From: a virus
Taxonomy: Duplodnaviria; Caudoviricetes
IMG/VR virus record: IMGVR_UViG_2883843030_000002
Coordinates: 1-64,000 of that record
Direction: 5' to 3' (one strand)
Length of the DNA: 64,000 nt
The notes beneath the pieces were generated by a model, which had not been told where the DNA came from, ran no database searches, and worked only from the letters and a program-made list of their open reading frames with translations. Both the position numbers and the translations under genes were made by a program. This document shows, piece by piece, positions 1 through 64,000 of the stretch. Within the stretch, counting starts at the first letter, position 1. Each line of letters begins with the position of its first letter.

Positions 1-41
1 TTGCACTTTTTGGGTGTATTCCGATTGCTTTGGATTAAACC

Positions 42-61
42 TACCCGCAAATTACCCGCAA
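42..61 (+). repeat. Tandem direct repeat TACCCGCAA x2 just upstream of the integrase start; candidate arm-type integrase binding sites
   Basis: TACCCGCAA at 42-50 and 53-61. Confidence 0.4.
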
Positions 62-72
62 CTTTGAGAACT

Positions 73-1278
73 ATGGTAACCACCAAATTGTATCTTGACC
101 GGCGGGCAGTCAAGGATGAAACAAAACCGGCCCCACTGAAGATTGCCATCACGAAACGTGGCTCAACCTCATATATATCTCTTGGCATATCTTTGTTAGC
201 ATCGCAATGGGATTCTAAAGCCAATAAGGTTATAGGGCATCCCAAAAAGCAATTCTACAACACTTATATAAAAAAGCGTAAGCTTGAGGTCGACGAAATC
301 GTTCTCTCGATGATTGCGAATAAGGATATTGAGGGGACAATAACGGAAATCAAAAACCGAATACTTGCGGTTGTCAATCCGGAAGAAGCCGAGTCTGTTC
401 CCAAAAACCTTTTTTGCGTATGGCTGGAGAAATTTGCTGATAATAAAGGTGGTCGGACTAGGCAGATTTATCTTGCGACGCTTGAACGCATAAAAAAATT
501 CAAGCCTAAGGAGTATGCTGCCCTTACGTTCGAGGAAATGACTTTGGAATGGCTTACTAATTTTGACCTTTTCCTTGCTAAGACTTCGCCGGCAAAGAAT
601 GCTCGCAATATACATTTTCGTAATATTCGTGCCGTTTTCAACTACGCAATCGACAACGAGATTACTGCCGCCTATCCATTCAGAAAATTCAAGTTGAAAT
701 ATGAAGAAACAAGAAAGAGGTCTATGTCCGTTGAATCTTTGCGAAAAATAATGACGGCAGGCATAGAACCACATCTTGAGAAGTACCGGGATTTCTTTAT
801 GCTCTCGTTCTACTTGATTGGTATGAATGTTGTAGATATCTGCAATGCTACAGGTATAACAGATGGTCGTCTGCAGTACCGTCGCGCAAAGACGCATAAA
901 CTCTATTCGATTAAATTGGAGCCTGAAGCTGCGGCTATCATAAGCAAATATGCCGGTGAGCGGCACTTGCTTAACTATCTCGACCACCATAAAAGTTATC
1001 GGACATTCTATAATTGCCTTGTTCGCGGACTCAATAGCGTAAAGGTTGCGCTTAATAGCATAGACGACGGTATCACTTTTCAAGAGCTTACTACTTATTG
1101 GGCCCGTCATACATGGGCTACAATTGCATCGGATCTCGATATTCCAGACGCGACCATTGCGGCTGCTCTCGGACACTCCTATGGCAACTCCACCTCTGCA
1201 ATATACATCAATTTCAATATGCGTAAGGTGGATGAGGCCAACCGACGCGTCATCGACTATGTTCTGGGGCAACTGTAA
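73..1278 (+). CDS. int: Tyrosine recombinase / phage integrase (Bacteroidota type with arm-binding and SAM-like domains)
   Basis: N-terminal YLDRR..P.KI arm-binding signature; YRRAKT, YWARHTWAT, ALGHS and Y motifs; ATG at 73 preferred over TTG at 1. Confidence 0.93.
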   Translation: MVTTKLYLDRRAVKDETKPAPLKIAITKRGSTSYISLGISLLASQWDSKANKVIGHPKKQFYNTYIKKRKLEVDEIVLSMIANKDIEGTITEIKNRILAVVNPEEAESVPKNLFCVWLEKFADNKGGRTRQIYLATLERIKKFKPKEYAALTFEEMTLEWLTNFDLFLAKTSPAKNARNIHFRNIRAVFNYAIDNEITAAYPFRKFKLKYEETRKRSMSVESLRKIMTAGIEPHLEKYRDFFMLSFYLIGMNVVDICNATGITDGRLQYRRAKTHKLYSIKLEPEAAAIISKYAGERHLLNYLDHHKSYRTFYNCLVRGLNSVKVALNSIDDGITFQELTTYWARHTWATIASDLDIPDATIAAALGHSYGNSTSAIYINFNMRKVDEANRRVIDYVLGQL

Positions 1279-1292
1279 GGTCATCGCACAAA

Positions 1293-1320
1293 AAGAGCCA
1301 GGAGTTTCCTCGTGGCTCTT
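1293..1320. terminator. Bidirectional intrinsic terminator between convergent int and xis
   Basis: AAGAGCCA...TGGCTCTT stem with flanking A/T runs. Confidence 0.7.
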
Positions 1321-1364
1321 AAATCTTGCGCCCTCACGGGTTGGGATTGCAAATATGAAGTATC

Positions 1365-1565
1365 TTAAAGCTGGGAATTCCAAAATCGCAGGATTTCTTT
1401 TCCCAGATATATTTTCCTCGCGGTTTCCCGCCTGAAACTGCATTTTATATGACCTTCTTCAGTGTAGCGACGCAGTGTGTTACGGTGAATTCCGAGGTGT
1501 TCGCACGTCTGCTTCACTGTATATCGCCCGGTTGGGGCTACTTGGGGTTCTGTTGCTGTTACCAT
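1365..1565 (-). CDS. Excisionase-like HTH DNA-binding protein
   Basis: YTVKQTCEHLGIHRNTLRRY MerR/Xis-type HTH, convergent on the integrase. Confidence 0.8.
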   Translation of the reverse strand: MVTATEPQVAPTGRYTVKQTCEHLGIHRNTLRRYTEEGHIKCSFRRETARKIYLGKEILRFWNSQL

Positions 1566-1577
1566 TACGCTATCTTA

Positions 1578-1799
1578 TTATCGTTCTGCGAGCTTATATA
1601 AAGGAATGTGGTTGATATTCATGCTTTGGGTAATAAGACCATCTTCCACAAGGGATGCGATTGCCTCATCGAAGTCTTTGCAAATAACGGCCATTATTGC
1701 CTGCTTTGTAGCAACGACCGGTGCTACATGAGCATCTTGAACACGTTTTATCTCTTCCTTTATCAGTTCGTAGATATATGGTTGGAAAAAGTCTGCCAT
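1578..1799 (-). CDS. Hypothetical protein (possible winged helix)
   Basis: Tightly packed in the operon. Confidence 0.7.
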   Translation of the reverse strand: MADFFQPYIYELIKEEIKRVQDAHVAPVVATKQAIMAVICKDFDEAIASLVEDGLITQSMNINHIPLYKLAER

Positions 1800-2293
1800 T
1801 AGTCGTCGGTTATTGTGAGATGATTCTCAATGTATTTATCTGTTATCGAGTTAACATCATCGATGTAATCCTCATTATTTACGATAAAATCAGACAACCC
1901 GGCAAAATTAGGATGGCAAACTATGCTGGCAAATTCTTGAGCCCGTTTTTTGATGTCGTCGAGCAGCGGAATTAGATGGTTTTCCTGAACTCCGAGCTTA
2001 TCGAATTTATCCTTCAAATCGTAAGCGCAATCTGCGAGATAGTCTGCGGCCAAGTGTACTTTTACAATGGCATTGTTTATGCCGGACTTATTGAGAGTTT
2101 CTTTGTCAAAAAGCTCTGATAGTTTTTTTGGCAAGTAGCTTTCAGCTTCCTCTATTGCGGCTTCGACATCTTGGATTTTACCCATGGTGATGTTTGCCTG
2201 ATATAGTTTCCCATTGCGCAACTGCTCGTTTAGTTTAGCGCGCAGTTCAGCTTTTCGTTTTTTGAGCCGGTCTAATTTTGAGTTTACGCTCAT
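1799..2293 (-). CDS. Hypothetical protein
   Basis: ATG start, stop overlaps the next start. Confidence 0.75.
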   Translation of the reverse strand: MSVNSKLDRLKKRKAELRAKLNEQLRNGKLYQANITMGKIQDVEAAIEEAESYLPKKLSELFDKETLNKSGINNAIVKVHLAADYLADCAYDLKDKFDKLGVQENHLIPLLDDIKKRAQEFASIVCHPNFAGLSDFIVNNEDYIDDVNSITDKYIENHLTITDD

Positions 2294-2309
2294 AAGAATT
2301 GGATTTTAG

Positions 2310-2340
2310 TGTCGGACCGGCATCAATAGCCGATCCGACA
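2310..2340 (-). other. GC-rich hairpin downstream of the DGR target-2 gene (candidate homing hairpin or terminator)
   Basis: TGTCGGACCGGC-ATCAATA-GCCGATCCGACA, 12-bp stem with 1 mismatch. Confidence 0.55.
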
Positions 2341-2357
2341 TGATGGTTGGTTTCTTA

Positions 2358-2936
2358 CTATGCTTTGTTCTTTTCGGGAATGAAGCAAAAATCTGCGTAA
2401 ATCTCGATGAATTGTTTGGCTGCATACTCAGCCAGCTTTTCGCTTTTGAAGGCGAGCCGAGAGCCGTAGTTCGAGTACGAAGAAGCGAAATACGCGTCCG
2501 AGTAGACGAGACCGCCACTCGCGTACGCATAGTAGTTCGACCGACCGACGCACCGGCTCTTCTCTTCGTCAGATAGAGCTTCGTAGTCTTCCTTGCTGAT
2601 AAGGTCGTACCACCCGTACCAACGGCGCTCGCCATCGACAAACTGAGGTTCCCAGCCCTCATTTAGGGCGGCGGTGATGATGCGAAGTTGGAAATATGCT
2701 TTGATGTCGGGCATTAGATCGCGGAGGCTCCATTCCACGGCACGATAGGCTTTTACTGCTTCGTGTTCTTCGCCAAGTTCTTCGATGGCATCTTTGATGG
2801 TTTTCACACGATCTGTTACGGGGAGTATCTCAGAGAGCTTTTCTCCTATCTGTTCTTTGATGGCCTTTCGACCGACGGCGTTACAGTTGCCATATACAGC
2901 TACTAACGTCTCTTTGTTTAATTGGATTGCTTCCAT
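2358..2936 (-). CDS. Small phage protein that is a remote DGR target (contains VR2)
   Basis: Encodes SRCVGRSNYYAYASGGLVYSDAYFASSYSNYGSRLAF from a TR-homologous segment; start taken at MEAIQL. Confidence 0.9.
   Translation of the reverse strand: MEAIQLNKETLVAVYGNCNAVGRKAIKEQIGEKLSEILPVTDRVKTIKDAIEELGEEHEAVKAYRAVEWSLRDLMPDIKAYFQLRIITAALNEGWEPQFVDGERRWYGWYDLISKEDYEALSDEEKSRCVGRSNYYAYASGGLVYSDAYFASSYSNYGSRLAFKSEKLAEYAAKQFIEIYADFCFIPEKNKA
2454..2557 (-). repeat. DGR variable repeat VR2
   Basis: Aligns to TR 19194-19303 with 11 substitutions, all at TR adenines, plus one 6-nt in-frame deletion. Confidence 0.93.
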
Positions 2937-2962
2937 TTGTTTGAGTTTTTTGATTAGAATGT

Positions 2963-3042
2963 ATCTTATTTGCACTTGCAAATTTAATCGAAAATAATCA
3001 TTTACGCAAGTTTTGGGGCGATTATTTTAATCATATACGCAA
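2963..3042 (-). promoter_or_regulatory. Early promoter/operator cassette, copy 1
   Basis: -7 box TAAATTTG (2979-2986); two TAATCAT.TA.GCAA repeats at 2995 and 3028; GCAAATAAGAT box. Confidence 0.8.
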
Positions 3043-3084
3043 TATTTATTAGTGTAATAATCATTGTTACTATGTTTTGCCTAA

Positions 3085-3297
3085 TTAGAGGGCACCGCAT
3101 ACTGCGATATAATATTCGGCATCTATGGCATCGCAATTTAGCAGTTGAACTCCGATGTGTTTGCAGAGTTTGCTAATAAGCTCTATTCGATTCTGTTTTC
3201 GATTCTCAGACGCAATGCAAGATGAGGTTCTGTAAATCTCGTCAGCTAAAGTGCTGAATACAATTTGAGCCTGGTCGGTTGACATTTCTATTTTCAT
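3085..3297 (-). CDS. Hypothetical protein
   Basis: ORF in operon. Confidence 0.6.
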   Translation of the reverse strand: MKIEMSTDQAQIVFSTLADEIYRTSSCIASENRKQNRIELISKLCKHIGVQLLNCDAIDAEYYIAVCGAL

Positions 3298-3305
3298 GTT
3301 TATTG

Positions 3306-4304
3306 CTAACTAATTAAGGATTCATACTCATTCTTCCTATTGGCTTGTTCGCACCCTTGTTTGCCATATGCAGGCGTAATATTGGCGTAGCAATACACGC
3401 AGCTATGCCCGCAGGTATTATATGTTCCAATATCTTTGCTGAGGACGCAGCCACATGCAGCTCTTTGTCCGGGGTCTTTGGGAAAGGATTCTGGAGTACC
3501 GAACATATCCGAGTAGCCGAGCCATGACATTAGCCTTTCGTCGTCTTTGAATAGTCGCGTCATTAGTAAGGGGTCAACGCAACGATTCTTTGCTACGCCA
3601 AACTTACTCAAGTCTATTTGTTCTCCGCAAGTTGCGAGTTCATATCCAAGCGATTCATTAATTTTGGATAATTCAGTTGCAAAATCACACATGCTTTTTT
3701 GTGTGAAATCTACATACTTTATTCCGCCTTGGTTGAGATTGTATTGCACTTTACGATAGCTTGTGATGTCCGCGAAGCTGAATACTAGTTTCTCACAATA
3801 GTCTTTGAGTTCTCGACCGATCTTCTCTATTCTTTCAAGATGGTCTGTTATCTGAAGATTGTCTGTCAGAATAACTGGGTCATATCTCCATATGACAGAA
3901 CCAACGCCTAAAACATCAACGAGGCGTTTGAATGTATCGATGCGCTGGTTTAGCGGTGGAATGCTCGGTTCAAACCCTTCGGCTGCATAATCATTGAGAG
4001 TAAACTGGATATAGCAGTTTACATTGCGACTGGATAGCTCTAGCATTCGGTCTATGAGTGCTATGGGGTTTTTAGACCAGAACACTACCACTCTAGTATT
4101 CTGAAACGAAACAAAAGATTGCTTTTGGTTAAATGGATTTACCCACGAGCAATATCCTTTCTTGAGTCGGTTGAAGAACCAATCCAAATGAAATGCTGGA
4201 ATGTCAGTGCTCCGACTTGCCGATATGACGATGGGCGCGATAGCATCCACACACTCTCCAGTTTCGCGAATAATGCTTACCTTTTCGTGCTTATACATTT
4301 TCAT
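3306..4304 (-). CDS. DUF1848-family protein (radical-SAM / spore-photoproduct-lyase-like, C-terminal CxxxCxxC)
   Basis: ISASRSTDIPAF, FWSKNP, WRYDP, DIGTYNTCGHSCVYCYAN motifs. Confidence 0.85.
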   Translation of the reverse strand: MKMYKHEKVSIIRETGECVDAIAPIVISASRSTDIPAFHLDWFFNRLKKGYCSWVNPFNQKQSFVSFQNTRVVVFWSKNPIALIDRMLELSSRNVNCYIQFTLNDYAAEGFEPSIPPLNQRIDTFKRLVDVLGVGSVIWRYDPVILTDNLQITDHLERIEKIGRELKDYCEKLVFSFADITSYRKVQYNLNQGGIKYVDFTQKSMCDFATELSKINESLGYELATCGEQIDLSKFGVAKNRCVDPLLMTRLFKDDERLMSWLGYSDMFGTPESFPKDPGQRAACGCVLSKDIGTYNTCGHSCVYCYANITPAYGKQGCEQANRKNEYESLIS

Positions 4305-4642
4305 TTCACTTCAACAATATATTCAATTCCGGAGCCCAGATATTCACGCAATGAAGTTTTGTCGACTGCATAATACTCTGCACATTGTCCATACCGCTTT
4401 ACTACAAATTTCTTTAAGATATCGTGGAATGTGAAAGCCCAACCCTGCAAAGGAATGGCGTTGTTAAAGTACGAATTGGAGTTTACTTTGTGAGTAATCC
4501 AATTCTTTTGTGCTCTATTGAGTTTGATGCCGGAATTGATAAGTTCCCTTATTTTATAGACAATGCTGTCCTTGAGGGCATCTATGGGTTTGGTATCCCA
4601 TGGAACAAATTTAAATACAGTCGCTGTCATCATTGGAACCAA
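4301..4642 (-). CDS. Hypothetical protein
   Basis: Overlapping stop/start packing; exact start uncertain. Confidence 0.7.
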   Translation of the reverse strand: MVPMMTATVFKFVPWDTKPIDALKDSIVYKIRELINSGIKLNRAQKNWITHKVNSNSYFNNAIPLQGWAFTFHDILKKFVVKRYGQCAEYYAVDKTSLREYLGSGIEYIVEVK

Positions 4643-4968
4643 TATAATCTGACGAAGTCGTTATTGGGATCGCTGTTTTCAAACCATGTTTCCAAGCTCG
4701 ATATAAGTTCTTCTACCGAAAACTCTGCTTCGCCCTCTTCGAGGTATCTGGCGTATCTCTCTCGACATTTCTTGACCTTCTTAATCGCTTGCTCAAATTC
4801 GTCTTTAGGTATTTCGAGTGTGTCTGCGCTCTCGATATACTCGCTGTTGCACCACAATCCGGGGCATAGGTCGTTGAGTAAGCGGTTTATACAATCTTGT
4901 TGGTATGACATGAAGCCATGATCATATTTTACGTCGTACTTGGTAGCGACGTGGCATCTGTACCCCAT
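4630..4968 (-). CDS. Hypothetical protein
   Basis: ORF in operon. Confidence 0.75.
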   Translation of the reverse strand: MGYRCHVATKYDVKYDHGFMSYQQDCINRLLNDLCPGLWCNSEYIESADTLEIPKDEFEQAIKKVKKCRERYARYLEEGEAEFSVEELISSLETWFENSDPNNDFVRLYWFQ

Positions 4969-4970
4969 AT

Positions 4971-5327
4971 TTATTCAGTTTTTGTTTCGTTGATTATCTC
5001 TTTTTCAATCTCGCAGAGGAATATCTTGAAGTCTTTCTTGTGATGGAGAAAGACCATTTCTATTTGAGCTTGCATTTTAGGAAGTCTCGCGAGCCCCATG
5101 CATTTTAGGAATTCGCTCACTAAAAACTGTTGGTCGTTACGGTTAGTAACTCCAATTCCGGAGCAAAGATCATTGATAGACTGTCTCGCCCGTCTTTTGA
5201 GCTTTTCTTGGTTCGGCCAATAGGTGCCGTCCGTTTGGCTCCTTGGATAACCGCATGCTTCGCCAAGATATTCACCGGTTATGGCATCCAATGTACCGTC
5301 GAGCATCATTTCTGCTATTTCCCCCAT
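4971..5327 (-). CDS. Hypothetical protein (MGEIAEMMLDG N-terminus common in phages)
   Basis: Start taken at MGEIAEM directly after the upstream stop. Confidence 0.75.
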   Translation of the reverse strand: MGEIAEMMLDGTLDAITGEYLGEACGYPRSQTDGTYWPNQEKLKRRARQSINDLCSGIGVTNRNDQQFLVSEFLKCMGLARLPKMQAQIEMVFLHHKKDFKIFLCEIEKEIINETKTE

Positions 5328-5328
5328 T

Positions 5329-5979
5329 TTATATTTGTCTTTTGAATTTGCGTTTGCAGGCAGAAGGGATGATGACATCTATCGGCCCATGCACCATTTC
5401 TTTAATTGAATCTACGCTTTTTTCATCGCCACGTTCTGTGGCGATATTTATGGCATCCGCTATTGCTCGCTCTTTGTCAAGGGCACTGTAACCGAATACT
5501 TCCTTCCGTCTTTTGTCGGAGAATTCTGGGAAAATGGCGGTTCCACAGCCGTAATATCCAAAGGTGGAGATGCGATAAAATGGCTCATAACATCTGCGAA
5601 AGACTTTCCCATCAACTATCAAGTATTCGCGACTTGTGAGTTTTAGATATGCGACATATTCCGCCTTTGTTGTGTACTCTCCGTAATTGGGGTATTTTCT
5701 GAATACGCTTTCCCAAGGGATGGCATCGAATTCATATTCTTCGGAGCGTTTGCCGTTATAGAATGAGATTCTAGCTTCTTTGTATAACTGGTTCTTGAAC
5801 AACCGGACCTCCATCATCCGCTCCCTGAGGCTATGGACAATAAACGCAACCGGGGCCTCGGTTGCAGATGCCTCTCTTATTCTAACCTTGACCTTTTCTT
5901 TATGTCCGATTGGTCGCGGTTTTCGGCATCTTGGAGGAACCTCATTCTCATGGAATTCAATCTCAATCTCAATTACCAT
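5329..5979 (-). CDS. Hypothetical protein
   Basis: ORF in operon. Confidence 0.75.
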   Translation of the reverse strand: MVIEIEIEFHENEVPPRCRKPRPIGHKEKVKVRIREASATEAPVAFIVHSLRERMMEVRLFKNQLYKEARISFYNGKRSEEYEFDAIPWESVFRKYPNYGEYTTKAEYVAYLKLTSREYLIVDGKVFRRCYEPFYRISTFGYYGCGTAIFPEFSDKRRKEVFGYSALDKERAIADAINIATERGDEKSVDSIKEMVHGPIDVIIPSACKRKFKRQI

Positions 5980-6412
5980 CGGTCTCTGATTTTATAAGAT
6001 TGTCGAAGAAGTCTTTAATTTCAGTGTATAGAACTTCTTTCGGTGTGCTAATTGCCCTCCTACCCTCGAAGAATCTGCCGCCAATCTTGAAGCAGAATGG
6101 GTATAGGTCGTACTGGTAGCATTCTCCGACAAAGAAGGCGTTATGCAACATTCTTGCCGGCGGAAGACAATCCATAACATCGTAGTAGCGTTCTTCGTCT
6201 ATTTCCTCGAATGGAGCTTTGTTGAGCATTGCTCGATGCTCGTTGACGAGTTCTGCGACTCTTTCAGGGGTTACGGCTATGAGATTAGGATTATCTTTGG
6301 CCTTTTTCAGAGCTTCGAGAGTTTCGCCTCCATAGTCGCTGTGGATGTCATCACTCATGCTTGTAACGACTGTTCCTTCAAAGGGGATAGTGGGGTCTAT
6401 GATATATTTCAT
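5969..6412 (-). CDS. Hypothetical protein, DUF1419-like C-terminus
   Basis: EIDEERYYDVMDCLPP...FFVGE motif. Confidence 0.6.
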   Translation of the reverse strand: MKYIIDPTIPFEGTVVTSMSDDIHSDYGGETLEALKKAKDNPNLIAVTPERVAELVNEHRAMLNKAPFEEIDEERYYDVMDCLPPARMLHNAFFVGECYQYDLYPFCFKIGGRFFEGRRAISTPKEVLYTEIKDFFDNLIKSETDGN

Positions 6413-6612
6413 ATTGCGTTTTCGTAAATTGTGGGTTCTGATGATACATTATATATAAAGGAGCCACAGCGCACGAGAAGAGCATTTTTACCATAGTAGA
6501 GTTTTCTCATACCAGTTACACTTCCGGACGCGCTGAAGTTGGGAAAGCGGTGTATATCCACGCGCTCTCCCTCTTCTATACAGATTCGTTTTACTCTTGG
6601 TGGCCGTGCCAT
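6409..6612 (-). CDS. Hypothetical protein
   Basis: ATGA overlap with the next gene. Confidence 0.7.
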   Translation of the reverse strand: MARPPRVKRICIEEGERVDIHRFPNFSASGSVTGMRKLYYGKNALLVRCGSFIYNVSSEPTIYENAI

Positions 6613-7775
6613 AGCTTCTGTCCTAATTTTGACACTTCACTGACATCGTAAGTTCCGTTGGGACCACCGAGAATGACGCGGGCTGCACTATAGCATGCAT
6701 TCTGCGTAAGCTGACGTTGCCAGCATGCATTGTTTCTAGACCATCGCCAGGCTTCTTTCTTGAGCAGGCTGATGACCTCTGGTGCCGGCTTTCCTTCGTG
6801 GAAGATTTGCAGGCGGTCTTCTTCGTAGTTCTTGACGATAGTGCAAGAATACATTTCGAACACTTCGTTTTCGCGGTTCGCGTTCTCGGTTTGCTTGGCA
6901 AGGGTTTCCTCTGCCTTCTCTACGAGTTTCCAGAACTTGTGGCGATCAGTGAATATCGGTTTGCCACCGGCGCTTTTGAACTTCGCATTGAGTTCTTTGA
7001 TGAACTCGCCGGCTCTGCGGAGCATTTCGACTTTACCATTCTTCGCAAGGGTTTCCATTCGGTTGTAGAGGTTCGACACAAAAAGTGTTCGGTTATACGG
7101 CTCATTACGGGTGTCAATCCCGAAGATACTTCTCGCAGTATCCATTATTCGTGCCTTTACCGCTTGCCACTCTTCCTCTTCTCTTTGGTCTTGTGGCTTC
7201 GCGGCTTCCATGCGACGCTGGACTCCTTTGAAGAATCGGTCACGCCACTCTCGGAAGTTTCTGTAGGCTGTGTCGTAGGCGTCGCTGGCACTTTTGTTTC
7301 TTTTAGTCGGGAACTTCGCCGGCCCGACAATCATTGCGCTCATAACACGAGAGTGCTTGCTGAACAGCGTGGCAACCCATTCGCGGTATTTCTCGATGTA
7401 GGCTTCGTGTTCTGCCTCGGGGAGTTCCTTCAAGTCTTCCACAATTTCTTTCTCATAGTCACGAATGTACTGGACCGCCCTGTCTTCGGGAGTATGGCTT
7501 GTTCCGGAGAACGCTCTCACACCTGCATCGTAGAGATTTTCGAGGCTGACTTCGTAAAGCCAACTTGTGACTGCCCATTCTTTGAGATTGTAGTTGGAAA
7601 TTTCGATTTCTTCGCCTGAAGGTGATGTAACTTTGTGGGCGTAGTTACAATACATGAATCCTTGGTGCTTGGCAATTGCCCGATAGTCGAAAGTGTAGTC
7701 GGGAGAGTCTGGCTGATTGACCGGGCGAACTGTCTTTGCTCTATGGCAGTTCTTGATTGATAAAATTGTTTCCAT
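6591..7775 (-). CDS. Conserved mobile-element protein resembling polyvalent-protein/DUF3560-type modules
   Basis: SAMIVGPAKFP and RLQIFHEGKP...WRWS...WQRQLT motifs. Confidence 0.6.
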   Translation of the reverse strand: METILSIKNCHRAKTVRPVNQPDSPDYTFDYRAIAKHQGFMYCNYAHKVTSPSGEEIEISNYNLKEWAVTSWLYEVSLENLYDAGVRAFSGTSHTPEDRAVQYIRDYEKEIVEDLKELPEAEHEAYIEKYREWVATLFSKHSRVMSAMIVGPAKFPTKRNKSASDAYDTAYRNFREWRDRFFKGVQRRMEAAKPQDQREEEEWQAVKARIMDTARSIFGIDTRNEPYNRTLFVSNLYNRMETLAKNGKVEMLRRAGEFIKELNAKFKSAGGKPIFTDRHKFWKLVEKAEETLAKQTENANRENEVFEMYSCTIVKNYEEDRLQIFHEGKPAPEVISLLKKEAWRWSRNNACWQRQLTQNACYSAARVILGGPNGTYDVSEVSKLGQKLWHGHQE

Positions 7776-7812
7776 TAGGTATCTTATTTGCGTTTGTCTA
7801 TCTTATTTGCAT

Positions 7813-8247
7813 TTAAGCGAGTTTGTAAGTATTGATTTGGCCTAACCAGCGGCCTAATTGTTGAGCAACGATTTTCTCGCTGATTGCCACGCTGTACGTG
7901 AGCCATTTATCGTTGCCCCATTGCACATTTATATGGTAGTCGCAGTCGCCTCTTCCGAAGTGAGAGCCGTCAGTATTCAAGGCTTTTTCGTAGTGAATCT
8001 CAAATCTCCTTCCGGCAGAATCAATGATTACTACGCATGGTTCGGCACTGGGGAGTTTAGATTTATCTATTTTGAAAGAGCCTATTCCCAATAATTGGGA
8101 TAACGTGTCTTTGAATGTTTCATAGGCGTGTTTCGCGTTTTCCTGACGCTTCGAGCGTTGTCTTTTTTGGGCTTCTTTTTCTCGGACGTCTTTGTCGATG
8201 ACTTCCTTGCGAGAGGCATTAGCGATGCTTAGTAGGTCTTGGCTCAT
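7813..8247 (-). CDS. Hypothetical protein
   Basis: ORF in operon. Confidence 0.7.
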   Translation of the reverse strand: MSQDLLSIANASRKEVIDKDVREKEAQKRQRSKRQENAKHAYETFKDTLSQLLGIGSFKIDKSKLPSAEPCVVIIDSAGRRFEIHYEKALNTDGSHFGRGDCDYHINVQWGNDKWLTYSVAISEKIVAQQLGRWLGQINTYKLA

Positions 8248-8248
8248 A

Positions 8249-8524
8249 TCACGCGTTTTCTTTTACATCTTCAATATCGAAGAGTACGGGAACTTCCCCG
8301 AAAAATTCCTCAGTAATTTCTTTCATCGCTTTTTCGTTTGTCGATATTGCGATGAAGATGAGTGGGGCCCAACCGGGAACTACTGTCTTGCTCTTGTCTC
8401 CTTCTCCGGCAAATATAACTCTCCGGTCTTTGGTGGTTTGGCCGAGATCATTCTGATGATCGGCTACATCGTTGGCTTCCTGTCGGCTTTCGAGTCCTAC
8501 GATGATTTTCTTGATGTACTTCAT
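8249..8524 (-). CDS. Hypothetical protein
   Basis: ORF in operon. Confidence 0.7.
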   Translation of the reverse strand: MKYIKKIIVGLESRQEANDVADHQNDLGQTTKDRRVIFAGEGDKSKTVVPGWAPLIFIAISTNEKAMKEITEEFFGEVPVLFDIEDVKENA

Positions 8525-8535
8525 ATTAATATTGT

Positions 8536-9072
8536 TTAAGCGTTATACTTTGCTACGAGTGCGGCGAGAGCCGAGCGATAATCGTGGCTTCCGAGTTCAG
8601 CGAGATCGATGAGCTCTTTTTCGCAAGCATCGAAGTTCAGGCTCTGTTCTTTAGAGGGTTCCTCGTAGAGCTTTCGGAGGCCTTTGCTTCCGTCGAGATA
8701 TGTGATGAGAACTTTTTGCCCTTTGTTCGTCTTTACCAATTCGTATTTGGCGACTCCGCGGGCCTTGTCTTCAGCCGTTATAGAACGTCTGATTCGCTGT
8801 GCTTCCGTGAGAGCTTTTTCTATTTCGCATTCTTCGGTTTTTGGCTCGGTGTAGTAGAATTCCAAGGTTGCGTTCCAGACGTCGCACATTGCTTGGTGAA
8901 GTTCCTGGTCTGCGAGAGGGCGGATTGTGGAGAAGTAACTTCTCATTTGATTGTCGAACTTTGCATCGTAGCCGTTGTTTTCGTACCAGACCTGCTCCAT
9001 GTCGAAGTTGGATTTTTTCTTCACACTTTTCAGGATTTCTATCGCTTTCTTTATGGTTTCTCTTGTATTCAT
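8536..9072 (-). CDS. Hypothetical protein, first gene after early promoter copy 2
   Basis: ATG ~30 nt downstream of the cassette. Confidence 0.8.
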   Translation of the reverse strand: MNTRETIKKAIEILKSVKKKSNFDMEQVWYENNGYDAKFDNQMRSYFSTIRPLADQELHQAMCDVWNATLEFYYTEPKTEECEIEKALTEAQRIRRSITAEDKARGVAKYELVKTNKGQKVLITYLDGSKGLRKLYEEPSKEQSLNFDACEKELIDLAELGSHDYRSALAALVAKYNA

Positions 9073-9098
9073 ATTGGTGGTCTTTTTTGATGTTTTTT

Positions 9099-9178
9099 AT
9101 CTCATTTGCATATACAAAGATAATCAAAAATAATCATATATGCAAGTTTTAGGGGTGTTATTTTAATCATATCTGCAA
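9099..9178 (-). promoter_or_regulatory. Early promoter/operator cassette, copy 2
   Basis: -7 box TATCTTTG (9115-9122); repeats at 9131 and 9164. Confidence 0.85.
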
Positions 9179-9213
9179 TTTATTTTGTCAGATATAATCA
9201 ATATGATAATATT

Positions 9214-9239
9214 AAAGGCAACCCAAGCGGATTGCCTTT
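9214..9239. terminator. Intrinsic terminator at the end of the lysis operon
   Basis: AAAGGCAA...TTGCCTTT stem. Confidence 0.7.
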
Positions 9240-9256
9240 TTACAATGAAAAAGAGT

Positions 9257-9772
9257 TTAGAAAGTGATTATGTTGTAGGAAATTCCTATTCCAATATACG
9301 GCTGAACTCTATTCGGTATCATGCCGCAACCGAGTTGGATTCCGATTCCCCACTTTTTATCTTTGGTGGGCGACCTGATATAGACGGTCTCGGTGCGTTT
9401 GAAAATCTCAATGCTATCCAGAGCCGGACGATAACCGCTCACGTAGGCTCTGAAAGTGCTGTCTTCGTATATCTTTTGGGTAATAGGAATTACGACTTCT
9501 ACACTATCCTTCGGGGACTCGTAACTCATCGAATCCACGATCGTTTCAATCGTAGCTGTCGGCGGACTGGGTTGTCTTGCGGCTGGCAGTCTTTCGGTGA
9601 CATACCGAAGTATCACGCTATCAACGGGGACTGGCTGGCGATACGGGATTGTGTCGTAGATTGTGATTACCTTTTCTTCTGTATCTATGGGACCGGCTCT
9701 GGTCCAGAGCATCACATTAGCGAGAACGGATGCAAGCAGCAAGATTAAGAGAATTGTTATTGCCTTTTTCAT
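9257..9772 (-). CDS. Lysis-cassette membrane protein (spanin-like candidate)
   Basis: N-terminal TM helix, C-terminal beta-hairpin YIGIGISYN; directly after the endolysin. Confidence 0.6.
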   Translation of the reverse strand: MKKAITILLILLLASVLANVMLWTRAGPIDTEEKVITIYDTIPYRQPVPVDSVILRYVTERLPAARQPSPPTATIETIVDSMSYESPKDSVEVVIPITQKIYEDSTFRAYVSGYRPALDSIEIFKRTETVYIRSPTKDKKWGIGIQLGCGMIPNRVQPYIGIGISYNIITF

Positions 9773-9783
9773 ACTGTTGGAAT

Positions 9784-10392
9784 TTAGAGACTCTTGTATT
9801 CGGTGAGAGCATCAAATGACGGGCAAGCCTTGTTCGCAAACTCTCTATGACCGTGAATTGTTGACTTGGGATATTTCGCCTTTAACCCTTTGAGAAGTTT
9901 GACGAGAGCTGTTCTCTGCGCCGGCGTGCGTGTATCTTTGGGAACATGGCTACCATCGGCGACTTCACCACCAATATAGCATACCCCGATGGAGTTTGAA
10001 TTGTGGCCCACGCAGTGTGCGCCAATTTTGGATTCTGCGCGGCCGGCATGAACGCTGCCGTCTCGATATATAACGTAGTGATACCCTATATCTGAGAATC
10101 CGCGAGCAAGATGCCACTCTCTGATTTGAGCCGTCGTGAAGTCCTTACCTTCAGGAGTCGCCGAGCAATGCACGATGAGTTCTGTGATATTCCGGGAATT
10201 TGTGGTAATAATGCCTAATTTTGCCCATGTGTTGGTGCCGACAACACCATCGACAGTAAGTTTGTTGGCTTTCTGAAATGCCCTGACAGCTTCGTCCGTA
10301 ATCGGGCCGAAGATGCCATCTGCAATGAGATTGAGCCTTGTTTGCAGGGTCTTTACATCATCGCCCCTGCTTCCGAGTCTGAGTATAGTCAT
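9784..10392 (-). CDS. Endolysin: PG-binding domain plus T7-lysozyme-type N-acetylmuramoyl-L-alanine amidase
   Basis: LRLGSRGDDVK..DGIFGP..DGVVG PG-binding repeat; IVHCSAT, GYHY, GHRE, KACPSF zinc-amidase motifs. Confidence 0.93.
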   Translation of the reverse strand: MTILRLGSRGDDVKTLQTRLNLIADGIFGPITDEAVRAFQKANKLTVDGVVGTNTWAKLGIITTNSRNITELIVHCSATPEGKDFTTAQIREWHLARGFSDIGYHYVIYRDGSVHAGRAESKIGAHCVGHNSNSIGVCYIGGEVADGSHVPKDTRTPAQRTALVKLLKGLKAKYPKSTIHGHREFANKACPSFDALTEYKSL

Positions 10393-10403
10393 TTTATCGT
10401 TAT

Positions 10404-10949
10404 TTATTCCGTGGTGTCACAGCTTTCTGATCCAAGTATCTGTTCAATTGATTCATAGCAATCCGCTCCAAGTTTCCTGTTAAGTGCGTCGAGAACACGT
10501 TTCTTAGCTAATTCATGGATTGAATCTTTTAAAGCATCATCGCCAATCCATTCGGCTATATCTCGGATTGTCTCAGGAATTTTTGCTGTACGGCATTTAC
10601 GGCGTCTAGAGTGTTCAAAAACACTCTTGCCTTCAATCACTATGATGGCGACAGCAATAACCATTGACACATACGGCCATTCGTACCAAGTAAAGATGGT
10701 ACCCATCAGTCCTAAGATGAATCCCAAAAGCTGGATTAACCAATACCATGAAATCTTCTCTACGGTCATTCTGAGCTTGCGAGAACGAAGAGGTTCTCCG
10801 AGTTTCTTGGCGGTATATATGCCACTAATAAAATCTATAATACATACAGCTACAGTCGAGAGAAACAGAATGAAGCAGACTATTAGGTGGCGGTATAAAT
10901 GGCCCAAATCGTAGTTGCTGAATGCCATGGAGATTATTTCGTTCATCAC
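10404..10949 (-). CDS. Holin
   Basis: Three TM segments, IDFISG..SRKLRMTVEK and EGKSVFE motifs; upstream of the endolysin. Confidence 0.8.
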   Translation of the reverse strand: MMNEIISMAFSNYDLGHLYRHLIVCFILFLSTVAVCIIDFISGIYTAKKLGEPLRSRKLRMTVEKISWYWLIQLLGFILGLMGTIFTWYEWPYVSMVIAVAIIVIEGKSVFEHSRRRKCRTAKIPETIRDIAEWIGDDALKDSIHELAKKRVLDALNRKLGADCYESIEQILGSESCDTTE

Positions 10950-10958
10950 TCTGTTTGT

Positions 10959-12221
10959 TTATTCGAGGTTGAAGACTTTCTTGAGTTCGTCCACGAGGTC
11001 AAGTTTCTCCCATGTGAACAGTTCGACTTGCTTATCTCCTACATTTTCGATTGAAGGGATGCGGCCGAAGTGTCCGTAGGAAGCTGTTGCTTCGTAAATG
11101 GGGTTGCGGAGTTTGAGTCTCTTGTTGATGCCAGCGGGAGTAAGGTCGACAAGCTGGGAAACGATGTTGGCGATTTCCGAGTCGGCATAAGGAACATGAC
11201 GGCGGACTGTGCTCACACAAAGACTCACAGGCTGGGCCACGCCTATGGCGTATGCAACCTGCACAAGAACTTGATCCGCCACTCCTGCGGCTACAAGATT
11301 CTTGGCGATGTGGCGGGCGGCGTAGGCTGCTGAGCGGTCGACCTTGCTGGGATCTTTACCAGAGAACGCGCCACCACCATGTGCACCATGACCGCCGTAG
11401 GTGTCGACAATGATTTTGCGCCCTGTAAGGCCGGTATCTCCGTGGGGGCCGCCGATGACGAACTTGCCGGTGGGATTGACATGAAGAACGAGATTGCTGT
11501 CAAACAGAGCTGCGACTTCGGGCTGAAGCTGAGAGATAACTCGCGGGAGCAGAATGTTCTTCACGTCTTCACTGATTCTGTTAAGCATGAGGGTATCGGC
11601 TGCAGATTGGGGGAGCCCATGCTCGGCCTTGATGAAGTCGTCGTGCTGTGTTGAGATTACGATGGTGTGGATTCTGTTCGGGCGGTTGCTCTCGTCATCA
11701 TATTCCACAGTTACCTGGCTCTTGGAGTCTGGGCGCAGATAGGTCATAACCTTGCCTTCGCGACGGATGCAAGAAAGTTCCTGGAGAAGCCTGTGGCTGA
11801 TATAGAGCGACAGCGGCATATAGGTTTCGGTTTCATTGCAGGCGAAGCCAAACATCATACCCTGGTCGCCGGCACCCTGTGCCTCTTCTGATTCACGCAC
11901 AACGCCACGGTTAATATCCGGACTCTGACCGTGCATGGCGTTTAGGATGCCGCATGATTCGGCGTCGAACTTGTAGTCGCTCTTGTTATAACCGATTCGG
12001 TTGATGACGCGGCGGGCGATGTCTTGAACATCCACTTTTGCGGTTGAACGATATTCGCCGGCGATGATAACCTGGCCGGTAGTAACGAGGGTTTCGCATG
12101 CAACTTTTGCGTCGCCGTCCTGTGAAAGATGGGCGTCCACGATGGCGTCTGAAATCTGGTCGGCCACCTTGTCGGGATGTCCCTCTGACACGGACTCCGA
12201 AGTAAAAAGGTATTTTCCCAT
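10959..12221 (-). CDS. metK: S-adenosylmethionine synthetase
   Basis: [31 protein letters not shown] signatures; full length. Confidence 0.97.
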
Positions 12222-12258
12222 TATTGTGATATTTTTGATTGATTTTCGTTTACTTGCT

Positions 12259-12266
12259 CAAAGTTA
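12259..12266 (-). promoter_or_regulatory. -7 promoter box TAACTTTG upstream of metK-lysis
   Basis: Matches the Bacteroidota TAnnTTTG consensus, ~40 nt before the ATG. Confidence 0.6.
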
Positions 12267-12296
12267 GATATATTACGTGCATCTACTTAATAAAAT

Positions 12297-12339
12297 GCGC
12301 CCGACAAACTGCAAGTGGCTATGCAGTCGTGCCGGGCGC
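12297..12339 (-). terminator. Long hairpin followed by ATTTT, closing the dut-nucleosidase unit
   Basis: GCGCCCG..ACTGCA-loop-TGCAGT..CGGGCGC. Confidence 0.6.
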
Positions 12340-12375
12340 GGCGAACCTATTGGGAAAACGGTTGTGGTAGGCTTG

Positions 12376-12906
12376 TTATCGTTGTGAACGTATGCGGGCA
12401 ATCTCTTCAATGTTTTTTCTTACCTCAGCCCACAGTTCTGCAGATGTTGTATCGATTGTAGTTTCGTATTCGGTTACATCGAGATTGTCGCTGACTATTT
12501 TGACAGAACCGATCAGGTCTATGGGGAACGCGACCATATAATTGAGTTCCATGTCGTATATTACCGGGGAATCGCTGGTGCTTTCCGTAACGAAGCTATT
12601 GCTTGTGTAGCATGGGTACCCGTCCAGGCCAAATTCGTATCCGTTGCGGTAGTCGTCGAATTCAACAGTATTATCTACGAGGCGGTATGATTTGGATACT
12701 TTGGTTACTGTTCCAATTGGTAATCTATTGCTACCGCAGAAACCGACATTGATAAAGCTGTGTTCCTTTGAATACAGCTGCGTCATCGCGCTCAGCGTCT
12801 TTATAACATTTGACGCGCCCACGCCGGTCTTGAATACGGAGTAATTGGTCAAATGCTTCTTTGCCAATTCGTACTCCTCTTTCGTTGCTGTGAGAATATG
12901 TATCAT
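12376..12906 (-). CDS. MTA/SAH nucleosidase-like protein (PNP/UDP phosphorylase superfamily), shortened
   Basis: ILTATKEE, TGVG, INVGFCG, DME, KIVSD motifs. Confidence 0.75.
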   Translation of the reverse strand: MIHILTATKEEYELAKKHLTNYSVFKTGVGASNVIKTLSAMTQLYSKEHSFINVGFCGSNRLPIGTVTKVSKSYRLVDNTVEFDDYRNGYEFGLDGYPCYTSNSFVTESTSDSPVIYDMELNYMVAFPIDLIGSVKIVSDNLDVTEYETTIDTTSAELWAEVRKNIEEIARIRSQR

Positions 12907-12915
12907 ACTATTGTG

Positions 12916-13557
12916 TTAACTATTGAATATTTTACCCATAAGGGTTGCATCTACTTCCTTCCTTTTTTCGGGAGGAAGGCTCGCGTAGTATTCGTGGAAC
13001 GGAATATCCTTTTTTTCGGTTGGAAGTCCAGAGCCGCTACTGCCGAGTCCACCCCCTCGGCTCTCGCAGGAGAGTTTGTCTACAATTTCAAACTCTGGTG
13101 AAAGAACTTTATAGAATGTCATTTGGGCGATGCGAGTACCACGTTTTATGGTGAACTCTTCGTCGTTATTTTTTACAATGACATTGATATTATCAGTGTA
13201 TCCGGGGTCAATTTTACCGACAAGTACATCACAATCCCAACGATATATACCGGTTGTGTGCTTCCATGGGAAAAAGATATTTGGGATAATACCGAACAGC
13301 AAATTTGGCTCCTTACGTGTTCCGTGCCCTTCCATACCATACAGCTCAAAGCCGCTCCTTGGCTCAATCTTTCCCTCGATATTTTTGGGTAAGTTTATAG
13401 CAATGTTAAGAGGTATCTTACATCTTGATCGAGCCGGCACAACGGTATCTTCTGGCACGGTTAGATCAAAGCCGATGCTCCCAGGCTTGGCTTTTTGCGG
13501 AAGTATATAGTGTGCGCCGAAGTGGGCGACTTCTAACACAATTGAATCTCTTTTCAT
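12916..13557 (-). CDS. dut: Trimeric dUTPase with an insertion and a C-terminal tail
   Basis: GFDL, PRSG, GKIDPGYTD, RIAQM, RGGGLGSSG motifs I-V. Confidence 0.9.
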   Translation of the reverse strand: MKRDSIVLEVAHFGAHYILPQKAKPGSIGFDLTVPEDTVVPARSRCKIPLNIAINLPKNIEGKIEPRSGFELYGMEGHGTRKEPNLLFGIIPNIFFPWKHTTGIYRWDCDVLVGKIDPGYTDNINVIVKNNDEEFTIKRGTRIAQMTFYKVLSPEFEIVDKLSCESRGGGLGSSGSGLPTEKKDIPFHEYYASLPPEKRKEVDATLMGKIFNS

Positions 13558-13609
13558 TTGTCAGTACGGTGGCTGCGCCAACACTTTGCATGCCGACGCA
13601 GCCTTTGTT

Positions 13610-14098
13610 TTATTTTGCGAATGTTACTTTTACGGTTGTGGTCGATGTTTTGGCCGGTGCATAAATGGTCGAAACTTCTCCGGTATCTTCGTCTACGATA
13701 GTTTGCTTACCGGGGATTCCTCGGAGGAATGTTTCGCGGGCTTTGAGTTTGGCATCCAGTTCGGCCTTTCGCTTTGCAAGGTCGTTCCACTCCGGGTCGT
13801 TGCAGGTGCTGAAGTCGTACTTAACGCCCGCCTCCGCTATGCAAAGATTAGCCCCGTTGTAGTTGGCTCCGTTTTTGCCATACTTTTCGCATGCGCTGAT
13901 GGTTGCATCGACAACCTCTTTGCTTTTGAGGAAGATAGATAGGCACTCTACCATTGCTTTTATGGTTGAGAATACTGTAATGGGGTCGGCATCGCCACCG
14001 ACGACTTTCGCGACGAGGTTCTGAGCCGTCGTCTTTTGATTTTCTTTCGTAAAGGGTATCGCCTTTCCGAAGATTTGGACTAAAGCATTTTCGCTCAT
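13610..14098 (-). CDS. Conserved Bacteroidota phage hypothetical protein
   Basis: KYDFSTCNDPEW...DEDTGEV motif; A-rich leader. Confidence 0.75.
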   Translation of the reverse strand: MSENALVQIFGKAIPFTKENQKTTAQNLVAKVVGGDADPITVFSTIKAMVECLSIFLKSKEVVDATISACEKYGKNGANYNGANLCIAEAGVKYDFSTCNDPEWNDLAKRKAELDAKLKARETFLRGIPGKQTIVDEDTGEVSTIYAPAKTSTTTVKVTFAK

Positions 14099-14105
14099 AT
14101 TGATA

Positions 14106-14339
14106 TTATTTTGAGTTTGGGGTTTGAACTTTCTTGAAGTCGTTGCGTAAATCTATCCATGCGAGCCGCCACAGGTATATTGATACGGCAAGCATTGCGA
14201 TTGAAAAGATGGCACCGTATGTATTCATTGTTCCTTTAATGATGTGCGCTACGGGCCACATGATGGCTATGATGAGCATGATTGCTCCATAGACTGCTTG
14301 CTGAACCGAGAAGAATCTCGAAATTGAATTTGCTGTCAT
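14106..14339 (-). CDS. Small membrane protein (2 TM)
   Basis: Two hydrophobic segments. Confidence 0.7.
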   Translation of the reverse strand: MTANSISRFFSVQQAVYGAIMLIIAIMWPVAHIIKGTMNTYGAIFSIAMLAVSIYLWRLAWIDLRNDFKKVQTPNSK

Positions 14340-14386
14340 TTTTTATTTGATATCTTATTTGCATTCAGGTGGGTTAAACCTGGTTC

Positions 14387-14749
14387 TTAATAGTATATTT
14401 CAGGGAATCCTTGGTTTGGGTCGGATTTGGGCGGTTGCCCTCCGCAGTACCATCCCTTTTGCCTTGTCAGCGACGGATGTAATATATTTGGATTGTCGCC
14501 TTCGGGATATTTGCTATGTCCATCTGACTCCAAACCAAAGGCAAGATTTATTCCGGCATCGCGATTACTACCCATACCATTCATTTCGGCAAGGAGTTCG
14601 TAATAGTCCTTCCCTCCGAATTTCCCATATCCTTCGTAGCAATTCTCTTCGTATGAAGAGCCATGGTTATCGGTCATATAGACTGTTTTATATTCTCCAG
14701 CCACAATTCTCTCGCCGGTATCCTGGCAGCACCATGAAAATTGTCCCAT
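14387..14749 (-). CDS. Hypothetical protein
   Basis: MGQFSW...YEGYGKFGGKDYYELLA phage motif. Confidence 0.75.
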   Translation of the reverse strand: MGQFSWCCQDTGERIVAGEYKTVYMTDNHGSSYEENCYEGYGKFGGKDYYELLAEMNGMGSNRDAGINLAFGLESDGHSKYPEGDNPNILHPSLTRQKGWYCGGQPPKSDPNQGFPEIYY

Positions 14750-14767
14750 ACTTTTTATTTATTTGAT

Positions 14768-15106
14768 TTAGTATCCGAGAACTTTCTTTGCGTTGGCCTC
14801 GATTTCTGCGAGAGACTGCTCAGGAAATTGCTGGTCGAGGATTTCGCCGGCTCTCTTGATAAAGTATTTGAACCTTAACTCAACTTCAGCTTTCTGTTCC
14901 TCATCGTTCATGTTCGCATACTCTTGAGTATTCTCGTTGTCAGGGCAGAATCCACCAAGTTCAAGCGCGCCGGTCATTTCGGGGCCAGTCGCAAACTCGC
15001 AATAACAGTGTTCGGCGAATGATAGTCCAGCTTCTTTCGTTTCTTCGTTGTAGAAGTCCCAGAGTTCCTTGACGTATGGTTCGTAGATGTCGAGTTCTTT
15101 TTTCAT
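14768..15106 (-). CDS. Hypothetical acidic protein, first gene after promoter copy 3
   Basis: Start at MKKELDI; the longer track start lies inside the promoter. Confidence 0.75.
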   Translation of the reverse strand: MKKELDIYEPYVKELWDFYNEETKEAGLSFAEHCYCEFATGPEMTGALELGGFCPDNENTQEYANMNDEEQKAEVELRFKYFIKRAGEILDQQFPEQSLAEIEANAKKVLGY

Positions 15107-15134
15107 TTCTTTGTGGTAGTTTTGGATTATTTTT

Positions 15135-15214
15135 ATCTTATTTGCATACGCAAAGATAATCAAAAATAATCATTTATGCAAGTTTTAGAGTGATTATTTT
15201 AATCATATCTGCAA
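15135..15214 (-). promoter_or_regulatory. Early promoter/operator cassette, copy 3
   Basis: TATCTTTG at 15151-15158; repeats at 15167 and 15200. Confidence 0.85.
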
Positions 15215-15305
15215 ATTATCGTCATTATGATTAGAAATGACTGTGCGCTGAAATGTATTCTGCACCTCTTTTTGCATATTTGATTAAATGGACTGGCAAA
15301 AAATA

Positions 15306-15331
15306 GACCCCACCATTATATTGGCAGGGTC
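15306..15331 (-). terminator. Terminator after higA
   Basis: GACCC..GGGTC stem followed by TATTTTTT on the minus strand. Confidence 0.6.
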
Positions 15332-15360
15332 AGAATTAGTTATATGAAATTACCGGAGTT

Positions 15361-15726
15361 TTATACTCCAAGTACGATAGACGGAGATATATTCAGTTTC
15401 TGGCTGATTGCGCGCGCTTGCCGGAGGGTAGGCTCTTTTTCTCCTGAAAGATATGCACATATTTTCGTTGGAGCTATACCGAGAAGTTTGGATAGGGACG
15501 CTTGTGTAAGCCCCATTTCCTGCATTCTTATTTTGATGACATCGACTAACGATGGCTCTCCAATTGAAAAATGTGAATCAGAATAATCCGCCACCAATCC
15601 AGACAGCAACTCCAACTCCATGCTGTGCGGGTCTGTCAGAGGCGTGTCGTCTTTTACATACGGCAAGAGTTCCTCTACTCTTTGGAGGGCCCAGCGATAT
15701 TGAGCTTCATTCTCTATCTTTGTCAT
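15361..15726 (-). CDS. higA: HigA antitoxin (HTH-XRE)
   Basis: KIENEAQYRWAL..ELELLSGLVADY; C-terminal HTH GLTQASLSKLLG..LSGEKEPTL. Confidence 0.9.
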   Translation of the reverse strand: MTKIENEAQYRWALQRVEELLPYVKDDTPLTDPHSMELELLSGLVADYSDSHFSIGEPSLVDVIKIRMQEMGLTQASLSKLLGIAPTKICAYLSGEKEPTLRQARAISQKLNISPSIVLGV

Positions 15727-15736
15727 ATATAAAATA

Positions 15737-16030
15737 TTAGATGGTTGAACAATCTATTTTATCATATTCTGCATGAGTACCGATAAATCGGATGTAAACC
15801 CACTTTATTGTAAATTTGATAACAACGACAAGTCGGTGGTGGTTGCCTTTGATGTTGAATACATAGTGCTGGTTTCCCACGTTATCAACGCTATTGAAGT
15901 CTCTTTTGACATCGGCGAAATTTTCCCAACGGGCAGCCTTGACAATTTTCAGCCACTCTTGTAATGGTGTCTTGGTGTCAGGGTGCCTGGAGATATATTC
16001 TTTCAGAGGCTCTTCCGTGATAACTCTCAT
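15737..16030 (-). CDS. higB: HigB mRNA interferase toxin
   Basis: MRVI..W...W.NFADVK.DF.SVD..VFNIKGNHHRLVV..IRFIGTHAEYDKID; upstream of the antitoxin. Confidence 0.92.
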   Translation of the reverse strand: MRVITEEPLKEYISRHPDTKTPLQEWLKIVKAARWENFADVKRDFNSVDNVGNQHYVFNIKGNHHRLVVVIKFTIKWVYIRFIGTHAEYDKIDCSTI

Positions 16031-16054
16031 ATCATTGTAATCATTTGTGTTATG

Positions 16055-16117
16055 CAAAGTTACAAATAAATAATCATATACGCAAATTAAGGGAGGATTA
16101 TTTAATCATAACTGCAA
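16055..16117 (-). promoter_or_regulatory. higBA promoter, a divergent copy (4) of the early cassette
   Basis: TAACTTTG at 16055-16062; TAATCATATACGCAA at 16071 and TAATCATAACTGCAA at 16103. Confidence 0.75.
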
Positions 16118-16133
16118 GATTTACAAATTAAAA

Positions 16134-16155
16134 GGAGCGCCATTACTGACGCTCC
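16134..16155 (-). terminator. Terminator at the end of the DGR/tail operon
   Basis: GGAGCG..CGCTCC stem followed by TTTT on the minus strand. Confidence 0.65.
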
Positions 16156-16180
16156 CGAACATTGAACGCTCTTTCGACGC

Positions 16181-16672
16181 TCACGCGCCTGAGGAACTGC
16201 AAATATGAAGTAGTACAAATAAATTCACATAGATGTCGACGAGAATACCGGCTTCGAGCCAGAAGACAAATTTGCGCCTGAGCACAACCCCGATGATAAC
16301 ACCCAAAATAGTTGCATAGGGTATTCCTGATGCAATTATAATCCAAGTCAGTGCAGACAAACCGAGAATTACGACCGCTCCGGTATGGACTTTTCCTACG
16401 AGTTCATCTTTGAACGCTGGGGAGGCGGCTACGAAAACAATGGAGCCACAAATCAGGAAAGCGAGATACTGGATGTTTTCCGGAGTAACTCGTAAGAGTG
16501 GCACCCATGCCAATGCCGCGCAGAGTGCAATCACGGCGGGGAAAAGGAATTTCGATTCTGTGTGGTAGTATGTCACGCTGATAGAGGTTGGTAGTCCTCT
16601 TGAGATAACATATGCAATCAGGTATATGACGATGATTGCGAAAGAAATAATTGCGAGTATTGTTTCAGTCAT
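16181..16672 (-). CDS. Multi-pass membrane protein
   Basis: Five or more hydrophobic segments; start at MTETIL. Confidence 0.75.
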   Translation of the reverse strand: MTETILAIISFAIIVIYLIAYVISRGLPTSISVTYYHTESKFLFPAVIALCAALAWVPLLRVTPENIQYLAFLICGSIVFVAASPAFKDELVGKVHTGAVVILGLSALTWIIIASGIPYATILGVIIGVVLRRKFVFWLEAGILVDIYVNLFVLLHICSSSGA

Positions 16673-16710
16673 AACGATTGGTGTTAAGGCAGCCTGCGGC
16701 CGCTGTGATT

Positions 16711-17028
16711 TTAATAAAGGAGTTTGATGGCAATGTCGTACCAAGTGTAGTAGTTTGCGAGGAACGCAACAACCGATCCGCCGAGACAGCCCACCTGGTC
16801 CCATGCAAGGTCCCAAATACAGAAATGGTTTCCCTTCTTCTTGCTATCCTTTATCTCTTTCCAAATACCGAAGGCAAGAGCCACGGCATAGGCGATGCCA
16901 GCCGCTATCCATGCTGATGGAAAGTGCATGAATGATACAAGCACACCAATGATGGTGGCGATAACGAATTCACAGAAGACGTGGAGCTTCTTATCGGCAC
17001 CAGTCTTGTCATTACAAATCTTTGTCAT
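16711..17028 (-). CDS. Small membrane protein (DK.LH / KE..D / D..WD motif, VanZ/YfiM-like)
   Basis: ADKKLH, WKEIKD, WDLAWDQVG; start at MTKICND. Confidence 0.65.
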   Translation of the reverse strand: MTKICNDKTGADKKLHVFCEFVIATIIGVLVSFMHFPSAWIAAGIAYAVALAFGIWKEIKDSKKKGNHFCIWDLAWDQVGCLGGSVVAFLANYYTWYDIAIKLLY

Positions 17029-17045
17029 ATAGGCGTATTTAGTAT

Positions 17046-17543
17046 TTATTGACTTTCCGAGTATTCCTCCATGCTGCCGAGAGCCTGGATAGCCATCCAT
17101 TCCTCTTTACTAACTTGCGCACGATGGGCGGCGATACCTGCTGACACCGCTCCGAGTTCTTCAAAACTAGTGAATGAATGTATCTGCGGAGTACCGTCAG
17201 GCTTGCTTCCAAGATTTACCTCTACCGGGAACTGCATAATGCCTCCCTGGATAGCAACGAGCATACCAGTTAGGTCTGTTTTCAGAGCTTCGGAGTATTC
17301 CACGGTCATGCCGCCCCATTGGTAGCCGTAACGAAGTTTAAAGTCGCTCTCAGCTTTGATCTCTGCTACAATGTCAGCCTTGATTTCGTCAAGTGTCGGC
17401 CGATGGTCGTAGGTCTGATACCAATTGTAGCCGGTTTCGTCGTCTTCGGAGTCTTTGCCGAAACCATAGAAAACAGCCCACTTCTTTGTGCCTATTTTCT
17501 CCAGGCCATTCTGCGGGCCTGACGCGCCGTATCTTTTTTCCAT
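17046..17543 (-). CDS. Tail-fibre-associated protein (DUF4376-like)
   Basis: HRPTLDEIKADI..YGYQWGG motif; downstream of the tail-fibre/DGR locus. Confidence 0.55.
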   Translation of the reverse strand: MEKRYGASGPQNGLEKIGTKKWAVFYGFGKDSEDDETGYNWYQTYDHRPTLDEIKADIVAEIKAESDFKLRYGYQWGGMTVEYSEALKTDLTGMLVAIQGGIMQFPVEVNLGSKPDGTPQIHSFTSFEELGAVSAGIAAHRAQVSKEEWMAIQALGSMEEYSESQ

Positions 17544-17553
17544 ATTAGAAGTA

Positions 17554-19032
17554 TTATGAGAATGAATAAATTCTTAGTGCGCCGGTGCCCTGCTTCTGCA
17601 CGATTGTTGTCTCTACCGTACCAGGGAGAAGCCCACGTTCTTTCATCTGGTCGAGTAAAGACTTCATTTCTTCGCTGTCTGTGAAGAATTTATACTCTGT
17701 TACATCACCTACAAAGTGGAACAGCACGACATATCGGGATTCTCCCCAACGTGTCTTGATGTCTTTCTCGTAGTCCAGAAGTTCGATAGGTCTGTTGGTT
17801 ATCAAGCCAAGCGACATGTGCTGGCAATTGAACCGCTTCTTGCCGTCTGCTGGAGTATATTTCAACCCTAATTCGCTGAATTTTGCCATATGTTGTCCTG
17901 TTAATTTGAAGTATAGATGTTTGCAATCGGCATGGCAGGCCATGCCCTTGAATGAGCCTATGATCTGCTGTCGCCGCTTTCGGGATTTTACTCGATGTAA
18001 TGCTCTTGCCGCTTTAACTTTTATTCTTTTTCGGATGAGCGAATAGATTTCTCCAGTTTCTGCATCATAGAATGTTCTATAGCCGAGAAAATCTACCCCC
18101 TCTGTAATGGGGCGTATAGCAAAAGAAACTTTAATAGTCAGTTTGAGGTTTTTTGCCTCAGCAACAAGGACTTCATATATTGCCCAGGCTTCTTTCTTAT
18201 CATGTGCAAAGAATACGATGTCATCGCAATATCTGTAATAATGAAATCGAATAATCTTGTCGCCCTTACCAATTATTAACCCCTCGCCGGAATATACCGG
18301 AGCCTCAAGCTCTTCGAGATAATGGCATCTGACAACGCCACACATTTTTTTATCGAGCTTGCTGAGGAATAGATTAGCAAAGCACTGTGATGAGCGTAGC
18401 CCTTTAGATAGCCCTTTTGGCATCACGCAAATAAGATTGTCAATCATCGGCAGTACCAGCGGGTCGCTGATATATTCTCTAGCGCACTCCATCATTAAGA
18501 TTTGGTCTATCGAATCATAGAACCCCTGGAAATCACTCTGTCCGAAGAACATCATATTCTCGATGTCGGCCCGCAGGTCGTTCACCATTACATGATGGAG
18601 CCAGTGCATACCACGCCCTTTGATGCTTGCGGCAGTATTGTGGATGAGCGTAGGATATACATGGCTTTCAACGGGCCGCATAATTGCCTGTATCCCTATA
18701 CGCTTGAATACGGGTGGTGCATGAACAATCCTTGCTTTTGGACCGTCCGTAACCTTCATTTCCCGTAGTTCTTCCCGGTAGATTCTAAAAGACCCATCGC
18801 CAAGTTGTTTTTCGAGGAGATTAAGAAACTCTGACTTTTTGGGCCAAAAGTGTTCACGCTGATGTTTGTTTTCAAGATGACTTACTAAGTAATCGAAACT
18901 TTCGGACAGATTATTTGGGTCGATAATCTCGCCGATGAGGTTATCGAGAGGGAATACGTCTGAGTTCGCCCCGATTATCTGCCGGGACGGTAACTCCACA
19001 TCCATGAACGGTATTTCTACAATCTTATCCAT
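17554..19032 (-). CDS. DGR reverse transcriptase with an extra C-terminal domain
   Basis: GPKARIV, ASIKGRG, SDFQGFYDSI, GLSKGLRSSQCFANL, YRYCDD, GVDFLGY; adjacent to TR; start at MDKIVE. Confidence 0.95.
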   Translation of the reverse strand: MDKIVEIPFMDVELPSRQIIGANSDVFPLDNLIGEIIDPNNLSESFDYLVSHLENKHQREHFWPKKSEFLNLLEKQLGDGSFRIYREELREMKVTDGPKARIVHAPPVFKRIGIQAIMRPVESHVYPTLIHNTAASIKGRGMHWLHHVMVNDLRADIENMMFFGQSDFQGFYDSIDQILMMECAREYISDPLVLPMIDNLICVMPKGLSKGLRSSQCFANLFLSKLDKKMCGVVRCHYLEELEAPVYSGEGLIIGKGDKIIRFHYYRYCDDIVFFAHDKKEAWAIYEVLVAEAKNLKLTIKVSFAIRPITEGVDFLGYRTFYDAETGEIYSLIRKRIKVKAARALHRVKSRKRRQQIIGSFKGMACHADCKHLYFKLTGQHMAKFSELGLKYTPADGKKRFNCQHMSLGLITNRPIELLDYEKDIKTRWGESRYVVLFHFVGDVTEYKFFTDSEEMKSLLDQMKERGLLPGTVETTIVQKQGTGALRIYSFS

Positions 19033-19193
19033 TATTAAAGCCTTCAGGACTCCTGTGATGTTTCCGCTTTCCAGACTTTCGTCTGCTGTTGCCGAGGCTC
19101 GTATCCCTCGCAGAAATGCAATGACGGACACGCCGCCGAGCAGGGTCTTACGATTCTGTTGACGGTGAGGGAGCACCGTTTTATCCTTAATGT

Positions 19194-19303
19194 GAGCCGA
19201 GAGCTGTTGTTCGTGTTCGAGTTCGAAGAAGCGTTATTCGCGTTCGAGTAGACGAGACCGCCATTCGCGTTCGCATTGTTGTTCGACCGACCGACGCACC
19301 GGC
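19194..19303 (-). repeat. DGR template repeat (TR); IMH*-like end ACATTAA at 19187-19193 region
   Basis: 110 bp with 12 AAC/AAT codons in the target frame; matches VR1 and VR2 except at adenines. Confidence 0.96.
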
Positions 19304-19381
19304 TTTGGGATACTCTACCTTTTTTGAAAGTTTCTTTTCCTTGTTATCTCTTGGGGTTATGAGTTTGACAATATGCAATGG

Positions 19382-19417
19382 GCTTCGGCCTCGGGCTTTG
19401 TTGCCCGAAACCGAAGC
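19382..19417 (-). other. GC-rich hairpin downstream of the VR1 gene (DGR homing hairpin candidate)
   Basis: GCTTCGG-CC-TCGGGC-TTTGTT-GCCCGA-AA-CCGAAGC. Confidence 0.65.
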
Positions 19418-19428
19418 GACGCTTTTCG

Positions 19429-22400
19429 TTATGCCGCGCTCTCCGCAGATTCAACTATTTCGAAATTTCCGCTGAAGGCGAGCCGAGAGCTGACGCTCGT
19501 GCTCGAGCTCGAAGAAGCGTAATACGCGCTCGAGAAGACGAGACCGCCATTCGCGTTCGCACTGTAGTACGACCGACCGACGCACCGGCCCCTATCATTA
19601 GTATAATAGTATCCGTCAGAATAGTTCTTATTCCACTTGCTGTTGTCGGTAGTCACTCGCGAGGCGATTATGTCGCAGTATCTGCCAAATTTAACACGAC
19701 CGATGCAGTATCCAGAGGTGTTTAAGCCTTGGATAACGCTTTCCTCTTTCGTCTGATAGTTGCGGACAACATGGTACTTTGCATCAAGCGGGTATGATGA
19801 TGTCGCAATACGCTTGTCTTTCTTGTACTGAGCGAATGAGGGCACATTGGCGGCAATGAAGTCCATGACCTCCCAGTTGCAGCCGACAAAGTTCTGTATA
19901 CCGAATATAATGTTGCCGATGTTTGAACCGGAATATTTTCTTGTAACCTTTCCATAGCTGTTGAAATTATTCTGTCCGGTAACGTACTGTGAGCCACAAC
20001 CATATCCAGCGTAAGCCTGAATGTCGCGGGTTCCAGTCAACGCCATCACAAGGTTGGCGATGTCCTTGCTTATCTCATAGCTGATACCGTGGAAACCCTT
20101 GCCGCGCATTTCGATAAGATTTAGTATGTCGGCATAGGTATAGTTCATAGTAGAGGTGGGAACAGAAGTATTCGTGATGTTGCCCTCGTTGTCGTACTTC
20201 CAATCGGCATTTGTTACCGATGTGCCGGTACCTGTGCGAGTTTTTACGCCACTGATTGAACGAGGTCGCATAAGAGCGTCAACACTCATGCCGTAGATGC
20301 CGACGAAACGCATAGGCACCCATACCCAGTCTGGTTCGATGGCCTCGATAGCGGCACTGTCAACTGCAATAGCTTCAAGGTTATCAAAGCCAGTAGGCGA
20401 TGTGAACACAATCTTCTTGGCACCGCTTGGCACATCGCAGAACACATAATCACCGATTGAGAAATCGAATAGTGAATGACTTACGGCCATATTGAATGTA
20501 CCTACCACTTTGTCGTTTTCGTCTACGAACACCGCGCCAATTTGTGCGTTGTTGAGCCCGGGCCAGCGAACCTGCTTCATGCCTTCAACTTCGAGTTCAT
20601 AGACATTCATGTTGGCGTTATCGACTATCTCGTAGTCTTCGCCCTTTGAGAGTGCCGTCCCGTTATTGGATGTATAGACACAAGAGTACGCCTTCACAAG
20701 AATATCAGCCAGTTTCTTTCGATTGGTTTTCATTGCCGTGGAGAGTGGCAGAGAGGCGAAACTGCAAGCAAACAGATATTTTTTCTGATTCTTGAAGTCA
20801 TTAACGCCTTTATACCAATATAGGCCGAAACCGAGCATCACATCAAAGCCCTCGCCTGCTTGGTCTGTCGGATCATACTCGGTGCCGTTTGCCATCAGAT
20901 TGTAGTTGGTATCCATAATCTGACGTGCGAGCAGCTTGGACTCTCGGGAATCGTAGGTGCATCGGTACGGGTGGGCTGCATCGAATATCTTGACAAAGTG
21001 ACCGCTTGGCTCATAGTCTTCCTTACTTGTGCCGTTATCGAGATTCGTGATATTCTGACAGTCGTCGTCGGTATCATCGAAACGGACGCACGAATACTGC
21101 GAGTTAAAAAGGGTTAATTGCGGGAAGTATGCTGCAAGGCTGTTAGGCTTGGTTTTGTCAAGTTCGGTGTCATCAATGAGGTCTTCCATAATCCAACGAC
21201 CCGTTACGCCAGAACACTGATTGCTTTCCTCATAGGCACTCCCCGTGGGGTCGAGACCTATAGCACCGCTTGCGCGGAGAGATTTTAGGATAGATGAGGG
21301 AGCCGTAATATTCACGTCCGGCAAACGGAGGTAACGGAGGTTAGACGAACCTACGATGCCGCTGATGAGTGTGTACGGGTCAACATTCGGACAGCCGGCT
21401 AGCATGAGGCGGTTAACACTTGACATGCCTGCGATTGTCAAACCTCCGGGATATGTGAGATTCGGCAGGTTGATAAAGTTTAACTCCGTCATAGTTGCTG
21501 GCAACTCCAAAGTGCTTATCGGAGAGGTTTCGGCAGTGCTGATGTTTGTCAGTTCCGAACCTGATGCAAGCACACTTTCCAGTCGAGGACATTTTGCGGC
21601 GTTGATAGATGCCACTTCAGTAGTTCTTACATCGAGGTGAGTGAGGAACGGTAGGTCGCCGAGATTCATGTTGGTGAGGAATCCGGTGTTGCCTGGAGAT
21701 AGTCTCCAGGACTGACGGTGGTTGGTCGAGCCGATAACGATTTTCTCTGCCAGTTTCATCTGCGAGAACTGGAAGTTCGGGTCCAAGGAGATTTGCGAGA
21801 GGTCAATTTCGCTCATCTGGTCGGCCTGATAGATATAGAGAAGAATATTATCGCCGTGCTGGAAGTTGGTGAAAGTGCCCTGCTCGCCGGCCTTGAGGTA
21901 CATGCCCTGCGTTACGTTGCCACCATCGTTACCAATACCAAAGTAGCCGGACTTGGCGGCACGGAAACGAATTACAGCTCCTGTCTTGGCTCCGATACGA
22001 CCACCAAGTACGTGGCTTGCATCCTTGAAGTCACCGGTTTGGTAATAACCATCGCGGATGCGCCAACGTTGCTCAATAAATCGGGGGAGCGACTGACGGC
22101 CGGAACCATGGAGTGCGTAATAATAGATATCTGTGTATAGCTCAGAATACTTGATGTATTTGCGCTCACAGTCGAACGTACAAACTACCTTGGGCCAGAA
22201 AGCAATTCGCTTCTGCACGAAGTAATAGTTCGCGCCTTTAGGCGAGAATGGGCCAGCACCGATACCGTCGACCTCAGGAAGATTACGCATGAGGTCCACA
22301 ACACCGGGAAGAGTGAGGGTACCGCCCATAGCATTTGCAACCATTTCCTGATTGTCGCAGCGACGGAGATTGTTCCATAAGATAGAGCCACGGCCGGCGT

Positions 22401-25400
22401 AGCACTTGTCGTCTTCAGCAGGATCGAGCTCAGCAGGAATTGTGTTACCGCCATCGTTATCTTTACCGTTGCATGTATCACAGTCGTAAACCTTATTGAA
22501 GTACATGCGTATGGGCTCCATCGCCGATGGGGAATGGTATTCTCCATTCTCCACCCAGCAGCCATCTTCGAGGAAGAACATGGGCTGCATGTTTTTGGCT
22601 TGCTGGTCCACAGCGGCGAGATAGTCGGTGAATGTGTAGTAAGCCAGAAGCGACTGAATGCTCATATAACGCCATGCGTTATCCCTCCACAACTGTTTCC
22701 ATGTTGCAGAGAGTGCGGCCTTGGAATAGTCGCAAGAATCACAGAACTTGAGTACATTGAACAGCTCATATGGAACCTTGCGGCCCATTGCGAGGTCTTC
22801 CTGCAGTTGGTCGTCGTCAATCATGCACTCGAAATACTGCGTCCATGCCGGGTATGACTGCTGTCCGAGGCTGAGTTTTGACACCCATGATGACTGCGTT
22901 TCGACGGGTGCCATCATATCGTCGATTGATCCGACGCCCATAAACCAGTCCATAGCATCGTATGTGATAAGCTCATAGCCAGACACTGGATTGAGGACAT
23001 CTCCGATAATCTGCCACTTGCCGTTGACCTGCTTCATAGAGCCGGTACAGCGGGCCCATTCGCCACCGCTGTGGCGCATGAAGATGTAGTCACGTCCACA
23101 ATACTGCGAAAGCAGATATAGCTTGCTCGTATCAAGTCCTTCGGTGGTTTTGAAACGAGCCATAATCTCCGTGAGTGTTTCCTGGCTTTGGAACTTGCCG
23201 GCGGAATTGAAAGTTGCCTTGCCGAAGAATTCAACAAAGTCGCCATAGTTGCGACAGCCTTTGTTGTAGCCTGATGTGTCTTTGAAACCGAGTGCCACCT
23301 GCTCACCCTTGTCTTCTTTCCAGTTGCCACGGGCATGGAACCAGGCATCACTAAGTGAATCGTTGGTTGCACGGAAAGCGGCAATTGGGTGGTTGGCAGT
23401 CGAGTGATTCATTTGCAAGCCGGTTACAGATATACCGCTCTTACTCCACGTGCCGTCGAAGGCCCTCTGCGCTGGGGTGATATAATCGCTTCCGAGGGCA
23501 CGGAAAGTGGCATTCATCATATCACACACGCCGCAGTCGTTCGCCATGGATGAATCGGAGTAGTCGACCTTAACTGTGAGGATAGCTACTGGTATAGAGT
23601 TCTCGATCACACGCACATATCCGATGCTGAACAGTTCGTACGTCTTGAGTGCATCAGCATTGGTGTAGTCGGGATTGAGTGCGGTAATCTTCCAGTTCTT
23701 TTCTTTGCAGAGATAGAAGCGGTCGTTTTTGATAGGACGCTTGGCTGAGGTAGTACCCTGACGACGCCAACGCACGTTTTCTGCCTTGAAGGACCTCCAC
23801 GGCAAAGTTGGGTGGAAGTAATAAAGCGTACACAAGAAATTTGTCTTGGTGTCGATATCCGAGTCAAAGCTGTCGAATGTAGCTTGGGGGGCTACTACAA
23901 CGTAGTAAGGGAAACCTTTCTCCTTGAGCAGATCCATCGAGGGGCGGTTCTGATTATCGAGGACATTCTCTGCGTCAAACTCGGCAATCATAGCATTGGT
24001 GTCCGTGAGCTTGCAAAGATAGTTTTGGAATGCCTGAGCCCACTCGTAATAGCTATCGTATGCAAGTGTATAGTAGAGGTAAAAGTCTCCGTCTGTGCCG
24101 TCGAATGAAATCTGCTTTTGGTTGAGAATCGCGCCGGAATTGGAAACATAGCCAATAGCACCGATTTCTTCACCGTCGACATATAGTTTGATGGTGGAGT
24201 AATCAGTGGAGCCACGATTGACGGTTATTGTGGACGGTTCCACAACAATTCCTACTGTAACTTTTTCACTGCATCGGAATGAGCGTGTAATCTGCGAGGG
24301 CGTACCGTTCTTGCAGCACACCACAATCTTGTTACCGCAGATATAGAAGCCAGCACCAGAGTTAGGATCGTAGCACTCCATGAGCTTCGCGTCTTCATCC
24401 TTAACGTTATTTGTTGCAAAGGCAAACTGGAACGCCATACCATTTGTGCGTTCAGTGGCAGCCGAGCCAAACGGGGCGTAAGGGATACGGGCTTTGACAT
24501 TTTCGGCAATACGCAGGCAGTTCTCGTTGAGGTAGGTTGCAAAACCATTCGACGACCAGTTAGCCCCAATAACGTCCATAGTATAACCGTTATTGGTAAT
24601 TGTGTGATCGGCCTCAGAATTCGAACGGCTGGCAAAGTCGTATCCAAAGAGTGCTCCTTCCTTAATGATGGCAGAAATAGCAGATCCTACTACGCGCACC
24701 GATATAGGACTGGTTTGGCTGGCTCCGCTCTTCGCATAGAATTGTATTATTGTGGAGCCGTCGGTATCGTAGCCCTGAATCTGCTTGCGTATTGGATAAG
24801 TCTGGGAAATGTAGCAATCGTTGGAGATAATTTCCTCTCCGTTCATGTATACTTCTACTGTTGTGGGCTCCTTACCAGGCGTGTATGCTGCAATCTCCAG
24901 TTCGAGATTATCATACAGTCGGACAATGCCATTGTTAACATCGTTGTAACGGAGTGCCACAATGGGTACGTTAGACTTTGAGTCAACGCACATTATTGTA
25001 GAGTAAATTGTGTTTCCTTTAACGCCCGACGCAACATCCTCGCCGGATATGCGAATTGGATAGGAGCCGTGCTCAAGACGCTCTCCGCCTCCGAGCACAT
25101 TGCAAGGATCAATCGAGATTGAGTGCGAATAGCTATCTGTGATGGTCGCCTCGCCGAGTTTCTTCCATTCGCCGTCAAGATATATCTCGGTCATGACTTT
25201 CACACCTTGCTTCGATACGTTATTGGCGAACTTATACATCAGCAGGTTTTTAGACGAGCCGCCTACTTCTAGTACCGAGCTTGAGGTATAGTTGATAGTC
25301 TGCACGGAAGTACAAGTTACATCGACGGCTGTTACCGTAACGGTACGACGCTTCACGTTGCCCTCTGCATCGTAGGCAACGATAGTGAAGTCTCGCTGGG

Positions 25401-27618
25401 CCGCTTCTGCGAAGTATGGAGTGAAGTCGAACTTGAACGTGTAGTTTGTCGCTGAGGTCGATGAATTCTGATTGACATTCTCGCTCCATAAGGAAAGCCC
25501 GGTTGTTGCGTCGATGATTTCGAGACGACGGATGACGCCCAATACCTCTGTATCGCCATCGAATGTAACAGACTTAATGGCAGCATTTGCTATGATGTCA
25601 GAACCAAACGCTGCGTATATGGCAGGGTTCTCGAGGTATATAGAGAGCGTGGAGCCACTTGCGGAGCCCGAACCGGTGCTTTTGGGGAGCATGATGGGAT
25701 CGCCCATTTCGTTGCCTCGCTTGTCAACAGCCTTGATTATATGGTTGTCGGCATCTTGGTCGAGGTCAAGATGGTCGAAAGCTGATTGTTGCATTTCGTA
25801 GGCCCCCCCTGTTGAAAATGCGTCTTTGCCACCGTTTTCGGGCTGGTCTGAGGTTTTTACAGCACCGCCGCCGCCAAACTCTTTCCAGAGTTCTTTGTTG
25901 GCAAAGTCGGTTACTTCTCCGGTAAATTGGTAGGTTTCCCATTTGTATTCTTCGGCACGAAATGTCAATATAAGACCACTCTTGGCGTAAGTGATGCCGG
26001 AAGACTGCTGTGTCGAGAGTATTGCATCAATGGCACTGTCTTTCGTGTAGTAGCCGGTTACGGTTCGGGGGCAGAGATTATCTACATTGATAATAGCCTC
26101 TGCGCCGGCGGACATCCCTGCAAGGTCTATCCAATTCTTGGTACTCTTGAACTGGGCCTCGGTCACGTTGGGACCGACATATTGATATGTTTTCCAAGAG
26201 CCAGCACTAATGGCGAATGTAATCTGCAAACCGAGCAATGCTTTGTCGGCTGCAAAAACTGCATTGAGGACATTGTGAGTTTGTGTTTCAGCCATTATGT
26301 CCGAGTAATACTCTCCGTCTGGGAGGGGTATTTCTACCGTGGCGTTGAACGTATTGCCGACAGCTGCCCCACCTCCGCCAAATGGTTTCCATTGGGTGAC
26401 GTCATTCCAATCGGCATCTTCGTCGAACACATTCTTCTGCCACTGGTATGCTACCCATTTGTATTTCTCCTCGCCATTACTGCCGAGTTCAGCCATGAGA
26501 AAGGTAACTACTGCACCATAGGCTTGGTAAGCTTCATCAACTGAGCTTACTGCACTCTGGAGTGTGTAGAATGGTTCGTCTGTGTCATAGAGCGCATTCA
26601 GGTTGAGGAACAGCGTAGCCATGAGCTGGTGGCTATGGTTCGACAACTGATTTCTATTCTCGATTGACTGCTCGTAGGCCTCTTTACCCTTGTCTCCGGG
26701 GAAAGCAGTGTTTGCGGTCTCTCCGAGCGCGAGGTCATTTCCGATTATTACGAGTTCACTACTACTCCAACGAAAGGTCTTGTTGTCAGAGGTGCTGATA
26801 TAAACTTTGCCAGACTCTGGGGTAACACCATCTGCTGTAACTACCCCAAAATTTTCCTTATCGGCCCAGTCAGAATAATACTTGAACACCGCCATGTTGA
26901 GTTCGAGGTGTCCTTCTTTATCAGTCCAGTAATCACTGAGTCCGGGACGGAGTATGCCACCAGGAATCGTAGGCGTTGACATTTCGACATCATCTGCCTG
27001 CACCGACGGAATGTCTGCCACCGTAGTTCCTCGGAGGGGACGCAGAACGCCGCCCCAGTCTATAACAGAATCTTGAGCATAAATCGTACTTACTGCAAGT
27101 ATGAACTTGTTTGTTTCCTTGTTATACACAAGCATTGCACCGGGCGTGGTTGACTTTGCGCCTGTCGGAGAGTCTTGGATTGTGATACCTTCGACCATAG
27201 CGTGAAACTCAACAACATCGTCAACGAAACCAGGAAGGTATGCTGCCGGCACTTTTGCGTTGGCATCGAGAGGAGCAATGCCGCTTGGCATACCTTTGGA
27301 ATCGGTAACTTTCTTAGCTGCTTCGGCTGTACTTTTAGCTGTGTCGGCAGTAGACTGGGCCGCTGTTGCTTTTGTTTTTGCATCTTTGGCCTCATTGTAT
27401 GCAGTAGTAGCCGTGTTTGATGCTACTGTTACAGCCTGTTGAAGCGTGTTGTCTTTAGATGCTCGTTCACTCGTTTCTGTGGAAAGCGATTGGTCGACGT
27501 TCTCGATGATGTCAACAAGGACTTTTCCGACTCGCTCTGCCGTGTTTTTGCCCTCACCGTCCTCATATCTGATAAGGTCGGCTTGGTTTTTGAGATTGGT
27601 TTTATTATTCAGACCCAT
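19429..27618 (-). CDS. Giant tail / receptor-binding protein (2729 aa), DGR target with C-terminal CLec-like VR domain
   Basis: Follows the head genes; ends with GIQNFVGCNWE...VGRS...SRLAF, typical of DGR C-type-lectin folds; LRR-like segment. Confidence 0.88.
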   Translation of the reverse strand: MGLNNKTNLKNQADLIRYEDGEGKNTAERVGKVLVDIIENVDQSLSTETSERASKDNTLQQAVTVASNTATTAYNEAKDAKTKATAAQSTADTAKSTAEAAKKVTDSKGMPSGIAPLDANAKVPAAYLPGFVDDVVEFHAMVEGITIQDSPTGAKSTTPGAMLVYNKETNKFILAVSTIYAQDSVIDWGGVLRPLRGTTVADIPSVQADDVEMSTPTIPGGILRPGLSDYWTDKEGHLELNMAVFKYYSDWADKENFGVVTADGVTPESGKVYISTSDNKTFRWSSSELVIIGNDLALGETANTAFPGDKGKEAYEQSIENRNQLSNHSHQLMATLFLNLNALYDTDEPFYTLQSAVSSVDEAYQAYGAVVTFLMAELGSNGEEKYKWVAYQWQKNVFDEDADWNDVTQWKPFGGGGAAVGNTFNATVEIPLPDGEYYSDIMAETQTHNVLNAVFAADKALLGLQITFAISAGSWKTYQYVGPNVTEAQFKSTKNWIDLAGMSAGAEAIINVDNLCPRTVTGYYTKDSAIDAILSTQQSSGITYAKSGLILTFRAEEYKWETYQFTGEVTDFANKELWKEFGGGGAVKTSDQPENGGKDAFSTGGAYEMQQSAFDHLDLDQDADNHIIKAVDKRGNEMGDPIMLPKSTGSGSASGSTLSIYLENPAIYAAFGSDIIANAAIKSVTFDGDTEVLGVIRRLEIIDATTGLSLWSENVNQNSSTSATNYTFKFDFTPYFAEAAQRDFTIVAYDAEGNVKRRTVTVTAVDVTCTSVQTINYTSSSVLEVGGSSKNLLMYKFANNVSKQGVKVMTEIYLDGEWKKLGEATITDSYSHSISIDPCNVLGGGERLEHGSYPIRISGEDVASGVKGNTIYSTIMCVDSKSNVPIVALRYNDVNNGIVRLYDNLELEIAAYTPGKEPTTVEVYMNGEEIISNDCYISQTYPIRKQIQGYDTDGSTIIQFYAKSGASQTSPISVRVVGSAISAIIKEGALFGYDFASRSNSEADHTITNNGYTMDVIGANWSSNGFATYLNENCLRIAENVKARIPYAPFGSAATERTNGMAFQFAFATNNVKDEDAKLMECYDPNSGAGFYICGNKIVVCCKNGTPSQITRSFRCSEKVTVGIVVEPSTITVNRGSTDYSTIKLYVDGEEIGAIGYVSNSGAILNQKQISFDGTDGDFYLYYTLAYDSYYEWAQAFQNYLCKLTDTNAMIAEFDAENVLDNQNRPSMDLLKEKGFPYYVVVAPQATFDSFDSDIDTKTNFLCTLYYFHPTLPWRSFKAENVRWRRQGTTSAKRPIKNDRFYLCKEKNWKITALNPDYTNADALKTYELFSIGYVRVIENSIPVAILTVKVDYSDSSMANDCGVCDMMNATFRALGSDYITPAQRAFDGTWSKSGISVTGLQMNHSTANHPIAAFRATNDSLSDAWFHARGNWKEDKGEQVALGFKDTSGYNKGCRNYGDFVEFFGKATFNSAGKFQSQETLTEIMARFKTTEGLDTSKLYLLSQYCGRDYIFMRHSGGEWARCTGSMKQVNGKWQIIGDVLNPVSGYELITYDAMDWFMGVGSIDDMMAPVETQSSWVSKLSLGQQSYPAWTQYFECMIDDDQLQEDLAMGRKVPYELFNVLKFCDSCDYSKAALSATWKQLWRDNAWRYMSIQSLLAYYTFTDYLAAVDQQAKNMQPMFFLEDGCWVENGEYHSPSAMEPIRMYFNKVYDCDTCNGKDNDGGNTIPAELDPAEDDKCYAGRGSILWNNLRRCDNQEMVANAMGGTLTLPGVVDLMRNLPEVDGIGAGPFSPKGANYYFVQKRIAFWPKVVCTFDCERKYIKYSELYTDIYYYALHGSGRQSLPRFIEQRWRIRDGYYQTGDFKDASHVLGGRIGAKTGAVIRFRAAKSGYFGIGNDGGNVTQGMYLKAGEQGTFTNFQHGDNILLYIYQADQMSEIDLSQISLDPNFQFSQMKLAEKIVIGSTNHRQSWRLSPGNTGFLTNMNLGDLPFLTHLDVRTTEVASINAAKCPRLESVLASGSELTNISTAETSPISTLELPATMTELNFINLPNLTYPGGLTIAGMSSVNRLMLAGCPNVDPYTLISGIVGSSNLRYLRLPDVNITAPSSILKSLRASGAIGLDPTGSAYEESNQCSGVTGRWIMEDLIDDTELDKTKPNSLAAYFPQLTLFNSQYSCVRFDDTDDDCQNITNLDNGTSKEDYEPSGHFVKIFDAAHPYRCTYDSRESKLLARQIMDTNYNLMANGTEYDPTDQAGEGFDVMLGFGLYWYKGVNDFKNQKKYLFACSFASLPLSTAMKTNRKKLADILVKAYSCVYTSNNGTALSKGEDYEIVDNANMNVYELEVEGMKQVRWPGLNNAQIGAVFVDENDKVVGTFNMAVSHSLFDFSIGDYVFCDVPSGAKKIVFTSPTGFDNLEAIAVDSAAIEAIEPDWVWVPMRFVGIYGMSVDALMRPRSISGVKTRTGTGTSVTNADWKYDNEGNITNTSVPTSTMNYTYADILNLIEMRGKGFHGISYEISKDIANLVMALTGTRDIQAYAGYGCGSQYVTGQNNFNSYGKVTRKYSGSNIGNIIFGIQNFVGCNWEVMDFIAANVPSFAQYKKDKRIATSSYPLDAKYHVVRNYQTKEESVIQGLNTSGYCIGRVKFGRYCDIIASRVTTDNSKWNKNYSDGYYYTNDRGRCVGRSYYSANANGGLVFSSAYYASSSSSTSVSSRLAFSGNFEIVESAESAA
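19480..19589 (-). repeat. DGR variable repeat VR1
   Basis: 110 bp colinear with TR, 12 substitutions all at TR adenines. Confidence 0.96.
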
Positions 27619-27632
27619 AGTAAGATTGTTTT

Positions 27633-28148
27633 TTAACTTCCTATTTTGCGAATGGTGCAGCCACCAGCGGAGATCACTCGACGGTTACGTCCTGATTGGA
27701 AAAGATTTTGAGATTTACAAAAGGCAACACACTCGTTGAGATAGTGGTGTGCTACTTCAAGAGCGTTGTTGTAGCAATCTGACCGCTCTTTACTCGAAAT
27801 TTCACGAGAGTAGTCGCCTTGCTTTACGACAGTGCCGAAGCGGGTACTTTGGAAGTCTCCTGTCATTACATTCTGCGCATACACATAGTATGAGAGTGCG
27901 ACTTTGAGACCCATAAAAGACCGCATTTCTCCATTACAGTCATTGTATGTGCCGCCATTAAGCAGGAGCTTGTATATGTCGTTACTGTCGCCTTCGGCGA
28001 GGATTTTTAAGAACAACGCGTCTCCGAGTGCCGGCTTAATATTCATTTGCTCAGCTTCGGTGATGTATGCGAGTAATTTTGAATCTTCGACCTTACCGAT
28101 GGGTCGGCCAAGTGTTACTACTTCTTCAGGGCTTATTATGTGCTCCAT
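27633..28148 (-). CDS. Head-tail connector / adaptor protein (putative)
   Basis: YITEAEQMNIKPALG..GLKVALSYYVYA; follows the portal. Confidence 0.6.
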   Translation of the reverse strand: MEHIISPEEVVTLGRPIGKVEDSKLLAYITEAEQMNIKPALGDALFLKILAEGDSNDIYKLLLNGGTYNDCNGEMRSFMGLKVALSYYVYAQNVMTGDFQSTRFGTVVKQGDYSREISSKERSDCYNNALEVAHHYLNECVAFCKSQNLFQSGRNRRVISAGGCTIRKIGS

Positions 28149-29325
28149 CGCTTTCGTTTGATTGGTTGCTCACATAGACCAAAGGCTGAATCGAGTAGTC
28201 ACCGTTTGGGTTGACTTCTTCATACCAGTGGTCGAATATCTTTTTCAGTGCTCGAGATATGGCACGTCTCTCTTTGGCGACATACGAGTTGTAATACTCG
28301 TAGGCTTCTTTGACTGCCGTTCCACTCCAACCAGTCTTGCCAGTGCGTATGAGATACCATGGCTCTTGGCCGAAAGCTGAATAGATTCGCTCGGTCGTAC
28401 TTTTTTCCGTAGAGTCGAACTTATCATCAAAGTTGGTGGATTCAAACGGAACAAATTCCGGCTTATCTTCTTCAGAATTATAGGTTACATCTATGATGGA
28501 ACAGGCATTTACATCGCCTTGGAATGCATCAAGGCTCTTAACGAAGTCTATGTCGTCAAGAGTCGATTCATTCCTTGTATCTCCATTATCATCAAGGCCG
28601 GTCGCCACCCCCTTTTTGTGCATGAGCATACCTGACATCAGGAAGTTATTTCGGGTGTTGCGATATTTGACGTTATCCAGTCCTTCGTCTGTCGAAAGAT
28701 TGGTCACCACTTTGTCGTAAATCGGTTTAGGATACTCGAAACGACCATCCATGGAGTACCAAAGAATTTGGCCCTTATATTTGTCAATACCGCCGGATTT
28801 GACGATTTGAGCAAGGATTACTTCTTTAATGGGATTGAACGTGTATATTTTATCCACATGTCCCTTATCCACAAGGATTTTATTACCCTTACGCGTCTTA
28901 TGGCCAGTCCAGTCCGGATGTATATTTATGTAAGTTACCGATCCGCTTTCGGTTTCTTCCTCAAGACGACAGTTTTGGAACGGTATATGGTTAAGTTCTA
29001 CGATTTCGCAAGCAAGATTGTAATTGACATGAAGTGCGAAACCATGATATAATGCCATATCCTGAGCTATAAGTCCCAATATATCGTCGACTGTATCTCC
29101 GGCTCTATTTACGACATATTCTGAAAAGTTGGTGTCGTTTAATCCGTTACCTTCTATGAATGTCTGATAGCGGTCACAACATCCTCCCCCTGTCGGACTA
29201 TTCAATATCAAGTCTAGCATACGCTGAGGATATAGGTTATCCTTTCCGTATGCCTGGATATTGAGAGTACTCCAGTAGGCGGTTGTGAGACGCTTGGGAG
29301 AACGTTTGACGCTATTTATATTCAT
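28126..29325 (-). CDS. Portal protein
   Basis: YGKDNLYP..FIEGNG..HIPFQNCRL motifs of Bacteroidota phage portals; 399 aa. Confidence 0.75.
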   Translation of the reverse strand: MNINSVKRSPKRLTTAYWSTLNIQAYGKDNLYPQRMLDLILNSPTGGGCCDRYQTFIEGNGLNDTNFSEYVVNRAGDTVDDILGLIAQDMALYHGFALHVNYNLACEIVELNHIPFQNCRLEEETESGSVTYINIHPDWTGHKTRKGNKILVDKGHVDKIYTFNPIKEVILAQIVKSGGIDKYKGQILWYSMDGRFEYPKPIYDKVVTNLSTDEGLDNVKYRNTRNNFLMSGMLMHKKGVATGLDDNGDTRNESTLDDIDFVKSLDAFQGDVNACSIIDVTYNSEEDKPEFVPFESTNFDDKFDSTEKSTTERIYSAFGQEPWYLIRTGKTGWSGTAVKEAYEYYNSYVAKERRAISRALKKIFDHWYEEVNPNGDYSIQPLVYVSNQSNESDGAHNKP

Positions 29326-29331
29326 CGAGTA

Positions 29332-30144
29332 TTACTCGGTGTCCTTGGCACCGTTGTTTTTGAGCCGGGTGTTGGCTGCTTTGAGTGCGCGGTTGTCGGT
29401 TTTGAGGGTTGCGATTTCTTCGTTGGCTGCATCGAGATCGGCTTTTGCTGTTTCCAGTTCCATGCGAAGCAGAGCCACATCTTCGGACTCTACACCTTCT
29501 CCGTCCGAAGCCGTTTGATTGCCGGTTTTGGCATTGAGTTCTTCGATGCGCTTTTCGAGGTTGGTATTTTCCTCCTCGAGTTCTCTGACTTTGTTTTCAG
29601 CCTCTGTGCGCAATAATTCAGCTTTTGCGGCTGCTTCCTGCGCTTCTGTAAGTTGGACTTTAAGGTTTTCAATCTCTTCGGAATTATCTGCTGCCGGAGT
29701 AACTTTCTCTACTTCCTCATGAGTCTTTTTTGCTTCGATTTCCGCAACTTTCCGTTTTGCGAAAGCGGCGGCGCGTGCTTCCCAATCGTCAGGATAATGG
29801 GCATACTTGTTGATTTCATCGGGGAAATTGCTTAGGTGTTCCTCAGCCACTTCGTCGGATATGGGATTTGTATAAAATTTTGATGTGCCGAATGGGTGGA
29901 TTAAGGCTCCGCCTTTGAGCACATAGTTTGGCGTCTTGGGCATGGTCTTTGTTTTTTTAAGATGGTTGACAATGATGACGTAAGCGTCACGGTAACAATC
30001 GCTACAGCCGGTTTTGGTAATGTCCTTACCGAACAGCTTCCTGTGTAGCGAGTCAAGTAGCAACCTGTCTGAAGAAGAGAAGCCGCTCTGGAAACGGCTT
30101 CTCATTTCAGACAATCGCTGCATAGTATCTTCGTAACTACTCAT
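29332..30144 (-). CDS. Hypothetical protein with CxxC and a long coiled coil
   Basis: GCSDC; EAQEAAAKAE.. heptads. Confidence 0.75.
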   Translation of the reverse strand: MSSYEDTMQRLSEMRSRFQSGFSSSDRLLLDSLHRKLFGKDITKTGCSDCYRDAYVIIVNHLKKTKTMPKTPNYVLKGGALIHPFGTSKFYTNPISDEVAEEHLSNFPDEINKYAHYPDDWEARAAAFAKRKVAEIEAKKTHEEVEKVTPAADNSEEIENLKVQLTEAQEAAAKAELLRTEAENKVRELEEENTNLEKRIEELNAKTGNQTASDGEGVESEDVALLRMELETAKADLDAANEEIATLKTDNRALKAANTRLKNNGAKDTE

Positions 30145-30152
30145 ATGGCAGA

Positions 30153-30749
30153 CTATGAGCCGCTGACGAGAGATTCAAGGGCTGTGCGGGTTGCTGCAAG
30201 GCTTTCGGCATAGAGGAAAATGCCTGATGTGGGAGCATTCTCTTCCTGGAGTGTGGCAAGCCAACCGCCTTCGGTATCGTCAGAATACTTGTCGTCATCT
30301 AGGGCTGTAGCCGTGAGACCGGCTTCAAGTCCATAGATTTCAAAAGTATTCTTGTTGTCGGAGCCTGGGAATTTATTCTCCAGTACGACAACGAACGTAC
30401 CATTGGCAAGCTGGTCTATGATGTTGTGGGACACATCAGGACCATTGTCCAGGATGACGATTGATACGTCTTTGTTGAATCGGTTTCGATATGTTCCGGC
30501 TGACAGAGTTTTCTTCGTGCCAGTGTAGGGACTCTTGCCGGGAACATACATTTTGTAGGCCTTTTTACCAGTCTTCAAAATGAGTGACTTCACGATGTTG
30601 GGATTCTGAGCGTCACGGGCGGCGGCCTCAAAATCGATGTCGTTGTAGTTCATGATGAAACCATACGACTTGATACCTTTTACCGGCTTTACGGCACAGC
30701 TGGCCACCAGGTCGGCGGCCAACTGGTAATCACAACTTTCTGTAGCCAT
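30153..30749 (-). CDS. Structural protein, probable major tail tube
   Basis: Follows the capsid gene; FVVVLENK..FEIYG..GL beta-rich pattern. Confidence 0.55.
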   Translation of the reverse strand: MATESCDYQLAADLVASCAVKPVKGIKSYGFIMNYNDIDFEAAARDAQNPNIVKSLILKTGKKAYKMYVPGKSPYTGTKKTLSAGTYRNRFNKDVSIVILDNGPDVSHNIIDQLANGTFVVVLENKFPGSDNKNTFEIYGLEAGLTATALDDDKYSDDTEGGWLATLQEENAPTSGIFLYAESLAATRTALESLVSGS

Positions 30750-30760
30750 ATCTCCGAGAT

Positions 30761-31825
30761 TTAGATTGCAACCTGGACGAGCGCGTCTTCACCTACGAGA
30801 GTACCGATCTTAGATGCGGCGTAGATGTAGTTCTTGCGGTCCACGTCGTTGAATGTGACACTGAGGTTTGCGATTTTGTCCTTGTCGTTCGTACCCACGA
30901 AGAGATTCTCAGGGGAGCAGACGATAGCACGGTGCGGGCAGTTCAGGGCTGTACCGGTGTCCTCGTACTTGGCAATCATGCGGTCCCAGATGTCAATAGC
31001 ATAGATGGGACGACCGTCATACTGCGAGAGGGTGATGCCGGCACCTACGTTCTCGAACGGCATTGTAGTTCGACCATAGCGTTCCACGATGTCGGTGCGG
31101 AGGGCCTTGAACAGCGACGAAGTGCAGAATATAGCGGACTTATCGTCATCAAAGATGCGGGAATCTGCGTCAGCCAAAAGATTGTCGAAAATTTTGATTG
31201 CGGTGCCCGCTGAGAGAATTCCGTCTTTCTGTTTTGCATAGGTGGCCTCAGCGTTGGCTGCAATTTCTGTTTGCTGCTTGCTGTTTGCTGCGATAATCGC
31301 CTGAAGACGCTTCCACAGACCGTCACACATATTGAAGAGGGTGGGATCCACTCCGGCTTTGAGAACACCTCCGCCGGCAATATTCTTGGCATCCTTGTCT
31401 CCGAACCACACGATACGCCAGAACATTTCGCGAATAGCTCTCTGGAGAAGTGGCATGAGCAAAACATCCCAATAGGGAGTGTCCTGAAGATAAGCACGTT
31501 CTGTGCCAGTGTTGAGGGAAGATTCTGCGATGGTATCCTCAAGGTCCTGATAGCAGATTTCCTTGGGGATTTCCCAGTCGCCGAGTTCCCATTCCTTCTG
31601 AATGCCGGTGATGTTGACTTTGGAGTAGGTCGGGTCGCAACCGCCACCTTTCTGGCCAACGTCGCCGAGGTCGTTGATGTAGCCGAGCTTTTCACCGTTC
31701 TTTACACCAGTTTTGGTGGTTACAGTCAGGTCGATGTCGGGATCATCAAACACCGTGAGGAAGAGCAATTCGCGAAGGTCCGTGATTGCCCCGTTGTCTA
31801 CGGTAAATTGACTCCAGTTTATCAT
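30761..31825 (-). CDS. Major capsid protein
   Basis: 354 aa directly after the protease/scaffold gene; RIVWFGD..DGLWK HK97-fold-type motif. Confidence 0.8.
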   Translation of the reverse strand: MINWSQFTVDNGAITDLRELLFLTVFDDPDIDLTVTTKTGVKNGEKLGYINDLGDVGQKGGGCDPTYSKVNITGIQKEWELGDWEIPKEICYQDLEDTIAESSLNTGTERAYLQDTPYWDVLLMPLLQRAIREMFWRIVWFGDKDAKNIAGGGVLKAGVDPTLFNMCDGLWKRLQAIIAANSKQQTEIAANAEATYAKQKDGILSAGTAIKIFDNLLADADSRIFDDDKSAIFCTSSLFKALRTDIVERYGRTTMPFENVGAGITLSQYDGRPIYAIDIWDRMIAKYEDTGTALNCPHRAIVCSPENLFVGTNDKDKIANLSVTFNDVDRKNYIYAASKIGTLVGEDALVQVAI

Positions 31826-31855
31826 AATTTCTGGTTAAATGGTTACACGATTGGT

Positions 31856-33181
31856 TTACTTTTTACCACGTTTCTCGCGTTTTGCGGTGGTAGCCTCGCG
31901 GCGTTCACGGATAGCCTTCTGAGTCTTTGACTCAGTGGGTGTCGCTTGGCCTCCACCGGCGGGTGCTCCATGAGAAACGAAGCGGCGGTTGGTAGGGGTG
32001 AAAGATGAGCGCATGCCGATGGTTGCGTCAAGCCATGCCATGCCTCCGGCCTTGTTGACTTTAGCAACGATGGGACGGGCACTCTTGAGCTCTGTTTCCT
32101 GCTTTTCAATGGTCGCCTGCAGCTCTTCGACAGTCGCCTGCAGCTCTTCCACCTGTGGTGCATTCTCTTCGGGAGAGGCGTCCGGGTCGATTTCTTTGAG
32201 GCGTCCGGTGAGTTCAGCGATGATGGCGCGAATCTCGTCAGGGTCGTCCATAGAGTCGATGGGGTCGGGTTCGTCGTCATTCTGCTCGGGATCGATGATG
32301 TCGGTGATGATTTCACCTTCGACTACGACCTTTACGCCGTCGTCGAGAACATAGGTACCGTCAGGATAGGCAACGTCGCCAATCTGCGGATCGCCGTCTT
32401 CACGTTCTACCGTGAACTCATTGCCGTCGGCTGCAGTCACAACCTGGGCTTTCGCACGAGCGATGCCGGCTTTGGCAAGAAAGCGAGCGAAAGCAGAGGG
32501 CTTCTTTTCAGCAGGGCTACCTGCTTGGGGTTTGGGTTTAGCCATAGTTTTGTTATTGGTTTGAGATTTGATATTTCGTTTCCTAAGTCTGTGAGCGGTC
32601 GTGGGTACGAGAATGTGGCTGATAAAACCAAGTTCTTGGGCGCGGTCTGCGTCGATGAACGTGTTCTTATCCATGAGAGCTTGTAATGCTTTGCGATTGG
32701 CTCCAGTACGTTCCACATAGAGATCCAAAATGCGGTCTTGCTCTTCACGCAGTGCTTTTGACTGCACTTCGAGCTCAGTAATAAGAGCATCGAGCTTATC
32801 AGGTGTGTAGCGGAGAGGCAGGTCTGTCATCAGATACTCGTATGCTGGATTGTGCAAGCACATACGCATATTCTTGTTTGCGTACCGCCGTTCAGCAGGT
32901 GCTGCAAGAAGTATTACTGAGGCGATGGAGGAACATTCGCCCTCAACCGTTGCAGATACGGTCTTACCCGACCGGCGGAGAGCATCGTAGATAGCCCAAC
33001 CCTCACCACAGTCGCCGCCGCAGCAATGAATTCGCACGTCGATGACGTTGTCATCTTCCGGTATAGCGTCGATGAACTCCTGCACGTCTTTGTAGCAAAC
33101 CCCCTCGGGGCCGCCCATAGACACCGTGAAGGTCTTCTGTTCCTCGTCCACTATGTCGCTGTAGATTTTGAGTTTTGCCAT
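31856..33181 (-). CDS. ClpP-type head maturation protease fused to a scaffolding domain
   Basis: IHCCGGD..GWAIYDAL, EGECSSIASVI, LHNP, ELGFI; acidic coiled-coil C-half; start at MAKLKI. Confidence 0.88.
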   Translation of the reverse strand: MAKLKIYSDIVDEEQKTFTVSMGGPEGVCYKDVQEFIDAIPEDDNVIDVRIHCCGGDCGEGWAIYDALRRSGKTVSATVEGECSSIASVILLAAPAERRYANKNMRMCLHNPAYEYLMTDLPLRYTPDKLDALITELEVQSKALREEQDRILDLYVERTGANRKALQALMDKNTFIDADRAQELGFISHILVPTTAHRLRKRNIKSQTNNKTMAKPKPQAGSPAEKKPSAFARFLAKAGIARAKAQVVTAADGNEFTVEREDGDPQIGDVAYPDGTYVLDDGVKVVVEGEIITDIIDPEQNDDEPDPIDSMDDPDEIRAIIAELTGRLKEIDPDASPEENAPQVEELQATVEELQATIEKQETELKSARPIVAKVNKAGGMAWLDATIGMRSSFTPTNRRFVSHGAPAGGGQATPTESKTQKAIRERREATTAKREKRGKK

Positions 33182-33214
33182 TGCAGGATTGGTGTTGTTA
33201 GTATAATTCAATGT

Positions 33215-33222
33215 CAAAGTTA
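33215..33222 (-). promoter_or_regulatory. -7 promoter box TAACTTTG for the head operon
   Basis: Consensus match ~34 nt before the ATG. Confidence 0.6.
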
Positions 33223-33444
33223 AGCATGGATTATGAGCTATAAATCAAGGTCTTATGAGAATGAGGTGCAATGATTGATGCAGTGCTTTTAGGGGCGATT
33301 ATCGGACGCCAAATATTTATGTATCAAACACTTCGCAAGAATGGCAAATGTGTCGTAAGAATATCACCGGTGAGAGGCGGGCAGTCCTCGTCGAAACCAC
33401 TATTTTCAGGTTATGGTGTGTTTCCAAAACAAAATGAAACAAAA

Positions 33445-33469
33445 AAGGCCCGGCGATATGCCGAGCCTT
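33445..33469 (-). terminator. Intrinsic terminator ending the early block
   Basis: AAGGCTCGGC-ATATC-GCCGGGCCTTTTTT on the minus strand. Confidence 0.8.
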
Positions 33470-33513
33470 GTCAGTGAAATAACAGTTTCACTCGTTTATG
33501 TATTTTGTTGAGT

Positions 33514-33810
33514 TTATTCCTCTCCCGCTGGTGTGAATTTAAGTTCGCAATCGAACATTCCGATATAGTCGGCCTGATCAATTATTTCTATATCTCCGGT
33601 AATGGCATATCTGCCTTCGGATGTTCTTTCCACATCAAAGTATAATTGGTAATCCATTTCGTCAATGGCTACTGATAGAATTGAACCGTCCGCAGATGCA
33701 ATTCGAGCACAGTAAACAGCTATTATTTCTTGGAGGGATCTCGTGGAAATATCTTTTTTGATTTCTACGAGCCTAACAGTCGCTGATTTTATGATACTAT
33801 CGATGTCCAT
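33514..33810 (-). CDS. Hypothetical protein
   Basis: ORF in operon. Confidence 0.7.
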   Translation of the reverse strand: MDIDSIIKSATVRLVEIKKDISTRSLQEIIAVYCARIASADGSILSVAIDEMDYQLYFDVERTSEGRYAITGDIEIIDQADYIGMFDCELKFTPAGEE

Positions 33811-34262
33811 TAGAAAGTTGGGAATTGGTAATTGGCGAAGAGTGATACCCGCTTTGTCATGATGTCTTTCAATATGGGGATGAACTCGTTTAACTGTACC
33901 GCGATAATCTGAAGCCTTTCACAATCATCCTTATCGAGCATGCTTAGAGCGGGGTTGGACGCAATGTCGCATAGCCCGTTTCTGATGGCGGACAAATGGA
34001 GCAAAGATGTTGCCAAACACATTCTGCCTTGAGGCTCTTCGGGACTCATGCAGTTCGTAAGACCTTCGGCAAGTTTCTTTTGAGCTTGGTGCGCGGATAT
34101 CCGTGTTATACCTTTACCCTCGCCGGGCCACCTATGAGCGTGTTGCTCGACGATATACGTTGTGCCGTCAGAAACAAGGTGTTTAGCTCCTACGATGGTC
34201 TTTTTGCGTGGAGCCCGGCGTGTAACTTCGGTGGTTACAATAGTTGTTGTAGTTTCTTTCAT
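33810..34262 (-). CDS. Hypothetical protein
   Basis: Stop/start overlap. Confidence 0.7.
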   Translation of the reverse strand: MKETTTTIVTTEVTRRAPRKKTIVGAKHLVSDGTTYIVEQHAHRWPGEGKGITRISAHQAQKKLAEGLTNCMSPEEPQGRMCLATSLLHLSAIRNGLCDIASNPALSMLDKDDCERLQIIAVQLNEFIPILKDIMTKRVSLFANYQFPTF

Positions 34263-34272
34263 ATGTTCGGAT

Positions 34273-34710
34273 TTACATGTGCTTACGCTGAAAATGCAAT
34301 GGGAATTCTAGCTTCGAGAGAATGTGCTGATACGCCCGGACTTCTCCGAGGGCAATGGCTCTGCGTTCGCTCTGGGTGCGTCCGAGGTCGATATCTCCGT
34401 TTTTAAAGCTCTCGGTGGATCTCGCATCCCAGATCTGCCTGTCTTTCTCGCTCTTATGGAGCATTTGTTTGATATAATCAAGCAAAGGGGCGTCAGCCTC
34501 TTTGCCATTTTGGTAAAGATAGATTTTCATGGTTTCACTGCACATCCATTGGCAATTGGATAAGTTGAAGCCATACTTTTCTTCGAGCGTAATGAGAAAA
34601 TCTTCAAACGACTCATACTTTTGTGATTCTTCCACTTCTTCGGATGTGAGGTGGATGATATTAAGGATTCCTTGTGTGAAATCAAAAATGTAAACATAGT
34701 TCGTTTCCAT
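34273..34710 (-). CDS. Hypothetical protein
   Basis: ORF in operon. Confidence 0.7.
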   Translation of the reverse strand: METNYVYIFDFTQGILNIIHLTSEEVEESQKYESFEDFLITLEEKYGFNLSNCQWMCSETMKIYLYQNGKEADAPLLDYIKQMLHKSEKDRQIWDARSTESFKNGDIDLGRTQSERRAIALGEVRAYQHILSKLEFPLHFQRKHM

Positions 34711-34711
34711 A

Positions 34712-35170
34712 TTATTCGTGATTATGATCTTCTGTATTTATCAGCTCCAATGCAGATTTTATGCCTTCACTCAACGCTTGCTCATATTTTGACATTAGAA
34801 CGTTGCCTATGGGGCCGGGAGTCATAATGCCGATTTTGCTGATACGAATTATAGAATAGTTCCATCCTGTATGTCGGTAAGTTCTCTCTGTCTTTAAAAA
34901 TTCACCTTCTGGACACAAGGCTACATCATAGCCTTTCTTCTCTCTCAACCACTTCTGAGCCTGCGCCAAAGTTGGAGCTGAAGCGCCAACTTCAATGTAA
35001 CCACTTTTATTATAGTCAAAATAGGCGGTACAATCACAGTCTGCATTTTCATGCATTCCCTCTTCCCAAAGCTTACCATTTTTATCATATACATGATTTA
35101 CTTCTAAATCAAACCCCGCCTTCTTCAGCGCAAGGGCGAGGGGGTAGGAAACGTAGTCTTCGGTGTTCAT
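34712..35170 (-). CDS. Conserved Bacteroidota phage protein (EDYVS..LKKAGF / APTL.QAQKWLRE)
   Basis: Recurrent phage motif. Confidence 0.75.
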   Translation of the reverse strand: MNTEDYVSYPLALALKKAGFDLEVNHVYDKNGKLWEEGMHENADCDCTAYFDYNKSGYIEVGASAPTLAQAQKWLREKKGYDVALCPEGEFLKTERTYRHTGWNYSIIRISKIGIMTPGPIGNVLMSKYEQALSEGIKSALELINTEDHNHE

Positions 35171-35451
35171 AGCCATTCAACTTTATTATCGGTGATGTAA
35201 TAATGCGACTTGCAGGGGAGATTGAAACTGCCGACAGAGGGGCGCATGGTAACGCCTGACAGCCTTTCGGTCAGCGTCCAAAACATTCCATCACGGCGAC
35301 CATATGGCAATACTACTACATTGCCACACCCGCAGGCGCAAAGATGCGCAGTGGTAAGATATACTCGGCTGATATACAGCACACCCTCTTTCATTTCTGA
35401 TTTTGAGGGCATAGTGCCGACATATTCGGGCTTTAATTTATTTATTCTCAT
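35167..35451 (-). CDS. DUF6527-like zinc-binding protein
   Basis: HLCACGCG..W..T.RPSV..CKSHYYI. Confidence 0.75.
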   Translation of the reverse strand: MRINKLKPEYVGTMPSKSEMKEGVLYISRVYLTTAHLCACGCGNVVVLPYGRRDGMFWTLTERLSGVTMRPSVGSFNLPCKSHYYITDNKVEWL

Positions 35452-35626
35452 TATCTTTCTTCTTTTTGGGTTCGTAGTCGGGGCAGATACCTAGGCAGGG
35501 TTCACATATAAAATCGGGAGTAGCCCTGCGCGGACGATAGACAGCCTTGATTGCTATTGCGCATCTTCCTCTGCGCCAATGCACACACTGCTTTGGTTTC
35601 TGCGGTCGGTCAGTCGGGTTTTTCAT
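35438..35626 (-). CDS. Small Cys-rich hypothetical protein
   Basis: Fills the gap in the operon. Confidence 0.6.
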   Translation of the reverse strand: MKNPTDRPQKPKQCVHWRRGRCAIAIKAVYRPRRATPDFICEPCLGICPDYEPKKKKDNENK

Positions 35627-35629
35627 ATC

Positions 35630-35938
35630 TTAACTTTTTTCTGTAAATTCATCATAAAGCCAAATCTCGACATCGCCATTGCGATAATCGAATGACCGTA
35701 TCACGCCTGCAAGCAGTGCCTTATCCCCGGCATCGAAATTATACAGTTTCTGCGGCAGCGTGTATTCGCCTTTTTGTATGGGACAATACGGAGAACCGTC
35801 TGTCGAACCATAGGAAAAGCCATGTTCGTGAAGCCATCCCTGCGCGTCCCACATCGCTCTGAATGTTTCGTCACAGCCGTTGAATACCTTTTTGAACTTA
35901 GGCACTTGTGGACGGTACTGTTTATTTCGTTTCCTCAT
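35630..35938 (-). CDS. Hypothetical protein
   Basis: ATGA overlap. Confidence 0.7.
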   Translation of the reverse strand: MRKRNKQYRPQVPKFKKVFNGCDETFRAMWDAQGWLHEHGFSYGSTDGSPYCPIQKGEYTLPQKLYNFDAGDKALLAGVIRSFDYRNGDVEIWLYDEFTEKS

Positions 35939-36210
35939 TCCACACCTCCTTCCTTATGGCACGGGCAGTACCATTCAGGCTTCGGGAATCTGCTTGAAAA
36001 GGTTATTTCCTTAACGTCTTCCACAAAGTCGAAATCCTCCACCTCCGGCCATAGGCTTCTTATCTCATCTTCGCTTTCGGCATAAGCTATGAGAATAAAA
36101 CTATCGGCATTTTCGCCAGAACACCAGTATGGGTATCTAATAGGCCATACGACCGGGCGATAATCATAGCCGCAAGCCTCTTTATCTAAATAGAATCTAA
36201 AACGTTTCAT
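35935..36210 (-). CDS. Hypothetical protein
   Basis: Start at MKRFRF. Confidence 0.7.
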   Translation of the reverse strand: MKRFRFYLDKEACGYDYRPVVWPIRYPYWCSGENADSFILIAYAESEDEIRSLWPEVEDFDFVEDVKEITFSSRFPKPEWYCPCHKEGGVE

Positions 36211-36211
36211 A

Positions 36212-36430
36212 TTATTGGTTATTTGATTGTTTGTTATGGCAGGGGCAGTCGGGGTCGTGGGTGATGCCTGTTGAGCCGTTGGCATGAACCAGCACATAGC
36301 TGTGACCGCGATAATCAGCCTTACTGATATAATCTTGATTGTTGCTGATTGCGTAGTAGATGTTTAATCCTGCACCGACAAACCCGGCTATGATAATGAC
36401 GGCTGCGAGGATGGTTGTAAGGTGTTTCAT
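36212..36430 (-). CDS. Small membrane-anchored protein (HDPDCPC)
   Basis: N-terminal TM helix. Confidence 0.7.
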   Translation of the reverse strand: MKHLTTILAAVIIIAGFVGAGLNIYYAISNNQDYISKADYRGHSYVLVHANGSTGITHDPDCPCHNKQSNNQ

Positions 36431-37029
36431 TTTATCAATTCAAATTCGTAAACAAATACATAGGGGTTGCTCTCAAATGTTCCTTTGCCGGATATGCGGT
36501 CTATCAAGGCGGCGTAGGCTTCGCGGGGAGTTCTCGGCATATCTCTCCATTCAAACATTTCAAAACCGTCTGCCATGTCATATTTGAATAGTTCTCTATC
36601 TTTAGTCCACTTGCAGACACCCTCGGCGATACAATCCTCATCGGAAATATCCTGCAAACGCTCCACACGAACGTTGGCGATGCGGATTTGGTGGGGCATG
36701 AGGTCGGCTCGGACAAATAGCTTATTAAACCACCCCATGTCAGCAGGAATGGATATAGGGTTGAGGATAAAGTCTCTATATCTTTGCGCCACGGCTACGA
36801 CCTCGCCAACTCTGTAGGGCAGCTTGCCAATCTCCTCTACAAAGAAGTAATGTTGTAAAACATCTTTATCGTTTGCAAATACATCAAATGTTTCGTTGAA
36901 GTACGCTATCGCAAACTCACATGCCTTATCTAAGTCTTTTTGAGGAACTATCCGCCTCGTCTGCGTCTTCCGACCGCTCAACACGGCTTCGGTGAGTCCG
37001 AATTTATCTGAGAACATTATCTTTTTCAT
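36427..37029 (-). CDS. ASCH/PUA-like phage protein
   Basis: AVLSGRKTQTRR..VRVERLQDIS..EG..NPYVFVYEF. Confidence 0.75.
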   Translation of the reverse strand: MKKIMFSDKFGLTEAVLSGRKTQTRRIVPQKDLDKACEFAIAYFNETFDVFANDKDVLQHYFFVEEIGKLPYRVGEVVAVAQRYRDFILNPISIPADMGWFNKLFVRADLMPHQIRIANVRVERLQDISDEDCIAEGVCKWTKDRELFKYDMADGFEMFEWRDMPRTPREAYAALIDRISGKGTFESNPYVFVYEFELIK

Positions 37030-37044
37030 TGCTTCTTCTTCGGT

Positions 37045-37323
37045 TTAATGTTTTGGATCTTTCCCGCAGGTTGCGCACATATACCCGTCAGGATTAAGCT
37101 CTCCGCAATGCATACATTCCACTTTATTTAGCGCCCAATTAGAGAAATAGCGTCTGTATTTGCACAACTGCTCATATTCTTCACGGTCAATGGTCACTTC
37201 CTTCGCTTTCTCCACCTTGAAGTCAAGCTCGTAGGGGTGATAATGAGCGTTATCGCTGCTGTAGCCGAATATGCCAGGCGTAACCTCAATCACCTTGCCG
37301 TCTGATTTTCTTATTGCTTTCAT
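37045..37323 (-). CDS. Hypothetical protein with a C-terminal zinc ribbon
   Basis: CMHCG..CATCG. Confidence 0.7.
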   Translation of the reverse strand: MKAIRKSDGKVIEVTPGIFGYSSDNAHYHPYELDFKVEKAKEVTIDREEYEQLCKYRRYFSNWALNKVECMHCGELNPDGYMCATCGKDPKH

Positions 37324-37706
37324 ATCTCTCTTATTTTACCATATTTGTGTTGCTCAAAATAAGGGCATTTCTCTTTGGGAGTCGGCATAGCTTCCCATTC
37401 TTCTTCTGTGAGTGCAATGTATGTGTCCTCGCTCACATGAATGTTTGCGAACAGTCTGCAATCCTTATCGGGGTGTGTGCATTTATTGGGATAGAATTGC
37501 TTTGTATAGCATTGTTCTCCAAAATAGGAATCAACCCATATTTTCACCTCCTCTCTATCGTCTGCGTTTTGATAAAATTTGCAGTCATAGCACAGCGGAC
37601 GTACAAGTGGATTCTTAGTGCATTGAGGCTCATGCTTGCGGCAGTTGTAGTCACGCATGAACAGTTTGCCGCAGTGCTGACATCTGTATGCTGTCACTTG
37701 TTTCAT
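37320..37706 (-). CDS. Zinc-finger protein
   Basis: YRCQHCGKLF..CRKHE..C. Confidence 0.75.
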   Translation of the reverse strand: MKQVTAYRCQHCGKLFMRDYNCRKHEPQCTKNPLVRPLCYDCKFYQNADDREEVKIWVDSYFGEQCYTKQFYPNKCTHPDKDCRLFANIHVSEDTYIALTEEEWEAMPTPKEKCPYFEQHKYGKIREI

Positions 37707-37765
37707 ACTCCTGTCATTTATCGGTTTCGTTAATGGTGTCAGGATCTCCTTTTAGAAGTCGTGAA

Positions 37766-37921
37766 TTAGTCTAACGTAAACTCATCTTCGTAGACCCAAA
37801 TATGCTTGCCGGAGCCACAGATTTCTACTTCCCACTTATACATCGTGGGCCAATACTCAATTAGCACTATATTTCGGTAGCCGAGGTACGGAACCTTGAG
37901 GGTTGCTGATTTTCCTTCCAT
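37766..37921 (-). CDS. Small hypothetical protein (51 aa; below the ORF-track cutoff)
   Basis: MEGKSATLKVPYLGYRNIVLIEYWPTMYKWEVEICGSGKHIWVYEDEFTLD; starts 3 nt after the upstream stop. Confidence 0.6.
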   Translation of the reverse strand: MEGKSATLKVPYLGYRNIVLIEYWPTMYKWEVEICGSGKHIWVYEDEFTLD

Positions 37922-37924
37922 ATA

Positions 37925-38128
37925 TTAGTTCTGGTTTGTGGTGTCTGCTGTCTGTTCCGATGATTGTGCCGTCAGCTCATCGGGCTTGAATGACGTTATG
38001 ATGTCGATAATATTGTGAATCCTCGCCAACTCAGGAATATCTACGCGAGGACTGTCAGCTAACTCGGAGCAGATTTTGAACACTGGTACAGCTAGCGATT
38101 CGTACTGCTCAACTGTTAATTTCTTCAT
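37925..38128 (-). CDS. Hypothetical protein
   Basis: ATGA overlap. Confidence 0.65.
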   Translation of the reverse strand: MKKLTVEQYESLAVPVFKICSELADSPRVDIPELARIHNIIDIITSFKPDELTAQSSEQTADTTNQN

Positions 38129-38394
38129 TCGTTGATAATGTCTATGAATGGTTTGTAATATTCTATTCCTTCGATGAGCACGACCTTTCCGGCCGGGGCT
38201 CGTTCGTCGCAGCCGTGGAAGAATCCAGCGAGGAATCCTTTCTGCTCTTCTTCGCTGTCGAAATCCATTGATTCTACTGATAGGTAGCTCTCTTCTGCAA
38301 TATAATTGCGAAATCCGTCCACATCATTATCGTTGATAAGTTCTTCGGCTCTGCTGTCTTTGATAATGTAGATTGTATTCTTTCCCATAGTCAA
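38125..38394 (-). CDS. Hypothetical protein
   Basis: ORF in operon. Confidence 0.7.
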   Translation of the reverse strand: MTMGKNTIYIIKDSRAEELINDNDVDGFRNYIAEESYLSVESMDFDSEEEQKGFLAGFFHGCDERAPAGKVVLIEGIEYYKPFIDIINE

Positions 38395-38864
38395 TAGTGG
38401 GGGTCTATGTAATGGTCCTGGTAGTGTAACAGAAGTCTTATCCCGTCTTTAGAATGCTGTCCTTCGAGAATCCACTTGCCGTTGGTTCGTTTCGTGAATA
38501 TATGCTCTCCGCCCTCTAATTCGGGGAGTATTTCATAGTCGCCGGCATAGTATTCTATACATCTAACCTGGTTATATCTGACAGCAACTTTTTTAGGACT
38601 GATGACTTCAACTACAGTTGCAGCTCTACGGTCTGAGTGGAAGTACATGGTACAGGGAAGCCCAACGCGTGGAATAAGAGCTGATATAGCTTCGTTTTCC
38701 CTGCGGGTTTTGTTCTCTCGCCATACTGTATAACGATGTCCGATTTCAGCTCTCACTTCGGGATCATCATGGAAAGCTTTCCATTCCGCATTATCGCGGT
38801 CGTGAAATGGATATTCCTCTGCCTTTATTGCTTCGTAACGAGCAAAGCTTTCCTCGCTGGTCAT
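38391..38864 (-). CDS. Hypothetical protein
   Basis: ATGA overlap. Confidence 0.75.
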   Translation of the reverse strand: MTSEESFARYEAIKAEEYPFHDRDNAEWKAFHDDPEVRAEIGHRYTVWRENKTRRENEAISALIPRVGLPCTMYFHSDRRAATVVEVISPKKVAVRYNQVRCIEYYAGDYEILPELEGGEHIFTKRTNGKWILEGQHSKDGIRLLLHYQDHYIDPHY

Positions 38865-39118
38865 ATATTGTCTTCTACGAATTTGATAATCTCTGCCTCA
38901 GGCTTTTCTGCAACATCATCCGGTATGTAGAAGAATATCGACTCGTCAATATGTTCAGCCTCGGTATCTCGCCAATCCCAATCTGGCAAAAGCTCGGACT
39001 GCAGAGATTCAACGCTGATATTTACATTCTCCTTTTCTCCCTCGACTATTATGTCAAGGGAGAATACCGGGTACTTCTTTCCTCGGTATCCTATTGTATT
39101 TGTCGGTTCCATAATCAC
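38861..39118 (-). CDS. Hypothetical acidic protein
   Basis: ORF in operon. Confidence 0.7.
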   Translation of the reverse strand: MIMEPTNTIGYRGKKYPVFSLDIIVEGEKENVNISVESLQSELLPDWDWRDTEAEHIDESIFFYIPDDVAEKPEAEIIKFVEDNI

Positions 39119-39324
39119 ATTCTATAATACATTAAGCGGAAGTCGGATGCAGTCTCAGAGCAGAAGTCCGGTACGGTATCAAGGTCTTTTCCGTAATTAG
39201 AGCCTTCTTGATAGTAGAACTCTGCGTATTCTTTTTCCCATGGATCGAGTTTGTATCCAACTGCATTCTCGATTGCCTTGAAATTAACCTTTCCACTTTC
39301 GGGATTATAATATTTATTTGCCAT
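39115..39324 (-). CDS. Hypothetical protein
   Basis: ORF in operon. Confidence 0.65.
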   Translation of the reverse strand: MANKYYNPESGKVNFKAIENAVGYKLDPWEKEYAEFYYQEGSNYGKDLDTVPDFCSETASDFRLMYYRM

Positions 39325-39327
39325 TGC

Positions 39328-39630
39328 TCAGTTATTTTTTATGTTACATTCTGCGACCGAAAACAAGTCGGATTCAGTCTTTAGGATGGTGAATACTTTG
39401 AACACCTGGTGTTTCCAGAATTCATAATCTCTTTGGAACTCTTCAGGTTCTTCTACCCTGAATGATGTTCCGTTCTTGCGGTAGAACCATTGCGCAGTCT
39501 GTCCGACTTTCATTTTGTCTATAAGTTCAAAGTCGTCATAGATGTCGCTGAAGAATCCTTCCATTTTCGGACATGCCTCGTTCAGCATAGCCTTTTTCAA
39601 ATCTTCGGTGGTGTATTCCTGGTCAATCAT
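39328..39630 (-). CDS. Hypothetical protein
   Basis: ORF in operon. Confidence 0.7.
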   Translation of the reverse strand: MIDQEYTTEDLKKAMLNEACPKMEGFFSDIYDDFELIDKMKVGQTAQWFYRKNGTSFRVEEPEEFQRDYEFWKHQVFKVFTILKTESDLFSVAECNIKNN

Positions 39631-39958
39631 TTCCTTCGAAGTCTTTTGCGTAGTTATCTATATAATCGCCGGTCCATTTGATGTCCGAGAATTTGAGGCG
39701 GGCTATCGGGTTGAACGGTATTTCGGGATGGTCGAACTCAAAGAGATAGTCCCACCGGCCATCATCGCCTAATACGTTGCCGGTGATTCTGTGGCAGCCT
39801 GTGATGTTTTTCCCAGGCGCAAACTCGGTATCTTCTTGGAAGAATTTATTCGCTTCGTCCCAATCCTGGTCTTCGGGTACTATGAGACATAGGACTACGA
39901 CGGTGTTGCTGATATCCATATTGCGGAGGTCAGCGAATGAAATTGGGGTTGTGTTCAT
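39623..39958 (-). CDS. Hypothetical protein
   Basis: Start at MNTTPI. Confidence 0.7.
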   Translation of the reverse strand: MNTTPISFADLRNMDISNTVVVLCLIVPEDQDWDEANKFFQEDTEFAPGKNITGCHRITGNVLGDDGRWDYLFEFDHPEIPFNPIARLKFSDIKWTGDYIDNYAKDFEGND

Positions 39959-39963
39959 TGTCT

Positions 39964-40389
39964 TTATAAATTTTGAGCAAGCCACTCTAAATCGTGGTTG
40001 TTGAGAGAGTAGCCGAATTTTATTTTGCGACGGATGACTTCTTTATCGCCAATTATCTCGGCTGCTTTTTCGTAAATTTGCTTCTTAGTCGATGAGTCAG
40101 ATGAAGTGCTGGCTTGGTCAATGAGGAAATCAACCATCGTATCCTTCTGTTGTCGTAAATCCTCGACTTCATTTTCTCTTTCATCGAGCAAACCCTTTAA
40201 AATTCGGACCTCGGATCGAGCCTTGGTGGCTTCGTGGCAGTTCTCGAAAATGTTGACATCGCAGTCTATGGGGAAGTCCTTGCGGATATTCTCGCACATC
40301 GCGTCAATGGTTTCAGGCTTGAATACCTGCGCGAAATATGTATCACCTTTGAGAGACTGGAGCAGTTCGATTTCTTGTGTGGCAGTCAT
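39964..40389 (-). CDS. Hypothetical protein
   Basis: ORF in operon. Confidence 0.75.
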   Translation of the reverse strand: MTATQEIELLQSLKGDTYFAQVFKPETIDAMCENIRKDFPIDCDVNIFENCHEATKARSEVRILKGLLDERENEVEDLRQQKDTMVDFLIDQASTSSDSSTKKQIYEKAAEIIGDKEVIRRKIKFGYSLNNHDLEWLAQNL

Positions 40390-40393
40390 ATCT

Positions 40394-40738
40394 TCATCGG
40401 GCGGCTATATTCAACAATTCTTCTTCCATTTCAGAAAGGAATACCTTACGCTCTGTTTCGCTAATGAATCGGTTTACCATGTAGGTCGCTCTACTGAAGA
40501 CATCTAGCAGTTCCTTGATTACTTTATGCGAAGCCACTGCTATAACCGTTGAGGGATTAAGACCGTTTGCGGTCCATACTTTGTCGCAAGGTTTCCATCC
40601 GTGGCACTGGTGGCGAATCCCGAATCCGCCCTCTGTCGTTTTGAATATTATCACATTCTTACCTTCGAGCTCGTAGTTTGCCATGTCGAGCCAATCTTTC
40701 ATTTCTCGGTAGTAAAGTGTTACTTTCTTGAGTTTCAT
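40394..40738 (-). CDS. Hypothetical protein, first gene after promoter copy 5
   Basis: ATG is part of the 88-bp duplicated leader. Confidence 0.8.
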   Translation of the reverse strand: MKLKKVTLYYREMKDWLDMANYELEGKNVIIFKTTEGGFGIRHQCHGWKPCDKVWTANGLNPSTVIAVASHKVIKELLDVFSRATYMVNRFISETERKVFLSEMEEELLNIAAR

Positions 40739-40762
40739 TGTCGTTTCAGTTTTGATTAAAAC

Positions 40763-40842
40763 ATCTTATTTGCATATACAAAGATAGTCAAAAATAATCA
40801 TATATGCAACTATTTGGGAGATTATTTTAATCAAATTTGCAA
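40763..40842 (-). promoter_or_regulatory. Early promoter/operator cassette, copy 5
   Basis: TATCTTTG box; repeats at 40795 and 40828. Confidence 0.85.
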
Positions 40843-40869
40843 TTTTAATCGGGCGAATGATTATTAAAA

Positions 40870-40908
40870 GCGAAAGGACGAGCCGCAGTAATATGACTCG
40901 CCCTTCGC
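40870..40908 (-). terminator. Terminator upstream of cassette 5
   Basis: GCGAA..CGAG..CTCG..TTCGC imperfect stem followed by TTTT on the minus strand. Confidence 0.6.
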
Positions 40909-40910
40909 AA

Positions 40911-41174
40911 TTAAATATCAGTTTCATCGAAAGCCGGATTTAGCGGCTCTTTGGTGACAAGCAACGCTCCATTTTTAATGTCACATTGTCTACCGAAGCC
41001 ATAATAGCCCGTAAGACTTTTGTAGCCCCAATCGGATACCACGCCTTTCTCAAGTAATTTGTCGGCAAACTCCGTGAATTTATCCTCGTCTGAAAAGATG
41101 CCGACAATTCTAAGGCTATCATTTGTGAGCCAAGGATCTCCGGATTGGAGAATGATTACTTCTTTTTGGTCCAT
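40911..41174 (-). CDS. Hypothetical protein
   Basis: ORF in operon. Confidence 0.7.
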   Translation of the reverse strand: MDQKEVIILQSGDPWLTNDSLRIVGIFSDEDKFTEFADKLLEKGVVSDWGYKSLTGYYGFGRQCDIKNGALLVTKEPLNPAFDETDI

Positions 41175-41764
41175 ATCTTGAAATATTCGTACTTGCCCTT
41201 CGGAGTCATTTTATCCCATTTGGTATCAGCTTCGAGGGGAGTTTTTGCGTCCATAATTTTGAGGTGCTCCTGCATGGTATGTTCCAAATACCAGTCGTTG
41301 GCCTGTTCTTCCTTGACAGCCCACTGATATTCCTTGAAATCATTTTGGAGCTTGTCGAAGTCAATGGTGCTCAGAACCTGAGCTATCTCCTCTATTGTCG
41401 GAGCTGATATCCACTGGTAGGTGGTATAAAGCTCGCTGAACTGTGCCTCGCCGTCGAGAACGAGGGCAATAGGCATATATCGGCTTCCTATCTCGCCGAA
41501 TACTGCGAGGTGCCGGAAGTTTAGGACGCAAACTATGACATCGATTTGAACCGGGTCAATATCAGCGTGCTCCCAGGTTGTAAAGGTTGTTTCACCGACT
41601 GCGCGAATACGGAATAGACCGGTAAGAACAATCTTGTCATTACCTTCGAAGAGATTGGAGATAAAATCTTTGGCGGCCGACATTGGCGACATGGGGCCGG
41701 ACAAAGCAATCTGGTACACTTCATTGTGGTGCCACTTTGAAAGTGGAATAAGTTCTAATTTCAT
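41156..41764 (-). CDS. Hypothetical protein
   Basis: ORF in operon. Confidence 0.75.
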   Translation of the reverse strand: MKLELIPLSKWHHNEVYQIALSGPMSPMSAAKDFISNLFEGNDKIVLTGLFRIRAVGETTFTTWEHADIDPVQIDVIVCVLNFRHLAVFGEIGSRYMPIALVLDGEAQFSELYTTYQWISAPTIEEIAQVLSTIDFDKLQNDFKEYQWAVKEEQANDWYLEHTMQEHLKIMDAKTPLEADTKWDKMTPKGKYEYFKIWTKKK

Positions 41765-41818
41765 ACATGAAATATTAATGGGCGCGAGAACACTCTTACT
41801 GCTCCCGCGCCCGTGATA

Positions 41819-43663
41819 TTATTCTTCGGATTTTTCCTGCTCCTTTTCTTCAGGAGCTTCTTCAGTAGCCGGCGCCTCTGCTTCGGGATTGCCTACGGCA
41901 TCGGTTGAGTCAGATGCTCCTTCGTCGGCCGAATCAGGCTGTTCGTCGGTCTGAGGTGCGTTTGCGTCTGGCTCATCAGGAGCAGGAGCCTGTGGCGTGA
42001 TTGACGCCTGAGCTTGAATTTCTTTCTCGTTCTCCTCGCGAAGCTCGTCAATCTTAGCCTGAATACCGGCCTTTGATTGATTGTAGCGGGCGTCGAGTTG
42101 CTTGGCGATTTCGTCCGCATTGTGGGCGTAGCGGTCTTCCATGATAGCCGAAAGCATGTTAGCCAGTTCGGGCGAGAAGTTCACACTCTTCTCAGAGAGA
42201 ATCGAACGTATGAACTCGCGAACAATGGAGTTGAAGTTCTTTTCGAGTGCCTTACCGATGGACCGATAATCTCCGCCCTGCGTTTCGTCGCAACCTATAG
42301 ACTCTTTGAATGCAACGGGGAGTCGCTTGAGGATGAGGGCACGGAACACGTCTGTTTCTACCGATGAAAGATCGGTGTTGAGGGTGGAATACTCGCAGGA
42401 CTCCATAAACGCTCTCTGACGCTCTACGAAATCCTCCTGGCGGTGGTCGTTGGCCTCGCGCAGTTTGACCTTGAGTTCAGAGATTCTACGATTGTTGTCT
42501 GCGAGCTTGTTGCCGGCAAACGGCTCTTCATCGCTATCAGGTGTGTAGTAGACATACTTTGTCTCGCCACTGAGATGACCGCTGTAGCAGATTTCGTATA
42601 TCGGGGTGACCGTGCCGTCCTTGATGTTATCATCGAACACAGCGCGGACCTTGTCGTAGTTGGCCTTTCGTGTGGCATAGGTCTCTTCGTCCTTATACTG
42701 GGCGCGGTCTGGAGCAACGGGCTCAGGAACATATTGGCGATTACCGAGACCAGACACATCAAGCCCGTACTCTTCGGCCGCCTGAAGAATAATCTCGTTC
42801 TCAGCGTACTCGCCGGCAAAGATGAGCTTGATTCCGTTCTTGGCTGCTTCCTTTGCCTCGCGGAAGATGGTCTCTCGCGCTTTAGCGAGGAAACATTCGC
42901 GCTTCATACAGCGTGGGGTGCTGACATCGCGGGCGTTGTCTGGATTGTTGGCGGTGTTGAGCGGACATTTCTCGCAGGCACACGCACCGGCCAGAGTGTC
43001 GTCGGAGAGGCTGAAACGCGCGGTCGGCAGTTGGTTCATAACATGTTCGTCAATCATTTCGTGCAGTTGAGGCATGTTGGGGAACTTGTAGGTCCATCGG
43101 GCTCTGCTTGCTTCGGTAAAGCAGGAGTCGAAAAGGGTCTGCTGTTGCTCGGCTGGGAGCTTGCAGATATCGAGAAGATGAGTCAGCACGAGAATACCCT
43201 CACGCATAAGTTGGACGAACGGCTCGATTGTGTGATGGAGCTGGATGCGACCAGACACGAAGCTGTTACTCTTACCGAGCATTTTTGCCATTTCTGCGAC
43301 GGTCATTGATCCGTCATTGTAGAGGCGATTGAGGGCGGCGGCTTCTTCCATCGGGTCGATATCCTTGCGTTGAAGATTCTCGATTATCATACAAGCGAAA
43401 GCCTGCTTGTCGTTGAGTTCCTTTACGACAGCCTGGATATCTTTCGCACCGATGAGTTGACTTGCGCGGAAGCGACGCTCTCCACACACGATTTCATACT
43501 TGGCATCTTTCTTGTTGCCGATTTTGCGGAGAGTGATAGGCTGGATAAGCCCATTCTCCTTGATACTTTGGGCGAGCTCTTCAAGCTCTTCCTGGTTGAA
43601 TGTCTTTCTGGGATTAAGTTCACTAGGTACAATCTCGGAAAGGGGGATGTTTCTTACTTGCAT
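41819..43663 (-). CDS. ParB/Spo0J-family protein with long C-terminal extension
   Basis: NPRKTF..LAQSIKENGLIQPI..IVCGERRFRA..ENLQRKDIDPMEEA, then HTH. Confidence 0.9.
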   Translation of the reverse strand: MQVRNIPLSEIVPSELNPRKTFNQEELEELAQSIKENGLIQPITLRKIGNKKDAKYEIVCGERRFRASQLIGAKDIQAVVKELNDKQAFACMIIENLQRKDIDPMEEAAALNRLYNDGSMTVAEMAKMLGKSNSFVSGRIQLHHTIEPFVQLMREGILVLTHLLDICKLPAEQQQTLFDSCFTEASRARWTYKFPNMPQLHEMIDEHVMNQLPTARFSLSDDTLAGACACEKCPLNTANNPDNARDVSTPRCMKRECFLAKARETIFREAKEAAKNGIKLIFAGEYAENEIILQAAEEYGLDVSGLGNRQYVPEPVAPDRAQYKDEETYATRKANYDKVRAVFDDNIKDGTVTPIYEICYSGHLSGETKYVYYTPDSDEEPFAGNKLADNNRRISELKVKLREANDHRQEDFVERQRAFMESCEYSTLNTDLSSVETDVFRALILKRLPVAFKESIGCDETQGGDYRSIGKALEKNFNSIVREFIRSILSEKSVNFSPELANMLSAIMEDRYAHNADEIAKQLDARYNQSKAGIQAKIDELREENEKEIQAQASITPQAPAPDEPDANAPQTDEQPDSADEGASDSTDAVGNPEAEAPATEEAPEEKEQEKSEE

Positions 43664-43697
43664 TTCTATTGATATTTAATTGTGAGTTTGTTGGGAT

Positions 43698-44327
43698 TTA
43701 GAGCCAGGACATGGGGTCCTCAACGGTTTTAGGCTTCCACCCCTCGAATACGAACTGATTGATTAGGTTTTCGAGAGTCAGGCATATGGCGCAGTCGTCC
43801 GCACGAGGTGCGTCTATCTGCGTTTCGTCGACTGTCATTGGCATTAGGAGTGCCGATATGCTCTTTGATTTTATAACAGCCGGATTGCCTTCTGGTGTCT
43901 GGAACATTTCAGCGGACTTGATTTCAGGGGTTAGAGCGAAGAGATTGAGAAGCGTTGCGAGATACTTGATGGAGAGGCCTTTTCCTCGGATTACCACCAT
44001 GTCTTTGTCCGTGAATCCGGGCTGACGTGTGAACCATGCGCAGGCTTTCTGCAACTGCACAAGGTCAATGCGAGGGCGATAGTGCGTCAGGCGCTCCTTT
44101 GACGGGAACACACGTTTGTAGTTTGGATAGGTACCGGGGATTTCCTCTCCGTTTACGTTGAGGATTTTCCCCGCGTGTTTGGGATTGGCGTGATTGAACA
44201 CTACGAGCACATGTGTGTCGGTTGCGACACAACACTTCTCGTCAAAGAACACCCCCATCATTTGTGGATGGACGGTGTCCTTGCTCGCGATGGTTGAGTA
44301 CATCGCTTTGATAATCTTTTTTTCCAT
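43698..44327 (-). CDS. Protein resembling part of the DNA polymerase III beta clamp
   Basis: VATDTHVL, GTYPNYKRVFP, ALLMP motifs. Confidence 0.55.
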   Translation of the reverse strand: MEKKIIKAMYSTIASKDTVHPQMMGVFFDEKCCVATDTHVLVVFNHANPKHAGKILNVNGEEIPGTYPNYKRVFPSKERLTHYRPRIDLVQLQKACAWFTRQPGFTDKDMVVIRGKGLSIKYLATLLNLFALTPEIKSAEMFQTPEGNPAVIKSKSISALLMPMTVDETQIDAPRADDCAICLTLENLINQFVFEGWKPKTVEDPMSWL

Positions 44328-44345
44328 GTTCGGATGATTATGTTG

Positions 44346-44618
44346 TTAATAAATTGGGTGAGTTTCGTAGTTCTCAGGATTATTATAAAACTCTTTGTTG
44401 CGAAGATAGTGGTCGGCATTGCGATATCGCCAATATTCTTCTTTGAATTGCTCGTTAGAAATTGGGAAAACTTGTTCAATCATGAATATCTCGTCATCGA
44501 TATGATCTGTAGCGTCGGGGATATTTACTCTGTTGAGAAATTCCCTCACGCAGCGGAAATATTTTTCCTTTTCTGAGGTAGCATTCATTGTTTTTCTTAG
44601 CTTAGGGGTATATAGCAT
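44346..44618 (-). CDS. Hypothetical protein
   Basis: ORF in operon; the start may be 44588. Confidence 0.65.
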   Translation of the reverse strand: MLYTPKLRKTMNATSEKEKYFRCVREFLNRVNIPDATDHIDDEIFMIEQVFPISNEQFKEEYWRYRNADHYLRNKEFYNNPENYETHPIY

Positions 44619-44661
44619 TCGGTCCCGCCGAAGCAGGACCTATATTGTGGATTTATATTGG

Positions 44662-44880
44662 TTAGAATTCGTTGTCGATTTCTGAGACAACCATGGTTGC
44701 TAACTCGGACTCCCTCATTCCGTGGTTTTTGCAGAAGTTGTAGAATTTCTCGGGATTGTGCGTATCGAGGATGTAGAATGTGCCGTAGTCGTAAGCGAAT
44801 TTCACATTCATCGCCATGAGTAGGTTCGCCATACTCATCTTGGCTTTCTCGACTTTGAGGATTTTGTCTTTTTCTACCAT
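44662..44880 (-). CDS. Hypothetical protein, first gene after promoter copy 6
   Basis: ATG is part of the 88-bp duplicated leader. Confidence 0.75.
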   Translation of the reverse strand: MVEKDKILKVEKAKMSMANLLMAMNVKFAYDYGTFYILDTHNPEKFYNFCKNHGMRESELATMVVSEIDNEF

Positions 44881-44904
44881 TGTCGTTTCAGTTTTGATTA
44901 AAAC

Positions 44905-44984
44905 ATCTTATTTGCATATACAAAGATAGTCAAAAATAATCATATATGCAACTATTTGGGAGATTGTTTTAATCGCATCTGCAA
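44905..44984 (-). promoter_or_regulatory. Early promoter/operator cassette, copy 6
   Basis: TATCTTTG box; repeats at 44937 and 44970. Confidence 0.85.
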
Positions 44985-45058
44985 GATTTTTAGTCAATTA
45001 CGCGCAACAAAGCGCAAGCCAGCCTCCCGACAAACTTGCGCAACAGTAGCTGACATAT

Positions 45059-45331
45059 TTACATATTCTCGCTTTCCTTATGAGTGCGTTGTTTTTCTAT
45101 ATATCGTTTGTAAGCCTCAGCGTGAATTTCTTTATCTATCTCGCTGCAGTCGCTTTCGTAGATTGTATGCGCCCTGAATAAGAAGATGATACCAGCCGGA
45201 TGATTGCGGCCAAGCCACTTGTTAAATTCGGTTTCTTGCTCGTCGAGGTCTTCCCAAGTGGCACCAATGAAAGTTTGCACTTCATCTGAGTGATAGGGAT
45301 CAATGGCCTCGTACCATACTTTGCGTATCAT
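45059..45331 (-). CDS. Hypothetical protein
   Basis: ATGA overlap. Confidence 0.7.
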   Translation of the reverse strand: MIRKVWYEAIDPYHSDEVQTFIGATWEDLDEQETEFNKWLGRNHPAGIIFLFRAHTIYESDCSEIDKEIHAEAYKRYIEKQRTHKESENM

Positions 45332-45774
45332 GATTTATCTTTTGGCTTATTCCGATTTTCTTGCACCCATTTAGAAAGTATTTCGGGGTTATCGTGAATG
45401 TTTCCGGCGACTTTCATGAATGGGTAATGCCGGAGCATATCGCCTAACGGACAAGTTCCCAATAATGGGCCTTCGGTGTGGGTGTGCTCGATGAGGCAGA
45501 ATGCGCATTGCTCCTCGTTGTACCTCACTTCGAGAGGAATTGTGGCTACGGTGGGTTCAATGAGAATGTCGCCTTCGTAGATGTCAGTCTTGTCGAGTTG
45601 TCCGGCGATTTGACCTAATGTGGCGGGATTTACCTCGTGCCAATCCATCATATAGACTGGATTGTCGGGGGCGGTTGGAATGCCAATGAACAGTTTGCCG
45701 TGGGTTTCAGCGAGTGAGCCATACACCCACTCACCATTATCAAGGCGTTTGCCTCTGAATTTATATTTCCTCAT
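45328..45774 (-). CDS. YopX-family protein
   Basis: KFRGKRLDNGEWVYG..DIYEGDIL..VAGNIHDNPEIL. Confidence 0.88.
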   Translation of the reverse strand: MRKYKFRGKRLDNGEWVYGSLAETHGKLFIGIPTAPDNPVYMMDWHEVNPATLGQIAGQLDKTDIYEGDILIEPTVATIPLEVRYNEEQCAFCLIEHTHTEGPLLGTCPLGDMLRHYPFMKVAGNIHDNPEILSKWVQENRNKPKDKS

Positions 45775-46237
45775 AGCCGTCGGGATTTTCGGGACGCTTT
45801 ACATAGATCGACGCTTCAATCGTATTTACATACGTGGCTCCGTCGTTGATTGTAAATAGTATGGTTCTACGCTCCAGAAGCTCGTACGCCAATAGTTGTG
45901 CCATTCGGCATCGAATGCGATTAAAGTTTAAGTATTGTGCATTCTTTGGATATTGGTAGCCCAGTTTCAACAGTTGGAGGTCTCCTACTTTTAAGGACAG
46001 CGGCGGCAGTTGCACAGCCTCCGTTGGGAACAGCCTATCGGCCCATCTGCGAAGAGTCTTCGCTATCGTCTTTTTTATTTTCATACTGCTTATTTTACTC
46101 TTGTGGTAGTCGTAGGCAACATGGTTAATAAATGTGCATACGACAAAGAATATCGCCCATCCATAATTACGGTGATAGATGTCATTGATTGCCAACCATG
46201 CGCCGAGCGATACGAACACAAGGTTGTAATACTTCAT
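45761..46237 (-). CDS. Hypothetical protein with N-terminal TM segments
   Basis: ORF in operon. Confidence 0.65.
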   Translation of the reverse strand: MKYYNLVFVSLGAWLAINDIYHRNYGWAIFFVVCTFINHVAYDYHKSKISSMKIKKTIAKTLRRWADRLFPTEAVQLPPLSLKVGDLQLLKLGYQYPKNAQYLNFNRIRCRMAQLLAYELLERRTILFTINDGATYVNTIEASIYVKRPENPDGYEEI

Positions 46238-46251
46238 GAAGATGTGATATT

Positions 46252-46611
46252 TTATTTGATGTTGATTGTTACTTCACATTCTATCGGCTCTGACCGCCAT
46301 GTGATTTGTGGGTAGGCTATGCGCTTCAACTCCCGAAACTGCTTTCCATGCCAATAACCGTGTCCTGGAAGTTGCCCAGTGCACCGTATCGGTTTTTCTG
46401 AGAACGCAATCAAATTTCCATCTTCTTCGCGGGCTATCCATATAGTGCCTACTTTATATTCGGCTTCAGGTATTGGGACACCTCCATTGCGAAAATCGAG
46501 TTCATTCGGGTAGTACCACAGACCCTGCTCGTCGACGTAGCCGTCATGCCCGCTTTGTCTCGCAGGATAGAAAACCTTGATTTCTCCGGTTGCAATTATT
46601 CTCGCTTTCAT
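46252..46611 (-). CDS. Hypothetical protein
   Basis: WIAREEDGNL..P phage motif. Confidence 0.7.
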   Translation of the reverse strand: MKARIIATGEIKVFYPARQSGHDGYVDEQGLWYYPNELDFRNGGVPIPEAEYKVGTIWIAREEDGNLIAFSEKPIRCTGQLPGHGYWHGKQFRELKRIAYPQITWRSEPIECEVTINIK

Positions 46612-47009
46612 TCGTCTAATAATTTCATTGTCTTAATTAATCCCGCTATAAATGCGTCTTCAGGAGTATTGTAGAATTTCTCACTGGAGTATAATACCTC
46701 AAACTCCTCGATTTGTGCGTCGCTTAGTTCCCGGACTACCGGCACGTTGACCTCATCATCTATGGCGAAGTACTCACAATAACCGTAACTGTCCATTTGG
46801 CTGGCTACATCGCGGGCTTCTACGGCCCATATTAGCCGGTCTTCCTTTTCAGAGAGTGGGGTTAACAGATAGGGCCTGGGTACTATCCATGCGCTATACT
46901 TGTCGAGAGCCCATCGTTGCGCTTCGTGATAGCCTATTGGCATTTCTCCTTTGTAACCACGTGTTCGCATCATGACGGCGACGCTGGCCGGAATATGTTG
47001 TTTACTCAT
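46608..47009 (-). CDS. Hypothetical protein
   Basis: ORF in operon. Confidence 0.7.
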   Translation of the reverse strand: MSKQHIPASVAVMMRTRGYKGEMPIGYHEAQRWALDKYSAWIVPRPYLLTPLSEKEDRLIWAVEARDVASQMDSYGYCEYFAIDDEVNVPVVRELSDAQIEEFEVLYSSEKFYNTPEDAFIAGLIKTMKLLDE

Positions 47010-47586
47010 ACGATTTTGAATTATTGAGTCTCTGTTCTACTTGTCGGTTGTCGGCTACGAAATCGTAGCAATCCTTGTCAGTTTCTCCGAATGTATCGTA
47101 GAAACAGTTTACGGAGTTCCAATTAATCCCGATAGAATGAATCTCCGGCATGCGTTGTATCAGAGATTCTATTGTCGCTATCAGATCCGTAAAGGCTTTC
47201 GTCACGCCCTCTCCGCCGTTTTTTCCTACCACATACTCTTCCCACGCATTTCGCACACTTGGAAAATCTGCAGCAAGGAAATAAGCCTTATCCATCATTG
47301 ATTGCATGGTTAAACGTTCAGCCGGTGTCACTTTCTTTGAGAGTTGGAGATCCCATATCTCTTGCATAGGCATATCTCCTTCTCCATTCCAGAACATGGT
47401 TGCAGTGAAGCGAGAATTATACTCCTTAAGCGAATATGCTGAAGGGTACGACGGAAGATATTTGCGCTCCATATAGTGCATGAAACACATCCACGTTGCA
47501 ATTGAACCCCTGCAAGGACGGTTAGCATCATACCACTTTCGGGGAGATTTATCCGTTGTTTTTGTATAGTATATCTCTATTGCCAT
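47002..47586 (-). CDS. Hypothetical protein
   Basis: ORF in operon. Confidence 0.7.
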   Translation of the reverse strand: MAIEIYYTKTTDKSPRKWYDANRPCRGSIATWMCFMHYMERKYLPSYPSAYSLKEYNSRFTATMFWNGEGDMPMQEIWDLQLSKKVTPAERLTMQSMMDKAYFLAADFPSVRNAWEEYVVGKNGGEGVTKAFTDLIATIESLIQRMPEIHSIGINWNSVNCFYDTFGETDKDCYDFVADNRQVEQRLNNSKSYE

Positions 47587-47588
47587 GT

Positions 47589-48104
47589 TTATTGATTCAA
47601 CGTTGTTTTAATTGATGCAAGAATCCTGATTAATTGGTCTGTCTGAAATTCAGCGTCTTCAATTGCTCTGTGAGTTTGCGGAGCTACATTGTCCCCGGCT
47701 AAATCTAGAATAGTCCTTAAATCACGGGGTTGCCAAAACTCCCACGGAAGAGGGATATTGATGGTTTCGTAGAGATCTTTAAGTACCTCTATATCCATAT
47801 GTCCTTTGCTCCAAATATAACCGTCAATGGTTAAATGAGAGGAAACGAACTCATTTACATGTGAAATAAGCTCCGAGTATGAATGGCAGTTGAAGTCTGT
47901 GTCTATGTTCGGATTGGCTAAAAGCCAAATAACCGTTTCCCCTGAGAATGTCCTGCCGCAAGTGTTCCATACGTCTGGGGCTACTGATAGTTGTCTTTTG
48001 GATATAATAGTACCGTCAGAGTTAAATGCGACCAATCCAACCTCTCTTATAGCGGCATCATTTCGCCTGCCAAGAGTTTCTATATCAATCATTATGCTGC
48101 TCAT
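47589..48104 (-). CDS. DEDDh 3'-5' exonuclease (Rv2179c / exonuclease VIII-like)
   Basis: IMIDIETLG, WSKG..D, RDLRT, HRAIEDAEFQ. Confidence 0.88.
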   Translation of the reverse strand: MSSIMIDIETLGRRNDAAIREVGLVAFNSDGTIISKRQLSVAPDVWNTCGRTFSGETVIWLLANPNIDTDFNCHSYSELISHVNEFVSSHLTIDGYIWSKGHMDIEVLKDLYETINIPLPWEFWQPRDLRTILDLAGDNVAPQTHRAIEDAEFQTDQLIRILASIKTTLNQ

Positions 48105-48316
48105 AGTTTTTGGATTTCTGAGTTGTAGTAATTGAGAGCTCGTTCGATTGCTTCTCTGAAGATGCTTTTTACTGCTGTCGGTATCGGCATTTTATTTTCG
48201 TTGACGAGGAATGACCATTCGCGTTTTTCCCCCTCGATTGCCTTTTGCCTCATGTCGATGATTATGTCTCTCTCCGACATAAGCTCTGTGCATTTCAATG
48301 CTTTTAATAAGTCCAT
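48101..48316 (-). CDS. Hypothetical protein
   Basis: ATGA overlap. Confidence 0.65.
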   Translation of the reverse strand: MDLLKALKCTELMSERDIIIDMRQKAIEGEKREWSFLVNENKMPIPTAVKSIFREAIERALNYYNSEIQKL

Positions 48317-48323
48317 GTCGTTT

Positions 48324-48623
48324 TTATTTAGAATTGTTATCTAATATTTCTTTTCCGAATATTCTCTTGAGAGCATCCGAATAACCACGGCTATACTCTG
48401 TTGTACCTCCTTCTGCAGCATAGAAAAGTTTCTGTATCTCACCCTTTTCTGGCCCAGTGATCCTTTGAGCGAGAGATTGTGATAAAATATAGTTGACGGC
48501 AGCGTCAAAGCCGGCCTTAAAGTGGAGATAGCGGGCACTCCGGAATCCGTAGATTACAGTATTCCGATTCTTCTCGCAATAGTCTACGTAAATTTTCTTT
48601 CGAGTTTCTTCTGTGATTTCCAT
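48324..48623 (-). CDS. Hypothetical protein
   Basis: ORF in operon. Confidence 0.7.
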   Translation of the reverse strand: MEITEETRKKIYVDYCEKNRNTVIYGFRSARYLHFKAGFDAAVNYILSQSLAQRITGPEKGEIQKLFYAAEGGTTEYSRGYSDALKRIFGKEILDNNSK

Positions 48624-48626
48624 CTT

Positions 48627-48980
48627 CTATTTTACTTCCAGTTCGTCCAGGATTTTCAGCACTTCCTGATATCTTGTCAGACCTTGCCAATTCTCTTGTA
48701 TGTCGTCATTCTCTCGGTCGTAATGTTCATCGAGGATGTATTCGTTAATGGTCTCTCCGAAAGCCTCATCTGATAGACCATAGTCCGGGTCGCAATCGTC
48801 ATACATTCCGAGTTTCCGGGCAACAGCTTGGCATTCCACATGACAAATCCAGTCTCCGACTATTCCATCACAGATATTTGTCTGTCTCAAATATTTCTGA
48901 CCTTTGTGGATAGTTCCATAGCAGAACATACATTTGTGCTCTTTGCGGGCCACCGGCGTTATTTCTTTGAGTATCGTCAT
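48627..48980 (-). CDS. Zinc-binding phage protein
   Basis: ARKEHKCMFC..I.KG..Y..CH..C; start at MTILKE. Confidence 0.75.
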   Translation of the reverse strand: MTILKEITPVARKEHKCMFCYGTIHKGQKYLRQTNICDGIVGDWICHVECQAVARKLGMYDDCDPDYGLSDEAFGETINEYILDEHYDRENDDIQENWQGLTRYQEVLKILDELEVK

Positions 48981-48984
48981 ATTA

Positions 48985-49161
48985 CTACCTTGTCTTTTTA
49001 TGTGATATACGATAGACAGCAATTGCACTCGCCGCATTCAATAAAGCTAGCACGACAAATATAGTGCACCAATAGTAACGATGAACCATTGCATTGGCGA
49101 CTAAACAAGATATTGATAACATAACGCTCGCACAATTAAATATGATACAAAAAGTATTCAT
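48985..49161 (-). CDS. Small two-TM membrane protein (58 aa; below the ORF-track cutoff)
   Basis: MNTFCIIFNCASVMLSISCLVANAMVHRYYWCTIFVVLALLNAASAIAVYRISHKKTR. Confidence 0.55.
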   Translation of the reverse strand: MNTFCIIFNCASVMLSISCLVANAMVHRYYWCTIFVVLALLNAASAIAVYRISHKKTR

Positions 49162-49239
49162 TGCTTCTTCTTCGATTTTATAGGTGATAGTTTGAGGATC
49201 TTATTTGCAAGCTCTACCTTTAGTACAACTCGTAACACA

Positions 49240-50031
49240 TCACTCGTACAATACTTTCTGCTTTGATGCTGGCACGTAAGTTACATCATCCCATCGTTTA
49301 TGGTCAGATGATGGAAAAAGCATACAAGCAGAAGTATAGTCGTTTTCTGATGTCGCTGTGCCATTATGGTCAAAACTTACTTCAATACCATCATAATTTT
49401 CAATAATAATGTTTCCATTTTCAATGCGTACAAATTTGACTTCTTTTGCTTCGCGGAGTCGACCCTTGTACCATCGTTCGTACCATAAAATAGTACCGGA
49501 CTCGGCGGTTTTCAGCTTAGAAAGAATAGGATTCTCTGTCTGTTTATAGATATCCTGAAGTTGTTTGAGTTCCTGCTCCTTGCTGTATATTTCACATCTC
49601 AACTTGTAGTGGAGGTATGGTTTTATCTCACGGATGCGATAATCAAGATAGTCAGGATTAAACATCCTGAATGTTACTGAAATGGAAGCAGGTAATCCGA
49701 TGTTTACACCCTCTTCAGTCAGCCCATACAATATGATTTCGTCATCAAATACATGGTGTTGATACGCTGGGCTATGAATGTCGATTTGAGTATAACAAGA
49801 GCACCCATTCTCATATTTCTCCAAGTCACTTTCTACGGGTCCCCATTGTTTTAGTAAATTTCCAACCGCTGGCAAGTGATATTCCAGATACAATTTTCGG
49901 GCATATTGATAGCCTAAAAACCACACCTCCCAAGTCTTCTGTCGTATAAGATTAAACAAAGCGCTTTTTCGGGATATTGAATCGGTGGTTTGATGTTCTT
50001 TTACGGTGTCTAAAATTTCTTCTGGTGTCAT
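49240..50031 (-). CDS. Hypothetical protein
   Basis: Long ORF; start uncertain (50031 or 50076). Confidence 0.7.
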   Translation of the reverse strand: MTPEEILDTVKEHQTTDSISRKSALFNLIRQKTWEVWFLGYQYARKLYLEYHLPAVGNLLKQWGPVESDLEKYENGCSCYTQIDIHSPAYQHHVFDDEIILYGLTEEGVNIGLPASISVTFRMFNPDYLDYRIREIKPYLHYKLRCEIYSKEQELKQLQDIYKQTENPILSKLKTAESGTILWYERWYKGRLREAKEVKFVRIENGNIIIENYDGIEVSFDHNGTATSENDYTSACMLFPSSDHKRWDDVTYVPASKQKVLYE

Positions 50032-50053
50032 GCTTCTAATGGTTGTTGTGATG

Positions 50054-50500
50054 TTAATAACTAGATCCAAAGGCATCTTGCCCGGCAATCTCTCCGTCTT
50101 CCGAACAATTTTCAAAAGGCAAATAAATTCTACCTTTGTTCGGTACTTTCTTTAATGTTTCGGCTAACTTATCTCTAAGGCAGTTGTCAAGATCGAACCA
50201 TTCAACATTATCTAACGCCCATTTAACGTAATTGGGATCGCTCTCGATAACATCAGAAACAAACTTGCCTTTGTGTTTCCCGAAAGTGAATTTATCTTCA
50301 CGCATTATAAAGACTGGCATTTCTCTAAACACAGTATTATCTATCCCGAAACAGGCACAAGGTTGTTTATTGTCACTTTGCCAAGATTGCCAGCATTCCT
50401 TTGCCAAATCACAAAATTTACATGAATTGTGAGGACTATCCACTAACGCGTATAGTTTGCCATTCATTATTATGGCATTGTCTGGAAATACACTGCTCAT
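50054..50500 (-). CDS. Hypothetical protein with an FGKHKG (DUF3820 / ExoX C-terminal-like) module
   Basis: FTFGKHKGKFVSDV..DPNYVKW. Confidence 0.7.
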   Translation of the reverse strand: MSSVFPDNAIIMNGKLYALVDSPHNSCKFCDLAKECWQSWQSDNKQPCACFGIDNTVFREMPVFIMREDKFTFGKHKGKFVSDVIESDPNYVKWALDNVEWFDLDNCLRDKLAETLKKVPNKGRIYLPFENCSEDGEIAGQDAFGSSY

Positions 50501-50685
50501 TTCTTCTTTTGGTGTTTAAGGCGTGTTATAGCGTCCTTTTTAGAGTACGCCATAACCTTATGCCCTTTGATTGAAAATTCGCGTAACTGTCTGCTATCAA
50601 CCGCTTTTATGGGTCTGTCGGAGAACTTAACTTTCGTTCTCGGAAGTCGCTCCATGAACAAAGCGTCAATGTCATATCCAAACAT
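50497..50685 (-). CDS. Hypothetical protein
   Basis: Overlapping packing. Confidence 0.65.
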   Translation of the reverse strand: MFGYDIDALFMERLPRTKVKFSDRPIKAVDSRQLREFSIKGHKVMAYSKKDAITRLKHQKKK

Positions 50686-51044
50686 TATGTGTTACCTCCT
50701 TTCAGCGGCGGGATGGGGAGCCATGCTTTCACAGATATTTGTTTAAAATATACAGACATTGCATATCCTCCTTGGTACTTTCCATCTATCCACGGAGCAA
50801 CTTCAACGATTAGCCGATCATTTCCATGTTCAAGCAATGTAAGATGACTCCCATCCTCCGGCAGCTCCACCTTCGGGTCTTTCCACTGCGAGGCGAGGGC
50901 TTCGGCGGCTCCGGCAAGGTAGGCTTGCTGAATATCTTTGGAGTCAAAATAAGGGGCAAGGTGGTCGAGGGGGTGAGCTGGTCTACTTATAGCGCGGACA
51001 AGTTCTTTCTCGGCATACGCTTTCGCTTTTTCTTCGTTTGTCAT
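50685..51044 (-). CDS. DUF551-like phage protein
   Basis: WKDPKVELPE..VKAWLPIP. Confidence 0.7.
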   Translation of the reverse strand: MTNEEKAKAYAEKELVRAISRPAHPLDHLAPYFDSKDIQQAYLAGAAEALASQWKDPKVELPEDGSHLTLLEHGNDRLIVEVAPWIDGKYQGGYAMSVYFKQISVKAWLPIPPLKGGNT

Positions 51045-51436
51045 AGCCTGTTGAGTTTATAGTTGTTGGCGTTCAGCCATTCGATTGCCTGAACGCATAC
51101 TTCGATGATGTCGGTGGAGTATATGCACATCAAGTTGTGGCATTCATCATATATGCAGTACTGATAGTCTATTTGCCAACCACTCATGAAGGGATAGATT
51201 AGCAGTCCATATTTTTGCACCTCATCATAAGGGCTTTCATCTACTTTTATCTCTTTCGGAAGAAGTCCGAGCAACGCCGATAAAGACCACACAAGCGTCT
51301 CTTTTGTCTCGTCAACTGGGAAATCTTGCGTCCTATTCAAAAGATTTCCCAAACGTGTTTCAATCATATCCGCCGTCTCGGGGTCAACTCCGCATTCAAG
51401 CAGCCGGCGGGACTGCGAGCAACAGGTTGCTATCAT
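51041..51436 (-). CDS. Conserved phage hypothetical protein
   Basis: QSRRLLECG..TADM..WSLSALL..LP. Confidence 0.7.
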   Translation of the reverse strand: MIATCCSQSRRLLECGVDPETADMIETRLGNLLNRTQDFPVDETKETLVWSLSALLGLLPKEIKVDESPYDEVQKYGLLIYPFMSGWQIDYQYCIYDECHNLMCIYSTDIIEVCVQAIEWLNANNYKLNRL

Positions 51437-51747
51437 GGTTTATTTGAGTTGTTGTTTATTGTTATCGATGGATATGTATGTTTTGTTAATGACAATATCG
51501 TTATTGCGCTTTTACACCGTTCTATATTGCCCTCAAAATATCGTGTTGCAAGAATTGTGTATGCAATTTCAAAAATGTTCTTTTTTCTCCAAGGGAATGT
51601 ATATACGTAATCTCGCCCATTTTTTTGAGACTCATGTGTAAACATATAGTACTTCTGATTTCGGGCATAGTTGATAGTACAACCGTACGTCCTCAGATTT
51701 AACTTTATTCTCTTAGATTTTTTCATTTCACTTGGGCTTAGACACAC
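51433..51747 (-). CDS. Hypothetical basic protein
   Basis: ORF in operon. Confidence 0.55.
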   Translation of the reverse strand: MCLSPSEMKKSKRIKLNLRTYGCTINYARNQKYYMFTHESQKNGRDYVYTFPWRKKNIFEIAYTILATRYFEGNIERCKSAITILSLTKHTYPSITINNNSNKP

Positions 51748-51756
51748 ATTGTTAAT

Positions 51757-52134
51757 TTAGAATGTTATTACTGCTAAAACTGGAGCCGAAGAGAGTCGAT
51801 ATCCACGAGAGGCTGCTTCGCACGCCATCGTCTCGTTATCTGTGACTTTGAGGTTTATGAGGATTTCCCGACGTTCATCGTTGGTAAATTCGGGCGTGCA
51901 GAAGATGTCCGACACGTCGTTGAATGTGCTTTCGTTGTTCACCATAACGATGCTGTTGAAAGGTGTCTCATAGAGGAAAGCCACGATTTTCACTGTTGTC
52001 TTTTGGACACGCTCTGCGTACTGGATTGCGGCTCTGACAAAGCGTTTCATTAGATAGTATTTCTTCTCTCGCGCATTGGTATGAACACACCCAGGAGCCA
52101 GACCAATTTCCATAAGTTCTGCTGTTGCTGACAT
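51757..52134 (-). CDS. Hypothetical protein
   Basis: A-rich leader, ATG. Confidence 0.7.
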   Translation of the reverse strand: MSATAELMEIGLAPGCVHTNAREKKYYLMKRFVRAAIQYAERVQKTTVKIVAFLYETPFNSIVMVNNESTFNDVSDIFCTPEFTNDERREILINLKVTDNETMACEAASRGYRLSSAPVLAVITF

Positions 52135-52152
52135 TTTATTTTGAGTTGAGGG

Positions 52153-52419
52153 TTACCATTGGTGATTGCCAAGTTCTCTGGTGACAATGAACTTATTCGG
52201 CTTGTCTTCTGACATAGGGTTAGTGCTCATTTCTACGAGCGATACACAACCATGAGCGTCCATTACGCGCTGGTCGTATTTCCACGTTTCATAATCGTGT
52301 CGGGCCTCTTCGTAATCGTCGTAGAGTTCCTCTTCGTCGATGTCTGCGTGTATTGCCAGCACTTTCAGTCGATAAATTTTGTTGGGAGCATACTCAAAGT
52401 GTCCTAAATCTCTTGCCAT
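52153..52419 (-). CDS. Hypothetical protein
   Basis: Start at MARDLG, after a GCAAATAAGAT box. Confidence 0.65.
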   Translation of the reverse strand: MARDLGHFEYAPNKIYRLKVLAIHADIDEEELYDDYEEARHDYETWKYDQRVMDAHGCVSLVEMSTNPMSEDKPNKFIVTRELGNHQW

Positions 52420-52505
52420 ATTGTGGTGATTATTTTTGATTGGGAATATCTTATTTGCGTGATTAGTGATCCGTTTCAGGGTGTCTATAGGTTTCTTATG
52501 TATAG

Positions 52506-52919
52506 TCATAACTTCAGGAATCTCTCAAAGCGAGTACCTACTTCTGTCATAACCATCGGCCACCCGTATAGAGCCACTAGCAGTATCTTCATGCCGACTT
52601 GAGGGATATAACCATCTGCACCCCCAACTTCTGCGTAGATGTTGGGGTACATTTTGGCATACTCAAAAGCTGCCTTTAACAATTTGTCTTTGCTTAACTG
52701 TAAGACTCTCCCGTTCTCAATGTCGGTAAAGAATAAATCCCTGCCGTCAAATAGACCTTCGGCTGTTGCTTCGTAGTAAGGGTCGGCCTCTATGGGATTC
52801 CCTATAGCCAACATTTGGCCGAGGTCGAACTGATAACCATAGTCCAAAGCACTCGTAATGAGAGATTGTAACTCCTGACAGTCTATTACCGGCATGTCAG
52901 TCAACTGTTCCGTTGCCAT
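52506..52919 (-). CDS. Hypothetical protein
   Basis: ORF in operon. Confidence 0.7.
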   Translation of the reverse strand: MATEQLTDMPVIDCQELQSLITSALDYGYQFDLGQMLAIGNPIEADPYYEATAEGLFDGRDLFFTDIENGRVLQLSKDKLLKAAFEYAKMYPNIYAEVGGADGYIPQVGMKILLVALYGWPMVMTEVGTRFERFLKL

Positions 52920-53181
52920 AGTACATATCGAATCGTTTCATTTCAGAAAGAGAGCGATACCACTCGTCGTATTCTGCCTTGACAGCATTGTCAGCAAACT
53001 TGAAATAGCAGCCGTTGCAGTATCGGTACGTTCTATTTGCGTTGTAGAAGTTCTCGAACAGCTCCTCTTTTGTGGAGGCTTCCATCGTGATTTCCTCCTC
53101 TATGGCAAAATCCCAATATTTGAGGACTTTCGCCTTGTAAGCTCTGGATGTCCCTACGGGAGTTCCGGTTGTTTTCTCCAT
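52897..53181 (-). CDS. Hypothetical protein, first gene after promoter copy 7
   Basis: ATG ~28 nt downstream of the cassette. Confidence 0.75.
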   Translation of the reverse strand: MEKTTGTPVGTSRAYKAKVLKYWDFAIEEEITMEASTKEELFENFYNANRTYRYCNGCYFKFADNAVKAEYDEWYRSLSEMKRFDMYYGNGTVD

Positions 53182-53208
53182 TCAGCGGTTGGTTTTTTGA
53201 TTATTTTT

Positions 53209-53288
53209 ATCCTATTTGCATACGCAAAGATAATCAAAAATAATCATTTATGCAAGTTTTAGAGGGTTTATTTTAATCATATCTGCAA
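53209..53288 (-). promoter_or_regulatory. Early promoter/operator cassette, copy 7
   Basis: TATCTTTG box; repeats at 53241 and 53274. Confidence 0.85.
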
Positions 53289-53326
53289 TTTTTCAATGAC
53301 ATTTAGGCCGTTTCGGATATTATTTG

Positions 53327-53334
53327 TATCTTTG
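53327..53334 (+). promoter_or_regulatory. Divergent -7 box TATCTTTG driving the plus-strand moron
   Basis: TTTGTATCTTTGCAC, the canonical Bacteroidota context. Confidence 0.7.
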
Positions 53335-53339
53335 CACCT

Positions 53340-53548
53340 AAGTTGATAACTTGACAAGAGAGTCAGTAATACAACAGACATACAATAGCCTAATCGTCGT
53401 CGAACTACCACCTTGATAACTCCAGGCTATCGAAAGTTTACCCACTGGGCATTGTGGCTCTGTGTGCATATACGCGCAGGACACGACCTATTGGGTAAAC
53501 GGCTGTGGTAGGCCGGACGACGTTAGGCTGCTGTCCTGCGTCTTTTTG
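53340..53548 (+). ncRNA. Structured leader RNA / attenuator candidate
   Basis: Stems 53387-53411/53505-53529, 53436-53444/53492-53500 and 53475-53483/53532-53540, followed by TCTTTTTG. Confidence 0.6.
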
Positions 53549-53584
53549 TGGGTAGTTGCCAATAATGAGCAAATATGAAGTACA

Positions 53585-54070
53585 ATGGTAACTATCAAGC
53601 ATAACATCGACGAAATTCAATTCAAATATCTTTGGGCTAAGTATGTAAAGGGTTCCAATCTCGATCGACACTGCGCCCAATGCGTTCCGGGCAAGTTCAG
53701 CAAGAAGTTCTCCGGAGCCTGGAACAGCAATCTTCTTCAGCAGCCGGTTTTGAAAATGGATGAGGTCGCTGACGGAGAGTATCAGGCAATATATTTTTGC
53801 GGAGTATTTAAAAAAGGGTTCTCCACCAAGAAAAACTATCCTCATAACTTACACCTTGCGGTCATTCCTGAAGAGGGCCGAAGTGACGTCTTTGATTTCG
53901 AGAATTGGCATATTGAGATTGAAGGCGGATATATTTCACGCATCCCTGCTGAAGAGGAACTTGACGATAGATTCTTCAATGCTCCATACGACTATCACTA
54001 TTACACCTGTCGAATATTCAGGTGGATGGTGGGCTTCTTTTACCCCGAACTTCTAAAACCTACTATATGA
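53585..54070 (+). CDS. Moron gene 1, hypothetical protein (HCxxC)
   Basis: Plus-strand ORF with its own promoter; ATGA-coupled to the next gene. Confidence 0.75.
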   Translation: MVTIKHNIDEIQFKYLWAKYVKGSNLDRHCAQCVPGKFSKKFSGAWNSNLLQQPVLKMDEVADGEYQAIYFCGVFKKGFSTKKNYPHNLHLAVIPEEGRSDVFDFENWHIEIEGGYISRIPAEEELDDRFFNAPYDYHYYTCRIFRWMVGFFYPELLKPTI

Positions 54071-54627
54071 AACAAATTATCTTTACGCTCTTGTGTATGA
54101 TTATCACGACTTCGGCGTATGCGCAGAAGATATTGAGCGATGACACAACCAATGGCACACGTTCGATTATTACGAGCAAAGAAAATGTAAAGTCCGGCAA
54201 CGACCGCATTGTAGTTTATGCCGGCGTAAACCTCATGCAGTCCGGCGACACTCCGACGTACTTTCTGTCTCTCAAGCTGTCCGCGATGAAACATATGGTT
54301 ATCAGCAAAGACGGGCGTATAATGCTCAAAGATTCCGAGGGCAATGTTGTTACGCTCACTACATCCCAAGGCAGCTACGGGTCGGATATGAAGAACGTAG
54401 GCGGTTTCAACTTATACGAAATCAATGTTGACTATCCAATCTCCTACGAACAGTTGCAACAGCTCGCTAAGGGAGTTGCCAAGATTCGTATTGAACTTGA
54501 TAACGATGAGCCATTCAACAAAGAGTACAAGAAAGACAAGATTGGCAAGGTTCTCACGACCGATTTAAGCCTTATTGCCGGCGCGCTCGGCACTGACAAA
54601 AAGGCTTCTTTCTCGGAAGGGTTCTGA
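54067..54627 (+). CDS. Moron gene 2, secreted/periplasmic protein
   Basis: Signal peptide MKQIIFTLLCMIITTSAYA/Q, the typical Bacteroidota Q-rule cleavage. Confidence 0.8.
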   Translation: MKQIIFTLLCMIITTSAYAQKILSDDTTNGTRSIITSKENVKSGNDRIVVYAGVNLMQSGDTPTYFLSLKLSAMKHMVISKDGRIMLKDSEGNVVTLTTSQGSYGSDMKNVGGFNLYEINVDYPISYEQLQQLAKGVAKIRIELDNDEPFNKEYKKDKIGKVLTTDLSLIAGALGTDKKASFSEGF

Positions 54628-54635
54628 GAGTAATT

Positions 54636-54662
54636 GGGTCGACGGTTATATACCGCCGGCCC
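54636..54662. terminator. Hairpin between the convergent moron and tail operon
   Basis: GGGTCGACGG-TTATATA-CCGCCGGCCC. Confidence 0.55.
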
Positions 54663-54665
54663 TAA

Positions 54666-54899
54666 CTATATGCTGACGGTTGTGCGAAAATGGTCGACAA
54701 TATTATATATGGTCCGCTGGGACTTTGCATACTTGTCTGCAAGGACGCATACACAATAGACCGTCTTGTGGTTCTGTTTTTTCATGGCGCAAAACTCTTC
54801 ATAAATCTGGAGATTGTCGATGTCGTTCACACTAATCTGATTGTTTTTCAAGATTTGTAGAAGGCTTTCGTTGCTTTTGATTAGTTCGTAGCAGTTCAT
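54666..54899 (-). CDS. Small HTH protein (Mor/late-activator-like)
   Basis: LADKYAKSQRTIYNIV C-terminal HTH. Confidence 0.65.
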   Translation of the reverse strand: MNCYELIKSNESLLQILKNNQISVNDIDNLQIYEEFCAMKKQNHKTVYCVCVLADKYAKSQRTIYNIVDHFRTTVSI

Positions 54900-54904
54900 A
54901 TCTA

Positions 54905-57900
54905 TCAGAAATTATCTAAGTTTTCAATCATATCCACTCTTTCCTGGGCCTCGGTGATTTCTACCACCGATACCACGGGTTTAATCTCTCTGGCGGCTCT
55001 CTCGAAGGAGTCGGTCATCATTTCAGCACTGTCGACACTCTCGTAAGAGTTGGCTACCTGAATGGGAACGCCGGCACCTATGCTATTCATAGCAGCTAGC
55101 AGTGGCTCGAACATTCTCGTAGCGCGCGCTGTCATTACATACTCCCCATTGGAGAGCATTGCAGGTATGCTGTCGCTCGTTCCGGAGCCCGGTCCATTAA
55201 CCTTACCACCGGTTGCAAACTTCGCGCTTTTGACAGTCGAAATCGCAGTTGCGACATTCGCGAGCACCGTGGCTACAGTGGTGGCTATTGCCGCAAGGTT
55301 CGCAGGGAACGGTAGGGCCGATGCGCTTGCGATACCTGAAGATATGGCTCGGCCGGTGTCGATAGCGATTTGAGCAAGGGTGATAACCTTTGCCATCTTA
55401 GCAAATGCTGAGTTTTCTTCGCCGAGGGTTTCGAGGAGACCTACAAGCCCATTAGTGACGGCTCGTACGGCCTGCTGTTTGGCTTGCTCGTTCTTAACAT
55501 ACGCATCATTGATGGCGACCTGCTTGTTTAACCATTCCTGCTTGGCGGCGTTTTGCTCGGCAAGCCATTCCGCGTCAGTCTGAGTCGATAGTTGACCGCG
55601 CTCGATCAGGGCTTCGTAAGCTTTTTGCGCACTTTCCTCTTCAAGCCGGAGTTTTTCAGCTTCAAAACCACCGATGGATTCAAGCTTACGTTGCCGATCA
55701 GCTTCCATTTCTGTGTCAGTCATCACACGGATGCCTTCACGATGTAGTTGCTTTTCTGTTTCGGCAATATCGAGCTGTGCTATTTCGTTCTGTAAAACTT
55801 GCTTTTGCCTTTCTATATTGAGGGTTCTGTATTCCTCATCAGCAGCTTCTCGCTCTTTACGGTACTTATCGCGAATTGCAGCTAAGGCTTCCTGCCTCTC
55901 GGTCTCATTCTCGTAGTCCTTTTCAGCTTGGGCGAGGTCGAGTTTTTCTTTCTGGTCTATGGAAGCAAGTTTCAGCTCGAGTTCCTGCTTGGTGCCTTCT
56001 TCAACAGCAGATAATTTCAGTTCGATTAGCTTGCTGTCGTGCTCGACTTGTTTTTTGATTTCTTCGGCATCAAATTCAGCAAGAGCATTAGCTTTCTGCT
56101 TCTCGATTGAAGATATAATGCTGAGTATGGCTTCCCGGCTTTTCTCTGTAAGAGTTTTATCTTCGGCAAGTTTCTTCTTGTAATCTTCAATCTGTCGGTC
56201 ATATGACAACACCAACTGTTTACGGCGAGTTGCGGCTGCTTGAACGGTTATTTTAAGAAGCTCATCTTCTGCTTTTCGTAACAGTTCTGCCTCAGTCTTC
56301 GCCGGATCTGTGGTTGCAGATTTCGACGATGTCGACTTGGGCGTATTTTTTTTAGGTGTATTTCCGCTTTCTCCGGATTGAGAGTCTGTTACCGAAGCAG
56401 CCGCAGTAGATGTTTTAATCTCAACTTTTTCTAATTTCTTATCCATTTGCGCCCATGCCTCTTTAGTATTCTCAACTGTTTCATTGGCGATAGCACTAAC
56501 TGCTTTTCGAGTAGCACTGCGGAATTGATCCCAACCGGCACTTACATCGTCCCAATTTAAGGTTAATGCCCCTTTTATGATTTTCGCGAGACCCATAATT
56601 TCATCGGCGATAAGACCGCATATGTTCTTAATTACAGACCATGCGGTTTTGAACTGGAGCGTGATTGATGCCACCCCAGCTCGAACGACGATAGAATTAT
56701 TATATAGGTCGATGAACCAATTTACAACTTCTATTAGCCCCTTGACAATCGCAGTTATTCCTTGTGTGACAAATAATTTAGCATTGGCTGTCATTGTTTC
56801 AAAGGTACCTCCAGTTGTATCGAATAGAGCAGAAAGCGCGGCGTTCAATTCCGTCTGAGCCTGCACCTGCTCTTCCTGAATCTGTGCAACAATGCCTTGT
56901 TTTTCCACACATTCGTCGAGGTTGGTGTTGAGGTCGGCAATCGTTCCAATCATTTTAGCCCCGGCCTCTACGCCCTGCTGTCCAAATACATTCTTCAGCG
57001 TCTCGCCAACTACCTGTGAATCGGCGGGCATGTCTTTGAGTTTTCCGGCAACTTCCTGAAGCACGTCGAATGTAGTCTTAGAGCCGTCTGATATATCTTT
57101 CTGCACCTGCTTAGCGTTGATACCAATGGCTTTCAAAGAATCTGCGGTAGCCGTCGACATTTCACGAATGCGCTCGTTACCTTCTTTGAGAGATTCCAAA
57201 CCTTTATCGCCCCAAAGACCAGTAGAAGTCTGCGAGACAATTGCCATATATTGCTTAGCCGACATTCCCATTTCGTTGAATGCGGCGGGCATCTTCTGAA
57301 GTTTGTCAAGCATGTCACCACCGATGTTTCCACCGGCTTCATAGCCTTCTTTTATAGTATCAAGTGCTTCCTGCCACGATATGCCAAACTGCGCCACCAG
57401 AACGTCTGCGGTAGCCAGGACGTCTTGAAAATCGTCTCCGAATACGTCGCATATAGCTGTCACTTGGTCTCGATAAGCCCTCATGTCATCACCTGCCAGC
57501 CCTGTGAACTGTTTTGTTAGTCGACTGGCTTCCTCAAGTCCTTTGTTGTAGTCATACCACGCCTTTGCAAGCATGACAGTACCGGCAAGACCTAAAAAGG
57601 CTAAAACATACGGATTGGAGAGCAGACCGAGTAGGGTTTTCCATAAGGCTTTGGCCTTTACATTTAGACCTTCCATTACGGACCCCGCTGAGTTTCTAGA
57701 AAGAGCCTCAAGGGAACTGCCAAATTTTGTATTTATTCCTACAAGTTCTCCGAGGGAATCAACAAGACCGGTACTCTGGTCCTCATGTTCTTGTATGACG
57801 GCATTGTTTTCTTCAATCTTCTTGTTGAGGGTTTCGATTGCGTCGGCCGCGCCTTCCGCAGACGGGTCTATGCTAGCGAGGGCGCGGCGGAGAACTTCGT

Positions 57901-58450
57901 TAGCATCCTCGGCTTCCTCTGCGGTCTTACACTCTTTCGACAGTGCTTCTATCAGTCCGTTGGTGGCATTAGCGGCCTGGCCCATGGCGTTAGGGTAGTT
58001 GCCTACATTGCGGAAGAAACGCTGCGTGCCCTGCTCGGCTTCCTTGAGTTTGGTGGTAAGTTCATTTATCTGGGCTTTCAGGTTCTCTCCGACTTCACCG
58101 GTTCGGTCCGCTTCACTCAGACGGTCATACTCTGCAGTCAGGTTCGACAGTTCTGCTCGCCATTGCACAAGAGAGCCGAGGTTCTCCTGCTGGGCTTTCT
58201 CCTGATTATTGATTTGCCGCGTGAGGGTATTTATGGCCGCGTTCTGCTGGTTTATGAATATGCGGGTTGTTTCTACCTGCCGGGCATATTCTTCCTGGCT
58301 GATATTACCCTCGTCAAGCTCCTTTTTGAGTTCCTTTTGACGAGCCATAGCATCAGCCACCTCTTTGCGGTACTTGGCAATCTGATCCAGGGCATCTTTA
58401 TATCGCACCTGAATGTCCAATATTTTCGTTTTTACGTCGTTGTTAGCCAT
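54905..58450 (-). CDS. Tail tape measure protein
   Basis: 1181 aa, helical; RNVGNY, FATGGKVNGPGSGTSDSIPAMLSNGEYV motifs. Confidence 0.92.
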   Translation of the reverse strand: MANNDVKTKILDIQVRYKDALDQIAKYRKEVADAMARQKELKKELDEGNISQEEYARQVETTRIFINQQNAAINTLTRQINNQEKAQQENLGSLVQWRAELSNLTAEYDRLSEADRTGEVGENLKAQINELTTKLKEAEQGTQRFFRNVGNYPNAMGQAANATNGLIEALSKECKTAEEAEDANEVLRRALASIDPSAEGAADAIETLNKKIEENNAVIQEHEDQSTGLVDSLGELVGINTKFGSSLEALSRNSAGSVMEGLNVKAKALWKTLLGLLSNPYVLAFLGLAGTVMLAKAWYDYNKGLEEASRLTKQFTGLAGDDMRAYRDQVTAICDVFGDDFQDVLATADVLVAQFGISWQEALDTIKEGYEAGGNIGGDMLDKLQKMPAAFNEMGMSAKQYMAIVSQTSTGLWGDKGLESLKEGNERIREMSTATADSLKAIGINAKQVQKDISDGSKTTFDVLQEVAGKLKDMPADSQVVGETLKNVFGQQGVEAGAKMIGTIADLNTNLDECVEKQGIVAQIQEEQVQAQTELNAALSALFDTTGGTFETMTANAKLFVTQGITAIVKGLIEVVNWFIDLYNNSIVVRAGVASITLQFKTAWSVIKNICGLIADEIMGLAKIIKGALTLNWDDVSAGWDQFRSATRKAVSAIANETVENTKEAWAQMDKKLEKVEIKTSTAAASVTDSQSGESGNTPKKNTPKSTSSKSATTDPAKTEAELLRKAEDELLKITVQAAATRRKQLVLSYDRQIEDYKKKLAEDKTLTEKSREAILSIISSIEKQKANALAEFDAEEIKKQVEHDSKLIELKLSAVEEGTKQELELKLASIDQKEKLDLAQAEKDYENETERQEALAAIRDKYRKEREAADEEYRTLNIERQKQVLQNEIAQLDIAETEKQLHREGIRVMTDTEMEADRQRKLESIGGFEAEKLRLEEESAQKAYEALIERGQLSTQTDAEWLAEQNAAKQEWLNKQVAINDAYVKNEQAKQQAVRAVTNGLVGLLETLGEENSAFAKMAKVITLAQIAIDTGRAISSGIASASALPFPANLAAIATTVATVLANVATAISTVKSAKFATGGKVNGPGSGTSDSIPAMLSNGEYVMTARATRMFEPLLAAMNSIGAGVPIQVANSYESVDSAEMMTDSFERAAREIKPVVSVVEITEAQERVDMIENLDNF

Positions 58451-58451
58451 A

Positions 58452-60527
58452 TTATTCTTCCTCCGGGAGTTTTAGCAGTTCGCATTTACATATACCCTTG
58501 CTGTCGCGAGTAATTGTCACTATGGCAAAAAAAGCACAGTATTTCGACAAGTACACTGGCGTAGAGTAGTCTAATATCCTCAAATCATGTTCATTTAAGC
58601 GCAGATTTTCTGAGATGATTACGGGGTTCTCCATTATTTTTGACAGGTATGAATACGATGAGTCGTTATTTATCCTCGGAAAATCATTCCATACCTCCAT
58701 ACCCATCCATATTATACCGGTCGGTGTTCCCGGTGAAGAGTATTGGATGAATGGTTTAATCATGCCAAAACAAGGTTTCGCCTCTTTGGTCTTCACTTCG
58801 TCATTTTCGACATACCAAAATTTCATGGTATCACCTGTCTGCCGTTTGGGATCTTTCTTGTTTTTTATATAAGGAGCGTAAAACGGAAGTTGAATGATGG
58901 TTTTGTTTTTTTCGATTACTTCATTTTGAACACGAATTATACCGATTCCACTTTCGTAGACATCTGTTTCGTCTTCGTCGGCGTCACTATCTACATTGTC
59001 GTTCTTCATAATGTAATAGTTATTTTGACCAAAACCATTTACGCTATAAGTTGTTTTACTTGGTAACGTTGCATACTCAGACGTAATCTTACTGCTCCAA
59101 TCTAAGGAGTTGCCCGCAAGGAGTTTTCCTCTTATGTCAGTATAGAAGACCGGAATTATCTCATTGGCATTATTAATAGTAGGAAATGCTCCCATCATAA
59201 AGAATAGGGACTTCATTAGCGTCAAGCAGCTAATGTCGGGAAGATTACTCATTAGGTCCATTGGCATTGAGCCAGCTTCACTTTCAGTTTCATTCCATTT
59301 GATACTATCTATGGAATAGGTTGAATAAAGTCGAGTATATGAGTTTTCTAAAATTCCTGAAACGCTGAATCTATTAAGTCCACAAGTGAAAGCCATGAAT
59401 ACAGTGGCCCCCGACGGGAGTGTAAAGGTCAAGCGGTCTTTGCCATTCTTTTGGGAGAAATCAAAGACCCAGCAAAGAATTCCGCTAGAAGATACTCCAT
59501 ATTTCCCCTCTATTCCTGCGACCTCATTTGTGTCGATAAAAAATGAAAGTTTGGGAGAACTGCCTGCCGATTCGTTGAGCGTCACATCCCAGTCATATCG
59601 GTCAGGACGCCACATAAAATTGGCACAGAATTGGCTGTCGGCATCTATTTCTAGTGCAGATTTACTTATATTGGTAATGCTTATCACGCTTCCTGCGTCA
59701 TTCTTATTTACTCGCAGGAAATTAGCATCAACAGTCCCGAAGGCATTTGTCGGGCTAACAATTACATTGCCAATACCATTTATCGACTGGCCGTTTACGA
59801 AGCCCATTAAGAGCGATGCTATTTCTTTTTCTTCTTCATCTGAAACATTTATTGCAGGAATTACCCCCATTTTGATAATGTCGTGAGTATCGGCCTCTTC
59901 GCCATAGACATAAGCTTTACCGAGATTGAATTTAGTTCCAAACTGAGTGTTTATCAATTCAATAAGTCGATAAACAGGAATGGCCGGTAGAGGGAAAAAG
60001 GAGTAGGTGTTATAGATATTTTTATTGCCGCCTTCGCTGATATAGGGTAGTCCTGCATTATATAGTGGTTGGACGTAGTTCAGGGTATTTTTGTAATCTC
60101 CAATCTTAGCATTACATGGGCCAAAAATTGGTTTGGCTTCTAAAGGCAACTCACGAATAGATATGTCATTATCTTTCAATGCTTGAAAGCCGTCAATAAC
60201 CCCCCAAGTCATTACAGCATTAAAACATGTTTCGGTGCTGTCGATATACAGATTCGCATTTGAAAATAGAGGTATGCCATTCTGCATGTACTCTGCTTTC
60301 AGTCTCCTGCGGATTTTAGAAGAAATACAGCGAATATCATCCGCGTTATTGAGGATACGCCGGTTGTTCGCAGTCATTGGCAGCCTGAAAGTGTATGTGC
60401 GAGAGCAGGTGATCTTTGACAAATCACCAAAGATATTGCTCGCGAAATTTAAGGTTATTCCGCTCGGCATGGAAAGGTCTACTTTAAACCTTTGCCCGTT
60501 GTCTATGATATATAATTCTTCGTACAT
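58452..60527 (-). CDS. Tail / baseplate-hub protein (putative)
   Basis: SRTYTFRLPMTANN N-terminus and PVYL..Y..FF..I C-terminus typical of Bacteroidota siphophage tail proteins. Confidence 0.65.
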   Translation of the reverse strand: MYEELYIIDNGQRFKVDLSMPSGITLNFASNIFGDLSKITCSRTYTFRLPMTANNRRILNNADDIRCISSKIRRRLKAEYMQNGIPLFSNANLYIDSTETCFNAVMTWGVIDGFQALKDNDISIRELPLEAKPIFGPCNAKIGDYKNTLNYVQPLYNAGLPYISEGGNKNIYNTYSFFPLPAIPVYRLIELINTQFGTKFNLGKAYVYGEEADTHDIIKMGVIPAINVSDEEEKEIASLLMGFVNGQSINGIGNVIVSPTNAFGTVDANFLRVNKNDAGSVISITNISKSALEIDADSQFCANFMWRPDRYDWDVTLNESAGSSPKLSFFIDTNEVAGIEGKYGVSSSGILCWVFDFSQKNGKDRLTFTLPSGATVFMAFTCGLNRFSVSGILENSYTRLYSTYSIDSIKWNETESEAGSMPMDLMSNLPDISCLTLMKSLFFMMGAFPTINNANEIIPVFYTDIRGKLLAGNSLDWSSKITSEYATLPSKTTYSVNGFGQNNYYIMKNDNVDSDADEDETDVYESGIGIIRVQNEVIEKNKTIIQLPFYAPYIKNKKDPKRQTGDTMKFWYVENDEVKTKEAKPCFGMIKPFIQYSSPGTPTGIIWMGMEVWNDFPRINNDSSYSYLSKIMENPVIISENLRLNEHDLRILDYSTPVYLSKYCAFFAIVTITRDSKGICKCELLKLPEEE

Positions 60528-60530
60528 AGT

Positions 60531-61970
60531 CTATAATGACTGAGCGTTAATATCTGGTTGCGCGAAACTAAATTCCAGATCGTTCAAGACGTTGCCATTT
60601 TTGTATGATACAGTTCCATCTTGAATCTGTATGGGCTGCCAGATGGCGTCTCCGTTATTATCAACTCCTATATAGAGGTCAACTATCGGTGCCGTTAGAA
60701 TTGTAACAACATATTCGTATATTTCATCAGGTAAGCTTACGGCGCAACACTTATGTGTAACGGAACATTCAATACTCCTACTTCGGTTGTGATTGGCAAA
60801 ATACATACCGCCTATTGGATTGTCATTCACCACAACATCAGAGCTGAGCTTGTTTTTGTATGCAATCTGCCCCTTGCGGAATAAGAAGTATTGGAGATTT
60901 CCCTGCCGGTCAATCCATCGTAGATAGTAACCGTCGGTATCATTGCAAATCTGCATTTTTATCAACACGAGGTTTTCCCCGGTTTGGAAGAAAGTATAGT
61001 CGAATGTATTATCGAATACAGACATGAGTCTTGCTTCCTCTGATACACGGTATTTGATTGTAGCGTTGCGCTGGGCAGTCGGGAATACTTGATTCAAAGG
61101 AATATCCTCGAAACCTAAATCCGAGAACATACCACAATAAACAAGTTCGTCACTGATAAATCTATATCTCGCGTATCCGGTCGGAGTCTCAAGCAGATAA
61201 GTTACATTAGATAATGGCTTGTTGTCATTGGCACTGTTACAATAGTCCGATGTATTGCCAAAGAACTCATTTTCATCGCCGGTCCAGTTCGCATAGAATT
61301 TACCATCCTTTTTTACAACGAAACGTTTCTTCTGCGCGTAATAGACAACTTCAAAAGGCAAAGATACTGTACCAGATGTTAGGGAGGGAATATCAGGAGC
61401 CAACTTTTCCAGTTTCTCGAAGAAGCATACTTTTGTATCTTGGCATATTGGTTCGTTGCTATATACTCCGCCGTCGAACTTCCCGAAGAATTGTACCTCA
61501 CGATTATACCTGAAAAGAGATACAGTGAACGGGAACTTCTTAAACCATATTAGATTCCTTTCGTAATAAGGCTTGTTAGCGGATCTGTTGAACACTCCGA
61601 TGTTGCCGAACCGCTCGCCAAGAGCCAAATTTCCCCAAATTACCAAGGTCGAGAATGTGAACAGATTGAGGGAAGCCACTTTGACGGTCACTGAAACTTC
61701 TATGCATCGCTGATTTTGAGGGTCGTCAAACATCAACTCAAAGAGCCGACTGAGATATATCTTAGCTCGGCCCATATACATCGAAACCTTGATAGTTTGC
61801 TCGTCAACGGCAGAAGAGCCACTTATTTTTTGCACAACCACAGTCAAGACTCCGGCGGGCCATGCGGATTCTATCTCTATGAAATTGGGATTGAAAGCAA
61901 AGCAGACCTCATCGGGGTACTTAGCCACCGAGTCAGCTATGTTTACAAATTTGAATGTTTCGGTTCTCAT
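60531..61970 (-). CDS. Tail / distal-tail-like protein (putative)
   Basis: YLRWIDRQG..YFLF motif; in the tail cluster. Confidence 0.6.
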   Translation of the reverse strand: MRTETFKFVNIADSVAKYPDEVCFAFNPNFIEIESAWPAGVLTVVVQKISGSSAVDEQTIKVSMYMGRAKIYLSRLFELMFDDPQNQRCIEVSVTVKVASLNLFTFSTLVIWGNLALGERFGNIGVFNRSANKPYYERNLIWFKKFPFTVSLFRYNREVQFFGKFDGGVYSNEPICQDTKVCFFEKLEKLAPDIPSLTSGTVSLPFEVVYYAQKKRFVVKKDGKFYANWTGDENEFFGNTSDYCNSANDNKPLSNVTYLLETPTGYARYRFISDELVYCGMFSDLGFEDIPLNQVFPTAQRNATIKYRVSEEARLMSVFDNTFDYTFFQTGENLVLIKMQICNDTDGYYLRWIDRQGNLQYFLFRKGQIAYKNKLSSDVVVNDNPIGGMYFANHNRSRSIECSVTHKCCAVSLPDEIYEYVVTILTAPIVDLYIGVDNNGDAIWQPIQIQDGTVSYKNGNVLNDLEFSFAQPDINAQSL

Positions 61971-62452
61971 TGCGTACTGTCATTTATGGTCGACACTTGG
62001 TCGAGCAGATTAATAGCCATAGCCTCGCTCATCTTATCAAGCTCTTCATTTAGCACTGTTGTGAAAATGTCATCATACTGTTTGGTGCGATGCAATTTGG
62101 TTCCTTTCTTCATGATATTAAAAGCTACCGCGCCGGCAAAAGAGCGCATAACAGATTCCTGGTTCGCATTCTGTCCGTACTTAGCCTTAGCAGATATACC
62201 TTTTGCCTGTGCCCACGCCATAATAATTTCAACGAAGTTCATCGGAACGGCACCAGGTCCTCGACCACGTTCCATAGCAAGAAACGCCTTAGAACCCCAC
62301 AGAATAGCATGTCCGTCGCCTACCTCAACTTTGAGAGAAGCGACTGTACGACCACTGGCGTTACGCTTATTCATTGCCATGCGCTCCGCAATCTTGGTCT
62401 TGATATTGTTCAGGTGTTCCCTGAGAATTTCGTTGGTATCTGCCATAATCAT
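61967..62452 (-). CDS. Neck / tail-completion protein (putative)
   Basis: ASGRTVASL..ERGRGPG..WAQAKGI. Confidence 0.55.
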   Translation of the reverse strand: MIMADTNEILREHLNNIKTKIAERMAMNKRNASGRTVASLKVEVGDGHAILWGSKAFLAMERGRGPGAVPMNFVEIIMAWAQAKGISAKAKYGQNANQESVMRSFAGAVAFNIMKKGTKLHRTKQYDDIFTTVLNEELDKMSEAMAINLLDQVSTINDSTQ

Positions 62453-62964
62453 TCAGTCTTGTCTGGAGATTCTTTGGGAGTCTCGTACTCGTCCTCACAA
62501 AGAGATACGCCCTCTTCCTCTTCGAGTATCGGTGTGATGACTATTCCGGTCACATTCTCATCAAGGTGGTCGTATAAAACCTGGTATGGAAGTTTGCCCT
62601 CAAGCTCCGAGAAATATCCACTATCGTTTATAGCTTTGATGAAACGATAGCACAGCCGCTTCATCTGCTCAATTAGCGCGTCGTTCTCTTCGCTCTCAAA
62701 ATCAAATTCGGTCGAGCACAAGAACGCAATCTGCGCTTCGGGAAAATCTCGTATCTCTTGCCGGTTAGCATCAATGTAGAAATCGCCTGACGGGGGAAGA
62801 ACATACACAATCGTAGGCTTCCTGATAGTATCCATTTCCACATTGAGTGTAGCCCAGTTATAGAAACGATACTCAACATCTGCTCCCATCTTCTCCACAA
62901 TGCTGCGCACTTTGCCCTCTACCGTTCCGAGAGCCTTGTCGTTATCGAATGCCGGGTTCTTCAT
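62449..62964 (-). CDS. Tail terminator-like structural protein (putative)
   Basis: Position and size; acidic. Confidence 0.45.
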   Translation of the reverse strand: MKNPAFDNDKALGTVEGKVRSIVEKMGADVEYRFYNWATLNVEMDTIRKPTIVYVLPPSGDFYIDANRQEIRDFPEAQIAFLCSTEFDFESEENDALIEQMKRLCYRFIKAINDSGYFSELEGKLPYQVLYDHLDENVTGIVITPILEEEEGVSLCEDEYETPKESPDKTE

Positions 62965-63563
62965 CTTCTCTTGGCTTGGTTCATATATTGTTTGTGGAGC
63001 CGTCGCTCGTAGTTGTTCTGCTCAGTATCATTCTTCATACAGTTGTAGATACGCACCCAGGCCACATCGCGGACCTCATTCTGATTCGTGATACCCATTC
63101 TGCGGGCATACCAGTCGAGGACGCCGAATGGCCCAAACTGCAAATCTTTCACACCGGCCGCAAGTTCGTCGGAAGAATAGTTTACTTTGAGCGACGAGAA
63201 CAATTCGTTGATTTTCTCTATCTGCCTTCTGCAGAAATGCATGAAGCCAAACACGTCAAAAACATTCAACGAATAAGCCTCTTTTGGCGAAATGTCAAGC
63301 AATATTCGCAGGCACTCCACAGCGGGGTCGTCGGCACTGGCAGCGTTACGGAGCTCGTCAAGCTTGCCATAGCTGATGGCAAAGAGGTCTTTGGGGACTT
63401 CCTTGCCACAAAGGAAACCTGGGCATTTAGCCTTATCGAGCGTCGCTATCAATTCGTCTTGGTGCGTCTTTCTGCAACAAGGGAATAGTACGAGGAATTC
63501 TCCGTATGTATATCGGCGTTCTGTTCTCGTCCTTCGTTTTTTATATTTTCGGCTCTTTTTCAT
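62961..63563 (-). CDS. Tail assembly chaperone-like protein (putative)
   Basis: ELAAG..FG..LDWYARRMGI..V..V.W motif. Confidence 0.5.
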   Translation of the reverse strand: MKKSRKYKKRRTRTERRYTYGEFLVLFPCCRKTHQDELIATLDKAKCPGFLCGKEVPKDLFAISYGKLDELRNAASADDPAVECLRILLDISPKEAYSLNVFDVFGFMHFCRRQIEKINELFSSLKVNYSSDELAAGVKDLQFGPFGVLDWYARRMGITNQNEVRDVAWVRIYNCMKNDTEQNNYERRLHKQYMNQAKRR

Positions 63564-63628
63564 ACACTCAAAGTTACTTACATTTGTTTGGTGGTATTAA
63601 GTTGATTGACATTACTAACTGCACGTTT

Positions 63629-64000
63629 CTATTCAGTGCTGTACGACTTTACATTCATCTTCGCTCCATTTGTCGGCTTAGTCCGGCGGAAGAACATATT
63701 CATCATAAGAGCGTCCATATAGTCAGGCGAGCGTCCGATGATGATTTTCATTGTTTCCTTAGGGATAATGCCCTTGCGACGAACATCATTGTCTATGTAT
63801 GCCTGCTTGAGCGCTCCCAGCTCTTCCATCAACCTTTCTCTCTGATCCGGATTGCATATCACTCGGATTTTGCGCTCGTTGATAAGCTCAGCAAGTTTGA
63901 AATAGCACTCTGCTCGCAGGTTCTCGTACTTCTCACGATTGTTCGGGCTTCCGCCACCATGGAATTCTTTGATGCCAGGCAAGAAGCTCTCGAGATAGCT
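63629..64000 (-). CDS. Terminase large subunit, C-terminal nuclease part (truncated by the window)
   Basis: YENLRAECYFKLA..KETMK..GRSPDYMDALMM. Confidence 0.85.
   Translation of the reverse strand, partial: SYLESFLPGIKEFHGGGSPNNREKYENLRAECYFKLAELINERKIRVICNPDQRERLMEELGALKQAYIDNDVRRKGIIPKETMKIIIGRSPDYMDALMMNMFFRRTKPTNGAKMNVKSYSTE

Follow-up and report, generated by a model that had tools for sequence, protein, structure and literature searches.

In many phage-associated DGRs, one target is adjacent and another is non-adjacent but within 50 kb, and both were assumed to belong to a single prophage (Wu et al., 2018, PMC5758913). DGRs of the Quimbyvirus and LoVEphage type combine one RT and one template repeat (TR) with two VRs; one VR is in a gene behind the tail-fibre genes, and the gene with the other is distal and presumably non-structural (Benler et al., 2021, PMC8008677). 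In the sections of that report that deal with Quimbyvirus, CLec domains were assigned to its targets by HHpred, and the role of the non-structural DGR target was said to be one that ‘remains to be investigated’ (Benler et al., 2021, PMC8008677). A second, distal VR has also been described in four human-gut prophage species (Nature 2025, PMC12629997).

The window analysed here (the whole stretch of 64,000 nucleotides, or 64 kb) carries, with a probability that we put at about 85%, a functional DGR of a temperate Bacteroidales phage in which one template serves two targets. This reading was already proposed in a first-pass annotation of the DNA, and the pattern of TR and VR differences, the presence of three repeat copies in the genome and the diversity of VR2 all support it. 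The novelty of the finding was overstated there: the two-target arrangement is in print in the relevant parts of three reports (PMC5758913, PMC8008677, PMC12629997), including a case with a homologous small protein, and no new principle is involved. The account in PMC5758913 is at the level of a survey and, in the part that treats paired targets, describes neither the small-protein family nor its non-structural placement. The text of PMC12629997, in its treatment of distal VRs, does not name the protein family of the distal targets, which its supplementary data may show, whereas all distal targets examined here belong to one family. What emerges is a sharpened question: the remote targets of unrelated Bacteroidales phages are members of one family of about 190-200 aa, which is tied to DGRs wherever sequence sufficed, always lies outside structural modules, and shows intense diversification in metagenomes from the rodent gut and elsewhere.

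This locus also departs from the Quimbyvirus type in several respects. In the Quimbyvirus type, methyltransferases and a tRNA ligase surround the distal gene and the RT consists of three overlapping frames (PMC8008677, in the passages on this DGR), whereas the remote target in the window lies beside xis and int and the RT is a single ORF; in addition, the window's remote target is on the strand of the DGR cassette, unlike that of the Quimbyvirus type. The 72-kb Phocaeicola phage PV4-TP1, which was equated with Quimbyvirus by matching gene content, has a distal target homologous to the 192-aa protein of the window (28% identity, E 5e-10) that lies in a methylase/tRNA-ligase island. The phage has a TR and VR of its own at a distance of 16 kb from this target, and LoVEphage also encodes a homologue. 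The window phage has no nucleotide match in the phage collection, and its host, as judged from sequencing-run records, belongs to the rodent-gut Bacteroidales, in contrast to these phages of human-gut Bacteroides.

Template, VRs and reverse transcriptase

The TR (19194..19303, minus strand) is 110 nt long and contains 27 adenines, most of which belong to AAC or AAT codons. VR1 (19480..19589, minus strand), at the 3′ end of the gene for a 2729-aa protein, differs from the TR at 12 positions, and VR2 (2454..2557, minus strand; 104 nt), which is 16.7 kb from the TR, differs at 11. All of these mismatches (12/12 and 11/11) are at TR adenines, an outcome expected by chance with a probability of 0.245^12 = 5e-8 for VR1 and 2e-7 for VR2. 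The positions of the three repeats and these counts are as the first-pass annotation had them, and the alignment also bears out its statement that the two VRs carry different substitution sets. To align VR2 with the TR, an in-frame 6-nt gap is required within a TCGAAC repeat, where seven placements are equivalent; the gap was implicit in the earlier coordinates (104 vs 110 nt) and absent from the earlier text. This type of repeat (family D3) has three copies in total, the TR, VR1 and VR2, both in the window and in the 3.49-Mb genome, and the distance from the end of the VR to the stop of the ORF is 51 nt for VR1 and 96 nt for VR2.

This DGR resembles that of Bordetella phage BPP-1 in that the TR precedes the RT, the target has its VR at the 3′ end, mutagenesis is specific to adenines, and a GC-rich element is present where the VR ends on its 3′ side. 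By analogy with BPP-1, the RT would copy a TR transcript and misincorporate opposite adenines, and in either target gene the cDNA would then take the place of the homologous VR at the 3′ end, a replacement presumably guided by the common 5′ homology and the GC-rich 3′ element GCTCTCGGCTC of both VRs. In an IMH/IMH* comparison, the 3′ ends of VR1 and VR2 have GCTCTCGGCTCGCCTTC in common where the TR reads GCTCTCGGCTCACATTA. Since all three differences between these elements fall on TR adenines, and the VR2 of homologue L002 is TR-like at that place, an IMH-type boundary cannot be fixed from the sequence.

The RT ORF (17554..19176, minus strand) matches phrog_1423 (E 7.6e-65). Hallmarks of DGR-type RTs are a YxDD catalytic motif and a GxxxSQ motif, which are represented here by YCDD at residue 316 and GLRSSQ at residues 258-263. 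Against Pfam RVT_1 the protein scores 28.4 bits, slightly under the cut-off of 29.6, and its C-terminal 110 aa match a separate PHROG family of 105 aa. As called, the ORF starts 18 nt past the TR end; the true start is likely Met49, at about 19032, which would give a TR-RT spacer of about 160 nt. Whereas the BPP-1 DGR requires Avd and diversifies one target, the trimeric tail-fibre tip Mtd with its CLec fold, there are two targets here and no recognisable Avd: a Pfam profile search of the window gave no match to PF05635, and the sole match in the genome, on another contig (C22), scores 27.2 bits, under the cut-off of 33.8. Avd is not universal among DGRs, so its absence is compatible with membership of this element among them.

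The gene that contains VR1 (19429..27618, minus strand) is downstream of the head genes in the structural block, belongs to phrog_14959 and has weak N-terminal similarity to minor tail proteins. Its 2729-aa product is presumably tail-associated.

Diversification of VR2

Adenine-restricted polymorphism in VR2, which the first-pass annotation had named among the checks of its proposal, is seen both among relatives and between samples. Homologues were taken from the best 120 of 2331 clusters at E<=0.001, and the 94 of these 120 that are 198 aa long were used to compute entropy, on the premise that they have the same TR as the window. Across these 94 near-identical proteins, each of the 16 TR codons with an adenine is variable (1.05-3.07 bits), the remaining 21 TR codons do not exceed 0.49 bits, and 1503 of the 1504 residues at variable columns can be reached via adenine-only changes. 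An 11.8-kb gut-metagenome contig from run X5 has 18 substitutions, 15 of them within VR2 (2468-2545); 14 of these 15 are at TR-adenine positions and one is on a TR guanine. Of the 12 differences in VR1 between samples, 11 are at TR-adenine positions and one is on a TR guanine. Across VR2, a contig from run X6 has 76 letters that do not align, compared with 70 in the window, the contigs of runs X9 and X15 break at VR2, and homologues L001 and L002 differ from each other nearly exclusively in the VR, while the near-identical contigs cover the TR only at 19271-19303. As far as sequence comparison goes, these data support VR2 as a live target and not a relic.

The window's own VR2 copy could be impaired, because it has a 2-codon deletion that is shared by none of the other 98 homologues whose VR could be scored (98 span 39 residues and 1 spans 37, with 21 of the 120 homologues not matched by the scoring pattern and left out). 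The 6 nt are also present in the contigs of runs X5 and X6, which come from phages that are otherwise near-identical. On a stronger reading of these observations, VR2 of this genome would be a target in decay or already inactive, having lost retrohoming or function, and only VR1 would matter here. We consider this highly improbable, since the deletion is in frame and inside a tandem repeat of TCGAAC, in which slippage would be expected. Both flanking homologies, including the 3′ element in common with VR1, are also intact, as are the ORF, its promoter cassette and the hairpin, and every one of the 11 substitutions in this copy still falls on a TR adenine.

Recurrence and placement of the remote target

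The genome contains two further DGRs (on contigs C11 and C8) in which the remote VR lies in paralogues of the 192-aa protein and the mismatches are at TR adenines in 13/13 and 13/14 cases, respectively; one genome with three independent two-target DGRs is a compact test system. The same three-copy layout is found in PV4-TP1, and three repeat copies are present in all three viral records that are at least 64% complete. Of 200 further genomes from the taxonomic family to which this one belongs, 16 match the TR and 7 have a close pair plus a copy 13-42 kb away; in each of these 7 the remote copy is inside a homologue of the small protein. Wherever a checked record was complete enough, the remote DGR target was a member of the small-protein family.

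The neighbours of these homologues vary. They include a helicase, a replication initiator, a DnaC-like loader and a methyltransferase at L015, SbcC, RecT and NinB at L012, and methyltransferases, a tRNA ligase and a resolvase in PV4-TP1. At least four phage backgrounds besides that of the window have a homologue with replication, recombination or methyltransferase genes around it. No structural-annotated gene adjoins the small-protein gene in the annotated stretches of five phage backgrounds. The earlier description of the remote target as non-structural is thus supported by gene context, in the sense of a placement outside the structural genes.

The small target protein

The VR2 target gene (2358..2936, minus strand) encodes an acidic, stand-alone protein of 192 aa, whose N-terminal half is helical and whose C-terminal half contains the VR. 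It is assigned to the large, phage-specific phrog_11581 family (E 3.8e-40; residues 1-189 on profile positions 1-196 of 200), and phrog_11581-like proteins have 1368 representatives at E<=0.001 in a 50%-identity library. Near-invariant residues of the N-terminal half in this family are R43, T46, D49, A50, L54, G55, N92 and W95. In 19-residue stretches the Kyte-Doolittle score peaks at 0.78, so no part of the protein is TM-like, nor does the N-terminus resemble a signal peptide, in keeping with the earlier view that both are lacking. When the protein is compared by BLASTP with the C-terminal 323 aa of the VR1 protein, the VR alone aligns (23 aa, 61%), which agrees with the claim that the two targets have no similarity outside it.

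A CLec-like surface formed by the VR, for which the first-pass annotation had suggested a structure prediction, could not be confirmed. The full-length AF2 model has a pLDDT of 85.6 overall and 49-65 across the VR, and a Foldseek search of the PDB with this model gave a best E of 6.1; a C-terminal AF2 model, with a VR pLDDT below 50, gave no Foldseek matches. In a profile search of PDB sequences the best E was 0.039, to an unrelated protein. The 192-aa protein itself matches no Pfam family, and FGE-sulfatase, DUF1566 and Lectin_C are absent among 132 family members scanned at E<=0.01. Unlike BPP-1 Mtd, the small target has no detectable CLec fold, and its VR is poorly modelled.

The intracellular location proposed earlier had the absence of a signal peptide as its sole basis, and virion proteins likewise lack signal peptides. 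The small protein might be a virion component: docked on the tail via its N-terminal half, it would be an additional, detachable module for receptor binding or adhesion whose gene simply lies outside the structural block, and both targets would serve adsorption. Besides the lack of a signal peptide, which it shares with virion proteins, the strongly conserved N-terminal half is as expected of a docking domain, and the TR that is common to the small protein and the large structural-block protein would give both the same binding-loop chemistry. Receptor binding is, moreover, the known function of phage DGR targets (BPP-1, as cited in the corresponding part of PMC8008677). However, in five phage backgrounds the gene is among replication, recombination, methylase or lysogeny genes, without an adjoining structural gene where annotation is available, the remote VR of PV4-TP1 is on the strand opposite to the DGR cassette copies, and there is no similarity to the large protein beyond the VR; that longer, fused forms of the small protein were not found is weak evidence in the same direction. 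We regard a place in the virion as unlikely, and the 192-aa protein is most likely not a virion part.

Promoter cassette, hairpin and lysogeny genes

Directly upstream of the VR2 gene is a promoter-like cassette (2936..3042, minus strand; TAAATTTG box at 2986) that is conserved upstream of the L001 and L002 homologues. It is copy 1 of 7, which are spread from 2.9 to 53.3 kb in the window: other copies precede RusA/ParB-like genes, dUTPase and primase are downstream of further copies, and one copy heads an operon running towards the head genes. The cassette is thus real, as the first-pass annotation had it, but it does not support the label ‘early’, because a cassette that also heads other operons is uninformative on timing. 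Past the stop of the VR2 gene by 18 nt is a GC-rich, 12-bp hairpin (2310..2340, minus strand), which is terminator-like without a U tract, and a hairpin of other sequence is found at the equivalent position in L001 and L002. A transcription unit shared with xis, as proposed earlier, is not supported, given that this strong, position-conserved hairpin sets the VR2 gene apart from the genes towards xis.

A single gene with its own cassette and hairpin, at the prophage end by lysogeny genes, is a moron-like layout, and could fit a prophage-expressed immunity sensor that is made in the lysogen, recognises components of superinfecting phages, and protects the host instead of countering its defences. 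Such a gene is retained by each of three different prophages of one genome, and the remote target is placed in ‘defence-related’ islands in passages of PMC8008677 and PMC12629997. Against such a sensor, the protein has no effector domain and no conserved effector-like neighbour, the neighbours differ in every background, and the cassette also precedes replication/DNA-metabolism and head-ward operons, which are not obviously a lysogen-specific set; we find this explanation improbable, too.

In the explanation that we prefer, the 192-aa protein is probably a soluble cytoplasmic binder, produced next to the lysogeny genes from a separate unit that has a promoter and a hairpin of its own. The chances seem evenly balanced that its variable surface recognises a variable partner in phage-host or phage-phage conflict, in counter-defence or in the exclusion of other phages. 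A broader and more tentative proposal, which we hold to be doubtful, is that phrog_11581-like proteins constitute a DGR-dependent class of soluble intracellular variable binders in Bacteroidales temperate phages, additional to the variable tail protein, with host defence proteins or rival phages as targets and a scaffold that is possibly not the classical C-type lectin fold. If true, each phage would have a hypermutable recognition module that acts inside the cell.

In the window, DUF1848 and primase genes are upstream of the VR2 gene, and xis and int are downstream. Two called ORFs, of 164 aa (1799..2293, minus strand) and 73 aa (1578..1799, minus strand), lead from the VR2 gene to xis. A further ORF at 196-1443 on the minus strand, which is antisense to the integrase and has no family match, is probably not a gene. 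The xis gene (1365..1565, minus strand) encodes an excisionase-like HTH_17 protein of 66 aa according to Pfam, and convergent with it is the gene for a tyrosine integrase (1..1278, plus strand), recognised by PHROG and Pfam, with the families Arm-DNA-bind_5, Phage_int_SAM_5 and Phage_integrase.

The two-target retroelement

The element is a functional diversity-generating retroelement (DGR) with two targets. Its 110-nt repeat occurs in three copies only in the whole genome that holds the window (3.49 Mb, 40 contigs): the template repeat (TR; 19194-19303, minus strand), which contains 27 adenines, most of them within AAC/AAT codons, and variable repeats that close a 2729-aa ORF (VR1; 19480-19589, minus strand) and a 192-aa ORF (VR2; 2454-2557, minus strand). 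Alignment confirmed the mismatch pattern claimed by the first-pass annotation, in that all 12 differences between VR1 and TR and all 11 between VR2 and TR fall at TR adenines (chance ~5e-8 and ~2e-7, respectively, at 24.5% adenine), and the two sets of substitutions differ. VR2 is also 6 nt shorter than TR, since one TCGAAC tandem-repeat unit is absent, in frame; this shortfall was implicit in the VR2 coordinates of the annotation, but its text was silent on the deletion.

The reverse transcriptase (RT) ORF (17554-19176, minus strand) lies directly after TR, matches a phage RT family (7.6e-65) and carries a YCDD motif, with a Pfam RVT_1 score slightly below the curated cut-off. A search of the window for an Avd-type accessory gene found none. 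The last 110 aa of the RT ORF (residues 430-539; 17554-17880) match phrog_19665, whose members are stand-alone 105-aa proteins with no assigned function, and this segment could be a fused accessory factor that replaces the missing Avd.

The VR1 target (19429-27618, minus strand; phrog_14959) comes after genes matching a head maturation protease and a portal family and has only weak minor-tail similarity, at its N-terminus, so the tail function that the first-pass annotation had assigned is a reasonable inference. A Pfam search with the 2729-aa protein was without match, and its last 423 aa had no significant match among PDB sequences.

Diversification of VR2

VR2 is a live target, as seen in three independent lines of evidence: relatives, population entropy and differences between samples. 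In L001 and L002, two syntenic relatives on viral contigs, the small proteins differ almost solely within the VR. At the population level, the small protein has 2331 homologous clusters at 90% identity, and entropy was calculated for 94 homologues of 198 aa drawn from the best 120 of these, a test which presumes that TR is common to the 94 relatives. Entropy was 1.05-3.07 bits at the 16 TR codons with an adenine, at most 0.49 bits at the 21 without one, and 0.06 bits on average over the other 161 columns of the alignment; of the 1504 residues in variable columns, 1503 are reachable from the TR codon by adenine-only changes.

For the comparison between samples, positions 1-20000 of the window were aligned with contigs of four gut-metagenome runs, each from a different study. 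Largely adenine-restricted change in VR2, a pattern that the first-pass annotation had proposed to look for in metagenomic reads, was found in run X5, where a single 11.8-kb contig has 18 substitutions, 15 of them within 2468-2545 and 14 of these 15 at TR-adenine positions; the comparison of TR itself covers 19271-19303, the part spanned by near-identical contigs, which break at repeats. Other contigs over TR are deep, differ at 7-18 positions and come from related DGRs. The X5 contig also carries six additional letters in VR2 that restore the full VR length, and a 12.5-kb contig of run X6 crosses VR2 with 76 unalignable letters versus 70 in the window. Contigs of runs X9 and X15 end on both sides of VR2; their VR1 differences are at TR-adenine positions in 11 of the 12 listed cases.

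The VR spans 37 residues in the window versus 39 in 98 of 99 scorable homologues (99 scored of the best 120, 21 left unscored), so among these 99 the two-codon deletion is private to the window's own genome. Four metagenome-derived homologues (P0105, P0106, P0108 and P0118) continue from the VR2 gene into the TR/RT flank or the VR1 3' flank; they are most likely assembly chimeras across repeats, with recombination between repeat copies as a possible origin.

The 192-aa protein and its family

The VR2 target (2358-2936, minus strand; 192 aa) is a full-length match to phrog_11581 (3.8e-40), a family with 1368 representatives at 50% identity (E<=0.001), nearly all of 160-260 aa. Neither the small protein nor the family members scanned contain a Pfam family of note, ten longer members (238-340 aa) show no informative additional domain in Pfam, and no longer fused forms of residues 1-122 were found, which is weak evidence; the ESM Atlas returned unnamed viral clusters only. 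With a pI of 5.0 the protein is acidic, and it lacks any hydrophobic segment, in agreement with the annotated absence of a signal peptide or transmembrane segment, and comparison with the 2729-aa protein gave nothing beyond the VR, also as annotated.

An AlphaFold2 model built from 132 sequences, of the kind that the annotation had suggested for detecting a C-type-lectin (CLec) surface, has a confident overall fold (pLDDT 85.6, pTM 0.81) with a helical N-terminal half (helices 8-92), but the VR in the C-terminal half is ill-defined (pLDDT 49-65). Foldseek searches with the full-length model found no match in PDB (best E 6.1), and only uncharacterised gut-virus proteins in BFVD; when residues 83-192 were modelled alone, VR pLDDT was <50 and PDB again gave no match. 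These models neither confirm nor exclude the C-type-lectin fold that would be expected of a DGR target.

Recurrence as a remote target

The same genome contains two further family members, on contigs C11 and C8, each of which is the remote VR of another DGR-like trio identified by repeats alone: a template rich in AAC/AAT, one VR proximal to it and a remote one in the paralogue (C11, 373426-374181 and 410617-410727; C8, 9103-9223 and 52902-53239). Template and proximal VR lie 36 kb (C11) and 44 kb (C8) from the remote VR, whose mismatches fall at TR adenines in all 13 cases (C11) and in 13 of 14 (C8). In the Phocaeicola phage PV4-TP1, a separate TR and VR pair belonging to the homologue gp58 lies 16 kb from it. 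In a third group of five viral records, three copies are present in each of the three records with a completeness of 64% or more; the other two (38% and 58% complete) have the remote copy alone, as do four records of a fourth group (33-56% complete), and all six are too incomplete to judge TR. This TR was compared with 200 further genomes from the taxonomic family of the host and had matches in 16, of which 7 show two copies close together and a third at a distance of 13-42 kb; in all 7, the distant copy falls within a small-protein homologue of full length (45-85% identity). In genome G063, both weak TR matches are outside any family gene. The viral contig L003 has two copies of the family (5488-5949 and 9189-9632) 3.7 kb apart.

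Promoter-like cassette and transcription unit

Upstream of the VR2 gene is an AT-rich cassette of ~100 nt in which a pair of TTGCAnATATGATTA-like half-sites precedes a TAnnTTTG box, the Bacteroidetes -7 consensus; the TAAATTTG box in the cassette is the putative transcript start of the VR2 gene. The first-pass annotation described an early promoter cassette, and the cassette is confirmed, but it is not restricted to early genes: seven copies (2936-3042, 9072-9178, 15108-15214, 16051-16103, 40736-40842, 44878-44984 and 53182-53288) precede minus-strand genes, the 44.9-kb copy heading RusA/ParB-like genes and the 40.7-kb copy an operon directed towards the head genes, so its use as an early-gene marker was rejected. 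Given this placement in front of minus-strand operons, the seven look like a phage-wide set of regulated promoters or operators. A scan for sigma-70 promoters and terminators scored no better than shuffled sequence; the sigma-70 model does not fit Bacteroidetes promoters.

A GC-rich hairpin of 12 bp (2310-2340) begins 18 nt after the VR2-gene stop codon, and in L001 and L002 a hairpin of unrelated sequence occupies the same position. As the window's hairpin lacks a U tract, it is no more than a putative terminator. Given its own cassette and this position-conserved hairpin, the VR2 gene looks self-contained and not simply part of the xis operon. A 164-aa ORF, a 73-aa ORF and then the HTH_17 excisionase-like gene (1365-1565, minus strand) lie downstream, beyond the putative terminator, and the annotated single unit with xis is conjectural.

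Function and relation to known systems

Upstream of the VR2 gene are genes for DUF1848, primase, amidase endolysin, dUTPase and an HTH regulator, and Pfam searches of its neighbours gave no informative match. Across the backgrounds compared, neighbours of small-protein genes differ, with no conserved partner evident, and they invariably belong to replication, recombination, methylation or lysogeny; this consistent context is what supports the annotated non-structural nature of the remote target. Our best reading, at a probability of about 0.5, is that the small protein acts in conflicts between phage and host or between phages, as a soluble variable binder in the cytoplasm. The main rival, in which it is a virion-associated second adhesin, appears unlikely. 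The first-pass interpretation is upheld in part: the two-target DGR is real, whereas the intracellular and early character of the small protein is conjectural.

Many phage-associated DGRs are reported to pair an adjacent target with a non-adjacent one no more than 50 kb away (Wu et al., PMC5758913), and four prophage species were found to carry a further, distal VR close to counter-defence genes (2025 Nature paper, PMC12629997). Quimbyvirus has exactly the layout of the window, with one VR behind tail-fibre genes and a second in a distal, presumably non-structural gene amid methyltransferases and a tRNA ligase, for which a role in phage-host conflict was proposed and the function left open (Benler et al., PMC8008677). 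Since the PV4-TP1 island fits this description of Quimbyvirus, and its distal target is homologous to the 192-aa protein, the central idea of the annotation is already published for a homologous protein. Our additions are modest: a family-level link between remote targets, their tight tie to DGRs, three systems in one genome, a self-contained gene unit and a search for a CLec fold that detected none. They are absent from the accessible text of PMC8008677, PMC12629997 and PMC5758913, the supplements of which may list the family or related targets.

Other features of the window

A nucleotide search of positions 1-20000 against a phage collection gave no match. All genes from 1.3 to 64 kb are on the minus strand, convergent with the tyrosine integrase (1-1278, plus strand); a minus-strand ORF at 196-1443 was rejected as the integrase, being without a family match and antisense to the real one. 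A tape-measure-like gene (54905-58450) lies ~20 kb upstream of the head genes (28126-33217), with ParB/RusA-like genes and numerous small genes in between, a module order that is unusual for one prophage, yet the common promoter cassette ties both regions together. Finally, a 420-aa gene (10959-12221; phrog_1569) draws additional contigs of greater depth in runs X5, X6 and X9 of the four, and numerous joints there leave out 84-274 nt around 11744-12154, which suggests that it holds a length-variable internal segment common to other phages.

Follow-up and report, generated by a model that had tools for sequence, protein, structure and literature searches.

A 28-nt sequence shared by the lysis region and a candidate terminator/antiterminator leader RNA of a Muribaculaceae-type prophage

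The prophage and the 12-kb copy of the repeated sequence

The window analysed, a stretch of 64,000 nt corresponding to positions 45819-109818 of contig C2 of a 3.49-Mb genome (G000), is a prophage of the Muribaculaceae type. It contains genes for a portal protein, a head protease, a tape-measure protein and a primase, as well as a diversity-generating retroelement. An integrase-like ORF lies at its left end (1-1278, plus strand; weak matches of 22 bits to PF00589 and 25 bits to XerC). Nearly all the genes are on the minus strand, and a unit located at 53 kb is among the few on the plus strand. The relatives of this prophage were found in MAGs labelled as Muribaculaceae, Bacteroidales or 'Porphyromonadaceae', and in two IMG/VR proviruses. 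The inspection of the whole window with Rfam 15 at gathering thresholds gave a single match, to RT-3, at 19003-19155.

A 28-nt sequence present at 12345-12372 recurs at 53486-53513, at a distance of 41.1 kb and with two mismatches (26 of 28 positions identical), as had been noticed in an earlier, sequence-only reading of this DNA. Allowing up to three mismatches, the window held two matches to this 28-mer, and none of 100 dinucleotide shuffles held two or more; we calculate that chance alone would yield about 2e-4 pairs matching at 26/28 in 64 kb. That reading had also proposed a search for further copies in the genome. None was found: the complete set of 40 contigs (3,494,878 bases) held no copy other than these, each in the forward orientation; the reversed pattern, used as a control, gave no matches. 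Within this genome the similarity between the two loci is confined to the 28 nt. When the leader RNA that includes the 53-kb copy (see below) was compared with the rest of the genome using blastn-short, the 12-kb site was the sole match, the other hits being 12-17 nt long with E values of at least 0.15. Neither locus had a blastn match in the INPHARED copy of the GenBank phage collection. An origin of the 28-mer from a tRNA or an att-like site was considered and rejected, the window being devoid of tRNAs; a link to the diversity-generating retroelement was discarded as well, since the 28-mer lies outside the template and variable repeats.

The features surrounding the 12-kb copy are the following:

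9784-10392, minus strand: gene for a PG-binding amidase endolysin (Pfam/PHROG)
10404-10949, minus strand: holin gene (Pfam/PHROG)
10959-12221, minus strand: metK (Pfam/PHROG)
12259-12266, minus strand: promoter-like TAACTTTG box before metK (sequence; invariant in the aligned relatives)
12289-12339, minus strand: intrinsic-terminator-like hairpin plus U-rich tract (folds, conservation)
12345-12372, minus strand: 12-kb copy of the 28-mer, in a 3′-UTR (matches, conservation, folds)
12376-12906, minus strand: ORF of 176 aa whose 3′-UTR carries the 12-kb site (no family match)

The 28-mer lies 3 nt past the stop codon of ORF 12376-12906 and 5 nt ahead of the terminator-like hairpin (12297-12339), which comprises about 17 bp with one bulge and is followed, in the minus strand, by the U-rich tract (12289-12296). 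A simple terminator scanner called nothing at this position because the stem is bulged. The stem is kept in the relatives, while the loop is variable. Folding of truncated RNAs from five sequences gave no conserved alternative fold or antiterminator, and the terminator looks strong and unconditional in these models. The TAACTTTG box ahead of metK is invariant across all aligned relatives and probably acts as the promoter of the lysis cassette. The Bacteroidota -7 promoter consensus is TAnnTTTG; this motif occurs 15 times in the window for an expectation of 10.8, which is no enrichment.

The earlier reading had assigned the site to the 3′-UTR of a nucleosidase gene preceding metK, holin and endolysin genes. 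The order and minus-strand orientation of the metK-holin-endolysin genes stand, but the label 'nucleosidase' found no support in Pfam, PHROG, NCBIfam or PDB. Searches of Pfam, PHROG, NCBIfam, PDB sequences and the protein atlas returned nothing for ORF 12376-12906, and its AlphaFold model (pLDDT 38) was unusable.

The minus-strand RNA of the 12-kb element is complementary to the 3′ arm of the leader described below, and can be read as a contiguous look-alike of the 5′ arm of that leader, minus a small hairpin inserted in the latter. In all five sequences folded, the element was predicted to be mostly unpaired beside the terminator hairpin. In these predicted structures, an accessible seed placed right before an intrinsic terminator is the layout of a 3′-UTR-derived small RNA. 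As a separate observation, the strong terminator with its conserved 17-bp hairpin, and the conserved promoter-like box that metK has of its own, lend no support to the suggestion that the leader controls read-through into the metK-lysis operon.

The leader RNA of the plus-strand accessory unit

The 53-kb copy of the 28-mer lies within a plus-strand unit with the following features:

53327-53334, plus strand: promoter-like TATCTTTG box of the unit (present in 9 of 9 class-A homologues)
53377-53548, plus strand: conserved core of the leader RNA (folds, covariance model R1, covariation)
53387-53449, plus strand: 5′ arm of the leader
53458-53481, plus strand: small hairpin
53475-53483, plus strand: 5′ half of the leader terminator
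53486-53513, plus strand: 53-kb copy of the 28-mer, 3′ arm of the long hairpin
53514-53529, plus strand: 3′ strand of the outer helix
53532-53540, plus strand: 3′ half of the leader terminator
53541-53548, plus strand: U-tract
53585-54070, plus strand: ORF of 161 aa, predicted to be beta-rich
54067-54627, plus strand: ORF of 186 aa, predicted to be exported (N-terminal signal-peptide-like sequence)

The TATCTTTG box is likely to be the promoter of this accessory unit. The core of the leader spans about 170 nt, and the whole leader would measure about 210-250 nt. No open reading frame is present in the core, which has stops in all six frames. The core is nearly invariant in nine close homologues, and conservation peaks at 53487-53537, with a mean identity of 0.97-0.99 versus 0.6-0.8 for the genes on either side. 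Reads of a related variant, from a DNA run, were free of differences over 53337-53615; the 26 differences recorded over 1.8 kb all fall outside this segment, 12 of them within the 347 nt on its left and 14 within about 1 kb on its right.

For segment 53335-53560, the predicted folding energy is -85.4 kcal/mol on the plus strand (z = -4.6) and -76.4 kcal/mol on the minus strand (z = -3.6). The plus-strand structure is predicted to contain a long hairpin with interruptions, in which the 28-mer supplies the 3′ arm and segment 53387-53449 the 5′ arm. A covariance model (R1) built from the nine close homologues found more diverged leaders in G144, G147, G031, G252 and G278, and in an IMG/VR fragment. 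Over 13 distinct sequences, in an alignment that was fitted to R1's own structure, 96.3% of the cells of the long hairpin were paired and 24 of its 55 pairs had changed on both sides; shuffled controls averaged 7.8 such pairs, with none of 500 reaching 24, and slid controls gave 4-8. The helix that includes the left two-thirds of the 28-mer showed compensatory changes at 10 of 13 pairs, while the right part of the 28-mer, GUGGUAG, was invariant together with its helix in all 13 distinct homologues.

The same region can adopt an alternative fold, a 9-bp stem formed by 53475-53483 and 53532-53540 and followed by the U-tract. This stem crosses the long hairpin, and the two leader folds are therefore mutually exclusive. 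When the 5′ arm was omitted, a terminator-like hairpin was predicted in five of five sequence classes; the sequences of its stem differ among the classes but their complementarity is kept. In this fold the invariant GGCUGUGGUAGGCC forms an apical hairpin, with GUGGUAG in the apical loop. The U-tract is clear in classes A and B and in G252, and poor in G031. The terminator scanner missed this structure because its loop is large. The long hairpin was predicted at -81.8 kcal/mol versus -61.3 kcal/mol with the terminator enforced, that is, about 20 kcal/mol in its favour. In these models the long hairpin is an antiterminator, hiding the 5′ half of the terminator, and the leader combines the exclusive helices, covariation and U-tract of the terminator/antiterminator type.

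The leader matches no Rfam 15 family, including C4, c4-a1b1 and IsrK. A search of segment 53250-53650 at E ≤ 10 gave c4-a1b1 as the sole match (16 nt, 11 bits for a gathering threshold of 46.7, E = 4.6), which is at chance level.

Neither of the two ORFs behind the leader matched anything in Pfam, PHROG, NCBIfam, the PDB sequence search or the protein atlas, and the AlphaFold model of the 161-aa ORF (pLDDT 67.5) gave no Foldseek match in the PDB at E ≤ 0.001. The diverged leaders precede other cargo: exported proteins in G278 and G031 and, by our reading, a TM2/SHOCT-like protein in G252. This difference in cargo among diverged members indicates a cassette in which the leader is kept and the cargo varies.

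Conservation and predicted pairing of the two sites

Whether the two sites are kept together in related phages was one of the checks proposed for the earlier reading, and the result was positive: both were found, in the same orientation, in all seven assemblies or records that contain the leader and the phage metK locus (the window, G061, G062, G063, G065, G144 and G147). In the six that carry both sites on one contig, these lie on the same strand and 31-41 kb apart. The class-A relatives G061, G062, G063 and G065 each contained exactly two matches to a degenerate pattern of the 28-mer, separated by 35.2 kb in G061, 39.4 kb in G062 and 38.7 kb in G065; the G063 sites are on two contigs. The segment 12296-12372, which covers the terminator stem and the 28-mer, showed identities of 0.79-0.89 versus 0.30-0.51 in the non-coding neighbourhood. 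Within class A, the 12-kb site itself was 84-96% identical, and its non-coding flanks 29-54%. The surrounding genes are 73-79% identical among the relatives, and the position of the site is unchanged.

Sequence variation within the 28-mer is mostly central; its ends, of 10 nt each, are invariant, and 7 or 8 nt separate them. In class A it is the 12-kb copy that varies at the centre (a 1-nt deletion and two substitutions), the 53-kb copy being invariant. Two changes at the ends of class-A 12-kb sites would give one G-U pair and one terminal mismatch. Class B, represented by G144 and G147, has a different centre in the leader arm, and the 12-kb element is changed there too. Their two sites share class-specific blocks and about 9 nt of additional 5′ flank, which overlaps the 5′ half of the terminator, and the middle blocks of the 12-kb and the 53-kb sites are out of register by 2 nt. 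A variation confined to the centre, a G-U pair and a 2-nt shift of a block form a pattern that fits RNA pairing.

The predicted duplex of the class-B arm with its own 12-kb site reached -53.6 kcal/mol, whereas with class-A 12-kb sites it reached -30.9 to -37.2 kcal/mol. Class-A arms gave -44.4 to -48.2 kcal/mol with their own 12-kb sites (-46.3 for G063) and -48.1 kcal/mol with the class-B site (-46.4 for the arm of G063). Compared by eye and ungapped, the class-B 12-kb site matched its own arm at about 20 of 29 positions and the class-A arm at about 21 of 29. The 12-kb site thus appears to track the leader arm in part, but the signal is one-sided and derives from two classes, that is, from essentially one independent event.

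No second site was found in G031, G252 or G278, where the leader is carried by a short contig or borders a contig end, so that the absence is uninformative; this search used BLAST with each genome's own leader and covered occurrences of GTGGTAGGC (10 of 10 in G252, 6 of 6 in G278 and 14 of 37 in G031). G445 contains a class-B leader on a fragment, 54% complete, that lacks the metK locus. The inspection of 401 genomes of the family identified six matches to the leader, including that of the window's own genome. The 44 genomes of the genus of G144 provided two leader matches and no new class, and a pattern search of IMG/VR returned only two contigs, both already known.

Gene orientation indicates that transcription runs in opposite directions at the two loci, and the two RNAs would therefore be complementary, in agreement with what the sequence-only reading had put forward. 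Three RNA read sets, tied to this genome by a species label alone, contained no reads from 52900-54700, an outcome without weight for or against transcription. When both strands of the window were scanned with the 28-mer, the best non-self partner was the minus strand of the 12-kb site, at -44.6 kcal/mol (predictions for this duplex ranged from -44.3 to -44.6 kcal/mol). The next site scored -33.0 kcal/mol, and the background -13.6 kcal/mol (sd 3.8, n = 12,792). A 55-nt query covering the arm was non-discriminating: it scored -53.6 kcal/mol at the 12-kb site versus -53.0 kcal/mol at an unrelated GC-rich site. Predicted co-folding of the leader with the 12-kb RNA gave a net gain of only 10.9 kcal/mol, a modest value that reflects the cost of opening the cis hairpin. 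Within the leader this stable hairpin sequesters the 28-mer, and a trans partner would have to compete with an arm on the same molecule. The predicted trans duplex covers part of the 5′ half of the terminator in class B, and abuts it in class A.

The hexamer GTGGCT, which had been proposed to add a loop contact between the two RNAs, is indeed present near both sites (12315-12320 and 53454-53459). It is not conserved, however: it varies at both loci in the relatives, with no matching changes, and the loop contact was discarded. In itself, it is nothing unusual for two sites to have the same 6-mer nearby.

Possible roles of the pairing and comparison with known RNAs

Pairing of the two RNAs in trans, as a conserved regulatory partnership, is in our view somewhat better than an even bet. 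It is the most economical explanation because the pair of sites is unique, co-conserved, partly co-varying and of opposite sense, and because one of the sites is an arm of a predicted switch. A shared protein site, like the relic duplication considered below, was an alternative already named in the earlier reading. We consider it unlikely that the 28-mer serves at both loci as a double-stranded DNA site bound by a single protein of the phage or the host (a repressor or activator, for example, or a roadblock close to terminators), in which case the complementarity of the RNAs would be incidental. Every relative containing both loci does keep two copies in the same orientation, the two invariant 10-nt ends include a weak CCTA/TAGG dyad, and a protein of altered specificity could explain sites that have changed jointly. 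The spacing between the conserved blocks, however, is not fixed (7 versus 8 nt in class A, and a 2-nt shift in class B), something that a protein site would tolerate poorly. Further, the 53-kb copy is embedded in a covarying, strand-specific RNA with G-U pairs, a promoter-like box and a U-tract; neither copy lies at a promoter, one being located at about +150 in the leader and the other between a stop codon and a terminator; and no candidate binding protein was found. A low probability is also assigned to an RNA-binding protein recognizing the 5′ arm of the leader and its minus-strand look-alike at 12 kb, with RNAs that never pair. An attenuation protein, for example, could free the 5′ arm from its partner so that the terminator forms, and bind as well beside the 12-kb terminator. 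The two elements share, in the same sense, CUACCAC and then GUUU(A/U)CCCA plus the bases that follow, and both are upstream of terminators. A bistable leader would also need some effector, since on its own it would settle in the antiterminator fold, the more stable one by about 20 kcal/mol. Nevertheless, a 24-nt hairpin interrupts the 5′ arm and is absent from the 12-kb element, the shared sequence changes between classes, so that the protein would have had to co-evolve, and no candidate protein was found, all of which makes this explanation less economical than direct pairing.

Gene conversion is inefficient over segments as short as 28-37 nt. This counts against the possibility, to which we give little credence, that the 12-kb copy is a functionless relic of a partial duplication of the leader 3′ arm, or owes its similarity to occasional recombination. 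In class B the two sites are alike over about 9 nt more on the upstream side, which is consistent with a duplication that was once longer; the 12-kb site has diverged at its centre; and three leader-bearing genomes provided no second copy. A relic is made unlikely, however, by the islands of conservation: in class A the site stands out at 84-96% identity from flanks at 29-54%, and it occupies the same position in seven of seven assemblies in spite of neighbouring genes that are only 73-79% identical. Finally, it is highly improbable that the direct repeats are recombination sites, either att-like or for an invertase or resolvase, that delete or circularize the 41 kb between them. Their equal orientation and roughly constant distance would suit such a role, but the head genes lie between the repeats and the tail and lysis genes outside, so that excision would split the phage; an integrase-like ORF is found at the left end of the window; the repeats are imperfect and unequal in length; and no joint between 12.3 and 53.5 kb was detected in DNA contigs covering one side.

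In the scheme proposed here, the leader could alternate between two states. In one, its 5′ arm would pair with the 3′ arm that contains the 28-mer, hiding the 5′ half of the terminator; in the other, the terminator would form with the 28-mer in its loop and GUGGUAG exposed at the tip. The 12-kb 3′-UTR RNA, made when the lytic genes are on, might pair with the leader over about 28-37 nt whenever both are present and displace the cis 5′ arm. This displacement could alter the termination, processing or stability of the transcript of the accessory genes. We lean towards the 12-kb RNA acting on the leader, the reverse, in which the leader would act on the lytic mRNA as in phage P4, being nearly as likely. 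The predicted architecture, an accessible 12-kb seed by a terminator and a bistable 53-kb leader, fits either direction equally. That this amounts to an RNA-only switch of temperate phages of Muribaculaceae, coupling a lysogenic accessory programme to the lysis module, is a tentative proposal that we regard as rather doubtful.

RNA-based control has been detailed mainly for the enterobacterial phages P1, P4, P22 and Gifsy. The recognition sequences of phage RNAs can be repeated as complementary sites both beside the RNA and at its target, as in the c4 system of P1 and P7. The antisense c4 RNA and its a1b1 and a2b2 sites are represented in Rfam by RF01695 and RF03163 (family names and taxa in PMC2864571). 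The present case shares with c4 a recognition sequence repeated adjacent to the RNA and at a presumed distant target, and differs from it in size, fold and genomic layout, the match in Rfam being at chance level. In phage P4, according to PMC4825925, an untranslated leader RNA is complementary to repeated targets, including one that precedes it on the transcript they share, and termination is enforced when the CI RNA pairs with seqA and seqC. As far as that account allows a comparison, the 3′ arm of the leader would be akin to CI/seqB, its cis 5′ arm to seqA, and the 12-kb element preceding a terminator to seqC. The second target here, however, is 31-41 kb away, on the other strand and in another unit, and not downstream in the same transcript as in the P4 described there. 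The P4-type layout of targets, with complements at both sides of the RNA in the same transcript, was not found, although an upstream complement in cis is present. In addition, the host here belongs to the Bacteroidota, the genes controlled would be a variable accessory cargo and not the replication genes of P4, and the leader matches Rfam C4/CI-type models neither in sequence nor in structure.

IsrK, from the Salmonella prophage Gifsy-1, is described in the corresponding section of PMC4825925 as a prophage leader with a terminator that gives rise to a short RNA and a read-through mRNA; pairing with an RNA in trans remodels this leader and switches the downstream prophage genes. A terminator-bearing prophage leader whose structure is changed by a trans RNA is what is proposed here. 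IsrK, though, as portrayed in that section, acts on its own read-through isoform, whereas the partner in the present case would be a distant lytic operon of opposite orientation, and the two RNAs are not homologous. Small RNAs derived from 3′-UTRs, a class mentioned in the same source (PMC4825925), include MicL and DapZ. The 12-kb element is similar to these in having a predicted single-stranded seed immediately before the terminator of the mRNA itself, where a coding operon ends; it differs in that its presumed target is a structured leader and not a ribosome-binding site. To our knowledge, Bacteroidota lack Hfq. Attenuators and riboswitch platforms offer a further parallel, since they too have two exclusive helices kept by compensatory changes, a U-tract and an ORF, but the leader shows no recognized ligand-binding domain, and the sole conserved candidate effector is a phage RNA. 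The leader and its putative partner resemble P4 CI, P1 c4 and IsrK in function by analogy, and are not members of those families.

A narrow search of the literature on small RNAs, antisense RNAs and lysogeny in prophages of Bacteroides and Muribaculaceae returned nothing comparable. If true, the pairing would constitute the first RNA-RNA regulatory circuit described for phages of Bacteroidota, and an example of a 3′-UTR element that mimics a cis regulatory arm. The leader would represent a new family of structured RNAs, with a terminator/antiterminator switch, that travels with variable cargo. Since it accompanies different cargo genes, it may be a general module for the expression of lysogenic-conversion genes. 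The circuit would also provide a handle on how accessory genes and lysis are coordinated in the prophages of a dominant family of the mouse and human gut.

A second predicted partner of the 28-mer and the metK-lysis neighbourhood

A scan of the window for partners of the 28-mer (the sequence shared by 12345-12372 and 53486-53513) returned as its runner-up positions 5531-5570 on the plus strand, with a predicted energy of -33.0 kcal/mol. This site offers 10 complementary bases in a row, and the genes around it run on the other strand; its pairing with the 28-mer is probably due to chance.

In the region 10959-13557, a phage SAM synthetase gene (metK) lies immediately upstream of the holin and endolysin genes. 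Ahead of metK lie a dUTPase-like gene (12916-13557) and a conserved 176-aa ORF that contains a GVGASNV motif and is retained in all relatives.

Dispersed repeats and other elements of the prophage

The window also carries other repeats:

2936-3047, 9072-9183, 15108-15219, 16053-16122, 40736-40847, 44878-44989 and 53182-53293, minus strand: dispersed repeat family
37025-37049 and 49157-49181: short T/C-rich direct repeat (25 nt, 92% identical)

The dispersed family comprises six to seven copies of 50-107 nt, all on the minus strand and each preceding a gene block. The copies contain TAnnTTTG-like boxes, and the family probably marks phage promoters that are regulated together and have an operator or leader in common. 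Both copies of the direct repeat are apparently located at gene starts.

A complete diversity-generating retroelement was identified (17554-19589 plus 2440-2557), composed of the following:

17554-19176: reverse transcriptase ORF
19003-19155, minus strand: RT-3 RNA (67 bits)
19186-19303: template repeat
19472-19589: variable repeat 1, in the C-terminal end of the protein of 2729 aa encoded at 19429-27618
2440-2557: variable repeat 2, 17 kb away

The mismatches between the template and the variable repeats fall mostly at template adenines (minus strand). Two further minus-strand genes were noted. One (41819-43663) codes for a prophage-borne protein of 614 aa that combines a ParB N-terminal domain with a ParB HTH domain; the product of the other (61967-62452) weakly matches Tad5, a family of Thoeris inhibitors (PF25190, E = 1.2e-4, 22.7 bits, under the 27-bit cut-off).

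The leader RNA and its cargo

The stretch between the terminator of the leader RNA and the start of the 161-aa ORF (53560-53590), which includes GCAAAUAUGAAG, was conserved in all nine close homologues and may be a translation-initiation element. The small upstream ATG does not keep its frame relative to the ORF among these homologues.

In diverged relatives, three sequence stretches bear on the leader and its cargo:

L049, 1701-2084
L048, 357-1304
L031, ~900-990

Across the diverged genomes G252, G278 and G031, one and the same leader RNA is followed by unrelated cargo. That of G252 is a small membrane protein whose sequence is, in our reading, TM2- and SHOCT-like; those of G278 and G031 are signal-peptide proteins. 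Since the same leader precedes unrelated cargo in diverged relatives, it behaves as a portable module serving accessory genes.

Follow-up and report, generated by a model that had tools for sequence, protein, structure and literature searches.

A family of pseudoknotted leader RNAs on Bacteroidales mobile elements and its possible action as a portable attenuator

In the 64,000-nt stretch of viral DNA analysed here (Caudoviricetes; positions 1 to 64,000 of IMG/VR record IMGVR_UViG_2883843030_000002, hereafter the window), the RNA encoded in front of two plus-strand cargo genes belongs to an uncatalogued family of pseudoknotted leader RNAs. On the best reading of the data, promoter, leader and 5' UTR travel together as a cassette on mobile elements of Bacteroidales. 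The element has, in our judgement, an even chance of being a portable cis-acting attenuator of riboswitch-like type. The features of the window copy are listed in Table 1.

Structure and conservation of the leader RNA

The family was collected from Bacteroidales genomes, viral contigs and metagenomes; 71 distinct core sequences were obtained among the 111 loci kept, and they fell into three subfamilies. An earlier note, made from the window sequence alone, had described a highly structured leader with mutually exclusive folds, and its helices were all recovered: the long helix 53387-53411/53505-53529 with its internal loop, the helix 53436-53444/53492-53500 inside it, the crossing helix 53475-53483/53532-53540 with TCTTTTT directly after it at 53541-53547, and the competing helix 53385-53391/53424-53430. 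That the structured leader RNA is real was borne out by fold energy and, more strongly, by covariation across homologues. The 191-nt stretch folded at -78.3 kcal/mol, compared with -56.3 +/- 4.1 kcal/mol for 200 shuffles (z -5.3), none of which was as good. When 65 distinct sequences were aligned to the fitted model, 96.7% of the cells were paired, compared with 32-45% when the partners were slid, and compensatory changes on both sides were found at 22 of the 42 pairs, which was matched by none of 500 shuffles.

The individual helices of this alignment differed in how their conservation was expressed. Each pair of P1a was formed in 64 or 65 of the 65 sequences, with both-side change at two pairs, while P1b was 100% paired and showed no variation at six of its seven pairs. 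Both-side changes occurred somewhere in the family at all nine pairs of P2, and P2a was 94.1% paired. The pseudoknot helix was paired in 97.8% of cells (both-side change at 4/9 pairs), and the competing helix, here named ALT, in 83.1%, compared with 21-59% when slid (both-side change at 4/7 pairs). Scores of the family model ranged from 77 to 195 bits on the plus strand and reached at best 26.5 bits on the reverse strand, and G-U pairs were frequent on the plus strand. These results confirmed that the RNA structure is real and strand-specific.

Table 1. Features of the leader RNA and its cargo genes in the window
Feature	Positions	Strand	Remarks
Bacteroidetes-type -7 box TATCTTTG (TAnnTTTG)	53327..53334	+	aligned in relatives
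~205-nt RNA	53341-53547	+	promoter, 5' hairpin, long closing helix, inner arm, long-range pseudoknot, T-tract
P0, 5'-terminal hairpin of the transcript	53342..53375	+	fold -7.8 kcal/mol
Single-stranded linker GACAUAC	53377..53383	+	~90% conservation in alignments A1 and A3
S1 (AUAGCCU), 5' strand of helix ALT (a pseudoknot helix)	53385..53391	+	partner 53424-53430
P1a inner helix, 5' strand (CGUCGUC)	53395..53401	+	partner 53516-53522
P1b 5' strand (CUACCAC)	53405..53411	+	almost invariant; partner 53505-53511
S1' (AGGCUAU), 3' strand of ALT	53424..53430	+	pairs with S1 in the alignment
P2 and P2a 5' strands (GUUUACCCA, then UGGG)	53436..53449	+	covariation
P2b/P2c, apical hairpin of the P2 arm	53454..53484	+	proposed antiterminator; contains the pseudoknot 5' strand
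Pseudoknot/terminator stem, 5' strand (CGCAGGACA)	53475..53483	+	partner 53532-53540
P2a and P2 3' strands (CCUA, then UGGGUAAAC)	53487..53500	+	covariation alignment
14-mer GGCUGUGGUAGGCC	53501..53514	+	almost invariant; GGCU junction, P1b 3' strand, GCC of the internal loop
P1a inner 3' strand (GACGACG) and outer extension (UUAGGCU)	53516..53529	+	helix 1, 98.5% paired
Pseudoknot/terminator stem, 3' strand (UGUCCUGCG), and T-tract (UCUUUUU)	53532..53547	+	probable 3' end of a short transcript
Post-terminator motif GGGUAGUUGCC	53550..53560	+	conserved; TAnnGTTGCC then TTTTAC in relatives
uORF, 8 codons	53565-53591	+	overlaps main start; sequence reading
uORF, 9 codons	53575-53604	+	overlaps main start; sequence reading
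161-aa cargo ORF	53585-54070	+	main start ATG 53585
186-aa predicted lipoprotein	54067-54627	+	second cargo gene

Between subfamilies, the helices were rewritten on both strands. P1a is CAUCGUCC/GGACGAUG in subfamily 2, GUCAU(U)CUGA/UCAGAUGAC in subfamily 3, and CGCCUUC/GAAGGCG in locus L187, which was found by the model and not by the search pattern; S1 and S1' were both altered, to GCUC/GAGC, in subfamily 2 and L187. The P1b 5' strand was kept in nine of the 11 aligned sequences of subfamily 3 and is UUACCAC, with the opposite strand unchanged, in the other two; L187 carries UUACCAC/GUGGUAA. The 14-mer GGCUGUGGUAGGCC was retained in subfamilies 2 and 3, and in L187 it contains one inserted U and one G-to-A change. 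In alignment A1, 13 of its 14 positions were invariant and the remaining one nearly so, but the 14-mer was itself the search pattern, which makes this invariance partly a matter of construction and the sampling of family diversity biased. Conserved nucleotides clustered at the junction and internal loop, not in a single-stranded seed. The 5' hairpin P0 was conserved in another manner, reaching -8 kcal/mol or lower in 46 of the 54 distinct leaders and a z of -2 or lower in 45 of them, with stem sequences that differ widely among these leaders.

Several further pairings and elements were considered. In the main subfamily, S1 has 53523-53529 as a possible alternative partner; a switch between the outer part of P1 and ALT was dropped as a universal feature, given that the outer extension UUAGGCU is not retained in subfamily 2 or L187, and the outer helix of subfamily 3 differs. 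A K-turn at the internal loop and a pairing of the post-terminator segment with the P1b 5' strand, both noticed by eye, held in window-type sequences only. A leader-peptide attenuator was also discarded: some members have an ATG-started ORF at the P2 loop, where the window has CTG.

Database searches gave no name for the element. An Rfam 15 search of 52800-54900 at E <= 10, a check for which the earlier note had called, returned only snoR11, at chance level (E 5.8) and outside the element (53222-53311), and the whole window at gathering scores yielded only RT-3 at 19003-19155. In four representatives of the three subfamilies (L080, L027, L090 and L148; 24,645 bases), no Rfam family matched the element at E <= 1. 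The region had no BLAST match among 50,697 phage or 72,556 plasmid records, and no tRNA or tmRNA was detected in the window. The 14-mer GGCUGUGGUAGGCC, in DNA or RNA spelling, had no occurrence in the literature full text searched. The motif is not described in the accessible part of PMC8040213, whose thousands of unnamed candidates may include it, nor in the accessible part of bioRxiv 10.64898/2026.09.22.753630. Tandem repeats were not found within 53340-53550. The only tandem repeat detected was a 10-nt unit in 2.2 copies at 53225-53246.

Promoter, terminator-like helix and competing hairpin

TAnnTTTG is the -7 consensus of Bacteroidetes promoters. Of the 64 distinct members, 54 have an exact match to it upstream of the RNA, and three have one between the T-tract and the start codon, the other 61 being without. 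The "canonical promoter" of the earlier note, taken as sigma-70 type, was not supported, with two such sites in 53150-54750 compared with 3.2 expected from shuffles; the conserved promoter is the -7 box TATCTTTG, and transcription would start at about 53340-53345. Contigs from two RNA libraries covered relatives' variants of the element, although contigs cannot show ends, strand or level and could be DNA carry-over. One 230-nt RNA-library contig began at the start of S1, crossed the T-tract and extended into the ORF. The cover by RNA contigs reached no further than 53607, which proves nothing about the sequence beyond. Among the 24 sequencing runs listed, a small share of the stretch was found in two RNA runs only (0.06 and 0.05). 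Taken together, the RNA-library contigs weakly support transcription of the leader.

As in riboswitches, a conserved and covarying structured domain is located in the 5' leader. The T-tract is followed by the ATG at a median distance of 67 nt, and ahead of unrelated genes conservation of the 5' UTR extends as far as the start codon. The sequence after the T-tract is unrelated in L107, L139, L171, L052, L110 and L072, and the RNA is better conserved than what follows it. One-mismatch -7 boxes occur in 46/64 members, and the TAnnGTTGCC motif after the T-tract is itself such a box; it could be a weak second promoter, in which case the cargo would be independent of the leader. The 8-codon uORF at 53565-53591 of the earlier note does overlap the ATG at 53585, but its own ATG is not kept in relatives, whereas the ATG at 53575 is kept in relatives with the same cargo type.

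The pseudoknot helix has the G+C-rich stem followed by a U-tract that marks an intrinsic terminator. Its duplex amounts to -15.4 kcal/mol in the window with a 9-bp stem, and at least five T were counted in the nine nucleotides after its 3' strand in 64/65 members; a T run of at least four was present in only 51/65, the T-tract being short in many. The hairpin loop of 3-8 nt that belongs to such terminators is lacking, as the two strands are ~48 nt apart and cross other helices, and a consensus scan detected no conventional hairpin terminator in 53150-54750. The 5' strand of the helix also lies within the apical hairpin, whose local fold (53450-53485) reached -13.1 kcal/mol and pairs eight of the nine pseudoknot-strand nucleotides in the window. 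In 59 of the 65 members at least six of these nine nucleotides were locally paired, with hairpin stems that differ between lineages. In the other six members, and apparently in L187, the hairpin covers few of them, so the competition is not universal. The pairings of terminator and antiterminator are thus mutually exclusive in silico, as in a riboswitch.

These observations can be arranged into a candidate mechanism. RNA polymerase would start a few bases past the -7 box at 53327-53334, and the nascent RNA would fold P0, the P2 arm with its apical hairpin, P1a and P1b around the almost invariant junction, and S1/S1'. The last helix that could form would join 53475-53483, inside the apical hairpin, to 53532-53540, directly before the U-tract. 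If it forms, it would act as an intrinsic terminator and a ~205-nt RNA would be released; if the apical hairpin keeps its strand, polymerase would continue into the two cargo ORFs (53585-54070 and 54067-54627). A general cellular signal, such as a small molecule, an ion or a host factor, might bias the choice, and the proposed site for this is the almost invariant core, GAACUACCAC together with GGCUGUGGUAGGCC.

Cargo genes and genomic settings

The two cargo ORFs of the window are among the few plus-strand genes of a minus-strand phage genome. The 161-aa protein encoded at 53585 had no Pfam, PHROG or PADLOC family and no usable match in the ESM Atlas. Its AlphaFold model, built on a 10-row alignment, reached pLDDT 78.2 and pTM 0.75, and no PDB entry matched the predicted fold at E <= 0.001 (best E 0.03, TM 0.28). 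Across the family the cargo is unrelated, including signal-peptide proteins, a TM2+SHOCT protein, Big_2 and BspA-LRR surface proteins, C5 DNA methyltransferases and a MutH-like nuclease; one cargo protein weakly matched a type IX secretion sorting domain, below the threshold. Genes controlled by a riboswitch share a function, which is not the case here, and in its functionally heterogeneous cargo the leader RNA differs from nearly all validated riboswitches. Gene association therefore points to no ligand, and the idea of SAM or SAH as ligand, raised by the probing proposed in the earlier note, found no backing in the genes associated with the main family.

Most members are located in small chromosomal islets with an IS1595-family transposase gene, outside phage immunity regions. 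No neighbour gene cluster common to the phage setting, the transposase islets and subfamily 3 was seen, so any factor acting on the RNA should be a general one.

Weighing the explanations

The earlier note had offered three readings, a riboswitch or attenuator, an RNA antitoxin for the downstream ORF, and a processed immunity RNA like those of phages P4 and P1. The first fits the data, with the RNA in the 5' leader, exact -7 boxes upstream in 54/64 members and downstream in 3/64, and the pseudoknot strand sequestered in 59/65; the other two were left unsupported. Its principal competitor, which we consider unlikely yet worth serious weight, is a stable free-standing sRNA, a ~205-nt transcript that would bind a host or phage protein or act in trans, with the terminator helix as part of a compact fold and the downstream genes as passengers that leakage or a weak promoter would express. 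Its own promoter, 5'-terminal hairpin and T-tract are what a stable sRNA gene would have, conservation is higher in the RNA than in the downstream sequence, which is unrelated after the T-tract in several members, and a one-mismatch -7 box lies past the terminator. Two copies were moreover found in some genomes, namely the cultivable strain Segatella maculosa DSM 19339 (L062/L070) and G426. However, the conserved bases lie in helices and junctions and no conserved single-stranded seed was seen, the 5' UTR is kept to the start codon across unrelated cargo with exact promoters there in so few members, no partner gene common to the three settings was seen, and a plain sRNA terminator has no need of the competing hairpin. 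Still less probable is a constitutive leader that senses no signal, namely an mRNA stabiliser, an insulator, or a modifier of RNA polymerase by processive antitermination like put/EAR, serving the expression of acquired cargo in any host. Portability across phages, transposon islets and restriction-modification genes, the 5' hairpin and a complex pseudoknotted leader fold like that of EAR would suit it; but the conserved terminator-like helix, T-tract and competitor hairpin suggest a decision point, no Rfam family matched, EAR included, and the cassette is head-on to neighbouring operons, so that antitermination without a check would send antisense transcription into them.

A self-cleaving or processing RNA appears very improbable. 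In topology the crossing helices are similar to those of HDV-like ribozymes, in which case cleavage would fall at the 5' edge of S1, and the order of strands, as judged by reading, is comparable (S1, long-range 5' strands, S1', a variable arm, a C-containing conserved junction, long-range 3' strands); such ribozymes are common in mobile elements, and one metatranscriptome contig begins within 2 nt of S1. That contig end coincides with the border between conserved and variable sequence, where assembly might break anyway. No Rfam ribozyme model matched at E <= 10 in the window or at E <= 1 in the representatives, no equivalent of P3/L3 or P1.1 was seen in the alignments, and conservation extends to the linker GACAUAY ahead of the putative cleavage site, although an HDV-like ribozyme has no need of this. 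Very little credence is left for a type III RNA antitoxin acting on the protein encoded downstream, or for a processed immunity RNA like P1 C4 or P4 CI. In its layout, with a promoter, a structured RNA and a leaky terminator ahead of a protein gene, the locus resembles toxIN-type operons, and the window copy resides in a phage. Against these, the RNA contains none of the tandem repeats of type III systems, the fixed endoribonuclease toxin of such systems is replaced by unrelated cargo families, many with signal peptides, homologues of ORF 53585 exist at L014 and L016 without the RNA, and that ORF belongs to no PADLOC, Pfam or PHROG family; for the immunity RNA, no Rfam C4 match was obtained at E <= 10 and most members are outside phages and their immunity regions. 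Almost no credence is given to a signal at the DNA level, that is, an invertible segment, an attC-like recombination site or a MITE with 25-bp inverted repeats. Long imperfect inverted repeats with conserved sequence and variable downstream genes would fit it. But the element is single-copy in its own genome (seven other matches of 14-19 nt, E >= 0.5), for which the repeat or MITE idea was dropped; scores are strand-asymmetric (77-195 versus <= 26.5 bits), G-U pairs stand on one strand only, compensatory changes occur in the nested and crossing inner helices, promoter and T-tract are at fixed distances, and an inner segment in opposite orientation was noticed in none of the 111 loci.

Among known systems, the attenuator reading comes closest to riboswitches and attenuators with the terminator inside the fold, such as the thiS/HMP-PP riboswitch, which likewise have a conserved junction in a 5' leader and a terminator helix within the conserved motif with which local pairing competes. 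Unlike them, the present RNA has as terminator a long-range pseudoknot spanning ~48 nt that are themselves paired elsewhere, cargo without a shared function, carriage on mobile elements, and no Rfam similarity by sequence or model. The lambdoid late leader (PR' to 6S RNA to tR', with read-through by Q) also is a structured RNA of ~200 nt that ends at a terminator, beyond which the genes need read-through; the present fold is far more elaborate and is conserved outside phages too, no antiterminator gene is common to its settings, and its cargo is one or two accessory genes rather than a late operon. HK022 put and Bacillus EAR are cis-acting structured leaders as well, EAR being pseudoknotted and of similar size, whereas the present leader carries its own terminator-like helix and competitor, lacks an Rfam match and comes from a different phylum. 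P1 C4 and P4 CI share the small structured RNA in a phage leader, whereas the present RNA has no Rfam C4 match, is not located in an immunity region and belongs to a family found mostly outside phages. HDV-like ribozymes share crossing helices, a variable distal arm and a conserved junction, while the present RNA matched none of their models, has no identifiable P1.1, P3 or L3, and possesses an extra pseudoknot and a T-tract. Type III ToxI RNAs and the phage AbiF-associated RNA, as far as the accessible part of PMC12373285 describes them, likewise combine promoter, structured RNA, terminator and protein gene, whereas the present RNA has neither repeats nor a fixed protein partner, and the protein behind it is of no known defence family.

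A more ambitious form of the attenuator reading, speculative and in our estimate unlikely, is that of an orphan riboswitch class with a new architecture, in which the last helix of a doubly pseudoknotted aptamer would be the intrinsic terminator. It would sense a general signal of cell state (a second messenger, an ion or an abundant metabolite) rather than a pathway product, and across Bacteroidales it would have been mobilised by phages, IS1595-linked islets and restriction-modification modules, to which it would serve as a plug-in gate for expression.

Few bacteria of the gut are as abundant as the Bacteroidales. To our knowledge they are without many RNA regulators that have been worked out in Proteobacteria and Firmicutes, and few structured RNAs with a known role have come from them. 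The family described here is large, well supported and absent from Rfam, with crossing helices, an almost invariant core and carriage by both phages and transposon islets, and the accessory genes that it precedes affect the cell surface and the modification of DNA. As S. maculosa DSM 19339 can be cultivated and carries two copies, the question is accessible to direct experiment. A stable protein-binding RNA or a ribozyme would still represent a new class. If the element is a sensor-controlled attenuator, it would show how mobile elements bring their own gene switch, and Bacteroides genetics would gain a compact and portable part for gene control. If the orphan riboswitch reading is true, mobile elements of these bacteria would carry a portable sensor that times the expression of their surface and defence cargo.

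Fold and conserved structure of the leader RNA

All of the helices listed in the earlier note were present at their coordinates in the interval between genes 53181 (-) and 53585 (+), and the element occurred once in its own genome. The stretch 53370-53560 (191 nt) on the + strand folded to -78.3 kcal/mol, compared with -56.3 +/- 4.1 kcal/mol for shuffled sequences (z -5.3; 0 of 200 as good), and a weaker fold was obtained for the opposite strand (-69.9 kcal/mol, z -4.3). No tRNA or tmRNA was detected by ARAGORN. The Rfam search proposed in that note gave no match on the element at E <= 10; the sole Rfam RNA over the whole window was RT-3.

A MAFFT alignment of 65 distinct sequences (A1) was used to build model R1, to which the same sequences were re-aligned (A3). 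The structure tested on A3 comprised the outer and inner closing helices, the invariant helix, the P2 arm and the crossing helix (53475-53483 / 53532-53540). In A3, which favours nested helices because it was fitted to the model, 96.7% of cells were paired versus 32-45% with partners slid, and compensatory change on both sides was found in 22 of 42 pairs, while plain A1 gave 94.8% and 16 pairs, respectively. None of 500 shuffles reached any of the five measures on A3. Compensatory change was found at all nine P2 pairs. The crossing helix was left out of the model, so its pairing was not favoured by the fit, and it was 97.8% paired in A3 with four compensatory pairs. The S1/S1' helix (53385-53391 / 53424-53430) was 83.1% paired, also with four. 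In subfamily 2 and the divergent member L187, both strands of this helix were rewritten, and the closing helix did not keep its outer extension; the conserved architecture, as read from the alignments, is therefore doubly pseudoknotted.

Almost no variation was seen in helix CUACCAC/GUGGUAG or in the flanking GAA, GGCU and GCC, a constancy partly forced by the pattern search; in L187, picked up by the model alone, helix and flanks were kept with one compensated change. Scores on the + strand were 133-195 bits for the main family and 77-90 bits for subfamily 2, the best reverse-strand score was 26.5 bits, and G-U pairs were common on the + strand, which together indicated that the RNA is read from that strand. 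The near-invariant 14-mer at 53501-53514 can also form a local hairpin of its own (GGCU / GGCC around GUGGUA). In L187 this local hairpin was a perfect 5-bp stem (GGCUU-GUGGU-AAGCC), with the long-range partner changing in step. A double constraint from local and long-range pairing might be the reason for its invariance.

Promoter, RNA ends and the proposed switch

Alignment of the upstream flanks revealed a conserved -7 box of Bacteroidetes type (consensus TAnnTTTG), with a T-rich stretch including TTG ahead of it. The canonical promoter proposed earlier, probably from sigma-70-like matches, was not supported as a sigma-70 type, with two matches found against 3.2 expected from shuffles (no excess). 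Directly after the -7 box lay a hairpin whose sequence varied by lineage; its energy was -8 kcal/mol or lower in 46 of 54 distinct leaders and its z-score -2 or lower in 45 of 54, the window hairpin being weaker (-7.8 kcal/mol). At least five T occurred within nine bases 3' of the crossing helix in 64 of 65 members. From these two boundaries, the RNA should extend from about 53341 to 53547. Among RNA libraries, relatives of the element were found in contigs of only two; one contig of 230 nt spans 53385-53582 and continues into the ORF, the other is 872 nt, and both attest presence only, saying nothing on ends or levels.

The tip of the P2 arm was folded alone, member by member (n = 65). In 59 of 65 members, a local hairpin took up six or more of the nine nucleotides that form the 5' strand of the crossing helix, and its stems varied between lineages. 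In the window, the local hairpin reached -13.1 kcal/mol versus -15.4 kcal/mol for the crossing duplex. One strand is thus contested by two conserved pairings, one of which leads into a U-tract, an arrangement that follows the logic of transcription attenuators. Its predicted terminator stem is unusual in being a long-range pseudoknot, whose strands meet only once the rest of the RNA has folded. Formation of the native fold would terminate transcription, trapping of the strand in the local hairpin would allow read-through, and a signal or factor may act at the invariant junction.

The segment from T-tract to start codon was conserved before unrelated genes, as far as the first codons. An exact -7 box was found there in 3 of 64 distinct cases and upstream of the RNA in 54 of 64, the members lacking the latter being mostly longer subfamily 3 loci and loci cut short. 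Judged from this conservation and the rarity of exact boxes, the cargo appears dependent on the promoter of the RNA; a one-mismatch box TAnnGTTG conserved after the T-tract may be a weak second promoter. Most islet-type members (loci L080, L084, L070 and relatives) had a conserved start-stop pair (ATG then TAG/TAA) one base before the main ATG, and their upstream TTTTACA can pair with the TGTARAA containing it. Window-type members had a conserved upstream ATG (53575) opening a 9-codon uORF (53575-53604) that overlaps the main start.

Cargo, setting and comparison with known RNA classes

The window, a large phage genome, has 88 ORFs of at least 70 aa, nearly all on the - strand, encoding among others a tape-measure-sized protein; few units lie on the + strand, and one of these consists of the RNA with its two downstream ORFs. 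The layout at 17554-27618 (-) recalls UG27 systems, which are reported to combine a reverse transcriptase, a giant ORF and an ncRNA in Bacteroidota prophages (bioRxiv 10.64898/2026.09.22.753630).

Features of the window and of related loci
Feature	Position	Strand	Remarks
Intergenic interval	between start of - strand gene at 53181 and + strand ORF at 53585		holds element
-7 box TATCTTTG	53327-53334	+	alignment of upstream flanks
Second cargo gene, predicted lipoprotein (signal peptide ending AYAQ)	54067-54627	+	weak partial match to PADLOC PDC-M59C, E 1.6e-5
77-aa protein, convergent with cargo unit	54666-54899	-	phrog_17790, E 7e-15
RT-3 RNA (Rfam)	19003-19155	-	67 bits; between 2729-aa ORF and RT-domain ORF
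2729-aa ORF	19429-27618	-	flanks RT-3 RNA
492-aa ORF with reverse-transcriptase domain	17554-19032	-	RVT_1 E 1.3e-6, just under Pfam's cutoff
S-adenosylmethionine synthetase, full-length	10959-12221	-	all three MetK domains, E 3e-40 to 9e-60
ParB-like protein	41819-43663		
ClpP-like protein	31856-33181		
Second motif copy	L090 1637-1801; similar positions in L104	-	26 bits, E 8e-5, core variant GGGCTGTGCAAGGCC
Two MITE-like hairpin repeats	L027 5609-5719 and 6164-6274		0.4-1 kb upstream of subfamily 2 RNA; chance-level matches to plant MIR1120-type models

The majority of relatives lay in small chromosomal islets rather than in a phage setting. In the islets, the RNA with one + strand gene is oriented head-on to two small - strand genes plus a gene for an IS1595-family transposase (Pfam E 2e-43) or a KilA-N protein. 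Cargo differed by locus and included signal-peptide proteins of several unrelated kinds, a membrane protein (TM2+SHOCT), a surface protein of Big_2 or BspA type, and a protein whose match to a type IX secretion sorting domain was weak and below threshold. Subfamily 3, a version of about 330 nt with extra 5' domains, preceded a C5 DNA methyltransferase or a MutH-like nuclease; at some of its loci the motif occurred in tandem, the second and weaker copy being placed after the first RNA and before the methyltransferase gene. PDC-M59C, matched by the second cargo gene of the window, is a candidate defence protein family, and the convergent 77-aa product showed a weak, below-cutoff likeness to late transcription activators of the Mor type (Pfam Mor E 0.016).

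In two phage contigs, the homologue of ORF 53585 had a plain promoter in front and lacked the RNA. Together with the variable cargo, this argues from gene context that the RNA is not a partner of ORF 53585, and the RNA antitoxin suggested earlier lost its footing: a type III antitoxin was not supported, as there were no repeats within the RNA and no constant toxin partner. An immunity RNA of C4/CI type likewise found no support in the Rfam search, and no ribozyme was recognisable in Rfam searches of the window site and its relatives. The suggestion of a riboswitch or attenuator survived in part, since competing pairings with a predicted terminator lie inside the conserved fold, while the gene association expected of riboswitches failed with the varied cargo. 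In its predicted working, the element is closest to riboswitch-type attenuators with a terminator embedded in the conserved fold. For the attenuator, no gene common to the phage setting, the islets and subfamily 3 was seen, so any factor should be a general one. No description of the motif was found in the literature searched, and published supplementary lists of candidate RNAs may still include it.

Distribution of the element

Of 400 other genomes from the same family, 4 contained related DNA by BLAST, and the element was present in two of four viral contigs encoding a homologue of ORF 53585. Three collections were scanned with the most conserved stretch as a pattern, giving 3 viral, 59 genome-contig and 105 metagenome matches. 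Loci with moderate G+C and the 5' partner motif upstream were retained (28 of 59 genome and 72 of 105 metagenome matches); those discarded were from G+C-rich genomes of other phyla and lacked the motif. With the remainder from earlier similarity searches, 111 loci with 71 distinct core sequences were obtained. The named carrier genomes were Bacteroidales (Prevotella, Segatella maculosa with two loci, Palleniella, Alloprevotella, Muribaculaceae, Bacteroides and Avibacteroides) alongside MAGs, and one 4-kb carrier contig was filed under another genus. Across the order, the covariance model found the element in 2 of 150 other sampled genomes, and the phage and plasmid record collections gave no match. 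This sparse and patchy spread is as expected for a passenger of mobile DNA.
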